IMG/VR virus record: IMGVR_UViG_3300032270_001615
Coordinates: 1 to 64,000 of that record
DNA length: 64,000 nucleotides
Source: a virus
Taxonomy: Duplodnaviria; Caudoviricetes
Strand: one strand, 5' to 3'
Made by a program: the position numbers and the translations under genes. The first letter of the stretch is position 1. Each line of letters starts with the position of its first letter. Under the pieces are notes generated by a model. The model did not search any database. It was given only the letters and a program-made list of their open reading frames with translations, and was not told where the DNA came from. Positions 1-64,000 of the stretch are shown here, piece after piece.

Positions 1-2
1 AA

Positions 3-1322
3 GCTGACGAGGTTGGCGCTGTTCTTGACACACTCCTTGGCGCAGAACTTACCAACGCTCAGTTTGACAATGTCCTAGAAGCTGTATTCACCGAAGATGT
101 TTCAGCAGATGTATTCACCGAAGCACTAACAACGATGCTAGATGCAGACTTGACCAGCGCACAGTTGACAGCAGTTTTGGATTCAGCGTTCTCGGAAGAT
201 ACCTCTGCTGAAAATATGGTGTCGGCTTTGGTGTCAATCTTTGACGGTCCGCTTAGTTCTGGCGACTTAGACACAGTTATGGCAGCCGTGTTTGACGAAG
301 ATATATCGGTTGCGGACACTATGACGGTTCTTGGAGACTTGCTTGAAACAAACCTGAGCATGTCAGAAACAGAAGCAGTCTTTGACAGTGTGTTTGACGA
401 TGACCTCTCGGATGCAGAAACCATTGAACTTATCGTTGATGTATTAGCTGACGAACTCACCTCAGAATTGTTGAACGCTGTTCTTGGTTCGGTCTTTGAC
501 GAAGAAGTGAGCAACGAGGTTTTGATTGAAACCTTTACCGCTGTCTTGGGTAACGAACTAGACGCCGAGTCTGTTGGTGTCATCGTGGATGTCCTTGAAT
601 CAGACACAATTACGGGTGAGCAAGTTGCACAAGTTGTGACATTGGTAATTGAACAAGAGGGCGGCATTGAGTCAGGACAAGCAACCGAACTTGCAACTAG
701 CGCCAAGGTTCTTGAAAGTATTGACGGAGAACAAGCATCCGCAGTGTTTAACGCAATCGTTGTTGCTGAGGTCTCAGAAGAGGCTGGTGCTGCAATTTCC
801 GAAGCACTCGCCGAGGCATCAACCGATGTTAAGGAATCATTTGAAGAAGAAATCAACGTATTCGCCGGCGTGTTCGATACGTATATCGCATTAGGTTCTT
901 CTATAGATGTTGGTACAAGAAGAAGCGTAATTGCGGTAAACTTGGTGACCAGTACTGTGGCTCTAGCCGCTGCTGCTGGTGGAATACCAACCCCAGGCTC
1001 TAGTCCATCTGCACCAAGACAAGATGTTGCGGTTCGCAAGGAAGAAGAGCAAGAGGAAGGCGGAGCAATCGAGGGCGAAGGTCCTGATTGGATTAAGCGG
1101 ATATCTATTTACAAATATGAAGATGGAGTAAAAGTCATGGACTGGAAGAACTTTACAAGGAAGTTTGTTTACGGAGTGATGGCATCAGGATTCACGCTTG
1201 CCGGCGCGACAGTTATGTACTTCACCCTTTCTGGACTTACCCAACAGGTTGCTCTATGGGGAACCGTCCTGGCATTCTCGGCCTCAATGTACCTTCACAT
1301 GAAAGAACCAGACGGAGAATAA
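3..1322 (+). CDS. 5'-truncated large acidic protein with 17-aa helical repeats and two C-terminal transmembrane helices
   Basis: Frame is open from nt 3 (gct gac gag gtt...), so the gene starts upstream of the window. Repeats such as LTSAQLTAVLDSAFSED / LSSGDLDTVMAAVFDED; hydrophobic C-terminal segments. Confidence 0.7.
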   Translation, partial: ADEVGAVLDTLLGAELTNAQFDNVLEAVFTEDVSADVFTEALTTMLDADLTSAQLTAVLDSAFSEDTSAENMVSALVSIFDGPLSSGDLDTVMAAVFDEDISVADTMTVLGDLLETNLSMSETEAVFDSVFDDDLSDAETIELIVDVLADELTSELLNAVLGSVFDEEVSNEVLIETFTAVLGNELDAESVGVIVDVLESDTITGEQVAQVVTLVIEQEGGIESGQATELATSAKVLESIDGEQASAVFNAIVVAEVSEEAGAAISEALAEASTDVKESFEEEINVFAGVFDTYIALGSSIDVGTRRSVIAVNLVTSTVALAAAAGGIPTPGSSPSAPRQDVAVRKEEEQEEGGAIEGEGPDWIKRISIYKYEDGVKVMDWKNFTRKFVYGVMASGFTLAGATVMYFTLSGLTQQVALWGTVLAFSASMYLHMKEPDGE

Positions 1323-1334
1323 AAAGTTATAGGC

Positions 1335-2210
1335 TTGATGCCTATGAAGCATTCGCAAAGAAATGAAATTTTTTCTTCGGTTTACGAAAAGATGTTCAAG
1401 CCGGGGATTACTAAATTTTCCGCAGAAGCAGAGTTCAGCCCTGTCACGTATCCGTTCTACGATAAAGGTTATGAAGGAAAAGACCTTTTATCGCACATCG
1501 CACATCCTTCTGTTACGTACAGAATAAACAAAAATGGTTTTATTGGTGACGACTTCATAAAAGATTCAGACATAATTGCACTGGGTTGCTCGACTACCGC
1601 AGGAGTTGGTGTTCGAAATAAACACTCTTGGCCTCATGTTGTAGCAAACAAAAAAGGCATGAGCGTGAATCAAATTGGATTACTTGGTGGATCAATACAG
1701 CAACTTGCATCAATATTTGTTGAATTCATAACCGAGTTTGGAAAGCCAAAACACTTGTTAATGCTTGCTCCAGACATGAGCAGACAATGGCTTTTGAGCG
1801 ACGGAGACCCATATAGGGATCGTTTTTTCTGGGACGAAAAGATAGACAATTTTTGGTGCTATGAGAGAAACGCCAAAATGAACAAACAGCTTGCAGGTGG
1901 AAACATAAACCCCAAAATTGTTGCACAAAACTCATTTCACGCCCTGTCCAACCTCTCCAACATCTGCCAGATACTTGATATAAATTTTGGTTTTTATTCT
2001 TGGTCGATGGAAGATAATTTGATTTACGAAAAGTTTAACTTTTCTAATTACATTTTTGACATAAGCGTAGAACAGCTATCTATTGACCAGCACAAATATG
2101 TTAAAACCGAAGAAACATCAATGTTCTGGGATATGGGTGCTGATGGGTTGCATGCCGGAGCAAAACAACACATGATTTATGCAGACAGGTTTTTGAGATT
2201 CATAAAATAA
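1335..2210 (+). CDS. hypothetical protein, possibly SGNH/GDSL-like hydrolase fold
   Basis: 291-aa ORF with IIALGCSTTAGVG (block I-like) and DGLHAG (DxxH-like) motifs. Confidence 0.45.
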   Translation: MMPMKHSQRNEIFSSVYEKMFKPGITKFSAEAEFSPVTYPFYDKGYEGKDLLSHIAHPSVTYRINKNGFIGDDFIKDSDIIALGCSTTAGVGVRNKHSWPHVVANKKGMSVNQIGLLGGSIQQLASIFVEFITEFGKPKHLLMLAPDMSRQWLLSDGDPYRDRFFWDEKIDNFWCYERNAKMNKQLAGGNINPKIVAQNSFHALSNLSNICQILDINFGFYSWSMEDNLIYEKFNFSNYIFDISVEQLSIDQHKYVKTEETSMFWDMGADGLHAGAKQHMIYADRFLRFIK

Positions 2211-2326
2211 TTTGACATCAATAAAGTATGGGCAATTTATTTATTAGACTTCATAGAGTCTATTTCTGTTGTAAAATTACAGCACGCCAACTTGGCGATT
2301 TCACAATTTTCACGAAAAGAGTTGAC

Positions 2327-2875
2327 ATGAGCAAAGTTGCGTGGGACTACATCGTCCCTGTTGTGCTTCCTAAAGACCTCAAGGGCGTTGAGCCAGGCAA
2401 GCTTCCTGCAAACTTATTGGTTCCTGCTGTTGGTGGTGGAAAGCTTCACCACATCGCAGCAAACGCATGGGCAGCTATGGTCGCTGCAGCTGCATCTGAA
2501 GGTGTTGTTCTCAAACCCACTAGCGCCGGCGACACATATCGCGATTACGAAACCCAGAAAAAAGGATTTCTCACCCGCTATCAACTAGCTGATACAGGTA
2601 CCGGCAAGACCAAGACCTTCGAAGGTAAGACTTGGTATCTCAAGAAGGGAATGGCGACCTTGGCCACACCGGGTAAGTCGCAGCATAACCTCGGCATCGC
2701 CGTTGACGTTGCTAATGCAGGTGAAGCAAAGCGCCTTAATTGGCTAATTGCAAACGTGAAAAAATTTGGTTTTTCATGGGAAGTTGTCCCAGAAGAGCCA
2801 TGGCATCTTCGCTACGTATGTGGTGACGCGATCCCTGAGGCCGTTAAATCCTTCATAGCATCAAAGCCTGCATAA
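2327..2875 (+). CDS. M15B/VanY-like D,D-carboxypeptidase, probable endolysin
   Basis: SQHNLGIAVD (SxHxxGxAxD) and EPWHLRY motifs; ATG at 2327 preferred to 2228. Confidence 0.8.
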   Translation: MSKVAWDYIVPVVLPKDLKGVEPGKLPANLLVPAVGGGKLHHIAANAWAAMVAAAASEGVVLKPTSAGDTYRDYETQKKGFLTRYQLADTGTGKTKTFEGKTWYLKKGMATLATPGKSQHNLGIAVDVANAGEAKRLNWLIANVKKFGFSWEVVPEEPWHLRYVCGDAIPEAVKSFIASKPA

Positions 2876-2878
2876 CTC

Positions 2879-3127
2879 GTGATTGAAATTATCGTTTCGG
2901 TTGTTGGCGTCATCGGGTTGATCGCTGTAGCCCTAATCCAGCGAGAGAGCCGTGCAGCAAAAGCAATGTGGGAAGAAAACAAAACAGACCACAACTACGT
3001 TGTTGAAAAAATTGAAGTTTTAGGTAAAAGCCTTGGTCGTTCTATCGACAGAAACGCATCTGCGCTTGAACGAGTAGAAGGAAAACTTGACACTCACATC
3101 AGGGATCACGCCGTAGGCGACCTCTAG
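2879..3127 (+). CDS. small membrane protein, holin-like
   Basis: N-terminal TM helix plus coiled coil, directly after the endolysin. Confidence 0.45.
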   Translation: MIEIIVSVVGVIGLIAVALIQRESRAAKAMWEENKTDHNYVVEKIEVLGKSLGRSIDRNASALERVEGKLDTHIRDHAVGDL

Positions 3128-3248
3128 TGTTGTGCTTTTTTGCAGCTTTTGTTGTTGTTGCTCTTAATAAAGAAATGGTATTCTGTTTTATACCGGACAG
3201 CGCCGCCCAAGGTCGAACACCTAATTTCAAATCTATCTAGGAGTTTAA

Positions 3249-3413
3249 ATGGGTAAGAAAAAGAGCAGCTCAAAAGGTTCAGGACCTCAGCAAAGAGTCA
3301 GAATAAACCCCATCACCAAGCAGGAAGAAATTATTCCTGGAACAAAAGCTGGCAAGCGTAGAACTCGACTACCATTTGGACATGAGCTCAGAACGCACGA
3401 CCTCCCAAGGTGA
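3249..3413 (+). CDS. small basic protein (54 aa), not in ORF track
   Basis: AGGAG RBS, MGKKKSSSKGSG...HDLPR; stop abuts next ATG at 3415. Confidence 0.5.
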   Translation: MGKKKSSSKGSGPQQRVRINPITKQEEIIPGTKAGKRRTRLPFGHELRTHDLPR

Positions 3414-3414
3414 A

Positions 3415-3738
3415 ATGTTTTGGCACAATGACGGCCATATTCTCGAGTTGCAGATAAATAAATCAGAACTACAAGTAGTTTCTATTTTGTGCCCACACGA
3501 GGGCAAAGAGCACGGAGAGTGCTACGACCAGTACGAAGACTGCATAGTCAAGTTCTTCATCAACAGGTATGGCCTGGAATGCAATGCCGGCTCATGTCCT
3601 GCGACTCCGCAAATGACAATATGTTGGACGCTCATCGGAGATAACAGAAACCCAGAAGACTCTCAGTTGTGGTTCATGCCATTGAACGACGATGTATTCG
3701 CAGCGTGGCTAAATAGCGCTATGGGTAATAACAAGTAA
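3415..3738 (+). CDS. hypothetical Cys-rich protein
   Basis: ORF 3376-3738; ATG 3415 follows the upstream stop. Confidence 0.55.
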   Translation: MFWHNDGHILELQINKSELQVVSILCPHEGKEHGECYDQYEDCIVKFFINRYGLECNAGSCPATPQMTICWTLIGDNRNPEDSQLWFMPLNDDVFAAWLNSAMGNNK

Positions 3739-3741
3739 TTA

Positions 3742-4212
3742 CTACCACGGCTCTTCTGTTTTTTTAACATCTCCCCTAAGGGCGTCTATCACGCCTATGA
3801 AGTGGCGTATATCAGGGTTGTTTTTTAACGAATCCTTGTTGACAACATAGACATTTTTGCGATTTGATTTTGTCTTTGTAAGAACCCCATTTTTAACAAG
3901 TGATTTAATTGTTCTATCAATCATTGTTTCGCTCAAGTCAAGGTAAATAGATACTGCCCGCTGTGTCATCGTGGGGTCCTCAAGCAGGGACACAAGAACT
4001 CTTCCAGCCGTAGATAGAAGATTGATTTGATCTTCGTCGTGATACCGAAGAAGTTTTTGTTTGTCGAGCGTTGCAAATATGGTATTAAGAATGTCGTCTG
4101 AAGTGCCGGCTCCAAGCGCATCTTCAAGAGCTTTTTTCAACTCTGTCGACTTGTTCTTGTTGTCAGCTTTCATTTTCAAAATAATAGTCGAAATTACACG
4201 CTTGTGATACAC
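3742..4212 (-). CDS. MarR-like winged-helix DNA-binding protein
   Basis: MTQRAVSIYLDLSETMIDRTIKSLVKNGVLTK...RKNVYVV wHTH pattern. Confidence 0.7.
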   Translation of the reverse strand: MYHKRVISTIILKMKADNKNKSTELKKALEDALGAGTSDDILNTIFATLDKQKLLRYHDEDQINLLSTAGRVLVSLLEDPTMTQRAVSIYLDLSETMIDRTIKSLVKNGVLTKTKSNRKNVYVVNKDSLKNNPDIRHFIGVIDALRGDVKKTEEPW

Positions 4213-4285
4213 ACATGGTGTACTCTTTTGTTAGGCGCTGTTACCTATCGATAGGCAGCAGCTTGATCACCAAGGGGAAAAATTA

Positions 4286-4588
4286 GTGAATCTAAAGGAA
4301 AGCCTACGAGACCTCGCGAGAGGTACAGAGTACAAAAAGTACTGCAAGTTTGGCGGTATTTATATGGGACTTGATGATGAAACAAAAGAGCTCTTGAGTT
4401 CTGCCCTAAAAGGGTCTGCGTCAACCATGGCGATAACTAGAGCGCTTAACGCTGACGGGATAGATGTTCGACGTGAGCACATCGGAGAAAAGCGCGCATG
4501 CTTTACCGGAGAAAACCCAAACTGCTGTTTAAACAAGTGTGACACCCAAGACAACAACGGAACAATAACGATTAGCGAGGACAAGTAA
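4286..4588 (+). CDS. hypothetical protein
   Basis: 100-aa ORF coupled to the phosphoesterase gene. Confidence 0.55.
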   Translation: MNLKESLRDLARGTEYKKYCKFGGIYMGLDDETKELLSSALKGSASTMAITRALNADGIDVRREHIGEKRACFTGENPNCCLNKCDTQDNNGTITISEDK

Positions 4589-4589
4589 A

Positions 4590-5774
4590 ATGGTTGCAAA
4601 AAATGAGAGAACAAAGGCTAATTCGTTAAAGAGTTTAGTTAACGAGTCAGAAGGTGTAAAGCATTCAGAGAAAATGCTAGGTGATATTGCGGAAATGATC
4701 AAGTCAAAAGGAATTGATCTTGCTTCAATTGGACGAATCAAGAATGTGTCCATGTATCAAACAATTACAAAGAACGAAGAAGGCGAAGCAGAAGTTCACA
4801 ACCTACAAGCAATCCAGTTCTCCCCTTCGTGGGAGACTGGTCCTGAGTGGCCTGTGGTCAAGCAGGGACCACCAATACAACTACAAAAGCCAACAGCAAA
4901 ACCTAAGTCGAAAACCAAGTTCAAAACTGCTGTAATCGTGCCTGATATACAGTTCGGTTTCTTCAGGAATAAGTCTGGAGAACTTGAGGCAACACATGAC
5001 GAAAAGGCTATTGCCCTTGCGTTACAGATGATGGAAGACGCTAATCCAGACCTAGTTGTATGTGTTGGCGACAACCTAGACCTTCCAGAGATGGGCAAGT
5101 ATGTGACGTACCCTTCGTACGCCCAGACCACCCAAGCCTCAATCGACCGTGCAACCAAGTTCTGTGCTGAAATGCGTCAAGCCGCACCTAACGCAAAGAT
5201 CGTTTGGTTGGCAGGAAACCACGAAGAACGCATGCCTAAGTACCTTGTACAGAACGCAGGCGCTGCCTATGGTCTCCGTAGGGGTCACGAGCCAGAGTCT
5301 TGGCCCGTATTGAGTGTTCCATTCCTTTGCCGAATGGACGATTTTGGTGTTGAGTACCGTCCTGGATACCCAGCAGCCGACCTTTGGATCAATGAAAAGC
5401 TTCGTGTTATACACGGAGACCGCGTAAAGTCCAATGGATCTACAGCTCACGTCTATTTGAACCAAGAGAAGACTTCGGTGCTATACGGACACATCCACCG
5501 CATTGAGGTAGCCTTTAAAACCCGTGAGGACTATGACGGCCCTCGTACTATCATGGCTGCTAGCCCTGGATGCCTTGCCCGTATTGACGGCGCGATACCG
5601 TCAACTAGAGGAGGGGTAGACCTCGACGGACGCCCATTGACTCGCCATGAGAACTGGCAACAAGGTCTAGGCTTCGTAACCTACGAAGAATCGGGCAATC
5701 ACTCGTTTGCTTACGAGAATGTCACGATATACAATGGTTGGGCAATGTGGCGAGGCAAAGAATACAGAGCCTAG
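4590..5774 (+). CDS. calcineurin-like metallophosphoesterase
   Basis: PDIQ, VGDNLD, GNHE, IHGD, GHIHR metal-binding motifs. Confidence 0.85.
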   Translation: MVAKNERTKANSLKSLVNESEGVKHSEKMLGDIAEMIKSKGIDLASIGRIKNVSMYQTITKNEEGEAEVHNLQAIQFSPSWETGPEWPVVKQGPPIQLQKPTAKPKSKTKFKTAVIVPDIQFGFFRNKSGELEATHDEKAIALALQMMEDANPDLVVCVGDNLDLPEMGKYVTYPSYAQTTQASIDRATKFCAEMRQAAPNAKIVWLAGNHEERMPKYLVQNAGAAYGLRRGHEPESWPVLSVPFLCRMDDFGVEYRPGYPAADLWINEKLRVIHGDRVKSNGSTAHVYLNQEKTSVLYGHIHRIEVAFKTREDYDGPRTIMAASPGCLARIDGAIPSTRGGVDLDGRPLTRHENWQQGLGFVTYEESGNHSFAYENVTIYNGWAMWRGKEYRA

Positions 5775-5787
5775 GAAAGGGAGCGTA

Positions 5788-5898
5788 ATGAATTGGTTTG
5801 ACATTCTCAGAATCATTCTCATTGTTCCCACAACGATTTGCGTAATTGGTCTGTTCTCTGTCCTTGTGGCAGACGTCAGGCAGGAGAGACGCAAGTAG
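5788..5898 (+). CDS. small single-TM protein
   Basis: MNWFDILRIILIVPTTICVIGLFSVLVADVRQERRK with upstream AGGGAG. Confidence 0.45.
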   Translation: MNWFDILRIILIVPTTICVIGLFSVLVADVRQERRK

Positions 5899-6101
5899 TG
5901 GACCAAGACCCAGAGTTTTTCTCCATGAGGAGCGAGCTTCCGGAGTGGTTTGAAACAATGTTTGATAAACTAGTCCTGCGCGGATTCGTTGAACCTATAA
6001 GCATCAGCGAAGACGGGGAATGGCTATACGGAGTTTCCGAAAAGGGTAAAGCATTCTTATTTAACTATATGCTTGACCCACAAGCATTTGAAGAAGACTG
6101 A
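5898..6101 (+). CDS. small winged-helix-like protein, paralogue 1
   Basis: GTG start after AGGAG; LVLRGFVEPISISEDGEWLYGVSEKG. Confidence 0.55.
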   Translation: MDQDPEFFSMRSELPEWFETMFDKLVLRGFVEPISISEDGEWLYGVSEKGKAFLFNYMLDPQAFEED

Positions 6102-6112
6102 AGGGAAAACAG

Positions 6113-6268
6113 ATGGACGAAGAGTACGTACAAGAGCTCAATCAAGTTCAGATAGATTTACAAGAGCTGATGAATGTTGGCTTGGTAGAGATAGTCGGAA
6201 TCAATGAGGAGGGCGAATGGCTTTACGGTTTAACAGAAGAAGGCAGAAAGACAATGGAGCAGCACTAA
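6113..6268 (+). CDS. small winged-helix-like protein, paralogue 2 (51 aa, not in ORF track)
   Basis: LMNVGLVEIVGINEEGEWLYGLTEEG aligns with the upstream ORF. Confidence 0.6.
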   Translation: MDEEYVQELNQVQIDLQELMNVGLVEIVGINEEGEWLYGLTEEGRKTMEQH

Positions 6269-6269
6269 G

Positions 6270-6473
6270 GTGCCGTTTAAAGACCCTGAAAAAGCAAAGG
6301 CGTACAGCAGAGAGCAAAGCGCCAAGCGTTACGGTCCAAAGCGTCGAGAGTACGAGCGTGAGCGAAAGCGCCGAAAACGACTAGAAGCGTATGAAGCCCT
6401 ACCCGAGCCGGAGAGAACACAAGCGCTCTCTAGGCTTAGGGGAAGGTACGACGTTTCTTTTAATAGGTATTAA
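6270..6473 (+). CDS. small basic hypothetical protein
   Basis: MPFKDPEKAKAYSREQ..., tightly packed in the operon. Confidence 0.5.
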   Translation: MPFKDPEKAKAYSREQSAKRYGPKRREYERERKRRKRLEAYEALPEPERTQALSRLRGRYDVSFNRY

Positions 6474-6525
6474 TTAAACTTTTTATTTGACACCTTAGGA
6501 TTATTTTTGTAGTTAAATATCCTAT

Positions 6526-7185
6526 GTGACAACCATCGTAGGTCTACAGGGTGACGGCTTTGCTGTAATTTGCGTTGACTCACGCATATCTGAAGTCGGT
6601 CGATTCGGAACGCTCCGTGAGGGATCAACAAAGGTTGCTGTAAATGGCAAATACCTTTTAGGCGCAGCAGGGGACGTAAGAGCAATCAACATATTGCATT
6701 ACGCATTCAACCCGCCGGCTCCACCCCCAAACATAAAAGGGCGCAAGCTGGATGAGTTCATTACACAGAAGTTCATACCAGCACTAAGAGAGTGCTTTGA
6801 ATCTCAAGGCTATGCAAGTCCAGACTCTAACGAAGAAAAGCGCCATATAGCTGAACATGATTCAACGATCCTGGTTGTCATAAACGGCGTTATCTACATC
6901 ATAGACGGTGACTACGCCTGGAGTGCAGAAGCAAACGGACACTACGCCATAGGTAGTGGGTCAGACTATGCACTAGGAGCGTTAACAGCCATACTCCCGT
7001 ACGCCAAGTTCGATATAGCCTCAGCACGGAAAGCTGGAATGAAGGCTTTATCTATAGCAGCCAAGTTCGATCCTGATACAGGCGCACCCTTTCACTGGTT
7101 CATGCAGGAGTCTGCACAGACCGTAAAGAACGTAACCAAGAAGGCTACTGCCAACAAAAATACTAGGAGAAAAATTGGTAAATAA
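6526..7185 (+). CDS. proteasome beta/HslV-like N-terminal-threonine protease
   Basis: Starts M-T-T-I-V-G; DSR at about residue 17; GAAG; AIGSGSDYALGAL; C-terminal DPDTG. Confidence 0.8.
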   Translation: MTTIVGLQGDGFAVICVDSRISEVGRFGTLREGSTKVAVNGKYLLGAAGDVRAINILHYAFNPPAPPPNIKGRKLDEFITQKFIPALRECFESQGYASPDSNEEKRHIAEHDSTILVVINGVIYIIDGDYAWSAEANGHYAIGSGSDYALGALTAILPYAKFDIASARKAGMKALSIAAKFDPDTGAPFHWFMQESAQTVKNVTKKATANKNTRRKIGK

Positions 7186-7507
7186 AAGTAATATCTATAA
7201 ATTACCCGTACACGAACAAAGCGTGTTTATACGTGGTACAGGGTGGATGGATCAAGCAGCATGCAAAGGAAAGACCAAACTAATGTTCCCCAAAGAACAT
7301 AAGGATATTACATACATAGCACAAGCAAGAATGGTGTGCAAAACATGTGAAGTCAAAGACCAGTGTTTAGAGTACGCACTGCAATATCCACCTGCAGATA
7401 TGCATGGTGTATGGGCAGGATTAACCTCAAGACAACTAGCCGCAGAGCAAAGAAGAAGAGGCGTCAAACCAACAAAACCAACACTGGCACAAATGTGGGG
7501 AGACTGA
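7175..7507 (+). CDS. whiB: WhiB family transcription factor (1)
   Basis: W..AAC...CKTC.VKDQCLEYAL...GVWAGL; four Cys. Confidence 0.9.
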   Translation: MVNKSNIYKLPVHEQSVFIRGTGWMDQAACKGKTKLMFPKEHKDITYIAQARMVCKTCEVKDQCLEYALQYPPADMHGVWAGLTSRQLAAEQRRRGVKPTKPTLAQMWGD

Positions 7508-7593
7508 ATGGAAGCCAAACTCTGCTCATGCATCAAGAAAAAGATAATCCGATCACTGCCAATATGCGGTGAGAAACCAGACGACTTCGAAGA

Positions 7594-7761
7594 CTAGGCT
7601 AAACCATTCTGTTCATAAGCCTGTAAAGCCCCAAGAACATCACCATCTACTAGGTACTGATGCATGACCCCAGCAAGATTGCACCACTTATCCCGTTCAT
7701 TCTCGGCATCTTTCAACTGGCGAAACGTTTCCATATCCATCTTTGCAATCTTCTTATCCAT
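7594..7761 (-). CDS. small hypothetical protein (55 aa)
   Basis: MDKKIAKMDMETFRQ...QNGLA, contiguous with the upstream minus-strand gene. Confidence 0.35.
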   Translation of the reverse strand: MDKKIAKMDMETFRQLKDAENERDKWCNLAGVMHQYLVDGDVLGALQAYEQNGLA

Positions 7762-7766
7762 AAAGA

Positions 7767-8120
7767 TCAGCCTATCCGGATATTACAAGTAGAACAAAAC
7801 TCCATCCCACCTACAAAAACCTGCTTCAGATCACACTCACGCTGACCACAAGGCTTAAGTAAAACCTCACCAGAAAGATAAGACCTAAGCTCATCAGCCG
7901 GAGTAGGTCTAGAAAACTGGGCAGAACCAGGATCAGGCAAACCCTTCTCATTCAAGATAAAGACCCAAACTGCATACAAGATAAAGGCAGACAAAGACAT
8001 ATCCAGCTTGTCGGCATACCGAATCATCTCGTTCTTCTCCCTACCCTTAACCCGAAGAACAATATTAAAGAAACTATCTAGGTGTTTAACCCTCTTGGCT
8101 TTATGACCCATCTCGCTCAA
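7767..8120 (-). CDS. ribbon-helix-helix DNA-binding protein with C-terminal Cys motif
   Basis: NIVLRVKGREKNEMIRYADKLDMSLSAFI; terminal CxxxxC/CxxC. Confidence 0.55.
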   Translation of the reverse strand: MSEMGHKAKRVKHLDSFFNIVLRVKGREKNEMIRYADKLDMSLSAFILYAVWVFILNEKGLPDPGSAQFSRPTPADELRSYLSGEVLLKPCGQRECDLKQVFVGGMEFCSTCNIRIG

Positions 8121-8268
8121 CCAAAGTCTTGATGTACTCCGTCAAAGTCATATCGTAAGCATCAGCCTGAGCCATAAGACGCTTCTTAAAATCAGACGAT
8201 ACACGCAGAGTCAGGGTAGAAAAGTCCTTAGAAGGCTCAACAGGAGGACGACCAACATTCCGTTTCAT
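8101..8268 (-). CDS. ribbon-helix-helix (CopG/Arc-like) protein, 55 aa, not in ORF track
   Basis: MKRNVGRPP...TLTLRVSSDFKKRLMAQADAYDMTLTEYIKTLVER. Confidence 0.7.
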   Translation of the reverse strand: MKRNVGRPPVEPSKDFSTLTLRVSSDFKKRLMAQADAYDMTLTEYIKTLVERDGS

Positions 8269-8381
8269 GACCGAAAACTATCACAACCAAAACAACAGGT
8301 AAGGAAAAAGGAGGAAAAAGTTCGCGCTCGCGGTCTTTTTTTCTAAATTTTGAACTTTTGTTGTTGGTGTGTGGTGTCTCC

Positions 8382-8837
8382 TTAGACCTTGTACAGGTTT
8401 CGTTCGTACTGCAAGACGGCTTCTTCGTATACGGCTTCGAAGCGCTTCTTGTCGTACTGGTCGTTCATGGTGTAGGCGGTGTCACCTAGGCTGTCGAGAG
8501 TTTTCCGCAGGCACTCGTGTACCTCTATTGGAGTGTGGGCACCATTATTGGCGTTCTTTATGAGGCTCTGGAAAGTTGCCCAAGCTATGTTGGGTAATGG
8601 TGGTTTGGGTACATTTGTACGGGCATTAATTGTTGCCTTGCGAATGTCCATTGGTTTTGGTTGGTAGTTAGATTCCATAGATAGATCTATGAAGGCGAGG
8701 CGTGTCTCTTCTAGTTCTAGGTCTTTGAGGTATGGATACCAGGCTTTACCTATCTCGATCTCGTCTTTACGGATGAGTGTCTGGTTGTAGGTGTAGTGGA
8801 CTATCCGGATTAGTTCTAGTGCTTCTTCTTTGGTCAT
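8382..8837 (-). CDS. replicative helicase loader/inhibitor (SPP1 G39P-like)
   Basis: MTKEEALELIRIV...AWYPYLKDL...YQPKPMDIR pattern; follows an initiator-like gene. Confidence 0.5.
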   Translation of the reverse strand: MTKEEALELIRIVHYTYNQTLIRKDEIEIGKAWYPYLKDLELEETRLAFIDLSMESNYQPKPMDIRKATINARTNVPKPPLPNIAWATFQSLIKNANNGAHTPIEVHECLRKTLDSLGDTAYTMNDQYDKKRFEAVYEEAVLQYERNLYKV

Positions 8838-9233
8838 CTAGGAAGCATAGCCGGCGAAGCGTTCAGTGTTCTCGGCATTTCTGAAGATTAGCTCTAGGGT
8901 GTTGTAGACAACCTTCTGCTTATTTCGTCCCATGTGGAAGTCTGAGTAGCTGCATCCGTCTATGGCCTTCTTGCAGGTTTCCATTCCATAGTCGTGGATC
9001 GCTGCACCAATAAGACAAAATGTTTTTTCATTTAATTTTGGGCGCTTCTTCTTGTCCATGATCTCCATCCAGTGGGAGATGATGTCTTCAATATCAAGCT
9101 GATTGACTTTGGAAGTTTTTTGTCGGAGAAGAGCTAGTCGTTCAGAGGCCTTTTTATTCGGCCTGCGTACGTTCATTCCGCCATCGTTGTTCTCGTTAGT
9201 AGTAGGGAACATCTCATCACTATGGTCACTCAA
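8838..9233 (-). CDS. phage replication initiator/replisome-organiser C-terminal-like protein
   Basis: HW...KL.....I...YG.E.CKKAIDG..SDFHMG.N...Y..LELIFRN pattern. Confidence 0.5.
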   Translation of the reverse strand: MSDHSDEMFPTTNENNDGGMNVRRPNKKASERLALLRQKTSKVNQLDIEDIISHWMEIMDKKKRPKLNEKTFCLIGAAIHDYGMETCKKAIDGCSYSDFHMGRNKQKVVYNTLELIFRNAENTERFAGYAS

Positions 9234-9450
9234 CGGTAAATCCTTTCAGGGCGCTGTGCTGGCTAAACACTTTGGAAGGGGGTCTGGGGGAAACCTTTTG
9301 CACTTTTTTAAGTCAAGGCAGCAGGAACTAGACCCCAGAATTTTGGCGGTTTTTCATAGGAATTTGTAGGTCGTTTGGCCAACGATTTATGTGGGTGTCA
9401 CCGTAGCATCTTCATCGCGCTAAAACCAACACCCAAGAAAAAATTTTTAA

Positions 9451-9471
9451 AAAGTTACACGAAAGTTACAT
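9451..9471 (+). repeat. tandem AAAGTTACA(C/T) x2, 11-bp period
   Basis: aaagttacac g aaagttacat; the reverse complement recurs x3 at 24764-24803. Confidence 0.7.
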
Positions 9472-9630
9472 ACCCACTGGTAACCTTTATCTTGTTCGGA
9501 GATGGTTTCCTTTCCCCTATCTCCGGATGCAATACAGCCCTTGGGTTGAGCTTCGCAAATTTGGGTTAAGTAGGTGGCCCTGGTTTTAACTAGCTCCCCA
9601 AGGGCCTTTTTTATTCTCTTCCACCACCGT

Positions 9631-10161
9631 CTATGCTTCTAATGTAAGAAGGAAAGTTCCTTCTTCAAGCATCATTCCAATACAGCAGTATCCAATCACA
9701 TCAAGGAGGTTGTCCTTGATTGATTCGTTCTCTGGAGATTTATCTGAGTTGATTAAGTTCTCTAGTCGCGCAACTTTGTCATGCACTCTCACGAGTAGAC
9801 CTTGAAAGCCAAAGCGCGCAATATTCTCATGACCATAGTCGTGCTGCTTGCGACACAGTAGATCAGCCATCGCGCCGGCCTCGAGCTCCGGTGCAGCCCC
9901 GTTTACCATCCCCAGATGCTGAGCGTATGCAACAGCTTTTGATCCGAGTGCGTGCCAGTACTCTCTACGTAGTGAGCTCTGCTCCATCTGGTCGCGCACT
10001 AGTAGTACATCATCTGACTTGCCCCAGAACATCATGATCATCGAGTCAATGACGCCCCGCATCGCGCTGAGTGAGTAGTTTGATTTGTGTGGTGTCGTAA
10101 ATATTCGACTCGTCTTGTCACGTGCAGATTGGTTCCAGCTGACAAATGTAGGTGCGCTCAT
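9631..10161 (-). CDS. nucleotide modification-associated domain 1 (Nmad1/DUF1599) protein
   Basis: RKQHDYG...VRVHDKVARLENL...ESIKDNLLDVIGY. Confidence 0.8.
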   Translation of the reverse strand: MSAPTFVSWNQSARDKTSRIFTTPHKSNYSLSAMRGVIDSMIMMFWGKSDDVLLVRDQMEQSSLRREYWHALGSKAVAYAQHLGMVNGAAPELEAGAMADLLCRKQHDYGHENIARFGFQGLLVRVHDKVARLENLINSDKSPENESIKDNLLDVIGYCCIGMMLEEGTFLLTLEA

Positions 10162-10173
10162 TTTCTTCCTTTG

Positions 10174-10563
10174 TTATCCGAGATTGAAGTCTCTGTTTGG
10201 TGGGTTGTCTTCGTATTCTTCGCCTGCTTGTTCTGAAGCTAGCTGCATGAACATTTCCCATGCCATTTCTTGGCCGGCTTCTGATTCTATTAATGCGATC
10301 TTCTCTGCCATGTCTTGAATAAATTCTTTCGAGAATGCAGCCAGAACAGTGTTGTCTTCAGCCCCGGGAAATATTACTGGGCCGGCTTCGTTATCGATCG
10401 ATGATGCGGGGACAACTATGCCCTTGATGACGACGCCCTCTTCGCTTTTAGCTACAAACAAAACCGATGGATCATCTGCGACCATGCGCATGTGTTCTTC
10501 GGATTCACCAGGGTAATCCTCGTCGAAGTCTTTACGTATGACCATTCGTTTACCTTTGCTCAT
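10174..10563 (-). CDS. acidic hypothetical protein
   Basis: 129-aa ORF. Confidence 0.55.
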   Translation of the reverse strand: MSKGKRMVIRKDFDEDYPGESEEHMRMVADDPSVLFVAKSEEGVVIKGIVVPASSIDNEAGPVIFPGAEDNTVLAAFSKEFIQDMAEKIALIESEAGQEMAWEMFMQLASEQAGEEYEDNPPNRDFNLG

Positions 10564-10680
10564 TGCTTTCCACCACCGTAGCAGCTTTTAATATGGGTCA
10601 AGAGTTCTATTAAATATAATTTAAAAAATCTTGTCTGATTTTCACACTTCGAGATAACTGTTTGCACTATTGTACTTTCT

Positions 10681-11049
10681 ATGGACAACAACACCAGATT
10701 CGAACTTTATAAAAAAGCACTTATTCAATTCTCTTCGAGAGAGCTGCATAGCAATGTGCCGGCTGCTCATGTTGAAGTTGTTGATGGACGAGAGGTAACC
10801 CTTGGAGCCTGGGTTGGCTACATGAGACAGCGCCGCAAGAAGGGACTTCTTCCGGAGCCCCGAATTTCTGAGCTCGAGGGAATTTCTGGTTGGCAGTGGG
10901 GACCACTCAAGCCAGGACCAGCGACGAACGTTAAGCGCAACTCGTTGATACTGGACCTTCGATCGAGCGGCCAGTCGCTTCGTCAGATTGCTGATCAGTT
11001 TGAGCTGAGCCGGCAGCGCGTGCACCAGATTGTGGGCAAGAATGCGTAG
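10681..11049 (+). CDS. helicase-associated (HA) domain plus C-terminal HTH protein
   Basis: LGAWVGYMRQRRKKGLLPEPRISELEGISGWQW (HA) and SLRQIADQFELSRQRVHQI (sigma r4-like HTH). Confidence 0.75.
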   Translation: MDNNTRFELYKKALIQFSSRELHSNVPAAHVEVVDGREVTLGAWVGYMRQRRKKGLLPEPRISELEGISGWQWGPLKPGPATNVKRNSLILDLRSSGQSLRQIADQFELSRQRVHQIVGKNA

Positions 11050-11305
11050 ACCAAAAACTAGCTGGCCACCACCCGACATGGAGATGGATCTAGATGATGA
11101 CTTTGAAGCCGGCACAGGAACTGCTCTAACAGGGTTCTTGTCGTGGGCCATCAGTAATTGCCTGTATACGGCGGTCGCGTTCTTCACTCTGCGAATACTT
11201 CGAGACGCAAACGTTGTTGACTTCAGCTTCACGTGGCAGCAGGTTGGCATCATTGTCACCGCTGTGCAATTCGCGCGCATCTGGGACCGAGTATTAATGC
11301 GATAA
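11042..11305 (+). CDS. small membrane protein
   Basis: Two hydrophobic segments. Confidence 0.45.
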   Translation: MRRPKTSWPPPDMEMDLDDDFEAGTGTALTGFLSWAISNCLYTAVAFFTLRILRDANVVDFSFTWQQVGIIVTAVQFARIWDRVLMR

Positions 11306-11316
11306 GTATGGATCCA

Positions 11317-11404
11317 TCCTCCGGCCAGAAAGGAATAAAAAACCGGAGGACGGCATCCATCACCAGGCAACCACTCCTGGTGCCGGCTTAGGCCGGACTT
11401 TTTC
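11317..11404. terminator. triple hairpin between convergent genes
   Basis: tcctccgg/ccggagga, caccagg/cctggtg and ccggc/gccgg, followed by ttttt. Confidence 0.5.
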
Positions 11405-11429
11405 AGACTACTACTATCCACAATAGTAG

Positions 11430-11936
11430 TCATGAAGCTTTGTCTATTTCTTTGTCTGACTTTGGGTCTCGAACTTCCCACAGGCCCTTCTTGATCTTTC
11501 GAAACACTGGTGACTCCTGGAGATACTTGAGAGTCGTTGGATATGAGAACCCGCATTCCTCGGCGAGCTGCTCTGTAGTGAACTGTTCAAACAGGTGCCC
11601 TTTCGACCACCGTAAGAATGCATCCCACTTATCAGCGCGCTTCTCGGTCTTCGTTTCCTCGAGGATGTCTTCAGCATTTAATTCGACACCGCAATAGATC
11701 TTGACCACTTCAGCAATGACGTCGTCAGGGAGGTTGTAGTGAACCAGGTAGCTGACGGCGGAACCTTTGCCGTCCCACTTCTGCAGACAATAAAGTGCAC
11801 GTATGTACGAACTGTTTCTACTGTGCACTTCCGTCGGTACTTTAAATTTTGTTCCATATTTTTGTTCTGCAATTGCCCACCACTGTCGATTGACATCTTC
11901 GATGTGAGCATCTGTGATGCGTGTTAGTAAAGCCAC
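11430..11936 (-). CDS. hypothetical protein with C-terminal HTH-like segment
   Basis: FTTEQLAEECGFSYPTTLKYL. Confidence 0.55.
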   Translation of the reverse strand: MALLTRITDAHIEDVNRQWWAIAEQKYGTKFKVPTEVHSRNSSYIRALYCLQKWDGKGSAVSYLVHYNLPDDVIAEVVKIYCGVELNAEDILEETKTEKRADKWDAFLRWSKGHLFEQFTTEQLAEECGFSYPTTLKYLQESPVFRKIKKGLWEVRDPKSDKEIDKAS

Positions 11937-12188
11937 GCCATCTCCTTATCTGTTATAGGCCTTAGGTAAGCCATGGTTGTTGGTTGTAAAGCTATCGGAT
12001 ATGAAGCCTGGTTACAACGCGTTCCGATAAATTTATCTGAAGCTCTGGCCCGGCCGGCGATGCAGCCCCGAGTGATGACTCGAGATGTTACCGGATCCGA
12101 TAACACGACTAACATCTTGATGCTTTCCGCCACCGTCGTAACTTGAGACAATATTTTTTTCTGCCGGCAGCGATGCAGCCCCGGATCA

Positions 12189-12464
12189 TTACTGACCCAG
12201 AGAGTTCTGTCCGTCATCCTCGGCGTCTTGAATGGCACCGTTGATGAGGACCCACATCTTTTGATTCATATGGTCGTAGCCCTCTTCACGGTCGTACTCG
12301 GCGACGGCGTAAGCCCATGACTCATTAGAAATCGGCTCGCCCTCTGCATCTTCGAAGAGCTCCCTACCCCACCAAGAGATGCATATCTCATCATCTTGGT
12401 TGTAGGTGGAGAGCATCTCGATTGCATCTTTGATTTTCATGCCATCACCCGTGGGAACACCCAC
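12189..12464 (-). CDS. acidic hypothetical protein
   Basis: Translationally coupled in the minus-strand operon. Confidence 0.55.
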   Translation of the reverse strand: MGVPTGDGMKIKDAIEMLSTYNQDDEICISWWGRELFEDAEGEPISNESWAYAVAEYDREEGYDHMNQKMWVLINGAIQDAEDDGQNSLGQ

Positions 12465-12853
12465 TCTCGTGTGCCGAGTAGTTCGCCACTCATGTCATAG
12501 GTCTCGAGGCAATCATCCTTGAGGATGTAGAGATATTCCGCCCATGCGAACTCTGAATCCTTATCGGTGAACATTCCCTCGTCGGACTCCATATCTAGAT
12601 GCGCAATGCCGTAACCCTCTACGAGTTTGAAGCGTCCATCTGAATCATGAGGTCCAAGTTCTTTCTTGTCTGGATCTATACAAGACCACGACAGATGATC
12701 ATGGATGATAGTACGGCGAACTTTGTCAACGCCGTCCCTAACTACTAGTAGGAAGAGTTCATTTTCTTTTGCCTCGGGGTAGCCGTCCCAATGGCAGTAA
12801 CGCCCTTGCCATCCTGTTGCTGTTGGCTCTGCAATGATTGATCTTGTTGCCAT
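12437..12853 (-). CDS. conserved phage hypothetical protein (YCHWDGYP motif)
   Basis: MATRS.I...YCHWDGYP. Confidence 0.65.
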   Translation of the reverse strand: MATRSIIAEPTATGWQGRYCHWDGYPEAKENELFLLVVRDGVDKVRRTIIHDHLSWSCIDPDKKELGPHDSDGRFKLVEGYGIAHLDMESDEGMFTDKDSEFAWAEYLYILKDDCLETYDMSGELLGTREWVFPRVMA

Positions 12854-13035
12854 TATGCGTCTACCTCTTCGTATTGGTCAATGCCCTCAATGAGGGAGAG
12901 TGATGAGCCGCTGTCCCATTTCACCGAAACGACTGTGTCGCCCCATGGGTCTTGGCTCTTTGATAGAACTGTTCCCATGTCACCTGTCTTTAATTTGGTG
13001 TATTGGTCAGATGTGTAAATCAAACGGATACGCAT
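12853..13035 (-). CDS. DUF4314-like protein
   Basis: GDMGTV...V.VKWDSGSSLSLIEGID. Confidence 0.7.
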   Translation of the reverse strand: MRIRLIYTSDQYTKLKTGDMGTVLSKSQDPWGDTVVSVKWDSGSSLSLIEGIDQYEEVDA

Positions 13036-13268
13036 TAGATCCCCTTGAATACTTCTGCAGGGGTTACATCAAGAGCCGTTGTAAGGCGCAAGAGTGTTTC
13101 AATGTTTGGCGAGAAGTGACCGTTTTCAATTCGGTTCACAGTCTTGCGATCTACTCCAGCGTAGTCACTAAGTGCTTGCTGGGACAATCCAGCCTCAACA
13201 CGGTAGTCCTTTAAACGCTTTGAGATGATGTTGGTTTTTGCTTTGACTGACATTAGTAATTGCTCCAA
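13035..13268 (-). CDS. XRE/Cro-C1 family HTH regulator
   Basis: LKDYRVEAGLSQQALSDYAGVDRKTVNRIENG..SPNIETL. Confidence 0.9.
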   Translation of the reverse strand: MEQLLMSVKAKTNIISKRLKDYRVEAGLSQQALSDYAGVDRKTVNRIENGHFSPNIETLLRLTTALDVTPAEVFKGI

Positions 13269-13522
13269 TCGTAGTTGTCGTTTGTTTCTTGAACTTGCTT
13301 ACTTGCTTTGCCAATAATTTCTAAGTTGTAATTATTGACGATAACCCCACAGCGGAGACAAACAAAGTTGTTCCCGTTCCAGTCACCATTTTCAATTGGC
13401 GAGACAATAGCCCCATCGGACTTGCAAGAGTAGAACCCGTCATAGTCAGGCTGATTACCGCAATCGCAAACCCACCAATCTTCATGTGGTGCATTCATGA
13501 ACTTTTTTTCTGTCGTAGTCAT
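13253..13522 (-). CDS. Zn-ribbon hypothetical protein (leaderless start)
   Basis: CDCGN...CLRCG; ATG 7 nt after TAACCT. Confidence 0.6.
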   Translation of the reverse strand: MTTTEKKFMNAPHEDWWVCDCGNQPDYDGFYSCKSDGAIVSPIENGDWNGNNFVCLRCGVIVNNYNLEIIGKASKQVQETNDNYDWSNY

Positions 13523-13582
13523 GGTACTAAGGTTATCGGTTATAACATCCACTCACAACCTCTTCCGCCACCGTAGTGGCTT

Positions 13583-13906
13583 TTATATTAGGTCCCACTC
13601 TTGGTTCTCGGGGAAATCTGACGCGTGACCGAAAGCTGACATGACCAACCAGCAGCATCGCAGGATTTGTCCGTCATTCCAGTCTTCGGCGTCAAGTCCG
13701 TAGACGATTGCTCGAATCGCTAGGAGCGCAGGGTCATTTGAACCCAGCATCACATCTGCAATCTTGGTCCAGTCGTCGAGCCCCGTCATCAGGTCATCGA
13801 GTTGCTGTCCATTGAGACCTTCGTCCCTGTCGTACCTGTCATCCAAGTTCATCAGCACCCTGTCAATGTGCTGGAGAACTTGGGCTGGGGTTATTGTGTC
13901 GCTCAC
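13583..13906 (-). CDS. hypothetical protein
   Basis: GTGA overlap with the upstream gene. Confidence 0.5.
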   Translation of the reverse strand: MSDTITPAQVLQHIDRVLMNLDDRYDRDEGLNGQQLDDLMTGLDDWTKIADVMLGSNDPALLAIRAIVYGLDAEDWNDGQILRCCWLVMSAFGHASDFPENQEWDLI

Positions 13907-14580
13907 GAGGTCTTCACCTTCTCTAGATGTTCTGCTAGTGCCTTGTCGGCAGCCTCTTCCAAATCCCACAAGACTTGATTGTGGAATTCTGATTGCTCGT
14001 CCCATACAGCGTCATCGCCGTCCTCTTCCATCTTGTCCCACTTCGCCTGAAGTTCTTCAGATGGGTCGGGTGGTGTGTCGCCTTCAGCAACTGTCTTGCC
14101 GTCATGGAATACGAACCAGCAAGCAAAGAAGTTGGCTTCCTCGGTGTTATGCATTCCGAACATGAGTTCAGGGAACAATCCCGAGACCTTCTCCATTAGT
14201 CCATTGGCTGGGGACCACGCTGATTCGAAATAGAAATGCAACGAGCCATTCTTTTCATCAAGGTTTTCCTCGTCCATCTCCATGTGGCATGCGCCCCATT
14301 TGGTTCCCCAGTTTTCGTGAGCCCAGTCGTACCAATCTCTAGCACCGAACTTTTCCGTGTTGTCTTTCATCTGTTGCTCATGTTCAGGGCTCTGCGGAAG
14401 ACCAAACGACGCTGTCGTTTCATGGAGTTCGGTTGGAATTGGGTAGAGGTGGTTCAGACCGAATGTCTGATAGTCATTACCCTCTTTGTTCTTTTCGGTT
14501 ATCTTCATTGCCTCTACGAGGCGACGAAGTTCCTTAGGGTCACCTTTGACAGTGACATAGTTGTAACACCAGTTAGGCAT
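13903..14580 (-). CDS. DUF1281/YubB ferredoxin-like domain protein
   Basis: MPNWCYN...WYDWAHENWGTKW...FESAWSP. Confidence 0.8.
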   Translation of the reverse strand: MPNWCYNYVTVKGDPKELRRLVEAMKITEKNKEGNDYQTFGLNHLYPIPTELHETTASFGLPQSPEHEQQMKDNTEKFGARDWYDWAHENWGTKWGACHMEMDEENLDEKNGSLHFYFESAWSPANGLMEKVSGLFPELMFGMHNTEEANFFACWFVFHDGKTVAEGDTPPDPSEELQAKWDKMEEDGDDAVWDEQSEFHNQVLWDLEEAADKALAEHLEKVKTS

Positions 14581-14618
14581 AGTAGGTCCTTTGGTTAGTG
14601 GTTGATATTGACTACAGG

Positions 14619-14996
14619 TTATCGGTTATAACCGTCAACACCAACACGGTCTCGGAATTTTTTCTCGAGTGAACTGAACCAACTCGATTGGACAATGTCC
14701 ATGGCTCGATCGACGGTCATCTCTTGGGTAGCCCCGACTTCGCCTGGATCGTCGTTGATCAAAACGTTTTTGCGTTCAAACCATTTTGATCCAGTTCCTT
14801 TGGTCGGCTCTACTAAGAGGTCAAGGTGACCATAGCGAACGCGTGCATCTGAAACTGTTCCTTCTACTTTCATCTCCATGTCTGGGATTGAGAAGAGGAC
14901 TTTCCGCCCGATGTACGCCCCGAGATTGATCTTGCCATCTTCATTGCGTGCGTATGTGAACTTTGATTCTGCTTTGTCTGTTGAGACGATATTCAT
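14619..14996 (-). CDS. hypothetical protein
   Basis: AAGGAG RBS upstream. Confidence 0.55.
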   Translation of the reverse strand: MNIVSTDKAESKFTYARNEDGKINLGAYIGRKVLFSIPDMEMKVEGTVSDARVRYGHLDLLVEPTKGTGSKWFERKNVLINDDPGEVGATQEMTVDRAMDIVQSSWFSSLEKKFRDRVGVDGYNR

Positions 14997-15082
14997 GATT
15001 GCTCCTTTAAATTTGAATGTGATTAATACTTGTAGGCGTCAGGATAGGACCTTTCCGCCACCGTTACAACTTCGCTATTGGA

Positions 15083-15577
15083 TTAATACCACGCATCCAT
15101 TCCCACCCCAAATTTTGCGCACCAGCGCAGATACCAAATGGCATGACGCACATCGTCCGTGAGGTCTTCACCATTTTGGACGATCGCACCCTTTTCATAC
15201 CAAGCCTCTTCCATTACTTCAGCGAGCTGCATGCATTCTGCAGGCGTCTTATGGGTGGCGTCTGAATTCTCTCCATAGAAATTGAATTCATCGTCATTTA
15301 AACCCAGCAACTCAATTAGGTGATTGCCGTACTTGCCTCTGTACCAACAGTCAGTGCCAAACATTCCATGCACTTCCCCGCTGTCCATGCCGTCCTGTTT
15401 ACGTGCATTCTTGTACGGGCATCCGCCGGCAGCTTGGGTGGCCCCGCAATCCACTCTCGTCGAGACCGATCCGTCTTCTTCGAGGTAGGCCTTGCCTTCC
15501 TTGTCTAGGATCGGAGTAAGCACCGCTGTGTTGCCTGTACGGCACGGGTACGCTGTTGGCATGTTGTCGAGTCCCAT
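15083..15577 (-). CDS. conserved phage hypothetical protein (MGLD start, CWYRGK motif)
   Basis: 164-aa ORF. Confidence 0.6.
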   Translation of the reverse strand: MGLDNMPTAYPCRTGNTAVLTPILDKEGKAYLEEDGSVSTRVDCGATQAAGGCPYKNARKQDGMDSGEVHGMFGTDCWYRGKYGNHLIELLGLNDDEFNFYGENSDATHKTPAECMQLAEVMEEAWYEKGAIVQNGEDLTDDVRHAIWYLRWCAKFGVGMDAWY

Positions 15578-15580
15578 TGG

Positions 15581-15808
15581 TCAGCTCCCCTTTCGCATTT
15601 CAAACAATGATGAACTTACGGCGTTAGTCCACTGCGCAAACAGGGCTTCTTGAATGTTGAATAAATCGTCAAAGATTCTGTTTAATTCTGTGAGTAGCAG
15701 AACGTTGTCCTTGTCGTTGATTTGCTTGATTTCAATTGCCATTGCATCAAGAATATTCCCGACTGCAGTGACTGCTTCTAATGATGGGTTGGTTGTGTAG
15801 TTAGTCAT
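15581..15808 (-). CDS. hypothetical protein (leaderless start)
   Basis: ATG 6 nt after TAGATT. Confidence 0.6.
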   Translation of the reverse strand: MTNYTTNPSLEAVTAVGNILDAMAIEIKQINDKDNVLLLTELNRIFDDLFNIQEALFAQWTNAVSSSLFEMRKGS

Positions 15809-15837
15809 GATTTGAATCTATCGGTTATAAGTCGCAA

Positions 15838-16050
15838 TCACAACCCGTCAACTTCAAACCAATTCATTACTGTTACGAGCAGGTGTTGATAGTCGCCAGC
15901 AGTTGCTTCTTTCATGAACGCATCAATCTCTTCTTGGGGCAAACCAGCGCGCCGTGCTTGACGCTTGCATCGTGCAAGTATGGCAAATGCATTGCCATCC
16001 TCTCCAACTAAATCTACGGATATTTCAGGATGTTTAATTGTGGTTGTCAT
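15838..16050 (-). CDS. conserved small protein with DGNAF motif
   Basis: LVGEDGNAFAIL...EATAGDYQHLL; leaderless start. Confidence 0.7.
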   Translation of the reverse strand: MTTTIKHPEISVDLVGEDGNAFAILARCKRQARRAGLPQEEIDAFMKEATAGDYQHLLVTVMNWFEVDGL

Positions 16051-16184
16051 GACGTAAACGTTATCGCTTATAAATAGCAACGACAACCTGTTTGCTGAAG
16101 AGCCGGCCAGGCGTCGAGTGGAGCCCCGTGGTATTCCTTTCCGCCACCGTTGTTCTTTGTATATGGATCGTGTAAGCTACCGGT

Positions 16185-16397
16185 ATGTCGGGACGTAATT
16201 ACAACCTCTACTCGTGTGAACTGTGTACTGGGCAAATAGACATCAAATCCGCAAACTGCTTGCGTTTGGTGACTTGCTGGGTGAAAGGAACGTCCCGCTC
16301 TATGGCTGAGCAGGTGACAGACCACTATCGCTATGTCCACGATTTCTGCCTAGCAGGACAGAAGGACAAGTCACTAGGACAAGACAGCCTATTCTGA
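16185..16397 (+). CDS. small Cys/His-rich hypothetical protein
   Basis: CELC...HDFC; TAAGCT 6 nt upstream of the ATG. Confidence 0.5.
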   Translation: MSGRNYNLYSCELCTGQIDIKSANCLRLVTCWVKGTSRSMAEQVTDHYRYVHDFCLAGQKDKSLGQDSLF

Positions 16398-16565
16398 TCG
16401 CTGGGCTGCCAGATGCAGTCCCTGAGGTTGATTTTCTGGCACTTCGCTTCGCTTGTTACCGCCGAGTAACACACGCAAATAAATCTTTCTAGCGAGGTTG
16501 TGATTATCGCCTATAACCGATAAATTGAGTGTTACCTACTACGACACCTAAGGGGGTGAAAAAAT

Positions 16566-16961
16566 ATGTCCAAGCAACTTTCTGCCGTTGCTCGTCAGTA
16601 CATCAGCGCACTAGAGGCGCAAGCGTCTGCCGAGCGAGCCGTCGCTGTTGCGAAGGAACTGCTTACCGAAGCGTACGCCGAAGCAGGCGTGAACTCTGTG
16701 GAAGCAGAAGGCAAGAGCGTAATGCTCATTGAGGCTGTCCGTCGTAACTTTGACGCTCAGGCGTTGGAAGCACTTGTCAGCGCAAAAACGTTCCGTGAAG
16801 TCACCAAGACTGCGGTAGAGCCAAAAGCGTTTGACAAGGCTCGCAAGTCAGGCGAAATTGACGAGAGTGTGGAAACGGCTGTTGTAAAGCCAAGCCCATA
16901 CACTCGCATTGTCGTCAAAGACCTTGCGGTCAGCGCAACCGAAACCGCCGAAGCGGTCTAG
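16566..16961 (+). CDS. hypothetical protein
   Basis: 131 aa with its own promoter and terminator. Confidence 0.65.
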   Translation: MSKQLSAVARQYISALEAQASAERAVAVAKELLTEAYAEAGVNSVEAEGKSVMLIEAVRRNFDAQALEALVSAKTFREVTKTAVEPKAFDKARKSGEIDESVETAVVKPSPYTRIVVKDLAVSATETAEAV

Positions 16962-16972
16962 TCCTATCCGTT

Positions 16973-17008
16973 GGGGGTGGGGGAGAAATCCCTCACCCTC
17001 TTTTTTTT
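16973..17008 (+). terminator. intrinsic terminator
   Basis: gggggtgggggagaaatccctcaccctc followed by T8. Confidence 0.7.
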
Positions 17009-17234
17009 GCCCATCATCTGGCAGCGCGGTAGCCCAGGGTTTCGCGTTGGCTGTTCTGAACGTAGAAACCACAGGCGGGACTCACGGCACGCACAAAGCG
17101 CACCTGAGGCACGGGGGCAGGGGCAGGGGCAGAAAGTTCCCAAGAAAGTTTGCCCGTCAGGTTGTTGTTATGGGGTATAACCGATAAAGTTGATAGTGCC
17201 ATAAACCAACCACAAGAAAGAGGGGTAATACCTA

Positions 17235-17669
17235 ATGGCAAGACAGCAAAGCATAAATGTCAAAGTCGCCACCAAAAAGGTGATAGAGGCATTGGAGAAG
17301 TCGCTCATTGAGCGCAAGAAGCAATACGCCGAGTACGAGAAATTGGAAAAGGCATATCAGACAGCCAAAGAGGGTGCAACCAAAAAGGTCGCTACTCTCG
17401 TCAAGCAAGGCAAAGTCACCATTGAGGACATCACCGAAAGTGGTCACTACCATTGGAAGCGCACAAGTGATGATGAAGTCACTTTCAGCATTGACATCAA
17501 GGTTGCCAAAAAGGTTCTAGGTATCCCTGAAAACCCAACCAACCCGTTCCCGTACCACTCGTACAAAGAGGACAACCAAGCCATTGAGAACGCTATCCGT
17601 ATTCTCAAAATGACTGATGAGGAGTATGTCTCCACAAGCACCTACTCGGCAGTCTCCAAGTTCATCTGA
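17235..17669 (+). CDS. hypothetical coiled-coil protein
   Basis: 144 aa, own promoter, GAGGGG RBS. Confidence 0.65.
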   Translation: MARQQSINVKVATKKVIEALEKSLIERKKQYAEYEKLEKAYQTAKEGATKKVATLVKQGKVTIEDITESGHYHWKRTSDDEVTFSIDIKVAKKVLGIPENPTNPFPYHSYKEDNQAIENAIRILKMTDEEYVSTSTYSAVSKFI

Positions 17670-17816
17670 TACCCAAACAGGTGACGGCAAAGGGGGTGGG
17701 CAACCACCCCCGAAGCCACCCGTCCCGGGTTTCAGTTAGAAGATTTCGGGGTGTCAGGTTGTGATTAGAAGTTATAACCGATAAAGTGAAAACACCAACT
17801 ACTCAAGGAGATTTAT

Positions 17817-18335
17817 ATGGGAATGGATGTAATGGGAATGAATGCCACTTCAGAAAAGGGCGAGTACTTCCGTAACAATGTTTGGTGGTGGCGACCCCTG
17901 TGGGATTACTGCCTCAACGAACACGGCGACATTGCTGGTCAGGTGGAACACGGTCACTCAAACGACGGTGACGGTCTTGACGGCGAGAACAGTCGCATAC
18001 TCGGACTTCGCTTACTGGAAGATGTGAAAACGGGACGTGCTGCTGAGTACAAGCAGACCTACGACAAGGCGTTGTCTGAACTGCCACGAGTGTCGTGCGA
18101 CCTGTGCAACTCAACTGGTATCCGTACGGACAAAATTGGCTTGGAAATGAAAATGCCTGAAAAGGCGTTAGATGAAGCGAGCGCAATTATTCTCGGTCGC
18201 ACACACGGGTTCTGCAATGCGTGTCACGGCTACGGAACGCAGGCTCACTTCGGAACTAGTTATCCGTTTGATGTGGACAATGTTCAGGAGTTCGCAGAGT
18301 TCCTCGTTGACTGTGGTGGATTTCAGATTTGCTGA
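17817..18335 (+). CDS. conserved phage protein with DnaJ-type CxxCxGxG zinc finger
   Basis: YFRNNVWWWRPLW; CDLCNSTG and CNACHGYG. Confidence 0.7.
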   Translation: MGMDVMGMNATSEKGEYFRNNVWWWRPLWDYCLNEHGDIAGQVEHGHSNDGDGLDGENSRILGLRLLEDVKTGRAAEYKQTYDKALSELPRVSCDLCNSTGIRTDKIGLEMKMPEKALDEASAIILGRTHGFCNACHGYGTQAHFGTSYPFDVDNVQEFAEFLVDCGGFQIC

Positions 18336-18372
18336 GGTTGTGTTTGTCACCTATAACCGATAAAGTGAACCT

Positions 18373-18585
18373 ATGACACCTGCTGACTTCACAAAAGAAG
18401 CACTAGACGAACTCATTGGTGAGAACTACGAGGTCGGCACAAAAGGCGGTGACACCTATGACGGTGAAATATCTGATGTGACCGACACGGTTCTCACAAT
18501 GCTGTGGTTCAACCTAGTCAAAGACCAAGTTCGTGAACTTGACATACCTATCGCAGACATAAGTTGGATAAAGGAGAGCCTGTGA
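18373..18585 (+). CDS. small acidic protein (leaderless start)
   Basis: ATG 6 nt after TAAAGT. Confidence 0.6.
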   Translation: MTPADFTKEALDELIGENYEVGTKGGDTYDGEISDVTDTVLTMLWFNLVKDQVRELDIPIADISWIKESL

Positions 18586-18905
18586 GTAACGCAGTAGATG
18601 AGGCACTAGAACTTGGCGTAATCGCTCGCAAACTATTTATGGCTTTGCGTTATCAAGAGTGTCTTTGCGTTGAGACAGACGAATACACCGAGTGGCAACG
18701 CACGAGAGAGTGGTTTCTCAACACCAATTTCCCTGACGCTAACGCAGAGGAGATTTCAGCACACCGACTGATGTACATACTCTTTACCAACCCTTACGAG
18801 GGAGAGCAGGTATCTGAAACTTGCCAACGCTGTTCAGCAATGGAAGCCTACGAGAACTTCATTGGGCAAGACCACCTCAACCTGTACCTAGAAGGCAGGG
18901 AGTGA
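18582..18905 (+). CDS. hypothetical protein
   Basis: GTGA overlap and AAGGAG RBS. Confidence 0.55.
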   Translation: MSNAVDEALELGVIARKLFMALRYQECLCVETDEYTEWQRTREWFLNTNFPDANAEEISAHRLMYILFTNPYEGEQVSETCQRCSAMEAYENFIGQDHLNLYLEGRE

Positions 18906-19111
18906 TGTCTGAGCCGGCCCCGTCGATCGGGTAGGCTCTTCCGCCACCGTAAGTACTAGAACATAGGTGACAAGCAAGCTGGTTTGCTGGGCTTTAAGCA
19001 CGCATCAAAAACCGAAAAACAGAACTTGACATAACTCCACTCAACTTTGTTGCGTTGATATATTACGGGTGGCAGGTTGTGTTTGCGAGTTATAACCGAT
19101 AAAGTGAACTC

Positions 19112-19348
19112 ATGCACGACATACTAAAAGAAGCACACGAAAAACGAACCGAAAAACTCGCAGACCTGTGGGCTTGCGCTCACGAGTACACGAGTTCCAC
19201 CAAAGAGGAGAACCTAGAACTGGCTCTCGCCTCACTCATAAACGTAATCGCAGGTCGTGATTACGGCTACGAGTTCATCAAAGATATGACAGCACTCGCT
19301 AACAGCACTATCGCCGAGCGTGTGGTGGAACAGAAGAAAGCCTCGTAA
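19112..19348 (+). CDS. hypothetical protein (leaderless start)
   Basis: ATG 6 nt after TAAAGT. Confidence 0.6.
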   Translation: MHDILKEAHEKRTEKLADLWACAHEYTSSTKEENLELALASLINVIAGRDYGYEFIKDMTALANSTIAERVVEQKKAS

Positions 19349-19494
19349 GAGGTTGTCATTGTCGGTAATAACCGATAGAGTTAGATTTAGACAGGGAGAC
19401 TGAAGAGTGTCCCATAACGCTAATCGGGAGATGGAAATGTCTCCCGACAGGCTCTCCCTGTCTATCCAAGTACCTACTACGAACTGGAGATGAA

Positions 19495-19728
19495 ATGACA
19501 CTTAGAAGCCCCGAAGTGCGGTCAGAGTACCTCTACGCACTCAAGCAATATGTTGCAAAGGCGTTTGCCTTGTCCCAAGTTTGGGAGTGCATCAACCTAG
19601 ATGAAAAACTGAGCAACGCGGTAGCCGGGACTACGTTCCCGTTCGCCATGTCCTTTGACGAGTATTGCTGCGAGATGCTTGCGATACTCAACAGGTTGGA
19701 AGAAGAACTCGCAGAGGCAGCCGCATGA
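19495..19728 (+). CDS. hypothetical protein
   Basis: GGAG RBS. Confidence 0.55.
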   Translation: MTLRSPEVRSEYLYALKQYVAKAFALSQVWECINLDEKLSNAVAGTTFPFAMSFDEYCCEMLAILNRLEEELAEAAA

Positions 19729-19928
19729 GCCCCGCCCCCCAGATACTCGTGAAGGCAAACCTGCGCTGGAACACCCAGCACGTTCCTTCAGCAACGGAAA
19801 ACAAGTTCTACACCCCAGACGACATCGACGGGGCTTGCCTGCTCTCGCTCGTTGAGGGCGAGGCGACACTCCGACTTCACGACGGTAGGAAGGCAGTCGT
19901 GTTTCACGAGGACATAGAAATCTTGTAA
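19725..19928 (+). CDS. hypothetical protein
   Basis: ATGA overlap. Confidence 0.45.
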   Translation: MSPAPQILVKANLRWNTQHVPSATENKFYTPDDIDGACLLSLVEGEATLRLHDGRKAVVFHEDIEIL

Positions 19929-19991
19929 CGCAGGTTGTGGTTATGCCCTATAACCGATAGAGTGAAGTTACCTACAAACGGAAGGAATACT

Positions 19992-20432
19992 ATGTCCATA
20001 ATGGCACTCGCTAGCAAGGTTGATGAACTCATCACTTTGCCAGCCGACCAAAAAACGGCGAAACTCATCGCAGTATTTGGCACTAACGAGTTGGAGATTA
20101 CCTCTGACGACCTAGCCCAAGTTGCTGAACACGGTGATGTTTACGACCTACTAGAGAGCGACATTGCTCGCTCAACGGCTCAGTTCGCTGACGCTATCAC
20201 CCTCGTCACCTGCGGTTGGGCTTCGCCTATTGCCGAAGGTCAGAGTGATGACGAGCAAGTTGCGCCTTCGCAACACCCTGAACGCCGTAGAGTTCGGTTG
20301 GTCGTAACAGCCACCCGTGAACACACGGCAAGCGTTCTGCGTTTCTCTGACGACTGGGATAACCCTGTTACCGATGAGGGACACGCACGAGGCTCACTCG
20401 CTGACGCTGTACGAGAGTTGTTTCAGGACTAA
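19992..20432 (+). CDS. conserved hypothetical protein
   Basis: AAGGAA RBS; GWASP...APSQHPERRRVRL. Confidence 0.65.
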   Translation: MSIMALASKVDELITLPADQKTAKLIAVFGTNELEITSDDLAQVAEHGDVYDLLESDIARSTAQFADAITLVTCGWASPIAEGQSDDEQVAPSQHPERRRVRLVVTATREHTASVLRFSDDWDNPVTDEGHARGSLADAVRELFQD

Positions 20433-20447
20433 TCACCCCTGAACCCC

Positions 20448-20489
20448 AGCCACCTGCCGTTCGCACCCCGTTCGGCAGGTGGCTTTCTC
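20448..20489 (+). terminator. intrinsic terminator
   Basis: 12-bp stem agccacctgccg/cggcaggtggct followed by ttctc. Confidence 0.65.
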
Positions 20490-20825
20490 GTAGCCCCGAG
20501 CTGCTGGTTGTCGCTTTCCACCACCGTAAGTACTAGACGTATAGATGTGTCTTCGTTCCAACCGGGGCTCCACACCTACCCCTAGCCTTTTTTTATACGG
20601 CTATAACTGGTTGCTTGACCAACTACAACCACTCCCCTACTCTCGCCCGTGCCGAACTGAAGTAGAAGACCAGATCAGACAGTCCAGCCTTTGGGTTTGC
20701 ACGTGATTCAGACGTAACCACTTCGCTGGGCTCCGTCCGTCGGTGCGCATTGTTGGCTTGTCGGCGACTCGGAAAATTGTTGGCGCAGGTTGCTATTGCC
20801 AGTTATAACCGATAAAGTTATACCC

Positions 20826-21095
20826 ATGACAACCACAACCATGAGACATAAATTATCCACCAATGCCCTTCAGGCAGATTCCTTCGGTTGGAATGCCACC
20901 GAGTACCAACTGGATATCTGGCAGGACGACAACGACAATAGTTTGTTCGTTCGTGTGCTGAAGGACGGCAATCCACACGCTGCGGCGACATTCCGTGACT
21001 GCGAGACACAGCACCATGACAGCGAGCGTTGGCTGAACGACAAGGTTGGATTCCCCAACCCGTTTGCAGGGATTCTCTCCAACCAACTTTGGTAA
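20826..21095 (+). CDS. hypothetical protein (leaderless start)
   Basis: ATG 7 nt after TAAAGT. Confidence 0.6.
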   Translation: MTTTTMRHKLSTNALQADSFGWNATEYQLDIWQDDNDNSLFVRVLKDGNPHAAATFRDCETQHHDSERWLNDKVGFPNPFAGILSNQLW

Positions 21096-21432
21096 TCCCA
21101 AGTCTCGGCGACTGGCGCACCCCCTGCGTCGGTTGCCGACGGCTGGCGTCCCGCCTCTTTGCTTGTTTGTATTTGTAGTTCCACAATGCGTAGGTTGACT
21201 CAGCGGGGATGCGGCAACGCGGAACGCTGGGCTTATCTCGAGCTGTCGAGCTCTTCCGCCACCGTGAGTCCTAGACGAATAGGCACACCTCAGGTTGGGG
21301 GTCGGGGCTTACAGATGCCATCTTGTTAGCACTAAATTTAGTGCGAAATTTGGTGCGAAATAAAAGTTTTCTGCGAGGTTGTGCTTGGCGGTTATAGCCG
21401 ATAGAGTGAAAGCAACCTACGAAAGGAAAACG

Positions 21433-21780
21433 GTGAAAGTCAATTTTGGAAAGTCCTCACACCAAATTGCCACACTTGAGCGAGAAGGTCGTTCGTGTGA
21501 TGGTGGTGTAATCCTCAATCAAATTGGGAAAATGACGGTTCTCGGTGTTTGCGGTGGCAGGGTTATCGCACTCAAGGACAGCGAAGGAAGCCATGTTGGA
21601 GTTGCGTTGTTCGTAACGAACTCACGCCGTATTGAGGTCATTCTCAATTTCTTAGATGTTTATGATGTTCGCCGTATCCGCACAGACAGAGAAGGCAACG
21701 AAATCGTTGAGGCAGAGTTCTCAATGGTCTATTGTGACGAACTAGAGAGCGCAGTTTGGAAAGCGAGTTGCTGGGAATGA
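21433..21780 (+). CDS. hypothetical protein
   Basis: AAGGAA RBS then GTG; RRIEVILNFLDVYDVRR. Confidence 0.6.
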   Translation: MKVNFGKSSHQIATLEREGRSCDGGVILNQIGKMTVLGVCGGRVIALKDSEGSHVGVALFVTNSRRIEVILNFLDVYDVRRIRTDREGNEIVEAEFSMVYCDELESAVWKASCWE

Positions 21781-21959
21781 CACTCAAACTAGTGCCACCC
21801 GTCTACGAGTGGCAAACGTGGAAAGACGGCTACCAACCGAGCGACGAGCAACTCGGGGCTATGGGCGACGAAGAGTACGAAGCCTACGCCCGTTGCGTAA
21901 TATATCCGAAGGTAGAAATCTCAAAACGAAGCCACCCAACCTACAGAGGAGACAAATGA
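21777..21959 (+). CDS. hypothetical protein
   Basis: ATGA overlap. Confidence 0.45.
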   Translation: MTLKLVPPVYEWQTWKDGYQPSDEQLGAMGDEEYEAYARCVIYPKVEISKRSHPTYRGDK

Positions 21960-22246
21960 TGGAAACACAGGAGCCCCGACTTACGCGTGAGGCGATCCAT
22001 GAAGCACTCGTTGCTATGGACGAAAGCGCATTACTAATGGATGGATTTGATGAAGCCTTCATTGGCTGGTCACGCAGGGGGAACGAGCCGTTGCTCGCTG
22101 TCTACTCTTATGAAAAAATGCTTGATGTTTGCGTTGAGCGTGACGGAATGGAGTTTGAGGAAGCAGTTGAATATGTTGATTTCAATTGCGTAGGTGCTTG
22201 GATGGGAGAACGCACACCTATCATCGTGATGCCATTCATGGACTAG
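21956..22246 (+). CDS. conserved phage hypothetical protein
   Basis: LLMDGFDEAFIG...AVYSYEKM...EEAVEYVDFNCVGAWMGERTP. Confidence 0.7.
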   Translation: MMETQEPRLTREAIHEALVAMDESALLMDGFDEAFIGWSRRGNEPLLAVYSYEKMLDVCVERDGMEFEEAVEYVDFNCVGAWMGERTPIIVMPFMD

Positions 22247-22271
22247 ACTTGTAAAAGACAAGGAGTCCAGA

Positions 22272-22514
22272 ATGAACCCAGAGAAGAAGACCGGGGCTAA
22301 TGGGATGACGTACACGTATACCGATTTCTTAGCCGATGTACAAAAAGCGCATTCCGACATGCACGGTCATTGGCGTTTTGGACAATGTTATTTCAACACG
22401 ATGCGATCCAAGCGTCCCGCTTTAGCTGAAGAGCTCAGAGGTTCATCCTTTGATCCGTTTCATCGAGACGAAGTAGATCAGTTGACCCACAACTGGGCAA
22501 GAGAGAATTGGTAA
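22272..22514 (+). CDS. hypothetical protein
   Basis: AAGGAG RBS; WRFGQCYFN...DPFH. Confidence 0.6.
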   Translation: MNPEKKTGANGMTYTYTDFLADVQKAHSDMHGHWRFGQCYFNTMRSKRPALAEELRGSSFDPFHRDEVDQLTHNWARENW

Positions 22515-22691
22515 AACCAATCAGGCTCTTCCGCCACCGTTGTTCTTAGACGATAAGCGCATCCTTCTTGTGAAGCGGGGCCCCTGGATGTCTGGCCGGC
22601 CCGCCTGATCCGATCGGGTTTGATATACCTGATTGTATATATTTTCTAGATCAGGTTGTTATTGTTGCCTATAACCGATAAACTGATTTTT

Positions 22692-22925
22692 ATGACAACA
22701 CTACCTACACACCCAAGTGATCCCGAACTCGCCCAAATACTTTGGGAAGAGTACTTCGCACCAACCACGACACCTGCAAAGGCGATCGCCACCATGTTTG
22801 ACGATCTCGCAGAAAAACGTTTCTTGTATGACGATCTGAAAACGACAGAGGCAGAGATCCTCGCTCATATCATTGCCTTCGCCAAGCAAACGCACGATCT
22901 AGGCGTACTGCACCAAGAGTTGTAA
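22692..22925 (+). CDS. hypothetical protein (leaderless start)
   Basis: ATG 7 nt after TAAACT. Confidence 0.6.
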   Translation: MTTLPTHPSDPELAQILWEEYFAPTTTPAKAIATMFDDLAEKRFLYDDLKTTEAEILAHIIAFAKQTHDLGVLHQEL

Positions 22926-22975
22926 TCCAAAGACGGCTGGCACGCCCCCCGTGCTGGTCGTCGCTGGCTGTCCCG

Positions 22976-23191
22976 CTATTTTTCTTCTAGCGGATACACA
23001 ACCATCAAGTCTGGTTTGCGTGACCCATCAACTTGTTCGCCACCGCCCTGAATGACCCTGAGCGAAAGGCTGGGCTTCAGAATCGCAGCAATTTCTTCGT
23101 TCGCTTGCTGAACTTCCGTAATTCGCTCGTGAACTTCGTCCAACAACTTTTGTAATTTTTTTGTTTTGTGTTGAAAGAGTTCGTTTTCCAT
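22976..23191 (-). CDS. small coiled-coil protein
   Basis: MENELFQHKTKKLQKLL...LRVIQGG. Confidence 0.45.
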   Translation of the reverse strand: MENELFQHKTKKLQKLLDEVHERITEVQQANEEIAAILKPSLSLRVIQGGGEQVDGSRKPDLMVVYPLEEK

Positions 23192-23506
23192 TGACGAGAA
23201 TATATCATGGATCGCACGTCGCGCGCCGGCCCCGCAAATTGGAGATGCTATGAAACCAAAGAAAGAAACCCACGAGTGCCACATGAAGAGGTTCGTGAGG
23301 CATGAAGAAGATAGATGCGCTGGTTCGGTGAAGCCTCGCAGCGACACGCACCTTTGCGAGTACCACTTTGGCATTGAGCAAGAAGCCCGATACTTGGGGC
23401 GGATGGCGTAAACAGAAAGCTGGGCTGTCCTCCAGACACAGCCGTACTAAAAACTTTTTCTTGTCACGAGGTTGTGGTTATTAGTAATAACCGATAGAGT
23501 GAAATT

Positions 23507-23605
23507 ATGACAGAAACAATTCTGTATGTTGAGGGACTTTTTCTCGGCGTACTTCACGGAATACTCATTGGCTACATGCTCGGGAGAAGGAGTAAAAAGA
23601 AATGA
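23507..23605 (+). CDS. 32-aa single-TM peptide (not in ORF track)
   Basis: MTETILYVEGLFLGVLHGILIGYMLGRRSKKK; leaderless start 6 nt after TAGAGT. Confidence 0.55.
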   Translation: MTETILYVEGLFLGVLHGILIGYMLGRRSKKK

Positions 23606-23931
23606 ACGAAAACACCTACCGAACAGCAAAGACCGTGCTTATCACGGCGACAGTGACCATTGCGTCAGTGCTTGCGTTCAGTTTCATGAAGGAACAGCAA
23701 CGACAGTCCAATGAGTTCTTTTGCAACGGCGCATCTGTGACGATCAAAGAAGGCGACACCCTGTACTGGATTGCACGGACAAACTGTGAGGGCAACACCA
23801 TGAATGTCGTTGATCAGTTGGTCTCAGTTTACGGGACTACGCTGAACGTCGGCGACACGATCTACTTACCCACACACCCTAATTGCGAACTTCGCCTCAC
23901 AGACGGCGGTCAGGTGATGGAAGACTGCTGA
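23602..23931 (+). CDS. membrane-anchored LysM domain protein
   Basis: N-terminal TM; VTIKEGDTLYWIAR...LNVGDTIYLP. Confidence 0.75.
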   Translation: MNENTYRTAKTVLITATVTIASVLAFSFMKEQQRQSNEFFCNGASVTIKEGDTLYWIARTNCEGNTMNVVDQLVSVYGTTLNVGDTIYLPTHPNCELRLTDGGQVMEDC

Positions 23932-24305
23932 TGAGCATGGTGATTGTCGGCGTAGATGACGAACTCGGACACATCTGCGACGCGTGCGGCTCGGGAGTCC
24001 CGACTCAGGGTTGGCACGTTCCGTACGAGACCATTGGTTACTACGATGGTTTCACGGACAATTTAGAAGCACTCATGTCTGATGACGACCCGAAGTATTG
24101 GTTCTTGTGTCACGACTGCATTGTCAAGTTGCTCACATTCTTCCCACGACTAGGTTCTTTCTTTAGTCAGGGACAGCATCCGTGCGACGGAGACGCCCCG
24201 TGTTGCAAGTGGGCTTGGCGTTCACACGAAGGCGTAACACAAGTTGTTGGAGATGACGGTGGGTGGATTCCGCTTCCCAAAAAAGAGGATGAGTCACCTT
24301 TCTGA
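23931..24305 (+). CDS. Cys-rich hypothetical protein
   Basis: CDAC...CHDC. Confidence 0.55.
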   Translation: MSMVIVGVDDELGHICDACGSGVPTQGWHVPYETIGYYDGFTDNLEALMSDDDPKYWFLCHDCIVKLLTFFPRLGSFFSQGQHPCDGDAPCCKWAWRSHEGVTQVVGDDGGWIPLPKKEDESPF

Positions 24306-24447
24306 GAGGTCGACATCGGCGGGGCTGCACAGCTTGCCGGCAGACGAACGGTAGCGTTTGAAGCGGACAAATGGAAGTGTTTGACACAAGCAGGTTGTGA
24401 TTGACCTCTATAACCGATAGAGTGGTATCAACCAAGAAGGGGGCACT

Positions 24448-24612
24448 GTGCCAAAACAAAAAGCAACAGCAGTTGATCTGACCGAAGAGGAATATGCAGA
24501 GGTCATCAAGTGGGCTGACAAGTTCGGTCTACACCGTACGTACAATGCTTCGCAGGGTGGCATGCAGATCAACGGAGTTGTCTACCGCAAGCCAGTATTC
24601 AGTCTGATCTAA
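24448..24612 (+). CDS. small hypothetical protein (54 aa)
   Basis: Follows the promoter copy at 24393 and an AAGGGG RBS. Confidence 0.45.
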   Translation: MPKQKATAVDLTEEEYAEVIKWADKFGLHRTYNASQGGMQINGVVYRKPVFSLI

Positions 24613-24763
24613 CAAAGTCCCAGAGCAGTTCCGGTTGCCGGCTGTCCCGCTTTAAAGCTTGTCCTTGAAGTCCTTTCCGCCACCGTTGTTCTTAGACGAA
24701 TAAGTGTGTGTCCGTGTCCTTCCCGGGGCTACCTGTTTCTACATCTACTGTGGAAAAACTGAA

Positions 24764-24803
24764 TTGTAACTTTTGTGTAACTTTGTTGCAATCGTGTAAC
24801 TTT
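24764..24803 (-). repeat. three copies of (G/T)TGTAACTTT (reverse complement of AAAGTTACAC)
   Basis: 24764, 24775 and 24794; immediately upstream of the whiB(2) promoter. Confidence 0.7.
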
Positions 24804-24849
24804 TTCAATAAAGGTTGTCATTGAGCCTAATAACCGATAGATTGAAGTT

Positions 24850-25149
24850 ATGGAACTAAGAGCAACTATGGAAACTCAACCAACAAACGTATTGCGTAAC
24901 TCTGATTTCAAGTGGCAAGACCAAGCAGGGTGCGTGGGAATGGATACAAATATCTTTTTCTACGACAGAAACGCAAAAGCCCAAATCATCAAGGCTCGCA
25001 AAATCTGTGGAAACTGCCCAGTGGCAAATGACTGCCTAGAGTTCGCTCTCGCCAACAACATTGAAGATGGAATGTGGGGCGGTAAATCAGGTCGTGAGCG
25101 CAGGAACATTCGCCAAGTCAGAGCCCGAAGCCGAAAGGTAGCGGTGTGA
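24850..25149 (+). CDS. whiB: WhiB family transcription factor (2)
   Basis: WQDQAGC...CGNCPVANDCLEFAL...GMWGG. Confidence 0.9.
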   Translation: MELRATMETQPTNVLRNSDFKWQDQAGCVGMDTNIFFYDRNAKAQIIKARKICGNCPVANDCLEFALANNIEDGMWGGKSGRERRNIRQVRARSRKVAV

Positions 25150-25244
25150 TGGCGACGTGGTGGCCCCGCTTTGTATACAGACTTATGCTCAGGTACGGAA
25201 AGGGGATTATAAAATGAATAAGCGTTTGGCGTTCGCCATTTTAG

Positions 25245-25523
25245 TTACTTGCTTTGCGTTGGTTTATTACTATCAGAACTCACTGTTATGACGTTTGTGT
25301 AGAACGTGTCAAGAAGTGCGTTCACACTCGGTGTTTGGTCGCCAATAACACCCTGAAGTTCTCTGATGCTCTTCAGGAGCGTCGGCGCAGTCCCGACTTT
25401 ATTCGCATTGTCGTGTTCCATCTCAAGAATTCTTCGTTCCATCGCACGCAGGCGTTTCTCAAAGCCCTCAAATTTATAACTCAGCGCCTCAATGCGCTGT
25501 AGGATTTGGTTATCTTCAATCAT
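25245..25523 (-). CDS. coiled-coil hypothetical protein
   Basis: ATG back-to-back with the helicase ATG (CATATG at 25521-25526). Confidence 0.5.
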   Translation of the reverse strand: MIEDNQILQRIEALSYKFEGFEKRLRAMERRILEMEHDNANKVGTAPTLLKSIRELQGVIGDQTPSVNALLDTFYTNVITVSSDSNKPTQSK

Positions 25524-27473
25524 ATGACAACTATACATAACAACTCTTCTCTCAGACTTGACACTGACCATTTAGTTTTGGATTTCCCGTACGACCGAGA
25601 ACTCGTTGAAGACGTCAAACGGATAGACGGGGCAAAATGGGACAAGGTTGCACGTGTCTGGAGAGCGCCGATGAAAAGCCTCGCTGCCGTTCGTGAATTT
25701 GCGTCCACAAACAACTTCAGCATTGACAATGATGTGCTCTTGTTCTCTTCACCCAAGCGTGTGGTTTCAGAAGCAAAGCGTGGTGTGTACTTAGAGGAAG
25801 ACTTCGTATACCTCGCATTTGATTACGACCCTGTGATGGTTCGGTCGGTCAAGCAGGTTGCAGGAATAACTTGGCATCCCAGCTCGAAAGCTTGGCGAGC
25901 CCCGCTGACATCCCTCGAAGACGTGATCCGTTGGGCAGAAACATTCAATCAAAATGTTGATGAGGAAGCCACCCGTAGGGTTGGTCAAATCCAAAGTTCG
26001 CTGTCAGAACTGAGAGACGCCTCCCGTGCCGTAGACGCAGCTGTAGACATTCCGGGGCTAGTTGGAACGTTGATGCCGTATCAAAAAGCAGGAGTTGCTT
26101 ATGCTGTTGAGGCACGCAAATGTTTTATCGCCGATGAGATGGGATTAGGCAAAACGGTTCAGGCAATGGCGGCTCTACATCTGGCCGGCCGCAGCGCGGG
26201 AGCCCCGTGTTACCCAGCTGTCGTCTCATGTCCAGCGAACCTCGTGTTGAACTGGAAAGCGGAATACAACAGGTTCTTGCCCGATGTTCGTGTCGCTGTC
26301 GTCAAAGACCGAAAGACTTTTCCTGATGAAGGAACATACGATGTGGTTGTAGTCGGCTATTCCAATATTACCTCTTGGGAGAAGCGCTTGTCAAATCACA
26401 ATGCTTACGTGTTTGATGAAAGTCATTACTGCAAGACACCAACCGCTCAGAGAACAAAGTCCGCAAAGAAGATTGCCGGCTCAGCCCCGAAAGGCGCGAT
26501 GATCCTGTGCTTGACTGGAACTCCCGTAACCAACCGACCAGCAGAATACGCATCTCAACTAGACATACTCGGACAACTAAATAAGTTCGGTGGTCTGTGG
26601 GGTTTCTACCGTAGATACTGTGATGCATTCAAAGACAAGTGGGGGCAGTGGCATCTTGAAGGTCATTCTCATCTTGACGAACTCAACGATAAACTTCGTA
26701 GCGTTTGTTACATAAGGCGCACAAAAGACCAAGTGCTTACTGATTTGCCACCCGTCATTCACAACCCGTACGTCGTCGACGGGACTCCAGAGCTCGCAGC
26801 TGAGTACAAGAAGGCAGAGGAAGACATCATTGCCTACCTAGTAAACAGGGCGAAGGAGATAGCCATGGAGATGGGTAAGAGCCCGCACTCGGCAGGTGTA
26901 GTGGCACGCATCAGGGCTGAGTCCAATGAACACCTCGTAAAACTGTCCGTGCTTCGCAGGATCGCTGCCAAGGGGAAGATGCAGGAGGCCCAGGACTGGG
27001 TACAGTCCCGAGTTGACGCCGGCAAAAAAGTCGTTATTGCGGCTCACCATAGAGATGTGGTTGATGAACTTGCTAAAAAGTTTAATGCTTGCAAGATTCA
27101 GGGTGGTATGAAGATTGAGGACGTTGAAGAGGCAAAACGAAAGTTTCAGAATGACTCATCCGCCACCGTAATGGTTTTGAGCATCCAAGCTGCAAAGACG
27201 GGGCATACTCTTACTGCTGCACAAGACATACTCTTTGTTGAACTGCCTTGGTCGCCAGCAGACATTGACCAGACTTATAGTCGTTTGCACAGGCATGGGC
27301 AGAAAGGTTCTGTTACTGCTACGTACATGTTGATGAGCGGGACTATTGACGAAGCCATCTACAAACTCACCGAGAAGAAACGCAAGGTAATGAACTCGGC
27401 TGTTGATGGCGATGTCTTTGATGATGACGATGCCAGCACGGCGCAACTTGTTCTAAGTTTCTTGCCTCAATAG
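25524..27473 (+). CDS. SNF2-family helicase with two N-terminal HARP-like repeats
   Basis: ADEMGLGKT, DESH, LTGTP, ELPW..ADIDQ..SRLHRHGQ; duplicated F.YD...V..VK...G..W....WRAP. Confidence 0.9.
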   Translation: MTTIHNNSSLRLDTDHLVLDFPYDRELVEDVKRIDGAKWDKVARVWRAPMKSLAAVREFASTNNFSIDNDVLLFSSPKRVVSEAKRGVYLEEDFVYLAFDYDPVMVRSVKQVAGITWHPSSKAWRAPLTSLEDVIRWAETFNQNVDEEATRRVGQIQSSLSELRDASRAVDAAVDIPGLVGTLMPYQKAGVAYAVEARKCFIADEMGLGKTVQAMAALHLAGRSAGAPCYPAVVSCPANLVLNWKAEYNRFLPDVRVAVVKDRKTFPDEGTYDVVVVGYSNITSWEKRLSNHNAYVFDESHYCKTPTAQRTKSAKKIAGSAPKGAMILCLTGTPVTNRPAEYASQLDILGQLNKFGGLWGFYRRYCDAFKDKWGQWHLEGHSHLDELNDKLRSVCYIRRTKDQVLTDLPPVIHNPYVVDGTPELAAEYKKAEEDIIAYLVNRAKEIAMEMGKSPHSAGVVARIRAESNEHLVKLSVLRRIAAKGKMQEAQDWVQSRVDAGKKVVIAAHHRDVVDELAKKFNACKIQGGMKIEDVEEAKRKFQNDSSATVMVLSIQAAKTGHTLTAAQDILFVELPWSPADIDQTYSRLHRHGQKGSVTATYMLMSGTIDEAIYKLTEKKRKVMNSAVDGDVFDDDDASTAQLVLSFLPQ

Positions 27474-27508
27474 TTGCAATTGCCCCCTATAGGGGATATA
27501 CTGAAATT

Positions 27509-27733
27509 ATGACAACAAGAATCACCCAAATCAAAGTAGACCTAGAACTTGTTCCACTGAACGAACGCAAAGGAATGCCTTGTGCAGTTCTCGTGCATGG
27601 AACAACTGTAGAGATTTGGTTTCGCTCGCCTACTGGCGACAGTAGCGACAGCCACATCTTCAGAATGCCTTGCCTCTCAGAGAATCAGGCAGAAGTCATT
27701 GCGGAAACTTACAGATTAGTCTTCGCCCTGTAA
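27509..27733 (+). CDS. hypothetical protein (leaderless start)
   Basis: TATACT 6 nt before the ATG. Confidence 0.55.
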   Translation: MTTRITQIKVDLELVPLNERKGMPCAVLVHGTTVEIWFRSPTGDSSDSHIFRMPCLSENQAEVIAETYRLVFAL

Positions 27734-27907
27734 AGGTTGTCCCATGGGCTTGGGATGCGCCCCCCGCTCCCAAGTCCTCGGGTCAGAATTCTCGTCCCAT
27801 TCCTCAATTGGTATTAGCCGATTCGGGTCAGGTGGTGGGATGTTTCTAACTTTCTTGTCCCCGCTGCACTTGAAGCCCCGTATTCGGTCAGGCTTTTGGT
27901 TTGGCAT
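27716..27907 (-). CDS. hypothetical protein
   Basis: End of the minus-strand operon. Confidence 0.4.
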   Translation of the reverse strand: MPNQKPDRIRGFKCSGDKKVRNIPPPDPNRLIPIEEWDENSDPRTWERGAHPKPMGQPLQGED

Positions 27908-28385
27908 TAGCCATCAACTCATCAACAATCAAGCGAGAGTACTTTCTACGCAGTCGCCAGATCTTTCCGTTGAGGTCTTGCATCGCAACCGTATCTCGTG
28001 CTTTGCTCGCAATGTCATCATCGTAGATGTTGTACTTCTTGAAGAGGATCTCGTCCAAGTCGGGGCTCTCTATCAAGATGTCTGATATCCAACCCGCACG
28101 TTTGTCCATCGTGATCATCAGTTCACACAAGCCTTCGTACCCGAATTCGCTATGAATCTTGTTCACAACCATTTGACAGTAGTGTTTACGGTAGGTTGCT
28201 TCGGCGTCGTTTGCGCCTTCCATGAAGTTAGCGACAAACTCCGATAGTTGAGCCCGTGTTAGGTCGTCCATTTCCTCGTTGTCAGGATTGTTTGGATCAA
28301 AGAAGTCGCTCACAATATCAACCCATTTCTGAATGCGTTTACTGCTTTCATTGTCTTTCTCCATTATTCCACTCTTGTCTGTCAA
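27888..28385 (-). CDS. acidic hypothetical protein
   Basis: Coupled to the DUF932 gene. Confidence 0.6.
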   Translation of the reverse strand: MTDKSGIMEKDNESSKRIQKWVDIVSDFFDPNNPDNEEMDDLTRAQLSEFVANFMEGANDAEATYRKHYCQMVVNKIHSEFGYEGLCELMITMDKRAGWISDILIESPDLDEILFKKYNIYDDDIASKARDTVAMQDLNGKIWRLRRKYSRLIVDELMANAKPKA

Positions 28386-29401
28386 ACCAAGGACAGAATA
28401 ATCTCCTGTGCAGTTGCTTTCTTACGAGTTACCCACGAGTTGTAGTCCATTGATGCGATAGCGCGCTCCTCTGGCTTGGCGTCCCGATAATGATCCAGGT
28501 ACTCAACAACGGTGTTGTATGCAGACCAGCCATTGAAACCAAACCCGCCAGCATTCTTTTCGTTCAAGAACAGGGAGCGGATGACTGTGTGGATTTCCTC
28601 ACGGTTTTCTTTTTGACGCTGTGATTCGCCATTGCGCTCAGGGAAAGTTCCTTCAATAATCTTTGTCAGCCGCTGAGAAGATTGCGGGACATTGATTGCC
28701 AGCAGAGCTTCGGCGTTTGCTTTGAAAGCGTTAGCCCACTCTGTTGATAAGTTCAAAACTGTCTGTGCATCTTCAATTGCTGAATCAGCATTACGAGTAT
28801 GCCGTGCTGTGAACGTGGATCTGGCTGCCGATAGCCCCGCCATGACCGTGTTCTTGCAGACCGCACGGATTGATGTATTCGCATAGGTGATTGGGGTGCG
28901 ACCATCATGTCCGTTTCGCACAAGCATGTAACGCTCAATCTTGTCGTTGATACCAGTTGGGTCAATAATCAAACCGCCCAAATCAAGGCAGGCAAAGAAC
29001 TCACGACCTTCGTCAAGAACGCCACATGTGTCTACGACTGCGTCGCCTTTGGAAGCGCCAACTACATCCAACGCACGGTTTAGGCACTCACGGTTCTGCT
29101 GAACCACGAATCGTGTGCCAACCGTAGAGAGCCCGTCAAAGGTTCCATCAGGATTGCATCTCACCGTAGCTCGGGAGTCTGAGATGATGACGGGGCTTCC
29201 GTCCGGGTTCCGGATGAAGTTCCCCTCCGCATCTATGGCTGCGACCGATGTAAGTGCAACATCGAAGTCCGCTTCTGCGGCAGCAAGCATCGCCTCTGCT
29301 GTTTGAAGCCCATTCATTTTTGTTCCGAGTCTGTGCCAAGGCACCTCGTTGGCGTAAGCCATCTTTGCTTTTCCGCCCTTTATTTCAATTTGGTGTGCCA
29401 T
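28382..29401 (-). CDS. DUF932 domain protein (phage/plasmid-like)
   Basis: MAH...PWHRLG...NGHDG..T.IRAVCKNT...H...GWSAYNTVVEYLDH. Confidence 0.85.
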   Translation of the reverse strand: MAHQIEIKGGKAKMAYANEVPWHRLGTKMNGLQTAEAMLAAAEADFDVALTSVAAIDAEGNFIRNPDGSPVIISDSRATVRCNPDGTFDGLSTVGTRFVVQQNRECLNRALDVVGASKGDAVVDTCGVLDEGREFFACLDLGGLIIDPTGINDKIERYMLVRNGHDGRTPITYANTSIRAVCKNTVMAGLSAARSTFTARHTRNADSAIEDAQTVLNLSTEWANAFKANAEALLAINVPQSSQRLTKIIEGTFPERNGESQRQKENREEIHTVIRSLFLNEKNAGGFGFNGWSAYNTVVEYLDHYRDAKPEERAIASMDYNSWVTRKKATAQEIILSLV

Positions 29402-29577
29402 TGTTTTCTCCTCTGTATGGATTTATCCAAGTCTACAGATAAATCCGTACGAGAACAACTGCTTCTTGCAGCTAAGTCTTGGGCGGGGCAACTGGATCGC
29501 CTGATCCAGTTGAACCGACCGACCGAGCGCAGCGAGGTGGGAGGCGGGGCTGAAGTCTTCTCCAGGCCCTGAAGGGA

Positions 29578-30297
29578 TTAGTTTGCGTAGACTCGCCAGT
29601 TGGCTAGCTTGCCCTTGGAGTTGTCCATGATGTACTTAGCCACCCGAACGTTGCATACAGGGTCTTTAAGACCTGCCATACGCCCGTTGACCGCATCGTC
29701 TCCACACACAAGCTTCGTAACCGAGAACCAACTTGAGTTGATTTGTAGTAAGCCCGTGTCGTATGACTTGTCCTTGTTCAGGTGGTAGGTCATGTTCCCG
29801 TTTGCATCCCACTTGGCATTTTGCGCCTCAGGTCGGCAACCGCTCTCACGCCAAGCAATATAAGAGAAAACCTCGACTGGCTCAAGCCCATGTTCTTTGA
29901 ACAACGGAATCCATTGAGGACAGCGCTTTGATAGGTCATTGGGAATGTTGTACCCATTAGAACTTTGTTTCGTCACGGTGTCAGGAACGTGCTGGGTTGG
30001 GAGGTTCATCGCTTCAAGCTTCTCCAGATGCTCCCGCCGCGTGATAGCCCCGTAGTTGCCGTCGACACGTACCGTGCCAATGACCTGTTGAAGCTTTTTC
30101 ACCCTTGCACTCGTTTCGTTGAAAGAGTACGAAGCAAGTAGAACCGATTTTGGGGTCGACTCAGACCTCTCGGCGACCATCGCTACCACTGCTAGCGGCT
30201 GAGCGAAGACAAATGTTTCGGCATTTGTTTGGACTGGAATTACTGTGCCAGTTCCAAGCGTAACTAAAGATGCAAGCCATCCAAAAATGGGTTTCAA
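29578..30297 (-). CDS. secreted peptidoglycan-binding plus SLT-like lytic transglycosylase
   Basis: Signal peptide; LQQVIG..VDGNYG..T; IAWRESG...DTGLLQINS. Confidence 0.8.
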   Translation of the reverse strand: MKPIFGWLASLVTLGTGTVIPVQTNAETFVFAQPLAVVAMVAERSESTPKSVLLASYSFNETSARVKKLQQVIGTVRVDGNYGAITRREHLEKLEAMNLPTQHVPDTVTKQSSNGYNIPNDLSKRCPQWIPLFKEHGLEPVEVFSYIAWRESGCRPEAQNAKWDANGNMTYHLNKDKSYDTGLLQINSSWFSVTKLVCGDDAVNGRMAGLKDPVCNVRVAKYIMDNSKGKLANWRVYAN

Positions 30298-30444
30298 TAT
30301 TCTCTCCTGTGTTTGACGGATAGGGCAACAGGTATTTAGTACTTACCTGCCTATGGCATTCACTCGTTATGAGATGTATCTATATTACCAAATGATTACA
30401 CCGAGATCAACTCTTGTTGAACGACGCCGGCTAAAGCCCCGTAT

Positions 30445-30684
30445 TTACGCGGTTTCCTCATCAAAAATGTTTGTTGGAATACCCAAAATAATGAGTCCAG
30501 TGACGTCGCTGACATCTGTAACCCGTAATGAAAGAGATTCCCAAATAACTTCCATAATTTCACGAGATGCTTCTTTTTCGTCTTGAGTTGGAACGTCATC
30601 CTCAGACCCAAGTTCAACCAACACATCTGTAATGAATTGTTTCACAGCAAGTGTTGCTTCCGCTTTGCTCAATTTCTTAGCCAT
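30445..30684 (-). CDS. small acidic protein
   Basis: 79 aa, AGGAG RBS. Confidence 0.55.
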   Translation of the reverse strand: MAKKLSKAEATLAVKQFITDVLVELGSEDDVPTQDEKEASREIMEVIWESLSLRVTDVSDVTGLIILGIPTNIFDEETA

Positions 30685-30871
30685 TGTTCTCCTCTTTTCT
30701 GTTCATGTACTCTGCTCGTTCCAAGGACGTAAGTATATTCTTGTACTCGGTCTTCGACACCGCATCGCAGTCCCGTTGTGCTCGAAGCTGCTTGATGCCT
30801 TCACGCAATATCTGTAATTGGAAGTCAGTCAAATTGATTTTATATTCCTTGCGTAGGGACATGCTTGACAT
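30677..30871 (-). CDS. hypothetical protein
   Basis: 64 aa, coupled to the next gene. Confidence 0.45.
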   Translation of the reverse strand: MSSMSLRKEYKINLTDFQLQILREGIKQLRAQRDCDAVSKTEYKNILTSLERAEYMNRKEENNG

Positions 30872-30925
30872 CCTAGCGTGTACTGATAGAGTGTCGGCGT
30901 ACCCAATTACGAGAGTAGGAGAAAT

Positions 30926-31372
30926 ATGAATAATTCACCAATTACTATCAGCGGAAACGTTGTTAGAGATCCTGAGTTACTAACTCTGTCAAACGGATCA
31001 CAAAAACTGTCATTCGCAGTTGCCGTTAACCACAGTTACACAGGTAAGGATGGCGAGAAAGTTGAGAACACCTCATTCTTTGATGTGCAGGCTTGGCGTT
31101 ACCTCGCAGAGAACAGTGCAAATGTCCTTGAAAAAGGCATGGGCGTAATCGTTAGCGGTCGCCTTGAACAGCGCTCATGGAAAGATGAGAAGACGCAAGA
31201 GAATCGCTACAAGATTGAACTTGTTGCAGATGAAATCGGCATCCTCACACGATCAGTTGAATCAGTTGAACGTCGTCGTGCTGCCGCTGGGACACCGAAC
31301 GCCGGAGCTGTTGTAGCCCCGAAACGTACGAAGCCATCAGCACCACAAGTACCTGCTGACGAACCATTCTGA
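30926..31372 (+). CDS. ssb: single-stranded DNA-binding protein
   Basis: GNVVRDPEL...FAVAVN...GRLEQRSW; C-terminal DEPF tail. Confidence 0.95.
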   Translation: MNNSPITISGNVVRDPELLTLSNGSQKLSFAVAVNHSYTGKDGEKVENTSFFDVQAWRYLAENSANVLEKGMGVIVSGRLEQRSWKDEKTQENRYKIELVADEIGILTRSVESVERRRAAAGTPNAGAVVAPKRTKPSAPQVPADEPF

Positions 31373-31395
31373 TTCGTTAACAACTAATTAGTTAG

Positions 31396-31440
31396 AAGCC
31401 CCCATTAAGTTCTGGCAGAGACCCGAACATGGGGGCTTTT
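31396..31440 (+). terminator. intrinsic terminator after ssb
   Basis: aagcccccat/atgggggctt stem followed by tt. Confidence 0.6.
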
Positions 31441-31512
31441 GATTATTATGCTCGCTTCGCTCGCACCCCCGCGTCCCCAGGACGCGAGGGCCCCGTTATT
31501 TTGGATCAATAG

Positions 31513-31929
31513 ATGAGTACAGAACACAGAAAAGCTCCAAGAAAGAAAATCTTAGAGATACGCAAAACTGGCACATGGGGAAATGTGCAGTACGTTCATA
31601 TACTTGAGTGCGGGCATTCAGAGAACAGAGCCCGTGCTTCATCTGCAAAAGAACTTGCTTGCGTGATGTGTCTGCGCATGAAAGCAAAAGAGATAGAGAT
31701 GACTTCTCTCTCAAACCCATCGGTATTCGATGAAAGCTATGACACAAATGTAAACATAAAAGAAACTCGTGCACAAATGATTCGTGCAGGGATTGCATCA
31801 AGTTTAAAAATATCTCACGAAGCGATAGATGTTGTCATGAGAGATGTAAATGGAAATTTAGAAATTTCTTCTGTTGTCCTCTTTCTTTCTGCAACTGAAG
31901 CCTCTAGGATTGCGGGACTCGCGAAGTGA
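31513..31929 (+). CDS. hypothetical protein
   Basis: 138 aa; LECGH...CVMC. Confidence 0.6.
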   Translation: MSTEHRKAPRKKILEIRKTGTWGNVQYVHILECGHSENRARASSAKELACVMCLRMKAKEIEMTSLSNPSVFDESYDTNVNIKETRAQMIRAGIASSLKISHEAIDVVMRDVNGNLEISSVVLFLSATEASRIAGLAK

Positions 31930-31941
31930 AAGGACCTCTCG

Positions 31942-32304
31942 ATGACCGAAGGAATAATGCCACCAGAAGGTGGAGCCTGCAAAGGAAAGCCCGTTGAATG
32001 GTGGTTTCCAGTAAAGCTTCCATCAATGAACAGAGCACAAGTTGCCGGCTTGAAAGCATCTACTGCAGAAGCATTGAAGATTTGTGAAGGATGCTCAGTA
32101 AAAGATCCTTGTCTCGACTACTCACTTGAGTGGGAGCCCATGGGAATTTGGGGTGGTTACGCAGAAGGCGAACGACACTACATACGTAAAGAACGAAACC
32201 TAAAACTCATGCGCGACGCCCGTGTGCTATTTGAGGGACAAACAATTCGTCAGATCCGCAAAGAGGTTGAGCAGCAAAAGAAAATGATGCAGGCGAATGG
32301 CTAA
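31942..32304 (+). CDS. whiB: WhiB family transcription factor (3)
   Basis: GACKG...CEGCSVKDPCLDYSL..MGIWGG. Confidence 0.85.
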   Translation: MTEGIMPPEGGACKGKPVEWWFPVKLPSMNRAQVAGLKASTAEALKICEGCSVKDPCLDYSLEWEPMGIWGGYAEGERHYIRKERNLKLMRDARVLFEGQTIRQIRKEVEQQKKMMQANG

Positions 32305-34126
32305 TCACGTTCCCATTCACGTAGACAATGTGCTCGGTCGTCTTGACGGCGTGCGCCCAAACGGATCCGGATGGCAAGCTCAATGCCCGTGTCGTAATGA
32401 TGATGACAACCCGTCACTGTCTGTGGGTATAGGCCAAGAGGGTCAAGTGCTTTTCTTCTGCCAACGAGCAGGTGGATGCGATGCACAAGAGGTCTGTTCG
32501 TCTCTCAGCCTACGCATGAAAGATTTGTGGCCAGAATCCGGTGCTGATGCATATGTCCCGCCTTTGCGGCCAAAGACCAATAGGGTAGATGTCGACATGC
32601 CTTCTGAACCCAAAGAGCCCGATAAGTGGAAAGAGGTTGAGACCTACGACTACACGGACAGATATGGCACATTGCTTTTTCAGAAAGTGCGCCTCGTAAA
32701 TCAACACGGAAAGAAATCGTTCCGTCAGAGGAAGCCCGATGGCAATGGCGGTTGGGACTACAAAGTATGGACCTACGAAGATGGAGAAAAAACTGGTCCA
32801 CCTCAGGTTTTGTACAACTTCCCTGCTGTGGTACAGGCTGTAAATAACAACATACCCGTATGGGTTGTTGAGGGCGAGAAAGACGCAAACACTCTCATCC
32901 GTTTGGGTTACGTAGCGACAACCATGACTGGTGGCGCTGGTAATGGAAAGTGGCTTGAGATACACACGCTCGCACTTATGGGTGCAACGGTAGAAGTAAT
33001 TGCAGATAACGACGAACCTGGTCGGCTTCACGCAGACAACATTAAGAACGACCTTGAAAAAGCGGGATGCGATGTGCAGGTCTGGATTTCTGAAACACAC
33101 AAGGACATTACGGACCACTTGAGCGCTGGTAATGCGATGGACGACTTGGTCCCGATTGAGGAGTACGGCAGCGGAATGGTTCCAGTTGCAGAGGCTTCCG
33201 TTGAAGAGGTTGAAGCACAGTCCCCGTCAACCCGTGCCATTACTGACCTACGTGCCTTATTGGAAGATGAGACGCTTTCTGATGCACAAAAGATTGCCAA
33301 GTCAAACAGGTTGCTGTCAAACGCATTTACTGACATACCACTTGACGCTGGTCGCTTGGTTGTTTGGGAAGAATTCCTTAAAGAAGCAGAGTCTGATACC
33401 TATGACTGGGCAATACCGGGACTTCTTGAACGTGGTGAGCGCGTGATCGTGGTCGCCGCTGAAGGTGTTGGTAAAACAATGCTTGCACGACAAGTCGCAA
33501 TCCTTGCATCTGCCGGAATGCACCCGTTTACCTTTCAGAAGATTGAACCAGTAAAGACACTTACGATCGACCTTGAAAACCCTGAGCGAATTATTAGGCG
33601 CGCATCACGCAAGATCATGAGCGAAGCAATGAAGGCTGGTTACATACGCAACCCACAAGCGCACCTATTAACCAAACCATCAGGACTTGATTTGATGAAG
33701 CAAGAGGACCGTGCAATCCTTGAGCGAGCGATAGATGAAGTCAGACCGCAATTGCTGTGTATCGGACCTTTGTATAAAGCGTTCGTTGACCCAGGTGGTA
33801 GAACATCAGAATCTATTGCGGTGGAAGTTGCTAAGTACTTGGACTCGCTGCGAACCATCTACAACTGTGCGATGTGGATTGAACACCACGCCCCACTCGG
33901 CACTTCGATTACTTCTCGTGACTTGCGCCCATTCGGTTCTGCAGTATGGTCTCGCTGGCCTGAATTCGGAATCTCTTTACAGCCAGACCCAACAGCAGGT
34001 GGTGCCTATGTGTACGATGTGCGTCACTTCCGTGGTGCCCGTGATGAACGCCCGTGGCCTACGAAAATGCGACGTGGGCTTAGATTCCCGTTTGAGGTGT
34101 TAGATTATATGAAGGTAACAACATGA
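32297..34126 (+). CDS. primase-helicase (zinc finger + TOPRIM + RecA-like AAA helicase)
   Basis: CPCR; VVEGEKDA; ADNDEPG; AAEGVGKT; RGAR. Confidence 0.9.
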   Translation: MANHVPIHVDNVLGRLDGVRPNGSGWQAQCPCRNDDDNPSLSVGIGQEGQVLFFCQRAGGCDAQEVCSSLSLRMKDLWPESGADAYVPPLRPKTNRVDVDMPSEPKEPDKWKEVETYDYTDRYGTLLFQKVRLVNQHGKKSFRQRKPDGNGGWDYKVWTYEDGEKTGPPQVLYNFPAVVQAVNNNIPVWVVEGEKDANTLIRLGYVATTMTGGAGNGKWLEIHTLALMGATVEVIADNDEPGRLHADNIKNDLEKAGCDVQVWISETHKDITDHLSAGNAMDDLVPIEEYGSGMVPVAEASVEEVEAQSPSTRAITDLRALLEDETLSDAQKIAKSNRLLSNAFTDIPLDAGRLVVWEEFLKEAESDTYDWAIPGLLERGERVIVVAAEGVGKTMLARQVAILASAGMHPFTFQKIEPVKTLTIDLENPERIIRRASRKIMSEAMKAGYIRNPQAHLLTKPSGLDLMKQEDRAILERAIDEVRPQLLCIGPLYKAFVDPGGRTSESIAVEVAKYLDSLRTIYNCAMWIEHHAPLGTSITSRDLRPFGSAVWSRWPEFGISLQPDPTAGGAYVYDVRHFRGARDERPWPTKMRRGLRFPFEVLDYMKVTT

Positions 34127-34761
34127 GCGACGCTGGCGGAAAAGCCCTAACAAGAGAGTTTCTCTCTGAACGAGATATGCGCATATTCAAGATGCGGCAA
34201 TCTGGCGTGTCAGTGGCGGAGATTGCCAGAAGATTCAGCCTGTCTACCAGCGTTGTCAACAAGGCCGTACAGCGCACTTTAGAGAAGATGAACCGCGAAG
34301 CCCTACTCGCGTACCCAGAGGTCCTTAGAATGGAACTGGAGCGCTTAGACGCCCTTCAGGCAGCCATCTGGCCTATGACTCAGCACAGAAGAGAAGTAAT
34401 GGATGACGGAACCGAAGTTCTGCATGAACCAGACCTCAAAGCAATCCAACAAGTTCTATTAATTGGTGACAGGCGATCCAAGCTTTTGGGCATGGAGCAG
34501 CAAAGCGTGAACGTAAAGGTGAACGTTGAAGGCGAAGTAGGCGTGAAAGCGACACTTGCAGGTGCTCCTGGACTGACACCCGTATCCGCATTTAGCCCTG
34601 AAACGGAAGCCCGCAAGCTTCTTGAACTAATGGGCATATCCGGAGTGTTGCCAGCGGCAACGGTAAAAGAACTACTAGGTGAAGAAGACATTGTCGATGC
34701 TGAAGTAGTATCTGAGAACGCTATTGCAATCGAACAGGAGGCAAAAGAAAATGGAATCTGA
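34123..34761 (+). CDS. HTH protein, terminase small subunit-like
   Basis: N-terminal HTH; ELERLDALQAAIWP...DLKAIQQVLLIGDRRSKLLG. Confidence 0.6.
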   Translation: MSDAGGKALTREFLSERDMRIFKMRQSGVSVAEIARRFSLSTSVVNKAVQRTLEKMNREALLAYPEVLRMELERLDALQAAIWPMTQHRREVMDDGTEVLHEPDLKAIQQVLLIGDRRSKLLGMEQQSVNVKVNVEGEVGVKATLAGAPGLTPVSAFSPETEARKLLELMGISGVLPAATVKELLGEEDIVDAEVVSENAIAIEQEAKENGI

Positions 34762-35077
34762 AACAAACATGGAAGGCAACTGCAACATTCGTGCTGCCAT
34801 GGATAAAGCTGCTGAGACGATGACTCCAACCCGTAGAACGATTGCCAAAGAGGGTGATGCTCCCGTAGGCGCACAACAGTTGATCCGTTGCACCGAAGAA
34901 GAGAAGGACAACTGGAAGACTGTCGCTGCCAATGAAGGAATCTCCGTATCTGAATGGATACGTAACCTCTTGAATAAGGAAGCACACAAGAAGCTCAAGT
35001 GTCAACACCCAGCGGAAATGCGAAAGACCTACGCGTGGTCGGACAAGTGCACCGCTTGCGGTGAGAGACTCAGATAG
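34751..35077 (+). CDS. RHH-like protein with C-terminal CxH/CxxC
   Basis: LIRCTEEEKDNWKTVAANEGISVSEWIRNLL. Confidence 0.55.
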   Translation: MESETNMEGNCNIRAAMDKAAETMTPTRRTIAKEGDAPVGAQQLIRCTEEEKDNWKTVAANEGISVSEWIRNLLNKEAHKKLKCQHPAEMRKTYAWSDKCTACGERLR

Positions 35078-35146
35078 GGCCCATCTAATTTAGAGATACA
35101 TGCACAACTAGCAATCTCTTAATAAGTTTGCTGGCATACTGATTGA

Positions 35147-35326
35147 ATGAAAGCACTAATCACACTCTTTGTAGCAGTTATACCCGTAGTCGCCCTTATG
35201 CATCGCTTCGTTATGAAGTCAGTAGAGAGTTACGACAATTACGGTGACATCTCGCATCAGGCTCGCAGGCTAGATCAGATCAGGTTTGAAACATACGTGC
35301 GCGACCAAGCACAGCGCGTAAGTTAA
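35147..35326 (+). CDS. small membrane protein (59 aa, not in ORF track)
   Basis: MKALITLFVAVIPVVALMHRF... Confidence 0.4.
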   Translation: MKALITLFVAVIPVVALMHRFVMKSVESYDNYGDISHQARRLDQIRFETYVRDQAQRVS

Positions 35327-35823
35327 TCGTTCTTTTTTTGGTTTCTATACCTATCAAGTAGTCTTCTACCCTTAGCAGCCAAAGCCGCTGCATCTTCTGC
35401 ATTTTGCGGAACTGGTTCACCCCAAGCAGCCGCTGATAAAGCAAGTCTTGTGGCTTTGCCATTTTCGTCCTTCATAGGGCCCGATGGGTTTGTGAAGAAC
35501 CTTGTCAAGAACGAACCCTTGCGACGCATCTTTTCTGGTGTGTCAGCAGGACCCATGACACCCGGTTTGAGATTTGATCCTTGAGTGCGCTTAAAGTACT
35601 TGCGACCCGCAGCAGTAAGACCGCCATCTGGATCCTTGAGTGGTTTGCCTTCCTTTTTCTCAATTGGCACGCAATTTGGAACGAGCTTTCCATTCTTGCC
35701 CTTCTTCATGCCGATCATTTCATAACCTTCCCAGCAAGGGGCTACTTTGCTTTGCATGTCATCAAGCTCTAACTGCTGTTCCACCAATTGAAGGTACTCG
35801 TAGTCGAATTCTTCGTTATTCAT
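35323..35823 (-). CDS. DUF6321-like probable virion protein with PCWEGY...NCVP module
   Basis: GGLTAAGRKYFKR..GSNLKPGV...RRKGSFLTRF. Confidence 0.65.
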   Translation of the reverse strand: MNNEEFDYEYLQLVEQQLELDDMQSKVAPCWEGYEMIGMKKGKNGKLVPNCVPIEKKEGKPLKDPDGGLTAAGRKYFKRTQGSNLKPGVMGPADTPEKMRRKGSFLTRFFTNPSGPMKDENGKATRLALSAAAWGEPVPQNAEDAAALAAKGRRLLDRYRNQKKND

Positions 35824-38252
35824 TCTGGATCCTTAACTGAAATATTGATTGGATAAGCGCTTCCTAATTCTCGCATTGCAATTTGGCCCTGAGTAGGAAC
35901 TGTTTTGAACGCATTGTCACGTGGACTGTAAACGTCAATTTGTTCCATCTCAATAACCTTGTTTCCTCTGTCATTTACATAAATTCTCTTTATACGGAAG
36001 TTTCCTTGCGTAACACTCTCCGTACCATTGCCTCCAGAGTAATGAGGACCAACAATCTTGAGAATTGCACTTCCTTTGCCTAATTCTCCGCCCATAACAA
36101 GGAAGTCCTCGCCTGCAGTTGGAATTCTTATGTCATCAACACGATCCGCAACATTTGTAAGTGGAATTGGAATTACGTCTCCAACAGCCATGCCTTCTGG
36201 ATCTTTTACAAGACGCCATTTTGGTTCTTCGCTGATCTTTGAATCGGCAACACCCTGCATTACACTCACTGCTCTTTCGATAGCAAACTGAATACTCTCT
36301 CTGTCGTATTCGTCATACTTAGCAACTTCACCGGTGATAATTGCATCAAACTCTGGGTTTACCTCTTTATCCCACTGTCCAAGACGCCAATCGTAGTGCC
36401 TAAATTCTGCTGGTGCAATCTGGTAACCAAACAAGAGTGCTGATACCTGTCTGTTGAACCAAGCATCGCCCTCATGGATAACTGCACCATTAAATGAAGA
36501 GGTATCTAAATGCTCCAGTATCGCTTTGGCTGCTTTTTGTCGATAATCCTTATCTGCAGGATCGAACTCATCAGTCCACTCAAAAGAGTAATCACCTAAA
36601 GTAAAACGATGGACTGTTTCTCCAAACTCATTAGCTCCAACCTGATGCTTTACTGGTCTATCCCAATCCATGATCGACATCTCTTTTGGTGCAATTTCAG
36701 ACCTTGACACAACATCATCTGCTGCACGCTGAGCATTTCTTCTGCTTGAGAAACCAACGCTTGGCTTTTTGGCTGAAGGAATCAGTGGATCCATAGATGA
36801 TTCGCTCTTCCATGGTCTTGATTTCGGGTCAACACCTACTACTGCATCAAGCATCTTCTCCAATTGAGGAGAAAGAAGGGAGCGCAATCTGTCTTTTGGT
36901 TCGGTGTATGCAGTAAAGCCTTCGGCCCACATCTCCTGCATGTTCTGCTGTCCATAGGCTGAGTCAACATAGGGCTGATTGGTATCTGTTGCGAAACGCA
37001 TATCTCTACCGGAAACTGGTGAGGTGAAGTTGTTGGCAATATCTACTGCATTGAATCGATAGTCATAGTCAGCAAACATGTCCATGTCTTCTCTGTCTGC
37101 ATACAACCCGTCTAGGTGTTTTGCTGCCATATAAGCCAGGTAATGTCCATACTCATGCCTGATAGTTCCAGTGGCTGTTCCATCAACAAGCCACTTGCGA
37201 CCTCTCTCATCAAGCTTGCTTCTGGATTGGAGAGTAATTCTGTCTTTACCTTTGATGTCCTCAAAGTATGGTCTTGAGAGAAGCATGGTTCCTTGTGATG
37301 ACCTGAAGTATCCACCAAACCTGTATTCAATTACCTTTCCATCAACGGTCTTATCTTGAATGCTGAACACTGTGGGTGGGAAACCGAAGTTATCAACTAT
37401 CCACCTGAATGATGGTGACTCATTGAGTGTTTCCTCAATGTACTTACGTGCTGCTTCCTTGGCTTCCTCGGAGTAGTCATACAGTACAAGGTGCTTAGCT
37501 TCTACTTCTTGCTTGAACTCATCATCTGTTATCTGTCCTGACCTGTACCTAGCACGCAATGCAAGGGCTTCTGCATTGATCTCGCTGTAACGATCTTCAA
37601 GTGTTGCTCTGAATCTCTTCCTTACCTCTTCATACTTAGACCTAGGCTCATCAGGATTGCGTATGCTCCATACCTCATAGCTACCTACGTTGTACTCAAC
37701 CATCATGTCTAGGTGTGCTTCAGGACTGTCAGGTACTGATGCTTCTGCTATCTCTCTAGCAGTCATACCCTTGAATCGTTGAGGGTGACCATACTTACCC
37801 TTGAACTTATTGACACCCGATGGCCTCTGACGCAACCTTGATGTAATCGGTATACGTGCTCTTGTTGTAGTGGTAGCTGTACGTGGCTTCACTGGCTTCA
37901 CACTGATGACTGGCCTAGGTATGCCATATGGTGGAGCGTTATCTGATCTTGCTACATCACCCGTAGTCGAACCCGTACGACCTGCGTTAATTGCACTAGG
38001 CATAGAACCTAAGGTCGTTACATCTCTAGTGCTAGGGGTAGCAGGCCTTTCGAATGCAGTACCTTCTTGCACAATGCCATCACCATCACCATCTTGTGCA
38101 TCAGGATCATATGACTCATTCAATCCACCAAGAGTTAATCCTTTAATGGATACATCATCATCATGATCATTTGATTTGACATGACGAACGCCTCTATCTG
38201 TATAGTCATATTCAGGCTGATAAGAGAAAGGCATGTGACTATTGTATGTCAA
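35820..38252 (-). CDS. large head-associated protein with zincin metallopeptidase domain
   Basis: HEYGH and downstream EMWAEGF; N-terminal YDPDAQDGDGDGIVQEGTAFERP motif. Confidence 0.65.
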   Translation of the reverse strand: MTYNSHMPFSYQPEYDYTDRGVRHVKSNDHDDDVSIKGLTLGGLNESYDPDAQDGDGDGIVQEGTAFERPATPSTRDVTTLGSMPSAINAGRTGSTTGDVARSDNAPPYGIPRPVISVKPVKPRTATTTTRARIPITSRLRQRPSGVNKFKGKYGHPQRFKGMTAREIAEASVPDSPEAHLDMMVEYNVGSYEVWSIRNPDEPRSKYEEVRKRFRATLEDRYSEINAEALALRARYRSGQITDDEFKQEVEAKHLVLYDYSEEAKEAARKYIEETLNESPSFRWIVDNFGFPPTVFSIQDKTVDGKVIEYRFGGYFRSSQGTMLLSRPYFEDIKGKDRITLQSRSKLDERGRKWLVDGTATGTIRHEYGHYLAYMAAKHLDGLYADREDMDMFADYDYRFNAVDIANNFTSPVSGRDMRFATDTNQPYVDSAYGQQNMQEMWAEGFTAYTEPKDRLRSLLSPQLEKMLDAVVGVDPKSRPWKSESSMDPLIPSAKKPSVGFSSRRNAQRAADDVVSRSEIAPKEMSIMDWDRPVKHQVGANEFGETVHRFTLGDYSFEWTDEFDPADKDYRQKAAKAILEHLDTSSFNGAVIHEGDAWFNRQVSALLFGYQIAPAEFRHYDWRLGQWDKEVNPEFDAIITGEVAKYDEYDRESIQFAIERAVSVMQGVADSKISEEPKWRLVKDPEGMAVGDVIPIPLTNVADRVDDIRIPTAGEDFLVMGGELGKGSAILKIVGPHYSGGNGTESVTQGNFRIKRIYVNDRGNKVIEMEQIDVYSPRDNAFKTVPTQGQIAMRELGSAYPINISVKDPE

Positions 38253-38305
38253 TGCTTATAGGCAGGACGCTAAGTATTCATACACATATGAGGTGTATGC
38301 AACGA

Positions 38306-38512
38306 TTATGAGTGTGGAAACTCTATAGTCTTTGATTCATCTGTAAAGGGATTATCAGAAGCTGTACTGTTCTTCTTGTTATATGAGTTCTCAATATCAC
38401 TTAGTTGTTTACGAAGCTTCTTGAGACTATCTAGTACATCTCTACTGTGATTTGGATTACTAGATGATCCTCTATGCGAATGAGCATGGCTATCACTGTT
38501 TTGATCTGTCAT
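38306..38512 (-). CDS. hypothetical protein
   Basis: 68-aa ORF in a compositionally odd region. Confidence 0.35.
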   Translation of the reverse strand: MTDQNSDSHAHSHRGSSSNPNHSRDVLDSLKKLRKQLSDIENSYNKKNSTASDNPFTDESKTIEFPHS

Positions 38513-38795
38513 ACGAACATACTATGCATCAAGATGTATGGAATATACGAACTATGCAATAAGCAATACATGCAGATAAGTACTATGGATTCGACGAAAG
38601 ACTATGTGTATTGAATGTGCATAGATACACTGCATACATAGCAATACTCATCAATAACCTGGTGCAGGGATGGGTACGATCTACCCCCTGGTGCACAAGT
38701 GGTGATACGGGACTTCTTGTAAACTTTTCCGCATGGGTGGGTATGCCCGGGCACGCGTACGAAACTAAATGAGGTTTCTCAATCTTTAGTTTGAT

Positions 38796-39185
38796 TTATC
38801 CAACCCAGTCGTCTCTGCCCCAGAACTTTGGGTTTGGGTGGCGGTTTGCAAACATGTCTTTGTTTTCCAGGATTGGTGGTATTTCACCTGTTTCTGCGTA
38901 TTGTCCGAGTATGTCATTTGGGTCTTCTGGTTCTTGCCCTGTATATGTGTTGATGATTTCTCTTGCAGCATCTCTGAATATCGAGTTAAGGCCGGCTTGT
39001 GTTAGTCCGAAGTTTAATGCGATTGATCTGTTTGCAATATGTTGCATGTTGATGGTGTTGTTCATGACTGTGCCTTTGTATATGCGCAGTATGAGTGATC
39101 CATCCCAGTAGGCATGCCAGACTGATGAGCCGTCTCCGAACTCGTCTAATACGTATACCCGTTCGTTTGACTCTTTTGATTGCAT
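38796..39185 (-). CDS. hypothetical protein
   Basis: AGGAG RBS, 129 aa. Confidence 0.55.
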   Translation of the reverse strand: MQSKESNERVYVLDEFGDGSSVWHAYWDGSLILRIYKGTVMNNTINMQHIANRSIALNFGLTQAGLNSIFRDAAREIINTYTGQEPEDPNDILGQYAETGEIPPILENKDMFANRHPNPKFWGRDDWVG

Positions 39186-39268
39186 GTTGCTCCTATAGTT
39201 TTATTTAATGCTGCATAAGCATATAACTATAAAAATATAGAGAGCGAAACTACTCCGGATAGATTTAT

Positions 39269-39463
39269 CTAAGGATTGCGTTTTCCAAAGTACTTCCGGA
39301 AAGCATCTCCGTCGATAATTATCTCTGGTTCATAGACGCTTATAGAGGTGAGAGCATCTATTACTTCCATCACAGTTATTTCAACAGTTGGATCTTTATA
39401 AATCAAACTATTGAGATAGTTCAAGTAAGCACCAACCGTTGCAAAACTCATTGCGCGCGCCAT
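39269..39463 (-). CDS. hypothetical protein
   Basis: Coupled to the HicA-like gene. Confidence 0.45.
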   Translation of the reverse strand: MARAMSFATVGAYLNYLNSLIYKDPTVEITVMEVIDALTSISVYEPEIIIDGDAFRKYFGKRNP

Positions 39464-39678
39464 TTTGGATCCAATTCCACACCATAAATCTTGCGGAAAT
39501 CTGAATAGATCGCCTTCACAGCCTGGGGTGTTCCGTGCGTTTTGTATTTAGGCTTATCGGGCATGCTGTCGGGTGGGAAGATGACGAAAGTCCTCTTGGC
39601 CCGCTCAACCCTGAAGCCGAGTCTTTGTAGCTCTTTGAACAGCTTGTTGACTTCAGCTGAACCATGTTTCCTTGCCAT
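39448..39678 (-). CDS. HicA-like dsRBD-fold protein
   Basis: KLFKELQRLGFRVER...FVIFPP....THGTP. Confidence 0.5.
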   Translation of the reverse strand: MARKHGSAEVNKLFKELQRLGFRVERAKRTFVIFPPDSMPDKPKYKTHGTPQAVKAIYSDFRKIYGVELDPKWRAQ

Positions 39679-39842
39679 ATTTACTCCTGTTAGTAGTAGG
39701 TGACAAGCACGCTATCCAAAAAGGACATAAATACCAACCTGAAAATAAAAAATTTTTTTGGGTCTCTAGGGTTGTTTGTCTTATTTATTATCTGTAAATT
39801 AAGGACTGTTCATTTACTACACATAGAACAGGATTACTTATT

Positions 39843-40046
39843 ATGTCTGAATATGCCAAACTTAAGAAAAACGGTTTACCTAAAGGTCGTCGTCCTCTTC
39901 CAGCTGAAGAAAAAGAGCGCCGTAATGTCCTCAATCAGAAAAAGCAGGAGTCTCGCCGCCGTGCTGGCATTGTTTTGCAGCATAAATACGCAGAAGAATT
40001 TGCTGAACTTTGCGAAGCAGAATTTAAGGCTCTTTTGTCCCAATAG
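39843..40046 (+). CDS. small basic protein (KGRRP AT-hook-like motif)
   Basis: LPKGRRPLPAEEKERR. Confidence 0.55.
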   Translation: MSEYAKLKKNGLPKGRRPLPAEEKERRNVLNQKKQESRRRAGIVLQHKYAEEFAELCEAEFKALLSQ

Positions 40047-40084
40047 TTAAAACGGACAGACTTCGATGTGCTAAATTATTTGCG

Positions 40085-40152
40085 TCCGGGGTTGTGCTAG
40101 CCGCAGGGAATCCCGCCGGAGATCCTGAGGCTGGGTGCTCCATGACCCCGGA
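40085..40152. other. GC-rich long stem-loop, possible structured RNA
   Basis: TCCGGGGTTGTG/CATGACCCCGGA outer stem with nested CTAGCC/GGCTGG and CAGG/CCTG stems. Confidence 0.4.
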
Positions 40153-40164
40153 TAACTAAGTTGA

Positions 40165-40677
40165 CTACTTCTTCTCTTTTTTGTCAGTAGTTGTAGGGCC
40201 ACCAACAACCCATGCTCTGCATGTGCGCTTTGCTGCACACTTGAAATCAAATGCTTCGCAATATCCTAATTGTCCAGCGTCGACAATGTCCATAGCGTCG
40301 TTGCCTTTTTCATTGCCAAGCGAATCCTTGATGCACGAGACCATGCGAGGAGAGCGAACAAACATAATGCAATTACCACAACGCTGTTTTTTGGCTTCAT
40401 TTGGATCTATCTTCCATTCATCGGCTAGTTTTTTCCAGTAATCAGTGTTTGGCTCGTTTGGATTAACAGGGCCATACATTGCCTTGTCAATAGCGCTTTT
40501 GCGGTTCTTGAGGTTTAAGGCAATATCTTGTGTTGCCGGTGGGCACGAAGGCTTGTCGGCTTTGCTCTCAAATTTGAAGCCTTTGATTTCACCCGAGTAT
40601 GTTCCCCATGTGTGTTCCACGCTAGCTCCTGCTCTTTTTAGAGTCTTTGGCTCGCGTGATTGTGAAATCACTTGCAT
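40165..40677 (-). CDS. conserved Cys-rich phage protein, probably virion-associated
   Basis: CPPATQDIALNLKNR...CGNC..F...GYCEAFDFKCAAKRTCRAW. Confidence 0.6.
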   Translation of the reverse strand: MQVISQSREPKTLKRAGASVEHTWGTYSGEIKGFKFESKADKPSCPPATQDIALNLKNRKSAIDKAMYGPVNPNEPNTDYWKKLADEWKIDPNEAKKQRCGNCIMFVRSPRMVSCIKDSLGNEKGNDAMDIVDAGQLGYCEAFDFKCAAKRTCRAWVVGGPTTTDKKEKK

Positions 40678-40807
40678 TCAAGACTAGGTTCTTGAGAATG
40701 TGATAAGCGTGCGCAGGCGTCACCTCTTCAGGATCGACGCCAATCACCTTTGCGGCTTGCTCTATGTATTGCTTTCTCACGGGTCAATTGTATATGACCA
40801 GAAGGAT

Positions 40808-41062
40808 TTACTTAGCAGCTTGACCCTTGAGCCAGCCAACAATGCGCTTTCCGAGTGATGTCTTCTGGATGGCGCTAGCCACTTCCTTGACCTCTTCAAC
40901 GGTAGCGATATTCGCAATAGCCTCAGCTACTTCTGATGCAGGACTCTTCTTCTTTACAACGGTTGTTGTCTTTGAGGAGATCTTGCGACCAGTTGCCTTT
41001 TTAGGAGCAGCCTTCTTTGGGGCTGCCTTCTTCTTTGCTGTAGTTTTCTTTTTAGTTGCCAT
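40808..41062 (-). CDS. histone-like Lys/Ala-rich protein
   Basis: MATKKKTTAKKKAAPKKAAPKK. Confidence 0.6.
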   Translation of the reverse strand: MATKKKTTAKKKAAPKKAAPKKATGRKISSKTTTVVKKKSPASEVAEAIANIATVEEVKEVASAIQKTSLGKRIVGWLKGQAAK

Positions 41063-41141
41063 TCCAAGAAGGTTAGTAAATTGTTTATGCAGATATTGCA
41101 ACTATTCCCGAAAGTTGAGTTTTCCGTACTAATCTCTTCAC

Positions 41142-41783
41142 GTGGAAGACATATATGACGACTCAATGGGCAAGATAGCCCTTTGTGCAACGTCGGCTCA
41201 ACTGGCCAAAACCGTTTGCGTAAAGGAGTTTGGCATAGGCGAAGAGTTATCTTTCAATTTCTTTGGCTGGCAAGGCGAACACCTAGCTGTGGTCTGTCAA
41301 CTAGATAAACAATTTATGCGTGATTTGCCTATTGAAAGATTTCAAAGATCTAGCGCCCTGTGCGTTGCATTGAGGCAGTACTGGGGAGTGACAGCACTTA
41401 CATTCCTGGCGGAAGGATTCCATTCATTTGATCCAGTAGCCACAAAGAACAAAGATTTATCTAAAGCCTTTATAGATAATCCTGAAAACGTGAGCGAATG
41501 TCTAGCGATCGTTCACTCTGAGATCAACCCTCTAAACGATCTAATCGAAACTTCGCTTGTATCTATGCCTTACAAAACAGGAATTGGAAGATCGATTGAG
41601 TGGTCGGATCTCAAGCCCTGTACCAGTGGTGCCGATTCGCAAATACGTGAATCTCTGTATGTGAAGATGTTTGAAAACATTCTCTCTCAAAGCGCAGAAG
41701 AGTCAAACGATGTTTCTGATGAACAGTTTGACTGGCTAATTGAGGTTATTACAAAGAACGGATTCCACGTTCAAGAACTTTGA
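41142..41783 (+). CDS. hypothetical protein
   Basis: 213-aa ORF. Confidence 0.6.
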   Translation: MEDIYDDSMGKIALCATSAQLAKTVCVKEFGIGEELSFNFFGWQGEHLAVVCQLDKQFMRDLPIERFQRSSALCVALRQYWGVTALTFLAEGFHSFDPVATKNKDLSKAFIDNPENVSECLAIVHSEINPLNDLIETSLVSMPYKTGIGRSIEWSDLKPCTSGADSQIRESLYVKMFENILSQSAEESNDVSDEQFDWLIEVITKNGFHVQEL

Positions 41784-41784
41784 G

Positions 41785-41857
<73 letters not shown>

Positions 41858-41869
41858 TAATTTTTAGTA

Positions 41870-42460
41870 TTACTTCTTTCCAAGCAAATAGTTGGCAACT
41901 GACTCAGCTAAAACCCTGTCGTCGCTTGGCGTGTCGTAAAAATTTGAACCTGTTTCTGCGGCAAAATTAATAGCATTGCTAATTACTTTATTTAACTGAG
42001 ATCTGGTGAGCCAATCCAAACCGACACGATTCTCATTGAAGTCTTTCATTGCCCTGAAACATGCTTCAGGCGTCCATGAGTCAACATTTTCAACTTCTTT
42101 TCTCGTGTAGTACGGATTTGGTGGATAGCCAGTTGCGTAATCGGCATAATGTATTTTTTGTTTTAAAATTTTTGTTGGATATACTTTTCTGTAAGCTTGA
42201 TAGACAGGGTTGTTGCTCATTCCTTCGTGAGTATTGCAACCAGAACAAAGCAGACCTCTTATCAGACCACTTTCATGGCAGTGGTCTTTAACCCAACGGA
42301 CAGTGCGATAACCGCAGATGGCGCATACGATGTCTTTGTCTTGATCGTTCTCGATACTTTGAAACTTGTAAAGAGCAGTAATGTCTCGATCGTAGATATC
42401 GTCGTCAACTTTTGTCTCGTAGCGATGCCAATTAAGCCACAATTTATATTGATCAGCCAT
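41870..42460 (-). CDS. recombination endonuclease VII domain protein
   Basis: CAICG...DHCHESGLIRGLLCSGCN. Confidence 0.8.
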   Translation of the reverse strand: MADQYKLWLNWHRYETKVDDDIYDRDITALYKFQSIENDQDKDIVCAICGYRTVRWVKDHCHESGLIRGLLCSGCNTHEGMSNNPVYQAYRKVYPTKILKQKIHYADYATGYPPNPYYTRKEVENVDSWTPEACFRAMKDFNENRVGLDWLTRSQLNKVISNAINFAAETGSNFYDTPSDDRVLAESVANYLLGKK

Positions 42461-42771
42461 TACAGTGCCAATATTCCTTCGGTTGTTATCTTGCAAACCA
42501 TAGCAAGTGAGCCAGTTGAGGTTTGCTTCCTGCCCCCAGTGTCGGCTATGTATCCAAGTTTGCGTAAATCTGCGCATCGCTTCCAGCCGTGATTTATACC
42601 AGCATTAAGGGACGCTTCTTCGTCAGTTATGCCTTCTTGCTGATTTTGAGCGTAAATAGCAAGCAACCTGTACACCTGTGTCTTGCGTCGTTTCTCAACA
42701 TCTTTTGCCCCAAGCGAAGAAGTCGATGGATCTGATGACCTATTTATTTTAATTGAATCTAGCTTTTCCAT
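42460..42771 (-). CDS. winged-helix hypothetical protein
   Basis: GITDEE...WKRCADLRKLGYIADTG.R. Confidence 0.6.
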   Translation of the reverse strand: MEKLDSIKINRSSDPSTSSLGAKDVEKRRKTQVYRLLAIYAQNQQEGITDEEASLNAGINHGWKRCADLRKLGYIADTGGRKQTSTGSLAMVCKITTEGILAL

Positions 42772-42791
42772 TTTTTCCTTTCGATAGTTCT

Positions 42792-43364
42792 TTATTCGAT
42801 ATTTTTTTGTTGTTTAGCGCAGTATGGTCCTATGCCAGCAGCAATGCTTTTTGGGTTATCCAAGGTTTTTCCGCAAACAGCACAGATACCTGTGTCTTTG
42901 CCAATCTGCACCATCTGCTCTTCTGTAAGTTTATAAAAATCTCCAGACTTCACTGATTGGAAAAATCCGTCACGATCATTTGATCTGTAACCGTTTTTCA
43001 CCTCTCTCCAATTTGGTGAATCAACATCTCGTTTGCGCAAAGAACGTGACTTATAGTCGTTTTTGGTTACCCAAGAAAGTTTGTAAATTTCCTTATTCTC
43101 AGGATCGTAATATGCGCCATTCTCAACCGACAGACCGTATATGTCGTATGAATCATCAAGCTTGTATCGCATCTTCCTAGCGGACTCATACTGCGCTGAA
43201 GAAAAGCCGTCATTCTTGTCATAGTAAGCAACAAGGCTTTGCGCAAAATCTGACCAATCTTGCTGCTCCAGCCAGTCACGCATCGATTGGTCAGTTTTTA
43301 AATCTGACTTGAATTTTCTAGAAACGTAATGATTACTTAATCGTGGCGTAGGTCTGTATCCCAT
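42792..43364 (-). CDS. DUF6011-like protein
   Basis: GICAVCGKTLDNPKSIAAGIGPYCAK. Confidence 0.75.
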   Translation of the reverse strand: MGYRPTPRLSNHYVSRKFKSDLKTDQSMRDWLEQQDWSDFAQSLVAYYDKNDGFSSAQYESARKMRYKLDDSYDIYGLSVENGAYYDPENKEIYKLSWVTKNDYKSRSLRKRDVDSPNWREVKNGYRSNDRDGFFQSVKSGDFYKLTEEQMVQIGKDTGICAVCGKTLDNPKSIAAGIGPYCAKQQKNIE

Positions 43365-43383
43365 TGTTCTTCTTCCTCTTCAG

Positions 43384-43458
43384 TGCCCCTGGTTGGAATT
43401 GAACCAACGTGGACCGCTACGGTTTCTACACCTTATAAGAGTGAGCCGATACAGGGGC
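43384..43458 (-). tRNA. non-canonical D-armless tRNA-like RNA, anticodon TAT (Ile)
   Basis: GCCCCTG-TATCGGCT-CACT CTTATAA GGTG-TAGAA-ACCG TAG CGGT-CCAC-GTTGG TTCAATT CCAAC-CAGGGGC-A. Confidence 0.65.
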
Positions 43459-43592
43459 GTTTTCATGCCCTGCGTATTCGCTTCTGGTCGGTGTTTTTCA
43501 GTAAGTGCTTGCTCACGCGTCAAACTTTAGTGCCTGTGGATAACAAAAACAACACATGCATATCTGTAAATTATTTAGGTATACAATTAGGC

Positions 43593-43889
43593 GTGGTTTT
43601 TTACAATAACGCAATAAACTCGCTTGGAGTTACATTCTCTAGTGCTGACAGACAGCCTTGCCCTGTGTGCGGACACGCAACTGGCGACTGCGTTGGTTCA
43701 GAAAAAGCACCAGAAAAAATTGCTGGATTCAAAATTGACGAAGATCCAAAAGAAGTCAAGTCATATCAGATTTTAGAAAACATCGTGGTTGAGCGTGAGA
43801 TTGCTCCTGGCGTTATGACAAAAATCATCTCGCATCACAAAGGAAAATTTATATCAATTGCTGAAGCAGAAAAGTTAGGTCTACTTTAG
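43593..43889 (+). CDS. hypothetical protein with CPVCGH motif
   Basis: Start uncertain; TACAAT just upstream of the GTG. Confidence 0.5.
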   Translation: MVFYNNAINSLGVTFSSADRQPCPVCGHATGDCVGSEKAPEKIAGFKIDEDPKEVKSYQILENIVVEREIAPGVMTKIISHHKGKFISIAEAEKLGLL

Positions 43890-43955
43890 ACGCTTTCTGT
43901 ATTTTCCGCTAGGGTACAATTACCTACTCAATAATTACACCTGAAACGGGAAATC

Positions 43956-45881
43956 ATGACAATTTTAGATCAAGCATTTGTGGACTCCTATTCCCTAAAG
44001 CAGGCTCCATGGGGTTTTAACGGCCTTGGAGAAATAGTTTTTCTTCGTACCTATAGCCGCAAAAAGGAAAACGGCAACACGGAGACATGGGTGGAAACTC
44101 TTCAGCGCGTGATTAACGGTGCTCACGAAGTCGGTGTCGATTACACAAAAGAAGAAGCCGAGGCGCTTTTTGACCATTGCTTCAATCTCCGCTGCTCGTT
44201 CTCTGGTCGTTCATTGTGGCAACTAGGAACGCCTCTTGTTCAGAAGTTCAACGCAACGTCTCTGAATAACTGCTACTTCACAAACATTGAAAAGATTGAA
44301 GACTTTGAACTTTTGTTTGAGTACTTGATGCTTGGCGGAGGAGTTGGTTTCTCTGTAGAGCGTTCTAAGATTCACGAACTTCCAAAGGTCAAGACTGGCG
44401 TAACAATTACGCACGAACGTAGTAACGACGCAGACATTATTGTCCCTGATTCACGTCAAGGTTGGAAGCGTCTTCTTCACGCAGTATTAAAGTCGTACTT
44501 CGATACGGGCAAATCGTTTAGTTACTCAACTGTTCTCATCCGTGAATACGGTGCACCGCTAAAGACTTTTGGTGGTACCGCATCGGGCCCTGGAGCACTC
44601 ATTGACGGGATCGCGGATATTTGCAAAGTGATGCAGAATCGCGAAGGAAAGAAACTTCGCTCGATAGATGTTCTCGACATTTGTAATATTATCGGTCGAA
44701 TAGTTGTCTCTGGATCTTCGCGCCGCTCCGCGCAAATCGCGATGGGTGATCCGGATGACGTTCTGTTCATTCGTGCGAAGAATTGGGCTTCAGGAAACGT
44801 TCCAGCATGGCGTGCTAATTCAAACAACTCTATCTACGCGGATTACTACGACGAAATCATGCCTGAACTGTGGAAGGGTTATGACGGAACTGGCGAGCCC
44901 TACGGCCTTCTCAACCGTCGCCTTGCACGCAAGTTCGGCAGAATTGGCGAACCAAAGCCAGACAATTCGATTGAAGGTTTCAATCCATGTGCGGAGATTG
45001 CGCTTGCTGATGGGGAGTCTTGCAACTTGGCAACAATCTTTTTGCCAAATGTTGAGTCTCTTGAGCAGTTTAAGGAAATTTCTCGCTTGCTATACAAGAC
45101 GCAGAAGCAGATTACTCGCATGGCATACCCTTACGAGAAGACAACAAACATTGTCAACAAGAACGCTCGACTTGGTCAGTCTGTCACTGGGATTCTTCAG
45201 TGTTCAGAAGAACAGGTTTCTTGGCTTTCACCTGCGTATGAGCATTTGCAAGAATTTGATAAGCAATACTCAGCAGAGCGTGGATGGCCAGCATCGGTTC
45301 GTTTGACAACTGTTCAGCCATCAGGAACGCTTTCCCTTCTCCCAGGAGTAACACCAGGTATTCACCCTGCTTACGCTCAGTACTATGTTCGTCGTGTTCG
45401 ATTTGGTTCATCAGACCCGTTGGTAGAGGCTTGTCGCAAGCGTGGTTACAAGATTCAGTGGGATATCGGAATTGACGGGAGAGAGGATCACACTCGATAC
45501 GTAATCGACTTCCCGTGCATGTCTCCAGAGGGATCAACCCTTGCCGCAGACATGACCGCTGTTCAACAGTTGGAACTGGTTGGATCAATGCAGAAACTTT
45601 GGGCTGATAACGCCGTTTCGGTAACTGTGTATTACAGAAAAGAAGAGCTTCCAGCTATTCAAGAGTGGCTATCAGAGAATTACGACAAGAGCGTTAAGTC
45701 GGTTTCTTTCCTTCTTCACGTAGACCATAACTTTTCTTTGCCTCCATACGAAGAGATCACAAAAGCAGAGTACGAAAAAATGCTCGGCAAGATTGATAGT
45801 TCGATACCTTTGCAGGAAGTAGTTTTTGGTGGAGAATTAGATCTTGATAATTGTGCTACTGGCGCATGTCCAATCAAATGA
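43956..45881 (+). CDS. nrdJ: class II (B12-dependent) ribonucleoside-triphosphate reductase
   Basis: RTYSR, LNNCYF, GSSRRSA, GFNPCAEI, TTVQPSGTLSLL, C-terminal CATGACPIK; no beta subunit adjacent. Confidence 0.92.
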   Translation: MTILDQAFVDSYSLKQAPWGFNGLGEIVFLRTYSRKKENGNTETWVETLQRVINGAHEVGVDYTKEEAEALFDHCFNLRCSFSGRSLWQLGTPLVQKFNATSLNNCYFTNIEKIEDFELLFEYLMLGGGVGFSVERSKIHELPKVKTGVTITHERSNDADIIVPDSRQGWKRLLHAVLKSYFDTGKSFSYSTVLIREYGAPLKTFGGTASGPGALIDGIADICKVMQNREGKKLRSIDVLDICNIIGRIVVSGSSRRSAQIAMGDPDDVLFIRAKNWASGNVPAWRANSNNSIYADYYDEIMPELWKGYDGTGEPYGLLNRRLARKFGRIGEPKPDNSIEGFNPCAEIALADGESCNLATIFLPNVESLEQFKEISRLLYKTQKQITRMAYPYEKTTNIVNKNARLGQSVTGILQCSEEQVSWLSPAYEHLQEFDKQYSAERGWPASVRLTTVQPSGTLSLLPGVTPGIHPAYAQYYVRRVRFGSSDPLVEACRKRGYKIQWDIGIDGREDHTRYVIDFPCMSPEGSTLAADMTAVQQLELVGSMQKLWADNAVSVTVYYRKEELPAIQEWLSENYDKSVKSVSFLLHVDHNFSLPPYEEITKAEYEKMLGKIDSSIPLQEVVFGGELDLDNCATGACPIK

Positions 45882-46198
45882 CAGATACCACACACTCTGA
45901 AGATAAATGTGAAACATGCAACAGTTTTTGTTGTACGTGTGAACTTTGTGAATGTTGTAAAAAACACTTGGCGACATCTAGCGCTGTCGAGCGAGTGATG
46001 GAGTCATACGCACCATCTCCTTTTGAGTTGAATATGGCTAACGAAATTTTAGAATTGCAAAAACTTTTGCAAAACGAAAAAGAAATTAGCGATTTACTAT
46101 TTGTTTCTCTGGTAAATCATGGATACAATGACGAAGACGAAATTTTTAGAAAATCTAAAGCGATTAATAATTACAAAAAATCACGTCAGAAAGATTGA
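45878..46198 (+). CDS. hypothetical protein
   Basis: ATGA overlap with nrdJ. Confidence 0.45.
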   Translation: MTDTTHSEDKCETCNSFCCTCELCECCKKHLATSSAVERVMESYAPSPFELNMANEILELQKLLQNEKEISDLLFVSLVNHGYNDEDEIFRKSKAINNYKKSRQKD

Positions 46199-46550
46199 GG
46201 TTTTCTTGTCTAAGCAAGATATTGTAAGTGTTGGTTTTGGCGGAAAACCTTATGTGATTCTTTGTTACGCTAGAATGCGTGGCGGATATATAACTAAGAG
46301 CGAGTACAGGAAATTTCAACTAGACAATAGACAAAAGACGATTAACATCCATACGGAATTTTCGTTCTTGGCTTCAGTTGGATACCTGGAACGAAATAAC
46401 GATCTTGGCTATCCTCGATTTAAACTGACCATGGAAGGTCAGAAAGCTCTGAGTGAAGTATCTCGCCGCAAGATACAGAAAGAACGAAAGTATTTAAAGT
46501 CTGGGAAACTAAAACGCGAAGACGCATGCTATGTACACGACAATTTCTGA
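46119..46550 (+). CDS. basic hypothetical protein
   Basis: Start uncertain; overlaps the previous ORF. Confidence 0.4.
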   Translation: MDTMTKTKFLENLKRLIITKNHVRKIEVFLSKQDIVSVGFGGKPYVILCYARMRGGYITKSEYRKFQLDNRQKTINIHTEFSFLASVGYLERNNDLGYPRFKLTMEGQKALSEVSRRKIQKERKYLKSGKLKREDACYVHDNF

Positions 46551-46788
46551 CCTCTACCCAGTGATGATCAGGCAGGCTCGCTATAGCGGTGTCTATGAGG
46601 GTGGTCAATGGATCGCAATTGGCAACTACGAGGACGTTGAACTGGACGATTATTTCCACGGTGATGACAGTGATGCTCTTGACTTGTTCGAATCTGAGGC
46701 AGGGCAGCTCATAGGGGTGGGAAATACTCCAAACGAAGCACTTGATAACATGTTGTCAAAATACAGGGAAAAAACTGTTATAGATTAG
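46531..46788 (+). CDS. hypothetical protein
   Basis: RYSGVYEGG.W...GNTPNEAL. Confidence 0.55.
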   Translation: MYTTISDLYPVMIRQARYSGVYEGGQWIAIGNYEDVELDDYFHGDDSDALDLFESEAGQLIGVGNTPNEALDNMLSKYREKTVID

Positions 46789-46795
46789 TGGTCAT

Positions 46796-46869
46796 GCGTC
46801 GGTAGCTCAATCGGATAGAGCAACAGACTTCTAATCTGTAGGTTGTAGGTTCAAGTCCTGCCCGACGCG
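46796..46869 (+). tRNA. tRNA-Arg(TCT)
   Basis: GCGTCGG...ACAGA CT TCT AA TCTGT...GTAGG TTCAAGT CCTGC CCGACGC G. Confidence 0.92.
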
Positions 46870-46898
46870 CAAATTAGCCACTAAATGAAAGGAATATT

Positions 46899-47090
46899 AT
46901 GAAGAGACTTCATCCTAAACACATTCTTCGGTTGTACAGAATGAATCGCCTATGGGGCGACAACACGCTTGAAGCGTTGTATTGGGCGCTTCGCGGCAAG
47001 GCATTCCTTGCTTCCTTTGAAGGACGCCTCATAGAGCATCAACTGACTCAAAGCGACGTTGAGGATGCTTGGCGGCAGGCAATAAAATGA
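46899..47090 (+). CDS. hypothetical protein
   Basis: AAGGAA RBS. Confidence 0.5.
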   Translation: MKRLHPKHILRLYRMNRLWGDNTLEALYWALRGKAFLASFEGRLIEHQLTQSDVEDAWRQAIK

Positions 47091-47509
47091 ACGAGCTACA
47101 AATACAGATAGAGGAGCTAAAGAAGAAGATAGTTCCTGAATATTGGAAGTCAATAGATGTTGGTGAGGGCTGGTATCAGTTGGTCATTGACTGTGACAAG
47201 GAATTGACCGGAGTAGACCCGAAGTATCAGATTTACCAAGTTAAGGAAAAGTTTGGCCGTCTTCGCTTTTACACAAAACCATCAAATATCGACGATAAAC
47301 ACACCATGATACGAATCGGGGATATCATCTCCAAGTATGAAGACATTGCATCTAGAACATGTAGCGCCACAGGTGGTCCTGGAGTCCTTATGAAGTCAAT
47401 CGGCGGATGGCTTAAAACCCTAAACCCAGAGTATGCAGCAGAGTCTCTGCATCGTGGAAAATACTCAGTTGTTGAAAACAAACTTGCGCAGAACCAGGAA
47501 ATGATTTAA
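47087..47509 (+). CDS. conserved phage hypothetical protein
   Basis: GWYQLV...QVKEKFGRLRFY. Confidence 0.65.
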   Translation: MNELQIQIEELKKKIVPEYWKSIDVGEGWYQLVIDCDKELTGVDPKYQIYQVKEKFGRLRFYTKPSNIDDKHTMIRIGDIISKYEDIASRTCSATGGPGVLMKSIGGWLKTLNPEYAAESLHRGKYSVVENKLAQNQEMI

Positions 47510-47570
47510 GATAACCCCGAGGGGGCATTCATCTAGGTGATGCTGAAACTGACTCTGTCTACCCTCACTT

Positions 47571-47646
47571 TGGCGAGTAGCTCAGTTGGCAGAGCAAGGG
47601 ACTGTTAATCCCTGGGTCGTAGGTTCGAGCCCTACCTCGCCAGCCA
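47571..47646 (+). tRNA. tRNA-Asn(GTT) with encoded CCA
   Basis: TGGCGAG...AGGGA CT GTT AA TCCCT...CTCGCCA G CCA. Confidence 0.92.
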
Positions 47647-47700
47647 TATGTTTGAAGTTCACGAATAGGCGTATATGCTTTCAATACCTACGTACTAAGG

Positions 47701-48459
47701 ATGGAAAAAATGCGACTTTTAAGCAAATTGGTAATCTGTGCAAGTGTTTTTAGTTTTGGAGCAGTAGCTGCTCCTTCGTCAGCTTTAGCTGAAAGCTGCG
47801 AGTCTTATTCCGAAGCGCCATCTTCTTCATCTGCCACAACATTTACAATCATTGATACAGAGGTTGGAACCGATGCCTACCAGCGACTTGTCGGGTATGG
47901 CAAGGGCGGACACAAGGCACTTGGTATTGCGATTGCTGGTTCTTATGACTACTTCGGCAAATGCCAATACGTCGGCATTGGGGTGATGGATGGTAGCGGT
48001 GGAAATGGTTATCGTCCAAACTTCACTTTGGCTATTTGGCATGAAGGCGTAGACGCGTCGAAAGCGAGAGGAGTCATTTACGCGCTTATAGGCGCAGAGT
48101 CAAACCCAACAGTGACAAACGGTGATTGCAACATCTCTTGCGATGGATCAAATGGTCGTCAATTTGACGGGTCTACGACAACAACTGAAGTTACCACTAC
48201 TACCACGGTTGCCCCTGAGCAAGTTCAGGATGCGGTAGGTTCACCTGAACCACAAGAAGAGCCTCCTGTACAGGTTGCAACTCAAGAGCCGTATGCAGAG
48301 CCACTCCCCCCAGTCCAGGAGCAAAAGGTAGAGGTTGTTGAAGTGGCAATATCGTCATCACCATTCGTAAATAGTTACGTGAATAAAAAGGTTCCTGTAA
48401 AGAATAAGTCAATTAAACGCAAAAAAGCCTTGTCTCATAAAAAAATTCTGAATAAATAA
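47701..48459 (+). CDS. secreted protein with Thr/Pro-rich linker
   Basis: Signal peptide, STTTTEVTTTTTVAPEQ, basic tail. Confidence 0.6.
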   Translation: MEKMRLLSKLVICASVFSFGAVAAPSSALAESCESYSEAPSSSSATTFTIIDTEVGTDAYQRLVGYGKGGHKALGIAIAGSYDYFGKCQYVGIGVMDGSGGNGYRPNFTLAIWHEGVDASKARGVIYALIGAESNPTVTNGDCNISCDGSNGRQFDGSTTTTEVTTTTTVAPEQVQDAVGSPEPQEEPPVQVATQEPYAEPLPPVQEQKVEVVEVAISSSPFVNSYVNKKVPVKNKSIKRKKALSHKKILNK

Positions 48460-48490
48460 TCCAAACTCAGACTGCGCTAGTATCTGGTGT

Positions 48491-49255
48491 ATGTCTGTGC
48501 AAATAATCGACAATGTAAACATTGGTGAAATACCTGCTACGCCAACCGCCCTTGACCACGGTCTGGATGTTGGGGTAGCTAAATCATCGCTGATTGAAAT
48601 CGCCAAAGATTACGGACATCCGGTTGCTTACATACAAGAGCAATACGGAAGACTTATTCAGCATGTTTTCCCTATACAGAAAACAGAAAAAGAGCAAATG
48701 TCAACTTCCTCGAAGGTGGAGTTGGAGCTTCATACAGAAACAGCTTTTCACCCATATAAACCAGATTATGTAATGCTTTTGTGTCTTCGCGGAGACGAAA
48801 ATGCAGCCACAACATACGTATGTCTAGAGGATTTGCTGGGTGAGACAGATCCAGAAGTGCTCTATGAGCTAACAAAAGAAAACTTCGTAACCTCAATTGA
48901 TAAAAGTTTCAGGATGAATGGCGAAGAAGACAAGTTGATTAAGACATCAATTATTCAACGGCGTGAAGATGGTTATGTTCGTCTCAATTACGACAGTTCG
49001 GTAATGTACGGTTTGGAAACAACTGCTCAGTTAGCTTTAGAGGAGTTTAAGAAAATTATTGCAAAGAACGTAAAAGAATTTACTCTTTCTCAGGGCCAGC
49101 TGGCGATAATCGACAATTCAGCAACCATACATGGAAGAAAAGATTTTGTTCCTAGATACGACGGAACCGATAGATGGCTTCTGCGTTGTCTTGTTAGGGA
49201 AAAACTCCCCCCATCTGACCACATAGATGGAAATGTTATTACAACAAAGTTTTAA
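48491..49255 (+). CDS. TauD/clavaminate synthase-like Fe(II)/2OG dioxygenase
   Basis: LHTETAF...DYVMLLCLR...IDNSATIHGRKDF.PRYDGTDRWLLR. Confidence 0.85.
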   Translation: MSVQIIDNVNIGEIPATPTALDHGLDVGVAKSSLIEIAKDYGHPVAYIQEQYGRLIQHVFPIQKTEKEQMSTSSKVELELHTETAFHPYKPDYVMLLCLRGDENAATTYVCLEDLLGETDPEVLYELTKENFVTSIDKSFRMNGEEDKLIKTSIIQRREDGYVRLNYDSSVMYGLETTAQLALEEFKKIIAKNVKEFTLSQGQLAIIDNSATIHGRKDFVPRYDGTDRWLLRCLVREKLPPSDHIDGNVITTKF

Positions 49256-49263
49256 TCACCGAT

Positions 49264-49545
49264 TTACTCTTCGCTGTCAGGTATTCCGTTGCCATTCTTG
49301 TCTTCGGCGTTTCTTCCTGTAGAAATCATTAATCCAGCAAGTGTTCCGGTAATGAATGTTGCTACCGACGAAAGAACCCCAAAGAACATCTTGTCATTTT
49401 CGGCTTGAGCACCAATCGGCTGTGTCACGAATACGAGCGCCCAAAGGACTCCGACGGTTGTAATAAGAAGAACAAATCCGAGCATGCATCCAATAACAAA
49501 CTTAAGGCGAGCATCTAACTCTGCAGGGGTTAAACGTGGTTTCAT
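49264..49545 (-). CDS. two-TM membrane protein
   Basis: Two hydrophobic helices; ATGA overlap gives the start at 49545. Confidence 0.6.
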   Translation of the reverse strand: MKPRLTPAELDARLKFVIGCMLGFVLLITTVGVLWALVFVTQPIGAQAENDKMFFGVLSSVATFITGTLAGLMISTGRNAEDKNGNGIPDSEE

Positions 49546-49760
49546 GGTGCGACTGTCTCCTCGATTGTTGTTTCTGTTGCTGCGTTCGGGTCCCATCCAA
49601 GCAGCGTCTCTGTGCACGCGCCATCTACCTTGCATATCGGAGGCTGACATTCTGTTGATTCCCAGTTTTCAGGGTCTTGACATGGGTAGCGATACTTGCC
49701 GTCATAGCCACAAGAAGCAAGAGCGAGTATGGACAAGAAAACAAGACTAAGCCTTTTCAT
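49542..49760 (-). CDS. small lipoprotein
   Basis: MKRLSLVFLSILALASC lipobox. Confidence 0.6.
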   Translation of the reverse strand: MKRLSLVFLSILALASCGYDGKYRYPCQDPENWESTECQPPICKVDGACTETLLGWDPNAATETTIEETVAP

Positions 49761-50019
49761 TTGTTTTCTCTTTGGTTGGTGCTTTTTTATCAACCTTGTT
49801 AAATACGTCATTTATTTCTGAGCTTGAAAGTTTTCCATCCTCGAGAAACGCTCTTGATAGGCCTTCGACTACGACTGCAACCCCTGCAATTCCAGCCATG
49901 AAGACAGCTTTAAGTACTGGAACACCAGCAATAGTTCCTGCGCCGATAACGCCAAGACCAGATGCGGCGAAAGTAGCAAGAATTCTAAGTATGACATTTA
50001 CGAATAGATCCTTTTTCAT
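49747..50019 (-). CDS. two-TM membrane protein (holin-like)
   Basis: Two TM helices and a charged C-terminus. Confidence 0.5.
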   Translation of the reverse strand: MKKDLFVNVILRILATFAASGLGVIGAGTIAGVPVLKAVFMAGIAGVAVVVEGLSRAFLEDGKLSSSEINDVFNKVDKKAPTKEKTNEKA

Positions 50020-50423
50020 TTTGTTTTAAATTCCTCCCACGTCTTATCTCCAACGCCAAAATACTCCCTGGCGTATCCAGCCTGGATAATGTCCTTGTTC
50101 AGACAGGCTGTAGACGGGTCTTGAATGTTGTCTGAACTGAATATTCTTGCAAGAATTCGACCGTATTTGTCGTTCTTGTCTGGGATGGTATTTACGAAAA
50201 CCCATTTGTGGCTTGTTAGCCAATCCTGCGTAAAGCTCTTAGCTTTTAGGCCCATCTCTTTTTCTGCAATATCTTTGGTTCTTGATTCTGGAGTGTTTAC
50301 ACCATAAAGTCTTACTCTTATTTTGTGGTGTATGTTGAATCCAAGGTCGATCATAAGCTCGATAGTGTCGCCATCGATTACTTTGAGGACAGTAGCTCCA
50401 TACCAGAATCTTTGATTTTCCAT
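50016..50423 (-). CDS. thermonuclease (SNase) family nuclease
   Basis: KVIDGDTI...RVRLYGVNTPES...DKYGRILA. Confidence 0.9.
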   Translation of the reverse strand: MENQRFWYGATVLKVIDGDTIELMIDLGFNIHHKIRVRLYGVNTPESRTKDIAEKEMGLKAKSFTQDWLTSHKWVFVNTIPDKNDKYGRILARIFSSDNIQDPSTACLNKDIIQAGYAREYFGVGDKTWEEFKTK

Positions 50424-50579
50424 TTATTTTGCAGAGCCTTCAGATAAAACTTCTTTTTCTATTTTACGTAGGCGTGCATCTTCCATCATTGCTTCTTCAG
50501 CCATCTTGTCGTAGCGTTCCATGAGCAAACGCAACTTCTCGGCGTTCTCTGGCAAAAACATGTCGTCTGTTGGAGTCAT
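50424..50579 (-). CDS. small hypothetical protein (51 aa)
   Basis: Fills the gap with coupled start and stop. Confidence 0.4.
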   Translation of the reverse strand: MTPTDDMFLPENAEKLRLLMERYDKMAEEAMMEDARLRKIEKEVLSEGSAK

Positions 50580-50749
50580 TCTTGTTCCTCGTCTATTGTC
50601 GGTTTTGTCTTGTCTCTTTTTTTCTTCTTCTTGATTGCGCTACCGTGCAGGTCTTGTACCCACGTTTGAAAATCTTCCGGAACGCCACGAGAGTTCTTCA
50701 AAAACCTTGTGTATTCGCTAACGTATTCGTCGTCTTCTTCTGGCTTCAT
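50576..50749 (-). CDS. small hypothetical protein (57 aa)
   Basis: MKPEEDDEYV...; ATGA overlap. Confidence 0.4.
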   Translation of the reverse strand: MKPEEDDEYVSEYTRFLKNSRGVPEDFQTWVQDLHGSAIKKKKKRDKTKPTIDEEQE

Positions 50750-50771
50750 ATGTAATAGATATTATCCCACA

Positions 50772-51305
50772 TTACATGGCATCTACGATTAGATGGACCC
50801 TATCTTCGATCCCATCATTTCGTAGGCTATGGAGTCTTCCGACGTTGTCTATAACCCATATTTGACCAGGTTTTAGGTTCATGGACTCACGCCCAATGGT
50901 GAATATGCATTCCGTATTGGTTATGACCGGTACGTGAATTCTGTGAGTTACCCTAGTTACTCGACCCTCGTCCGTATGTTCGGGAATCACTACTCCGGCT
51001 TTGAGCCGAGTAAGCATTGCTTGTTGAATTTTTACTTCACCAAAGTGTTCCCTTGCGGCCAAAACGACTTCATCTACATAGGAACTGAATCTTTCATGGT
51101 TTTTGTGCGGTATTGCTGAATCAACCCTCTGTTTTACGTCGTAAAACAAGGGGATAGTGTCAGTTATCGCCGACGCTGCACCGCGCCTTTTCTTTCTGCC
51201 TTCATATTCGGTCCAGTCTTCATCCGTTAACGACAGTACCTCGCCGAGAAGGTTATCAAATAGAGACATTTCTCCTAAAAACAGAAATGGTTCATTTTCC
51301 CTCAT
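50772..51305 (-). CDS. aspartyl/asparaginyl beta-hydroxylase-like 2OG-Fe(II) oxygenase
   Basis: LTRLKAG..IPEHTD...HRIHVPV.TN...WVIDN...HSLRNDG..DRVHLIVD. Confidence 0.85.
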   Translation of the reverse strand: MRENEPFLFLGEMSLFDNLLGEVLSLTDEDWTEYEGRKKRRGAASAITDTIPLFYDVKQRVDSAIPHKNHERFSSYVDEVVLAAREHFGEVKIQQAMLTRLKAGVVIPEHTDEGRVTRVTHRIHVPVITNTECIFTIGRESMNLKPGQIWVIDNVGRLHSLRNDGIEDRVHLIVDAM

Positions 51306-51327
51306 ACACAATCTTTCCGTATATAGC

Positions 51328-51366
51328 AAAAACCCCGCTCACCCCCGAAGGAATGAGCGGGGTTTT
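51328..51366 (-). terminator. intrinsic terminator after the capsid gene
   Basis: aaaaaccccgctca/tgagcggggtttt. Confidence 0.8.
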
Positions 51367-51379
51367 CACTTAATGCTTA

Positions 51380-52711
51380 TTAGTCTTCTGCACCTGGAGC
51401 GTTGTCGAAGGTTACTGCGACGAATGACTCTGGACGCTTGACAGCAAGGGCGAGACGCTGCTCGGCCAAGATGACAATTGCGTTGCGGATAAAGAAGTCT
51501 GCATGCTGTTCCGAGATACGGATGCTTGCTTGTTCACGGTCATAGATTTGTGCTCCTTGACCGAACGAACCGACGAGAGCAGTGCCTTCTGGCATTGCTG
51601 GGGTCTCGACGATTGGCAAACGCCATACCTTTGGCTCACCACCGAGAGCAACCGAGACGGCAACGAGGTACTGACCGTACTCGTCTTTTGCCAATTCGAT
51701 GTCTTCCCAATCGTTTGGATGCATTACGACACCAGATGGCTCGTAGTATGCAAGGAACGAAAGGGTTGCTGCACGACGGATTGCATCAGCCTTGTTGTCT
51801 GGAACTGGTGTAAGTGCACCAGACGACCAGTCGTAAGTCTGAATTCCGGCTGTCTCAAGGATACCTGTCAAGTTCTCACCAGTGCCATCGCCCTGGAGAA
51901 TTTGATAGTCTTCCTGCAAACGAAGGCCGTACATCAGTTCGTTGTCGATGATTGAGCGCAGTTGTGGCTCATCAGCAAGAACGTTTCTGTGTGCTGCTTC
52001 CCAGTGAGCAAGAGTCTTCGTCGATGTCTGAACACCTTCGAAGGTCATGCTTGACTGTGGCTTAACACCAAAGGTTGCTGAAGCTGAACGCTCTGCAACC
52101 ATTGCTGCGTTACGGGTAAAGCCGCTTACGCGGAAGTACTCGATGATTGCAGAAGTGGTAGTGCGGGTTGGGAACAAGTCACGAACTCTCTTCGTACGCA
52201 TTGGAGGTACGATGATTGGATCGCGCTGAACCGAACCGAACTGTGTTGGGAAGCCGCTTGGCATTGCAGTGTAAATGTCCTTGACGTTGTAACCGCCAGT
52301 GAACGATGCTTTTACCTCGAAAGGTGATGGCATGTTTGCACCATTGCGGCCGCCGTTAAGGGCCTTGAACTCTGCTGAGTCAAGGAACTGCTCACCGATG
52401 GTGCGGAGTTCCTTCTGGCTGTAACCGAATGCTGGCTGGCCTGCTGCAGCTGCTGCAACTTCTGCTGCAACTGAATCATGTGCCTGCTCAGAACCCCAGC
52501 TAGCAACCTTTTCGAACGACTCGAGGCCTTCGATCAAGGACTTGATTTCCTTGATGTCTGACATGTTGCGATCGAATGCTGACTTTTGTTCTGCGTTAAC
52601 TACGACTGTGCCGTCTTCAACTTTGAATGAATCTGCGATTGCCTTGTTGTCCGCCATCTTCTGACGAAGCGCACCCTGCAGTTCGTTTACTCTTGATTTG
52701 TCTACTGACAT
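51380..52711 (-). CDS. major capsid protein, HK97 fold, with N-terminal delta/coiled-coil domain
   Basis: LAHWEAAHRNVLAD.PQLRSIIDNEL.YGL...ED..IL.GDG; NAIVILAEQRLALAVKRPESF. Confidence 0.92.
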   Translation of the reverse strand: MSVDKSRVNELQGALRQKMADNKAIADSFKVEDGTVVVNAEQKSAFDRNMSDIKEIKSLIEGLESFEKVASWGSEQAHDSVAAEVAAAAAGQPAFGYSQKELRTIGEQFLDSAEFKALNGGRNGANMPSPFEVKASFTGGYNVKDIYTAMPSGFPTQFGSVQRDPIIVPPMRTKRVRDLFPTRTTTSAIIEYFRVSGFTRNAAMVAERSASATFGVKPQSSMTFEGVQTSTKTLAHWEAAHRNVLADEPQLRSIIDNELMYGLRLQEDYQILQGDGTGENLTGILETAGIQTYDWSSGALTPVPDNKADAIRRAATLSFLAYYEPSGVVMHPNDWEDIELAKDEYGQYLVAVSVALGGEPKVWRLPIVETPAMPEGTALVGSFGQGAQIYDREQASIRISEQHADFFIRNAIVILAEQRLALAVKRPESFVAVTFDNAPGAED

Positions 52712-52849
52712 GTTGGGTTTTTCTCCTGAATTGGAATTTTTATGGGATGAAGTGGCTTAGGTAAGCACCCAACCGCTAGATACAAAAGTATCACTGATTT
52801 ACGTCTTTTAGTGGAACACCGATAGTTTCGTACAAAAGTGTGTAAATAT

Positions 52850-55009
52850 TTATTGGTTTTTAGAAAATCTTCTCTGCCAGTAACTAAGGTTTTCTTTTCC
52901 GGATCTACCAAGTCCGCCTTCTGCCCACTGTATAAACTTGTCTTCATCGTAGAATTTTGCAACACCACCAATTACTTCTACGATTTTTTTAGGGTCAGAA
53001 CCTTTAGGGACATCAGTATTCCAAAGGGTAAATTCATCTAACGTTCCGTCATTAAGGTAACCATTTACAAGGCCGTATGTAGATGAGTGAACATTGGTCG
53101 TAATCTCTTCGGCTATAGATCTTCCATCTTCAGCTCTTCTTGCACGAAGCCTCTGTATTGCGGTATCCGTTGGAGTGAAAGCCCAGTGTCCAATGTTGCT
53201 GTATCCACGGTCGCGTATAGACCGGTAGTAGCGCATGCGCTGACCAGTTCCTTCTGTGATTATGTCCATTCCACCGCTTACAGCATCGTCGACAACCCTT
53301 GTGGCCGAGTTTGCTGATTCATAGTGAACAGCACCAGCACCACGACCACCAGCGTATCCAACCAAGCCTTGCTTGATGAAGTCTGGGTCTACGTGAGCAG
53401 CTTCGTCGTTTTTTGGAATCAGTCCTCTTTTTTGCAAGTAGTCAACAAGTGTTGATTTACCCATTCCTGGAGCTCCGGCTATTGCGAAATGACGCTTGTC
53501 TCCACTCTTCTTATTTCTGAATTGAGGTTTAACTCTATCCAGGATTATCTTGCCCATTTCCTTGCCGCCAACATTTGGTTTTCCAACATACCTTTCAGAA
53601 CGCATTCCTCTTGTAGACCTTGAGCCACGACCTTTTCCTGGACCGTAATTATTGTAGAAGCGCTCTAATTTCTTGTAATCTTTATCAGTAAGGCTTTCTT
53701 TGTCTTTCTTGTGTTTATCCACAATTGGACGAAGTGCATTGAAGCTTGGGTTTGCATACGCCCAATCCAAATGAGCCTTTCTTTTCATTCTCTTCAAGTG
53801 ATCCTTCATTGGATCTTCGCCTCCAGTTGTTGAAGGCATTCCTGGTGCTTGAGGTTTCGCTACTGCAGGTGTTTGAATACGTGCACGTGGCGTTGCTGGT
53901 CTTTCAAATGGGGTTCCTTCTTGGACAACCATGTCTCCGTCAGCATCTATTGCGTTTGGGTCAAACCTTGCATTCACGTTGTTGAGTATTCTTCTGCCAA
54001 GGCTCTTCGAACCAATTTTTACGCAACCATTACTCATTTTTCCGTGACGATTTCTCCTTTTACCGGTTGGAGCATATCCAGGCTCACAAGGGTTTATGAA
54101 ATCCGGAAGTTTGTTAAAACTTCTTGTTGATTCAATAAATGATTCGTTATCTGACATCGAACCAGATTCATCAGACTTGTACTTTCCTTTTACTGCGTCT
54201 TCCATTGCTTGTCTGATGCTGTTTTGATCATTCTTTGGGCCACGCTTTGTGCCTTTTTTCTTCTTGCCGTTCATGTCAACACCAGTGGCTGTTGTTCCAC
54301 CAAGAATAGCTTCTTTCACCAATGGGATAAACCCGTTGATTTCTTCAAACAAAGATTTTTTTCTTCTTAGTTTTGTCAGATCATCTCGGACGACTGTTCT
54401 TATTCTTCTGGTAAGAGCCTCTTGCTGATGTCTTCTTCCAAGTGCAGTTGTTCCGCTCAGTCTTGAATAGTCCGTCATGTTGGTGCATGGCATCCAAACG
54501 GTTCTTCCTGTTTTGGAAACTCTCCTGCTTACACCGATACAGCCAAGCTGTCTTGAGCGTGCTCTTGCAGACTCAATATCGCTAAAAACGTCAACGTCGT
54601 TGTCTCTTGGTGAAAATGGGTTTACTCCCTTTTCTTCAATTGACTCATAAGCAGCTTTCCCCATAGAAGAAGATTGCACACCACTTCCGACCCCAGAAGG
54701 AGTTGTGATTCTTGTTAATCCACCATCTTGTGATGTTTCAATTCCGTAGACTCCTCTTTGTCCAAGACGAAGCCATTCTTTCTTCTTTTTCTTTCCTTTT
54801 ATGGTTCTTGATTTTTGCCAGTCTTCAACTTCCGACAAAGCCGTTTTTCTTCTTGTTGGTTCAGCTGCATTCGAGATTCTGTCCAGCTCTTCTGGGGAGG
54901 CGCAGGGATTCCACTTTCCGTTTTTGTCTTGGTGTGCTCCAGAACAGCCGATAATCTCAGCCATTCTTATTGCTCCAAGCTTCCCAGTGAGTGAAGGGTC
55001 TTTTTCCAT
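52850..55009 (-). CDS. modular head-associated protein with C-terminal zeta-toxin-like P-loop kinase
   Basis: AGAPGMGKST, HVDPDFIK, HYES, TEGTG; upstream GC.G...W.PC x2, PCEPGY..CV and DADGD..QEGTPFERP modules. Confidence 0.75.
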   Translation of the reverse strand: MEKDPSLTGKLGAIRMAEIIGCSGAHQDKNGKWNPCASPEELDRISNAAEPTRRKTALSEVEDWQKSRTIKGKKKKKEWLRLGQRGVYGIETSQDGGLTRITTPSGVGSGVQSSSMGKAAYESIEEKGVNPFSPRDNDVDVFSDIESARARSRQLGCIGVSRRVSKTGRTVWMPCTNMTDYSRLSGTTALGRRHQQEALTRRIRTVVRDDLTKLRRKKSLFEEINGFIPLVKEAILGGTTATGVDMNGKKKKGTKRGPKNDQNSIRQAMEDAVKGKYKSDESGSMSDNESFIESTRSFNKLPDFINPCEPGYAPTGKRRNRHGKMSNGCVKIGSKSLGRRILNNVNARFDPNAIDADGDMVVQEGTPFERPATPRARIQTPAVAKPQAPGMPSTTGGEDPMKDHLKRMKRKAHLDWAYANPSFNALRPIVDKHKKDKESLTDKDYKKLERFYNNYGPGKGRGSRSTRGMRSERYVGKPNVGGKEMGKIILDRVKPQFRNKKSGDKRHFAIAGAPGMGKSTLVDYLQKRGLIPKNDEAAHVDPDFIKQGLVGYAGGRGAGAVHYESANSATRVVDDAVSGGMDIITEGTGQRMRYYRSIRDRGYSNIGHWAFTPTDTAIQRLRARRAEDGRSIAEEITTNVHSSTYGLVNGYLNDGTLDEFTLWNTDVPKGSDPKKIVEVIGGVAKFYDEDKFIQWAEGGLGRSGKENLSYWQRRFSKNQ

Positions 55010-55011
55010 TC

Positions 55012-55398
55012 TTAATCTACAATTACAACTTCTTCGTTTACTGGCTTTAGCTTCTCTGATTCGATCAGCGCTTCTTCGCGATCTGGGTAGCGAGATCTAA
55101 ACTGTCTAGCTTCTTCTAGGTCTGTTTCAAATTCTTTTTCAATTTTTGAGAAAGGGTCCGAAAACAGTTCAACACTTGGGTCCATGTTTGACTTGTAGTT
55201 AACCCTATTGATTTCTTTATCAAAAGCTTTTTCTAATTTTCTACCAAGTTCTGTCTTTGCGGGGAAGTTGTAATCATCTGGTCCACCGAACTTATCCTTA
55301 GGCATGAATGCAAACGGTGGATATAGAAGCAACTCTGCTATGTCTGCTTGTTTTTCAAGAAACAAGATATGTGCTGCGCGTATTTCTTCCATGATCAT
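55012..55398 (-). CDS. acidic hypothetical protein
   Basis: Coupled between two giant toxin-like genes. Confidence 0.55.
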   Translation of the reverse strand: MIMEEIRAAHILFLEKQADIAELLLYPPFAFMPKDKFGGPDDYNFPAKTELGRKLEKAFDKEINRVNYKSNMDPSVELFSDPFSKIEKEFETDLEEARQFRSRYPDREEALIESEKLKPVNEEVVIVD

Positions 55399-58300
55399 CC
55401 AAATCTGTTAATAATGTCCTGTTGGCGAGCTATCAGTGTATCTGCTATTTTCTTACGCTCAACCATGTCGCTGATCATGGTATCTACGGTTTTCCTGATC
55501 TGATCAGATGTTATTAAGCGCAATCTAGCCACTTGAGTCTTGATCTGATCTGGAGTCAATTTGCCGAAGACTCTTGCTGCAGTCGGGTTTACAGATGGAT
55601 CCCTGAGGGTATCCATTTCTCCTGCAACATCACCAAATGCCGTTGATCCTCCGGTGCCCTTGCGCCCTGCATTAGCTCTAAACAGTATTGCTCCGCCGGC
55701 ATCTATTGTAACTGGATTGCCAGAGCTATCAACTTGAGTGTTGTTATTCAATAGGGCGTCCCAGTTTCCAAGCCATGCGTGTGTAACGAAAGTGTCCGCG
55801 ATGGCGTCGTTCTGAGATGAACTGGCAGGAGATATATCTGTCATTATCTTTGAGACAACTCTTGGTGATCCGTTTTCATCTCCAAGATTTATTTCTGGCG
55901 TCTTTACTCCAGCAAGATTGTAGAGCCTTGAAGCTAGAACTTCGTTCTCGGCCTGTATCTGAGAGTTCGGTTGCTTGACGTAGTGCTCCACACCATTTCC
56001 GTCCCTATAGGTTCCTCCAGCGTTTGATCCTCGCTGACCACCAGTCTTTGTCCAACTTGTAACGTCAACGACTCCCTGAGCCTTCTTTTGGGCCTTAGAA
56101 GCCTTTGTAGCCTTCCTCTCGCCCTTAGCAAGCTTCTGAGCCACTTCGTCTTCAAGAGGAACATGGACAGCAGCAATCGATGATCTGTCATGTAGAAGAA
56201 TTACGTTTGAGTGACTGCGCTCAAGGCTGACGCCGATGATTGGTGCGAATCTTCCTTCTTCGTCCGTTCCAGCTGCTTTATTCAAGAACGATATTGCTTC
56301 TATGGCATCAGCTTTTGCTTTTACGCTATCTTTTCCGCTTCTGTCCATTTCTTCAAGTTGACTAATGATTGAATCCGCTATTGAGTAAGAGGCTGTTCCG
56401 CTGCGACTACTATGTGTTTCTGCCAAGCCTTTTCTTAATGCTGCAGCAATTTCTCCAGAAGTCAATTGCGAGGCTCCATCTTTTCCGCCCATTTCCTGGA
56501 TTGCGGTCATCATGGTTTCAGTTATCTTGTGCATTGCCTGTTGCTCGTTTTTAAGCGTCTGCTTATCAACAACTGTTGCTGAAGGTGGAATAAGAGCAAG
56601 GATGGTGTGTCGGTCATCTCTACCACCTCTGTATCCGTTCCAGGATTCAGGTTTATCCGTAAAGTATTCGCCAAAGCCGTGAACTTGTCCACCTTGGCCA
56701 GGAACGAATCTGTCAGGGTTTGTTAAGAACTGCTCAACGTATGCTTCACCCTTGACTTTTTCATTTCCTGTTCCTCTGACGATTGGAGTCCATCCAGCGT
56801 CGATCAAATCCTGAACTTCGTCTTTAGATATAAGTACAGGTTCATTGGAGAAACCAGTGTTTTCCCAAAGGTTGGAAATTGCTTGTCTGCGTTGAGCTTC
56901 TCTTCCGAGTCCTGCATCCTTTGCGTATTCACGAGAAACGAACGCAAGAGCCGAGGTGAATCTTGGATTAACCGTAAATGTTCCGTCAGCGTTTCTTGTA
57001 ACCATCTTGTGGTTATCGGACTTATTGCCCTTGACTTTTTCCTCAAGCTTGGAAGCACTTCTGTTTCTTCTGAGTCGAGCAGCGAGTTCGCGCTTCGCAG
57101 CCATGAATCTGAGCTTTTTCTGCTCAATTGCAAGTTCAGGGGACGTCTCAGTGAGTTGTCTACCTCGTCTGTTTCTTGTTGCAGACTTACGGGCAGCTTT
57201 TAGCTCACGCTTTCTCTTTCGTTCTGGATTGACTCGGAGGAAACGTTGACGAGTATCTGCCAACTTTTTGTCTTCGTCCGTTAGTGCGCTTAGTCCTGTA
57301 TCCAATCCTCTTGCGCGACCCCAGAATGATGATTCTTCTCCGAGGCCAAGTTTCTTGATTTCTGAACCACGCATCTTTGTTTTTCCGGTAACTGCTTCAG
57401 CTACTTTTTTCTGCGATTCAGTATGCAGATGCTCAACCATTTCGTAAGAATTGGAATCACGCATTTCAATCAAGGTCTGCATGTCGTCGAGCATTCTTTG
57501 AGCTTTTTCAGCTGGCGACAAAAGGGGATTGCCATCCTTGTCTACCTTTGGCTTTCCATCTTTATCTATTGCCACTGTGTCGATTCGTCCTGCCGCTATT
57601 TCAGCGTCTAGAACGAGTCGCATTTCGGTTATGTCGGAAGTGGTTAGCTTGTCGTCGTGATTTCTTGGTGCAAAAGTCCCACCTCTGCGAGTTTGTTTTT
57701 CTGCACCACGCATCTGTCCGCGCCACCAAGCAGCAAAGTATGATGTGCCAAACTCGGAGTCACTAGGATTTGGGTTTCGTTTTGTTGGCTTTTTCTTTCC
57801 ACCTTTGAGAGTGTTCGTCAGCTCTGTCTCAAGTTCCTGCATCGCCTTCGCAGCTTTGTCTTTATCGTTTGGAGCAAGACCCTCTACAAATCTGCCGTCG
57901 TTTGGACCAACCTTCTTCGATCCGGCACCAAAGACCGCCTTCTTTCCTTTTTCTGGTTTGGCATTTGGAACTGTTTGTACTCTTGCAATAGATGATTCAA
58001 GTCTTCTTGCGCGTCCTGGCATGGTTGAGCCAGATCTTCTTCTGCTTGGCATGCCGCGAGCTTCTGTTGAAGTGATTTCTGGAGTTTTAGGAAGGGTACG
58101 CATGTGACGCTGCTCAGCTTGCCTCACTTCGCTTCTTGTCATTCCGAGTATTTTTGCCATGTCTTCAAGGCTTATTACGCCAGTCATTCTTGCTGCGTAT
58201 ATTTGCTCGTCACTAAGTTTTTGCATTGGTTTTGGAACAGCCGATGCTTCGCTTGGTGTTATTCCAAGATATTCTGGTCTGATCGCAAATGGCAAACGGA

Positions 58301-59759
58301 GCCTGCTGCCCTTATGCATTTCGTTTATGTGAGCTTCCACGTCGTACATCGACATGGTGAATTCTTGGGCTACACGCCTATATGTTTCAGCTGGATTTTC
58401 ATTTGGCTTTTTAGTAAACGAATCGTACACTGCCTGAAGAGTGCTCTCTTCGAATTCCCTTCGAGGAAGCATTTCCCCGTTTGGACCACGTTGTCCTGGA
58501 AATCTTGCAAGTGTTGGCCCGCTTGAGGTTCTTGTGGATTTTGGTTTTGATCCACCGACAGCAGCTCTCACCGCATTGGCTTGTCTATTGACCCTCTGCG
58601 ACTGCATGCCTCGCGCTGGTTTTTTCTTTCTAGATACAACCGGCATGTCAGAAGGTACTGTGCCTTTGACATAATCAATAAGGTCAGTAAGTCTTCTGTC
58701 CCCGGCCAGCGATCCATTATTGAATTCGTCTTGCAAGTTTGATATTAGGTCGTTTTGCTCATTTCTTGTAAGTGAAGAAATGCTGTCTTTAGCCTTTTTT
58801 AGCAAAGGTGTGATTGCATCATTTGCACCATCTGCCTGTTCCAGTAAATCGTCAATGACTCCTTCTGGGTCTGTGTTCTTTATTGGTTTTGCATTATCTC
58901 TTGCTGAAGCCATTCCAGTAGCGCCTTGCGAGGCATTGTTTACGACACGCTTAACCGGCTTTGGGCTCGTATCAGGTCGCTCAAATGGAGTGCCTTCTTG
59001 AATTATCTTGTCAAGGTCGGCATCTATTGCATCTGGATCAAATCTTGCATTTGTTGCACGCAGCGTTCTTCTTCCTAGACGAGCTGCACCGCTGCCGAGC
59101 TTTGGTCCAATATCTTTTTTGCTCATTCCATCAAAAAATGAAGCTCCAACAGATTTTCTCTGAATTGGAAGAACCAACTTTTCTCTTGAGTCAACAATCA
59201 AATTTCCAAGTCTTCTTTCGAATCCGTTAGACATTTTTTCGCGCAACTCAGAATGAAATACGCTTCTCTCAATTCCTTTAGACTTGGAGTTAAAGCGATT
59301 GGTGTCTATATCAAATGCATGTTTCTGCGACTTGAATTCAGTAATAAAAGAAGAAAGTTTTTGATCGTTCTTGAATGCAAGTGCTTTGAAGTTTATTGAT
59401 CTTGTCTTTTGCTGACCCTGCCCAAGTATCGGGGAATCGCTTACATTGATAAAATCTTTTTCAATATCGTGCTTTACTGATTTGGTTTTTACATTGAACT
59501 GGCTTGTGCTCTTTAGGTCTGCCTCGCTAATCCCGAGCGTTTGCGCTAGATCCCTGTTTGGTATCTCAAATTCAGTTCCAGAAACACCAAATGGAAGGGA
59601 GAAGTCGTCCTGAGACTTTGCTTCACTGTTGGCCCATTTGGCCCACTCTCCAGAACTCTCATTAACGCCAAAATAGGTAATCGATTTTCCTGACTTGACT
59701 GCATAGCCGTATACTTCGCCGCCGATTTCGTCTTTAAGGATTGATACAAGCTTCATCAT
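55395..59759 (-). CDS. giant (1454 aa) head-associated protein with ART-like and HipA/PI3K-like kinase domains
   Basis: RGTG...PGQGGQVHGFGEYFT (ART-like); YVKQP..ENEVLASRLY.LAG...WLGNWD...IDAGG (kinase); DADLD..QEGTPFERP. Confidence 0.7.
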   Translation of the reverse strand: MMKLVSILKDEIGGEVYGYAVKSGKSITYFGVNESSGEWAKWANSEAKSQDDFSLPFGVSGTEFEIPNRDLAQTLGISEADLKSTSQFNVKTKSVKHDIEKDFINVSDSPILGQGQQKTRSINFKALAFKNDQKLSSFITEFKSQKHAFDIDTNRFNSKSKGIERSVFHSELREKMSNGFERRLGNLIVDSREKLVLPIQRKSVGASFFDGMSKKDIGPKLGSGAARLGRRTLRATNARFDPDAIDADLDKIIQEGTPFERPDTSPKPVKRVVNNASQGATGMASARDNAKPIKNTDPEGVIDDLLEQADGANDAITPLLKKAKDSISSLTRNEQNDLISNLQDEFNNGSLAGDRRLTDLIDYVKGTVPSDMPVVSRKKKPARGMQSQRVNRQANAVRAAVGGSKPKSTRTSSGPTLARFPGQRGPNGEMLPRREFEESTLQAVYDSFTKKPNENPAETYRRVAQEFTMSMYDVEAHINEMHKGSRLRLPFAIRPEYLGITPSEASAVPKPMQKLSDEQIYAARMTGVISLEDMAKILGMTRSEVRQAEQRHMRTLPKTPEITSTEARGMPSRRRSGSTMPGRARRLESSIARVQTVPNAKPEKGKKAVFGAGSKKVGPNDGRFVEGLAPNDKDKAAKAMQELETELTNTLKGGKKKPTKRNPNPSDSEFGTSYFAAWWRGQMRGAEKQTRRGGTFAPRNHDDKLTTSDITEMRLVLDAEIAAGRIDTVAIDKDGKPKVDKDGNPLLSPAEKAQRMLDDMQTLIEMRDSNSYEMVEHLHTESQKKVAEAVTGKTKMRGSEIKKLGLGEESSFWGRARGLDTGLSALTDEDKKLADTRQRFLRVNPERKRKRELKAARKSATRNRRGRQLTETSPELAIEQKKLRFMAAKRELAARLRRNRSASKLEEKVKGNKSDNHKMVTRNADGTFTVNPRFTSALAFVSREYAKDAGLGREAQRRQAISNLWENTGFSNEPVLISKDEVQDLIDAGWTPIVRGTGNEKVKGEAYVEQFLTNPDRFVPGQGGQVHGFGEYFTDKPESWNGYRGGRDDRHTILALIPPSATVVDKQTLKNEQQAMHKITETMMTAIQEMGGKDGASQLTSGEIAAALRKGLAETHSSRSGTASYSIADSIISQLEEMDRSGKDSVKAKADAIEAISFLNKAAGTDEEGRFAPIIGVSLERSHSNVILLHDRSSIAAVHVPLEDEVAQKLAKGERKATKASKAQKKAQGVVDVTSWTKTGGQRGSNAGGTYRDGNGVEHYVKQPNSQIQAENEVLASRLYNLAGVKTPEINLGDENGSPRVVSKIMTDISPASSSQNDAIADTFVTHAWLGNWDALLNNNTQVDSSGNPVTIDAGGAILFRANAGRKGTGGSTAFGDVAGEMDTLRDPSVNPTAARVFGKLTPDQIKTQVARLRLITSDQIRKTVDTMISDMVERKKIADTLIARQQDIINRFG

Positions 59760-61804
59760 TCGCCCTTGCTGATAATTGTGCGAAGCATCTCTTCTGAGCC
59801 TTTTAGGGCAGAGATTCTTTGATTGAATATTTTAAGAACAATATTAAGGTGGATCTTTTCACCCTCCGAAAGAGCTCCGTCTCTATACAACTTGCTCTTA
59901 AAACCGCTTACGCTAAAGGATCTTGCTTTTTGAAGCAGCTGCTGGTATATCCCAATAAATTGTTGACGCTTTAACTCTTGCAAGGACTGCGCGTATGCAG
60001 ATATCTGCGCGGCTCGTTTTTTATCCCAGAATTCATCGGCAGATATTTTTGAACGTTTTGCAATTTCAATATCGCTCAATGCAGTCAAACCAGATGTTGA
60101 GTTTGAAAGAACTGCAAGTTTGGTTGCTTCGTCTCTTGAAACGCCAACTATTGAGCCTGGATCTCTAAGCCTTTGATCAGTAACCCAGTCGGATATCATC
60201 AGTCTGGCAACATCAGCTGCGCTAAAGTCGTTAAACTTCGCAGACCTATTCATCGTTGATCCAGATAGGTAGCTGGTTGGATCTTGCTTCATAAACTTTC
60301 TTGAATCGCCAACCTCAATGCCTACTACGTCACCGGAAACGAGTCCCATGTGCTCTTGGAATGCGGCAGCAAGAGACTCTCCAATAAACTGGTACTTAGC
60401 AGGCTTTTCGTTGATTACAAATCGTTTTTTATCTTTCATTTCAATCAGTGATTGATTATTGTTAATCTTCTTTATCTTTGAAGCGTTTGCTTTTCTTAGG
60501 GCTTCGCTTCTTATCTCCATCGAAATATTAGATAGATCACCACCGCTATTAATTGACTGGATGGCGTTTTCCAGGTTCGTTATAAGCTTACCGCCAGTTT
60601 CCTCGGCAACTGTTTGGGTGTTAGGCATCTTTGGTTCAGTAGATCTTGAAGATGGCTTTCCTGAAAATGCTTGTTCTACTGTTCTTGATCGCTTGAGAGA
60701 TTCGCTGTAAAGAATTCCGTCGCCCGTCTGTGTCGCTACCTCTTTTAATCTTGCAGCGTAATCTGTAGAGTTTGATATATCAGCGGCCGAATTTACTGTT
60801 CTGCCAAGCTTTCTTCTTTCACCAACTGTCAATGGTCTCTTTTTTTCAAGAGAAAGAGTTGAACCATCTGGGAGAACGTACTTCAATGACGTAACACCTG
60901 TGTTAGAAAGCATTCCAAGTTCTTCACCGCCAAGCATGTTTCGCGAAGATACATTCATCAAAAATGTTGCACCTTCCATGTCTCTGTTGTCTGGTATTGC
61001 GCGCAGAACGGAAGGCGGAACAACTGGCTCTAAAACATACCCGTCTCTTCTTACAAGTCTTGTGGTTGGTTCTTTTATTGAACCAAGTTTTGATACAAGA
61101 GCATCAACTTCGAGTTTTAGCTTTTTTGGATTTGCAAACGAAACCTTTGGTATATCTGGCCTTCTTGATAAAACTGGATTCCCCTGCTGTGCTCCGCCAA
61201 GCGCAGTAACGTTTGTGTCAGGCGTAACGGCTCTGGCAACTCTTCTTAGTTTTCTAATAGCGCCTATTGCCAAACCAAGTGGTCCTGCGGTAACAAACAA
61301 TTGCTGACCGCACGTTGAGTACTTGTTGTCAGTAAATCTTCCGCCATATTGATAACCTTCTGGGCACCTTGATTGAGTTCTGTCGGATGTAACTGAACCG
61401 AGTGCGCCACCTATCGATGGTAATCCAGGTCTTCCTGGAGTTAGTATGCGCGACACCGCTGAGCGACCAGGACTGGCAATCGTGCTTATATTCCCGGGCA
61501 GAGCGGTGGTGCCGATTGTTTGTGCGGCCTGGCCGATTGGGTTATAGCTTCCCATTGACCCAACTTTTTTAACGTTGTAGTTTTTGGTGAATCCATTACG
61601 TTTAGCAAGGGCCTTGTACGAAATTATGTTTTCGCTTATAGCGCCACATCCGCGTATCAGTCTGTGATTTGATTTTGTAGAAAGATCAGCGACTATGACG
61701 CGAGCTTTTACTACAGTGGTTGATCCACAGCACTCGGATTTCTGTTCAAAAACAACATACTTATGATTCATTTTATCCGCAGCAACCTTTAACATTTGGG
61801 TCAA
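59756..61804 (-). CDS. large head-associated protein with degenerate HipA-like kinase C-terminus
   Basis: RCPEGYQYGGRFT..CG module; ESLAAA...LMISDWVTDQRLRDPGS. Confidence 0.55.
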   Translation of the reverse strand: MTQMLKVAADKMNHKYVVFEQKSECCGSTTVVKARVIVADLSTKSNHRLIRGCGAISENIISYKALAKRNGFTKNYNVKKVGSMGSYNPIGQAAQTIGTTALPGNISTIASPGRSAVSRILTPGRPGLPSIGGALGSVTSDRTQSRCPEGYQYGGRFTDNKYSTCGQQLFVTAGPLGLAIGAIRKLRRVARAVTPDTNVTALGGAQQGNPVLSRRPDIPKVSFANPKKLKLEVDALVSKLGSIKEPTTRLVRRDGYVLEPVVPPSVLRAIPDNRDMEGATFLMNVSSRNMLGGEELGMLSNTGVTSLKYVLPDGSTLSLEKKRPLTVGERRKLGRTVNSAADISNSTDYAARLKEVATQTGDGILYSESLKRSRTVEQAFSGKPSSRSTEPKMPNTQTVAEETGGKLITNLENAIQSINSGGDLSNISMEIRSEALRKANASKIKKINNNQSLIEMKDKKRFVINEKPAKYQFIGESLAAAFQEHMGLVSGDVVGIEVGDSRKFMKQDPTSYLSGSTMNRSAKFNDFSAADVARLMISDWVTDQRLRDPGSIVGVSRDEATKLAVLSNSTSGLTALSDIEIAKRSKISADEFWDKKRAAQISAYAQSLQELKRQQFIGIYQQLLQKARSFSVSGFKSKLYRDGALSEGEKIHLNIVLKIFNQRISALKGSEEMLRTIISKGE

Positions 61805-62429
61805 AATCTACTGAAATCTCATTGCCGTCTTCGTCTTCTCCAACGTGTTCCCAGTTTGAATTGTCTCTCAAGTACGAGGCAAATTCTGGTTCCATTTCGA
61901 TGAAGTCTTTCATTACCAACATTCCGTGAACGAAGTCATCATTTGTCACAACTGGTCTTGTGTCTTCAATTTCTCGCCAGTTTTTAGTTGAAAAAAACAT
62001 GTCGTCATCAAGGCTCTTCCCAGGAGACATGCTAGCAAGACGTGCATTTGGTGGATTGATTGGCCTATTTAGTCTTGCCGCAAACTCTCGGCCAGTCCAT
62101 TCATTTTTTTTAAGCTTCTTCAATTTGTTGCGACAATTTTTCATCGTTGGATGATGGCAACCTTCGTTTGGCCAAAGTCCGGTTGTTTCGTGATGAAGCC
62201 AAGCGCATATGTTCTCAAGGGGGTAAAGTTCTGGATGGTTAGCGAGAATGACGCGACACCTTCTGAAACCTCCGTCTTTAAGCATGATTGGACGCCAGTA
62301 ACGAAGAAGTCTTTCCAAGTTTCCTCTTCTCATTCCAGGACTACTACCGCCAGCTCCAGGCTTGTTTGGAGTCACGTCTCTTTGAGCAAGGCCTCTAGCG
62401 CTTGCTTTTTCTTCGAACATCTCATCCAT
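61773..62429 (-). CDS. head-associated conserved actinophage protein
   Basis: GNLERLLRYW...GGFRRC...CAWLHHETTGLWP. Confidence 0.6.
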   Translation of the reverse strand: MDEMFEEKASARGLAQRDVTPNKPGAGGSSPGMRRGNLERLLRYWRPIMLKDGGFRRCRVILANHPELYPLENICAWLHHETTGLWPNEGCHHPTMKNCRNKLKKLKKNEWTGREFAARLNRPINPPNARLASMSPGKSLDDDMFFSTKNWREIEDTRPVVTNDDFVHGMLVMKDFIEMEPEFASYLRDNSNWEHVGEDEDGNEISVDFDPNVKGCCG

Positions 62430-62766
62430 CTGATTTTTTCCTGTCTTTAGATTCTTTTATGAATCTGTTGAGAACTTCTAGATCGCCATCCCTAAATGGA
62501 TTGCCTGAAATGCTACCTAGCAAATATTTTTGCATTTCTTCAAACAAGTCGAGTCGCTTTTCGGCATACGGGTCTTTTCCGTAATACCATATTCGCAGGT
62601 TTCCAATGAACTGATCGGTAGAATCAGAAGATTTTTTTGCTGGATGCGGGAGTCCAAATATTTCTATCGACTTCTTTACATCTTCGTTGTTTTCAATAAC
62701 AAAATCATTTATACCGCTGAGCATGGATTTAAGTTCTTCAACAGATTTTACTGTTTCATTTGACAT
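62422..62766 (-). CDS. hypothetical protein
   Basis: Coupled downstream of the large truncated gene. Confidence 0.55.
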   Translation of the reverse strand: MSNETVKSVEELKSMLSGINDFVIENNEDVKKSIEIFGLPHPAKKSSDSTDQFIGNLRIWYYGKDPYAEKRLDLFEEMQKYLLGSISGNPFRDGDLEVLNRFIKESKDRKKSDG

Positions 62767-63999
62767 TTATCTATCTTTCGGAAGATCAGCTGAACCAAGG
62801 TTTAGTTCTGCCCCTGGCTCATACCAGGATAACAGCTTTTTAAGAACTTCAATTTCTCGCTTATTCAACTTCCGGGAAAGTATGGTTCCTGAAGAATCTC
62901 TTTCTGCTGAATAGAGAGAGAGCCTCAAGGCGGCTATCACCGCTAATTCAGAGAACAATTCCACCCTGTTTTCTCCCCATTCAGATCGCAGCCACTCTGC
63001 AATTGGGAAGTTTGTAAGGGTGGACATATAAGAAGCCTGAGGGGAGCCGCCTCCGTATTTGGCGATATTCTCCGCAATACGTATTTCTTCAGGTGTTAGG
63101 TCATCGTACGTGTGTCTACCTATTGCGGTGAGCGTGAATATCAAGCCAGCATTTTTGCTTGTTGAATAATCCTGCCTATCTCCAGAAATTGAGATTATTG
63201 CTCTGGTTAGCGCTTGGTCAATGAGTTGAGCGGCAGCATTTGGGCTTGCGTCAAGCGGGTTTGGTACCTGCGTACCCGAGAATGTGTCGCTTATGGACAG
63301 CGAATCAAATAGATTGTTGACTCTCTCAAGCATGCTTTCGCTTGCCGCAAATGGGTCAGGATGCCCAATCTGGTTTACCAGTCCAAGCCTCCTAATTGCC
63401 TCAACCATCTTCGCTCGTGTTTCAACGGAAGCAACATCAGAAATGAAAGAGAAATTGTTCTGAATCGCCATGTTTAGCAAGGAAAGATCTTCTCTCATTT
63501 TATTAAACTCAGGAGAGCCTTGATGCATGAACGAATTGACACCTACTTCTGGGTCAAATGAACCGTCCTTGAATACTCTTCTATTACCGTAGACCATTCC
63601 AAGTGCCACAAAGTCCAAAAGATCTCTTACCTTCATCGCGGAGCCAACTGGAGTTCTTGGGACTATTCCTTGATCCAGAGCATCGGCCATGTCCCTTGAG
63701 GAAATTGACTGATTTCTTAGGAGCTCAAGAGTTCTGAACATTTCTCTGCTCATTGGTATTTCTTTACCGTTTTTGTCTAAAACGCTTTCTTTGAGTCTGT
63801 CTTGAGATTTGGACATAATCGCGTTCATGACTGAGTCCAGTGCTTGAAGCTGTGATTGTGCAGCGGCAACAAGTGCAAGGTCTCCGTTCGCTGCAGCTAC
63901 TCTCGCAGCCTCTTTTATGTCCTCTTGTGTTATTTCGTAATAAGAAATAAGCCAACTTACAGGATTTATGTCAGGACCGGTAACTGGGTCAACCTGAAA
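62767..63999 (-). CDS. C-terminal part of a large protein whose start lies beyond the window
   Basis: Frame of ORF 62767-63828 stays open to the window end (FQVDPVTGPDINP...LDSVMNA). Confidence 0.7.
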   Translation of the reverse strand, partial: FQVDPVTGPDINPVSWLISYYEITQEDIKEAARVAAANGDLALVAAAQSQLQALDSVMNAIMSKSQDRLKESVLDKNGKEIPMSREMFRTLELLRNQSISSRDMADALDQGIVPRTPVGSAMKVRDLLDFVALGMVYGNRRVFKDGSFDPEVGVNSFMHQGSPEFNKMREDLSLLNMAIQNNFSFISDVASVETRAKMVEAIRRLGLVNQIGHPDPFAASESMLERVNNLFDSLSISDTFSGTQVPNPLDASPNAAAQLIDQALTRAIISISGDRQDYSTSKNAGLIFTLTAIGRHTYDDLTPEEIRIAENIAKYGGGSPQASYMSTLTNFPIAEWLRSEWGENRVELFSELAVIAALRLSLYSAERDSSGTILSRKLNKREIEVLKKLLSWYEPGAELNLGSADLPKDR

Positions 64000-64000
64000 A

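Follow-up and report, generated by a model that had tools for sequence, protein, structure and literature searches.

A one-stranded 12-mer in the early-gene block of a phage looks like an undescribed direction-giving DNA signal

Why would a phage keep a short word on one strand of its DNA when the genes around the word run both ways? The window that we analysed, 64,000 nucleotides of an 86.8-kb contig, contains 11 exact matches to TTCCRCCACCGT, all on the + strand; 0.01 matches would be expected, and none of 100 shuffles reached 11. Counted on both strands, the word is strongly above chance on one strand only. The first-pass annotation had given the same copies at the same coordinates, placed them all outside called genes, and found no full copy beyond their block. 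These statements held when we re-counted: the other 22.8 kb of the contig has no exact copy, and many of the 11 copies lie 0-10 nt from a stop codon. There are also three one-mismatch copies (9176, 11602, and 27158), again all on the + strand. The word comes from the early-gene block of an uncultured freshwater phage. An actinobacterial host is suggested because two WhiB proteins are encoded in the window.

One word, one strand, two gene directions

The direction of the genes changes from the - to the + strand at about 16.1-16.5 kb, as had been noticed, while the 12-mer stays on the + strand throughout, so its orientation is independent of transcription. The phage does have a repeated element that tracks transcription, and it was rightly kept apart from the 12-mer: a family of host-type promoters (13534..24846; -35 box TTGTGA, 17-nt spacer, -10 box TAAAGT, and ~7 nt to the ATG), with 4 on the - strand in the left arm and 13 on the + strand in the right arm.

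In the left arm, the first two copies are of the A variant. Copy 1 (9619..9630) is the left edge of the motif domain, and its 3' end abuts the stop of the leftward gene 9631-10161; copy 2 (10568..10579) is next to the leftward gene 10174-10563, whose start codon is 4 nt away. The one-mismatch copy at 9176..9187 lies slightly to the left of the domain edge, with similar near-copies at the matching place in three relatives (G001, G002, and G003). Copy 3 (12125..12136) sits between 24-nt direct repeats (12057-12080 and 12170-12193). Copy 4 (13563..13574) has the stop of the leftward gene 13583-13906 on one side and, on the other, the -35 box of the next promoter in that direction; on the + strand, the core itself folds into a small hairpin with a T-run after it. 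Copy 5 (15053..15064) is between the leftward genes 15083-15577 and 14619-14996, and copy 6 (16139..16150) is in the divergent region that separates the arms.

In the right arm, the copies are parts of longer units, also on the + strand. Unit 7 (18936..18993) consists of a flank, the 12-mer (18939-18950), a second box, and the word CTGGGCT; it starts 33 nt past the stop of the gene 18564-18905, and the next promoter is 128 nt further on. In unit 8 (20513..20569; 12-mer at 20516-20527), the core is flanked by an inverted pair of words, GCCCCG at 20493 on one side and CGGGGC at 20563 on the other. Unit 9 (21251..21309; 12-mer at 21254-21265) is missing, as a stretch of ~90 nt, from the corresponding place in the close relative G005. 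Unit 10 (22526..22582; 12-mer at 22529-22540) is 14 nt past the stop of 22272-22514, and unit 11 (24672..24730; 12-mer at 24675-24686) is upstream of the WhiB-helicase genes.

We found relatives of the phage via its SNF2-type helicase (25506..27473, + strand), and we call the strand that is sense for the helicase forward. Across these uncultured phage contigs, there are 177 distinct copies of the 12-mer in the forward orientation and 0 in reverse. Taken over whole contigs, the copies are on a single strand in each (counts on the two strands of the contig of 10/0, 0/10, 9/0, 0/9, and 10/0). Each genome has 9-11 copies, 0.7-5 kb apart and all within a divergently transcribed early block of ~25 kb in a genome of ~150 kb, and the orientation is constant through both arms in 6 of the 6 genomes that we examined. 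The core is invariant across the relatives, except that subgroups have variant 5' halves of the 12-mer; no such conservation is seen for the promoters of these regions. Even between phages whose helicases are only ~60% identical, copies are at orthologous places. Given that the relatives keep both the word and its direction despite the opposite directions of the genes, the 12-mer looks like an undescribed direction-giving DNA signal. This is what the annotation had proposed, and it generalises beyond the window. No paper in the literature that we searched describes the motif.

The site and its companion word

The conserved footprint is longer than the 12-mer, at ~23 bp: a flank of S-C-T, the core TTCC-D-CCACCGT, an A at +2, and C-T-T at +6 to +8. 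After the core, the second box has its strongest positions at +7/+8 (T T) and is clade-specific further out; it is uniform inside one genome and differs between clades. The flanks are alike in the left and right arms, which fits one double-stranded DNA site that is read identically everywhere. In the left arm, the conservation of the flank and of +7/+8 runs into coding sequence.

The site is often at the ends of genes. The stop of a + strand ORF is 0-9 nt 5' of the core for 38 of 182 copies, and the stop of a converging - strand ORF is 0-9 nt 3' of the core for 22 of 182. After the site, a hairpin, at times with a T-run, comes within 20-40 nt. Within 110 nt, a hairpin plus T-run is present on the + strand of 34 of 209 units and on the - strand of 11, as compared to 5.5-7% of random windows, so only ~16% of units have a canonical terminator. 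In predicted folds, no hairpin at the motif is conserved on either strand, and the word is not kept single-stranded on either strand. Nor is there an inverted repeat of the core.

It had been claimed that the core extends into a bipartite unit of which CGGGGCT is the other part. The second box stands, and the five right-hand cores are indeed followed by CGGGGCT at a distance of 36-38 nt, but this word is not private to the unit. CGGGGC or its complement GCCCCG is present in 43 copies from 9896 to 31495, on both strands and in coding as well as intergenic DNA, and is absent from the other 65 kb of the contig. We must redefine the unit as a 12-mer site inside a domain-wide CGGGGC system. In four genomes the hexamer is limited to the 12-mer domain. 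Its distance from the core peaks at ~40 bp, and where it is on both sides of the core, the two copies form an inverted pair in 19 of 20 cases. Inside genes, it is preserved through synonymous codon choice in phages that have the 12-mer and is rare at the matching positions of relatives that lack it. The hexamer resembles matS, the site of MatP in the Ter macrodomain of E. coli, in being a short word that is enriched in one domain, also within genes, and absent elsewhere. However, matS is palindromic, 13 bp long, and chromosomal, while CGGGGC is an asymmetric phage word of 6-7 nt.

A candidate reader and a one-way barrier

From the observed site, with its polarity, conservation, position, companion hexamer, and linked gene, we infer a reader and a way of acting. 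We tentatively favor the possibility that the 12-mer is the core of an asymmetric, ~23-bp double-stranded DNA site for a phage DNA-binding protein and that it marks a one-way barrier at the ends of cassettes. The reader would be encoded by the phage and would be sequence-specific. The best candidate is a conserved two-module protein of 122 amino acids (10681..11049, + strand), with an HA domain and a helix-turn-helix (HTH) of the sigma-4/resolvase type, because its gene is on the motif strand and because in most relatives a copy is ~70-100 bp upstream.

This HA-HTH gene is the sole conserved gene of the left arm that is on the motif strand. It is a real gene: 27 of 30 substitutions are at third codon positions. 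It has its own leaderless -10 box directly before the ATG, and copy 2 is 101 nt upstream of it. The motif is always co-oriented with it, and a copy lies 69-101 nt upstream of its ATG at 16 of 22 loci; in a divergent subgroup, this upstream copy is missing. The recognition helix is invariant, and the HTH part resembles those of resolvases and of sigma region 4. For the HA domain, DNA binding has been reported (Mills et al. 2013, as cited in PMC12191111). Homologues are present in G001-G003 and were not found in two contigs without the 12-mer (G006 and G008), a link that involves few genomes, which are phylogenetically nested. Also, one 16-kb contig (L110) has the gene and not the 12-mer.

If the bound sites are barriers or insulators at cassette junctions, then they would block machinery moving in the direction of the helicase, in the simplest case RNA polymerase; that they act one way is our assumption. 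In the right arm, the sites would close cassettes. In the left arm, they would stop rightward (antisense) read-through while letting leftward transcription pass. Against this proposal, it is hard to see why rightward antisense transcription in the left arm would have to be stopped 4-6 times, and a barrier to transcription alone leaves the domain-wide hexamer unexplained.

Among the closest known likenesses are the stoperators of Cluster A mycobacteriophages (the sites of gp71 of L5). These are also dispersed, asymmetric, multi-copy sites of 12-14 bp that are mostly intergenic in a phage of actinobacteria, and both they and the 12-mer are presumably read by one phage HTH protein. Stoperators even start with GGTGG, as does the complement of the 12-mer core. 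But stoperators are oriented with transcription and flip between the arms, and they are spread across the genomes of temperate phages. The 12-mer does not flip and is in one block of a phage for which we found no integrase in five contigs that were up to 88% complete.

Other explanations

Several other explanations, namely Chi or KOPS, integron-like cassette exchange, REP/RAYT elements, and promoters for a phage polymerase, each lack support or fail a test. We also think it unlikely that the units are activator-dependent rightward promoters, with the 12-mer in place of the -35 box and the second box as the -10. They might produce a one-directional middle wave or short RNAs, which would match the sense of the right-arm genes and, as antisense to the left-arm genes, shut the left arm off. 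The second box is at a fixed distance, is similar to the local -10 region of the phage, and is uniform within a genome yet variable between clades. Also, units are upstream of + strand genes, including two within the left arm: the HA-HTH gene here and, in G005, a + strand Dps-like gene that comes after the counterpart of copy 3. However, the ribosome site of this Dps-like gene is the second-box region itself, and its transcript therefore has to begin before the unit. The final T of TANNNT is missing from the second box in most clades. The HA-HTH gene and those of the right arm each have a leaderless promoter of their own at the ATG, with the unit a variable 80-175 nt further upstream, and the hairpin within 20-40 nt also counts against promoters. 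We found no phage RNA polymerase or sigma region 2. The MotA boxes of T4 middle promoters and the PeSL cassettes of T4-type phages are similar in that they are repeated regulatory modules among small early genes, with a box at the -35 place. But those elements track transcription, and in our phage it is the separate promoter family that does so.

It is also improbable, in our view, that the 12-mer is a strand-specific signal on single-stranded DNA or at replication forks, such as a priming site, a same-strand nick site (as in T5, phiKMV, and tf), or a polar fork barrier. This would account for the strict orientation irrespective of genes, and the spacing of 0.7-5 kb and the adjoining helicase and primase-helicase genes are suggestive. 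The 12-mer consensus is bipartite, as nick motifs reportedly are, and pairs of DnaA boxes follow two copies in G002 and G004. On the other hand, DnaA boxes are not enriched in the window, neither strand has a consistent hairpin, and the copies are against gene ends rather than randomly placed. Replication and nicking are genome-wide, while the motif occupies only ~25 kb of ~150 kb. Known barriers such as Tus-Ter of E. coli, RTP-Ter of B. subtilis, and the rDNA fork barriers likewise consist of a protein on an asymmetric site of ~20-30 bp and act differently according to the side from which they are approached, and those of rDNA are also at the 3' ends of transcription units. But Ter sites form two opposed groups that trap forks, while all of the 12-mers point one way. 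We know of no relative of Tus or RTP here, and barrier action at these sites is hypothetical.

Because the word has a fixed orientation in the DNA and follows stops in both arms, right-arm transcripts would carry the C-rich word and left-arm transcripts its complement. Transcripts from opposite arms could then pair in trans. We consider such RNA tags quite unlikely, and we know of no precedent. They would explain the fixed orientation, the extreme invariance of every copy, and why, in either arm, the word is just past stop codons on the incoming side. But 12-15 pairs is short, the predicted folds do not leave the word single-stranded, and the conservation that extends into left-arm coding sequence is easier to understand as the footprint of a protein. 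The in-gene hexamers on both strands would also be unexplained.

Recombinational cassette exchange, which the annotation had listed, now seems highly doubtful. Short conserved joints would need to be co-oriented for swaps between phages, the order of cassettes between copies differs between the phage and L010, one unit and its adjacent genes are present or absent among close relatives, and homology often stops 20-40 nt past the core. Yet neighboring genes have stayed together as often at motif junctions (0.42) as at other junctions inside the same block with similar gaps (0.41 or 0.33), so gene order breaks no more often at the motif. There is no inverted repeat of the core, and no tyrosine or serine recombinase was found in the five contigs (≤88% complete). 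Integron attC sites are likewise co-oriented at the 3' ends of cassettes whatever the direction of the genes, but they have the inverted core sites, conserved fold, integrase, and excess of gene-order breaks that the 12-mer lacks.

We are more skeptical still that the 12-mer is a signal for host machinery, either Chi-like (RecBCD/AdnAB) or KOPS-like (a translocase). Its G-rich complement includes GGTGGYGG, and in lambda, the orientation of Chi is strict relative to cos, so that it is set by the polarity of the genome and not by the genes. But Chi is a word of 5-8 nt that can be anywhere, including within genes, and is abundant in the host, while the footprint here, at ~23 bp, far exceeds any Chi or KOPS, has variant 5' halves in subgroups, and is at gene ends in one domain. 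It is not repeated in any cellular contig sampled, and among the matches listed, the 14-mer has only scattered single hits in bacterial genomes. There is similarly little chance that a selfish REP- or MITE-like repeat took its orientation from the direction of replication: positions just past stop codons, a GC-rich hairpin or hexamer joined to a fixed core, and the gain or loss of one unit between close relatives would fit, but there is no conserved fold, no copy outside the single block, and no RAYT or Y1 transposase in the five contigs (up to 88% complete), and the copies hold orthologous positions at ~60% helicase identity.

Finally, the one-mismatch copy at 27158..27169 (+ strand) is in a variable loop of the helicase gene. 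It is an exact 12-mer in the equivalent position of L010 and L025 and is missing from most other relatives.

A word that keeps its strand

The window contains 11 copies of the polar 12-mer TTCCRCCACCGT (at 9619, 10568, 12125, 13563, 15053, 16139, 18939, 20516, 21254, 22529, and 24675), all on the + strand, as the first-pass annotation had claimed; 0.01 copies would be expected by chance, and no shuffled sequence reached 11. All 11 lie between genes. The window covers 64 kb at the start of a viral contig from IMG/VR that is 86.8 kb long and has an estimated completeness of 58%. The other 22.8 kb contain no copy, which agrees with the earlier remark that no full copy was noticed outside this block. 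Three copies with one mismatch (9176, 11602, and 27158) are on the + strand too. The reported flip in gene direction is also sound: three sources (open reading frames, a gene call from codon usage, and the public gene calls) place leftward genes at about 7.6-16.1 kb (the left arm) and rightward genes from about 16.5 kb on (the right arm). The 12-mer keeps its strand across both arms, unlike the local family of host-type promoters (13534-24846), which have a -35 box of TTGTGA, 17 nt, a -10 box of TAAAGT (or TAGAGT), and about 7 nt to the ATG. The right arm has 13 of these promoters, all on the + strand, and the left arm has four, all on the - strand; their orientation thus flips with the genes. 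This promoter motif is conserved in the two closest relatives only. Because the -10 box is so close to the ATG, we expect that most of the early mRNAs are leaderless. Leaderless mRNAs are common in Actinobacteria.

Each of the five right-arm copies in the window follows a stop codon at 14-83 nt (or at 158 nt for one, by a crude gene call), and the next promoter is 115-264 nt beyond it. In the left arm, the copies are squeezed into gaps between one leftward gene's stop codon and the next one's promoter or start. As a side observation, the SNF2-type helicase gene (25506-27473, + strand) contains a copy in frame at 27158-27169, in a variable loop, where it encodes S-S-A-T-V. This copy is exact in two relatives (L010:11644 and L025:6112) and is missing in the closest relative (L009) and in most others.

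With the helicase as an anchor, we fetched 68 related viral loci. The expectation that the core would be conserved held up well: the exact 12-mer is found in most relatives whose helicase is at least about 58% identical, and it is always in the sense of the helicase. In five whole contigs, the forward and reverse counts are 10/0, 0/10, 9/0, 0/9, and 10/0, with the copies bunched within about 22-25 kb of contigs of up to 132 kb. The block is divergent in the relatives too, and in six genomes the 12-mer stays on one strand through both arms. Across all of the loci (about 1.5 Mb, including overlaps), copies in distinct contexts number 177 forward and 0 reversed. If the core is generalized to [AT]T[AC]C[AGT]CCACCGT, which is the version of a divergent subgroup, then the counts are 214 and 1. 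In that subgroup (L100, L104, L109, and L111), the word starts with TTAC or ATAC rather than TTCC, and a palindrome, CGAACTAGTGTTCG, lies upstream of the gene for the HA-HTH protein that is discussed below. In the literature that we searched, the 12-mer and its complement appear only in papers on unrelated subjects, and the word is nowhere described. So the earlier suggestion of an undescribed directional signal, oriented independently of transcription, still seems right to us.

We also considered whether the repeated motifs of relatives that lack the 12-mer (L028, L046, and L057) might be its counterparts. We rejected these candidates: one of the words flips its orientation within its contig (G008), and in each of the remaining two a single copy is reversed. 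We read these motifs as promoters.

The site and its companion hexamer

The 12-mer is the core of a site of about 23 bp at gene ends, which is deeply conserved and strictly co-oriented. This footprint is asymmetric and is identical in the left and right arms. It consists of S-C-T 5' of the core, the core itself, A at +2, and C-T-T at +6 to +8. Position 5 of the core is free to be G, A, or T, but is never C, and neither arm prefers a particular variant. Past the footprint is a second box, W-T-n-A-G-n-A-A, which is well conserved in the copies that are co-directional with genes; it is uniform inside one genome and depends on the clade. The stop codon of a + strand reading frame is 0-9 nt 5' of the core in 38 of 182 copies (most commonly at 4-5 nt), and the stop of a converging - strand frame is 0-9 nt 3' of the core in 22 of 182.

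The first-pass annotation joined the 12-mer to CGGGGCT in a bipartite unit. There is a real peak of this word near the core, but it is not a private part of the unit: the hexamer CGGGGC is a separate and larger phenomenon that extends across the domain. The hexamer or its complement has 43 copies from 9896 to 31495 (about 9.9-31.5 kb) and none in the remaining 65 kb of the contig. About 14 would be expected by chance in the whole window, and the enrichment within the domain is about tenfold. The copies are on both strands, between genes and within them, and in all frames. In three relatives, the 7-mer is restricted to the corresponding domain. Furthermore, conserved Ala-Pro pairs in the helicase are always encoded by GCC CCG in phages that bear the 12-mer, while relatives without the 12-mer use other codons. 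This codon choice shows that the hexamer is selected at the level of DNA. The hexamer is also associated phylogenetically with the 12-mer.

Around the 12-mer, the hexamer peaks at 40-49 nt past the start of the core (47 of 117 units) and again at 20-50 nt before the core. When it is present on both flanks, the two copies form an inverted pair in 19 of 20 cases. In five genomes, the first hexamer and the first 12-mer coincide within about 300 nt at the left edge of the domain. We rejected a polarity of the hexamer itself: the 14 leftmost copies in a row share a strand in just three phages (this one and its two nearest relatives), and other genomes are mixed.

To our knowledge, the repeated asymmetric words that have been described in phages are promoters, operators, stoperators that follow transcription, or words of the host's machinery such as Chi. 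This one differs in three ways. It is deeply conserved yet indifferent to the direction of transcription across a divergent block, it lies directly against gene ends, and it has a companion word that is restricted to a domain and is maintained inside genes through synonymous codons. These differences point to a DNA-level system of organization, shared by a large family of uncultured phages. The sites are also a practical marker for recognizing and orienting contigs from this family.

A candidate reader and possible functions

The HA-HTH gene (10681-11049, + strand) is the one gene in the left arm that is on the same strand as the 12-mer. It encodes 122 amino acids, with an HA (helicase-associated) domain and a helix-turn-helix of the resolvase/sigma region 4 type. 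The public gene calls instead choose an overlapping minus-strand reading frame of 263 amino acids at 10642-11556. Relative to the closest relative, 27 of 30 substitutions are at third positions of the + strand frame; this pattern shows the constrained reading in the overlap to be that of the predicted HA-HTH gene. On the minus strand, constraint on a gene is seen only from about 11050 (leftward of 11433). Homologues in three relatives (G001-G003) are 63-68% identical, and none was found in two contigs that lack the 12-mer (G006 and G008) or among GenBank phages. We fetched 22 viral loci with homologues, and in every one that bears the word, all of its copies are co-oriented with the HA-HTH gene. 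A copy lies 69-101 nt 5' of the ATG in 16 of the 22; in one locus (L110), HA-HTH is present and the 12-mer was not found within the 16 kb analyzed. With a leaderless -10 box of its own at the ATG, the gene does not have its core promoter in the unit.

Among homologues, the recognition helix does not vary. The predicted structure is confident (pLDDT 86), with weak structural matches at the level of the helix-turn-helix only. According to PMC12191111, which cites Mills et al. 2013, a solved structure of the HA domain indicates DNA binding. HA domains also occur fused to Tn7 target selectors. A DNA-binding protein with two modules would fit an asymmetric site that spans two turns. Comparing the protein families that co-occur with the 12-mer near the helicase did not discriminate, because the loci that lack the 12-mer are simply more distant.

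The most economical explanation is that a phage protein and its DNA sites form a system that sets a direction for the early/replication domain. Our tentative proposal is that the 12-mer is a one-way barrier or insulator that is read by the HA-HTH protein. If so, then this would be the first function for a phage HA-domain protein, and also a compact orientation-dependent genetic insulator. We think it rather unlikely that the two words together form a novel "domain code" of the phage genome, in which about 30 kb are marked by the hexamer as an early/replication domain, with a direction that comes from the co-oriented 12-mers. Under such a code, the hexamer would be read by a DNA-binding factor of the phage and purged elsewhere in the genome, and the 12-mers would be one-way gates for a machine that tracks along DNA, whatever the orientation of the genes. 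Candidates for this machine are RNA polymerase, the replisome, and translocases, among them the SNF2 ATPase of the adjacent gene. In a virus, it would be an arrangement akin to that of oriented CTCF sites or Ter sites.

Six rivals share the remaining probability. The unit could be an activator-dependent promoter. The middle promoters of T4-type phages have a MotA box at about -30 and a sigma-70-type -10 box (TAnnnT) at a fixed spacing, and are co-oriented with genes. In contrast, the last T is missing from most second boxes here, and left-arm copies oppose their genes. In the close relative G005, the region of the box is the ribosome site of the following gene. Neither sigma region 2 nor a T7-type RNA polymerase was found, although the search for the latter (PF00940) covered five incomplete contigs and had no match in the control either. 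The stoperators of Cluster A phages are also asymmetric (13-14 bp) and dispersed in many copies, as here (11, or 9-11 in relatives), but they are oriented with transcription, while the 12-mer is on the same strand in both arms in six genomes. Stoperators are read by a temperate phage's immunity repressor. This phage encodes an XRE protein (13035-13268) as well as HA-HTH, and no integrase was found in five contigs.

The word could also be a strand signal that is linked to replication or nicking, or a tag that acts as complementary RNA. The same-strand nick motifs of T5, phiKMV, and tf are places where virion DNA carries a physical single-strand break. A hairpin with a run of T follows within 110 nt of the unit on the + strand in 34 of 209 cases and on the - strand in 11 of 209, as compared to 5.5-7% of random windows. 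There is no positional pairing signal for a conserved RNA or single-stranded DNA fold on either strand, and no Rfam family scored above threshold in 9.0-25.5 kb.

The sites could also be recombination joints, as the first-pass annotation raised in proposing cassette exchange. The order of cassettes differs between this phage and L010, and a unit of about 90 nt is present or absent between close relatives, as is a Dps-like gene beside another unit. But tyrosine recombinases, serine recombinases, and Y1 transposases were all undetected in five contigs of up to 88% completeness. The breakpoint check went against cassette exchange: gene adjacency is kept equally at the motif and at other junctions in the block with similar gaps. 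(Raw adjacency, kept at 44% versus 70%, looked like a recombination hot spot, but this vanished with matched controls.) Integron attC sites have imperfect inverted core sites and fold on one strand; here there are 0 reverse cores and no consistent pairing on either strand, and none of G000-G003 and G005 has the integron integrase (PF00589), for which control genomes were positive. As for the Dps-like gene, it was recognized by eye as Dps/ferritin-like in G005 (L086:5362-5830, + strand), where it starts 21 nt past the 12-mer. It is deleted in the window (12137-12170), where direct repeats of 24 nt flank the site on either side (12057-12080 and 12170-12193).

Words of the host's machinery, such as the Chi or KOPS sites that were raised earlier, are disfavored by the long footprint, the position at gene ends, and the restriction to a domain. 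Chi is over-represented in the genome of the host, whose nuclease reads it. It is 5-8 nt and occurs in coding and non-coding DNA alike, whereas this site is about 23 bp, against gene ends, and intergenic in 11 of 11 cases; KOPS/SRS words are skewed genome-wide, whereas the 12-mer is limited to about 25 kb of contigs of up to 132 kb. Among the matches listed, the 14-mer had only scattered single matches in bacterial contigs. Finally, a selfish repeat of the REP/BIME/REPIN type would also lie just past stop codons, but those have a RAYT (Y1 HUH) enzyme and a palindromic unit, while PF01797 is absent here and no palindrome is conserved. We could not place the site in any of the known families that we considered.

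Genome type, host, and neighboring elements

The phage encodes an HK97-type capsid protein, a portal, a prohead protease, and a large terminase, along with the SNF2-type helicase, a Toprim/AAA primase-helicase, and a class II ribonucleotide reductase. We did not find a close cultured phage, and the helicase is at most 37% identical to those of GenBank phages. Two WhiB-family proteins are encoded, just to the left of the block (7223-7507) and just 5' of the helicase (24850-25149), and these point to an actinobacterial host. A search of bacterial genomes by WhiB, aimed at the host, found no relative. This contig is also in ENA, where it belongs to a metagenome sample record. We infer both the host and a freshwater origin: this large family of uncultured phages probably infects freshwater Actinobacteria. 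Very few phages of freshwater Actinobacteria have been cultured.

In five genomes, a conserved non-coding stretch of about 400 nt adjoins the first 12-mer on its left (9234-9618 in the window; L079:15880-16269, L080:6690-7094, and L083:9594-9990 in relatives). It contains a G-run element, GGAGGGGG-n3-GGGGGAA, and a hairpin with a covarying stem (about 9497-9525 in the window), and it does not match any Rfam family. In G001-G003, the loop of the hairpin is UUUCCUCCUUUC, which resembles the 3' end of 16S rRNA, as a mimic of the anti-Shine-Dalgarno sequence. Because many of the early genes seem to be leaderless, this stretch might act as a small RNA, titrating ribosome-binding sites.

DnaA boxes are not enriched in the window. 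In two relatives, G002 (L082) and G004 (L084), tandem pairs of DnaA-box-like 9-mers (TGTGGATAA) lie about 45-80 nt past two helicase-proximal 12-mers and 5' of the helicase gene, and another such cluster is at L029:11348-11766. These may be origins that use the host's DnaA.
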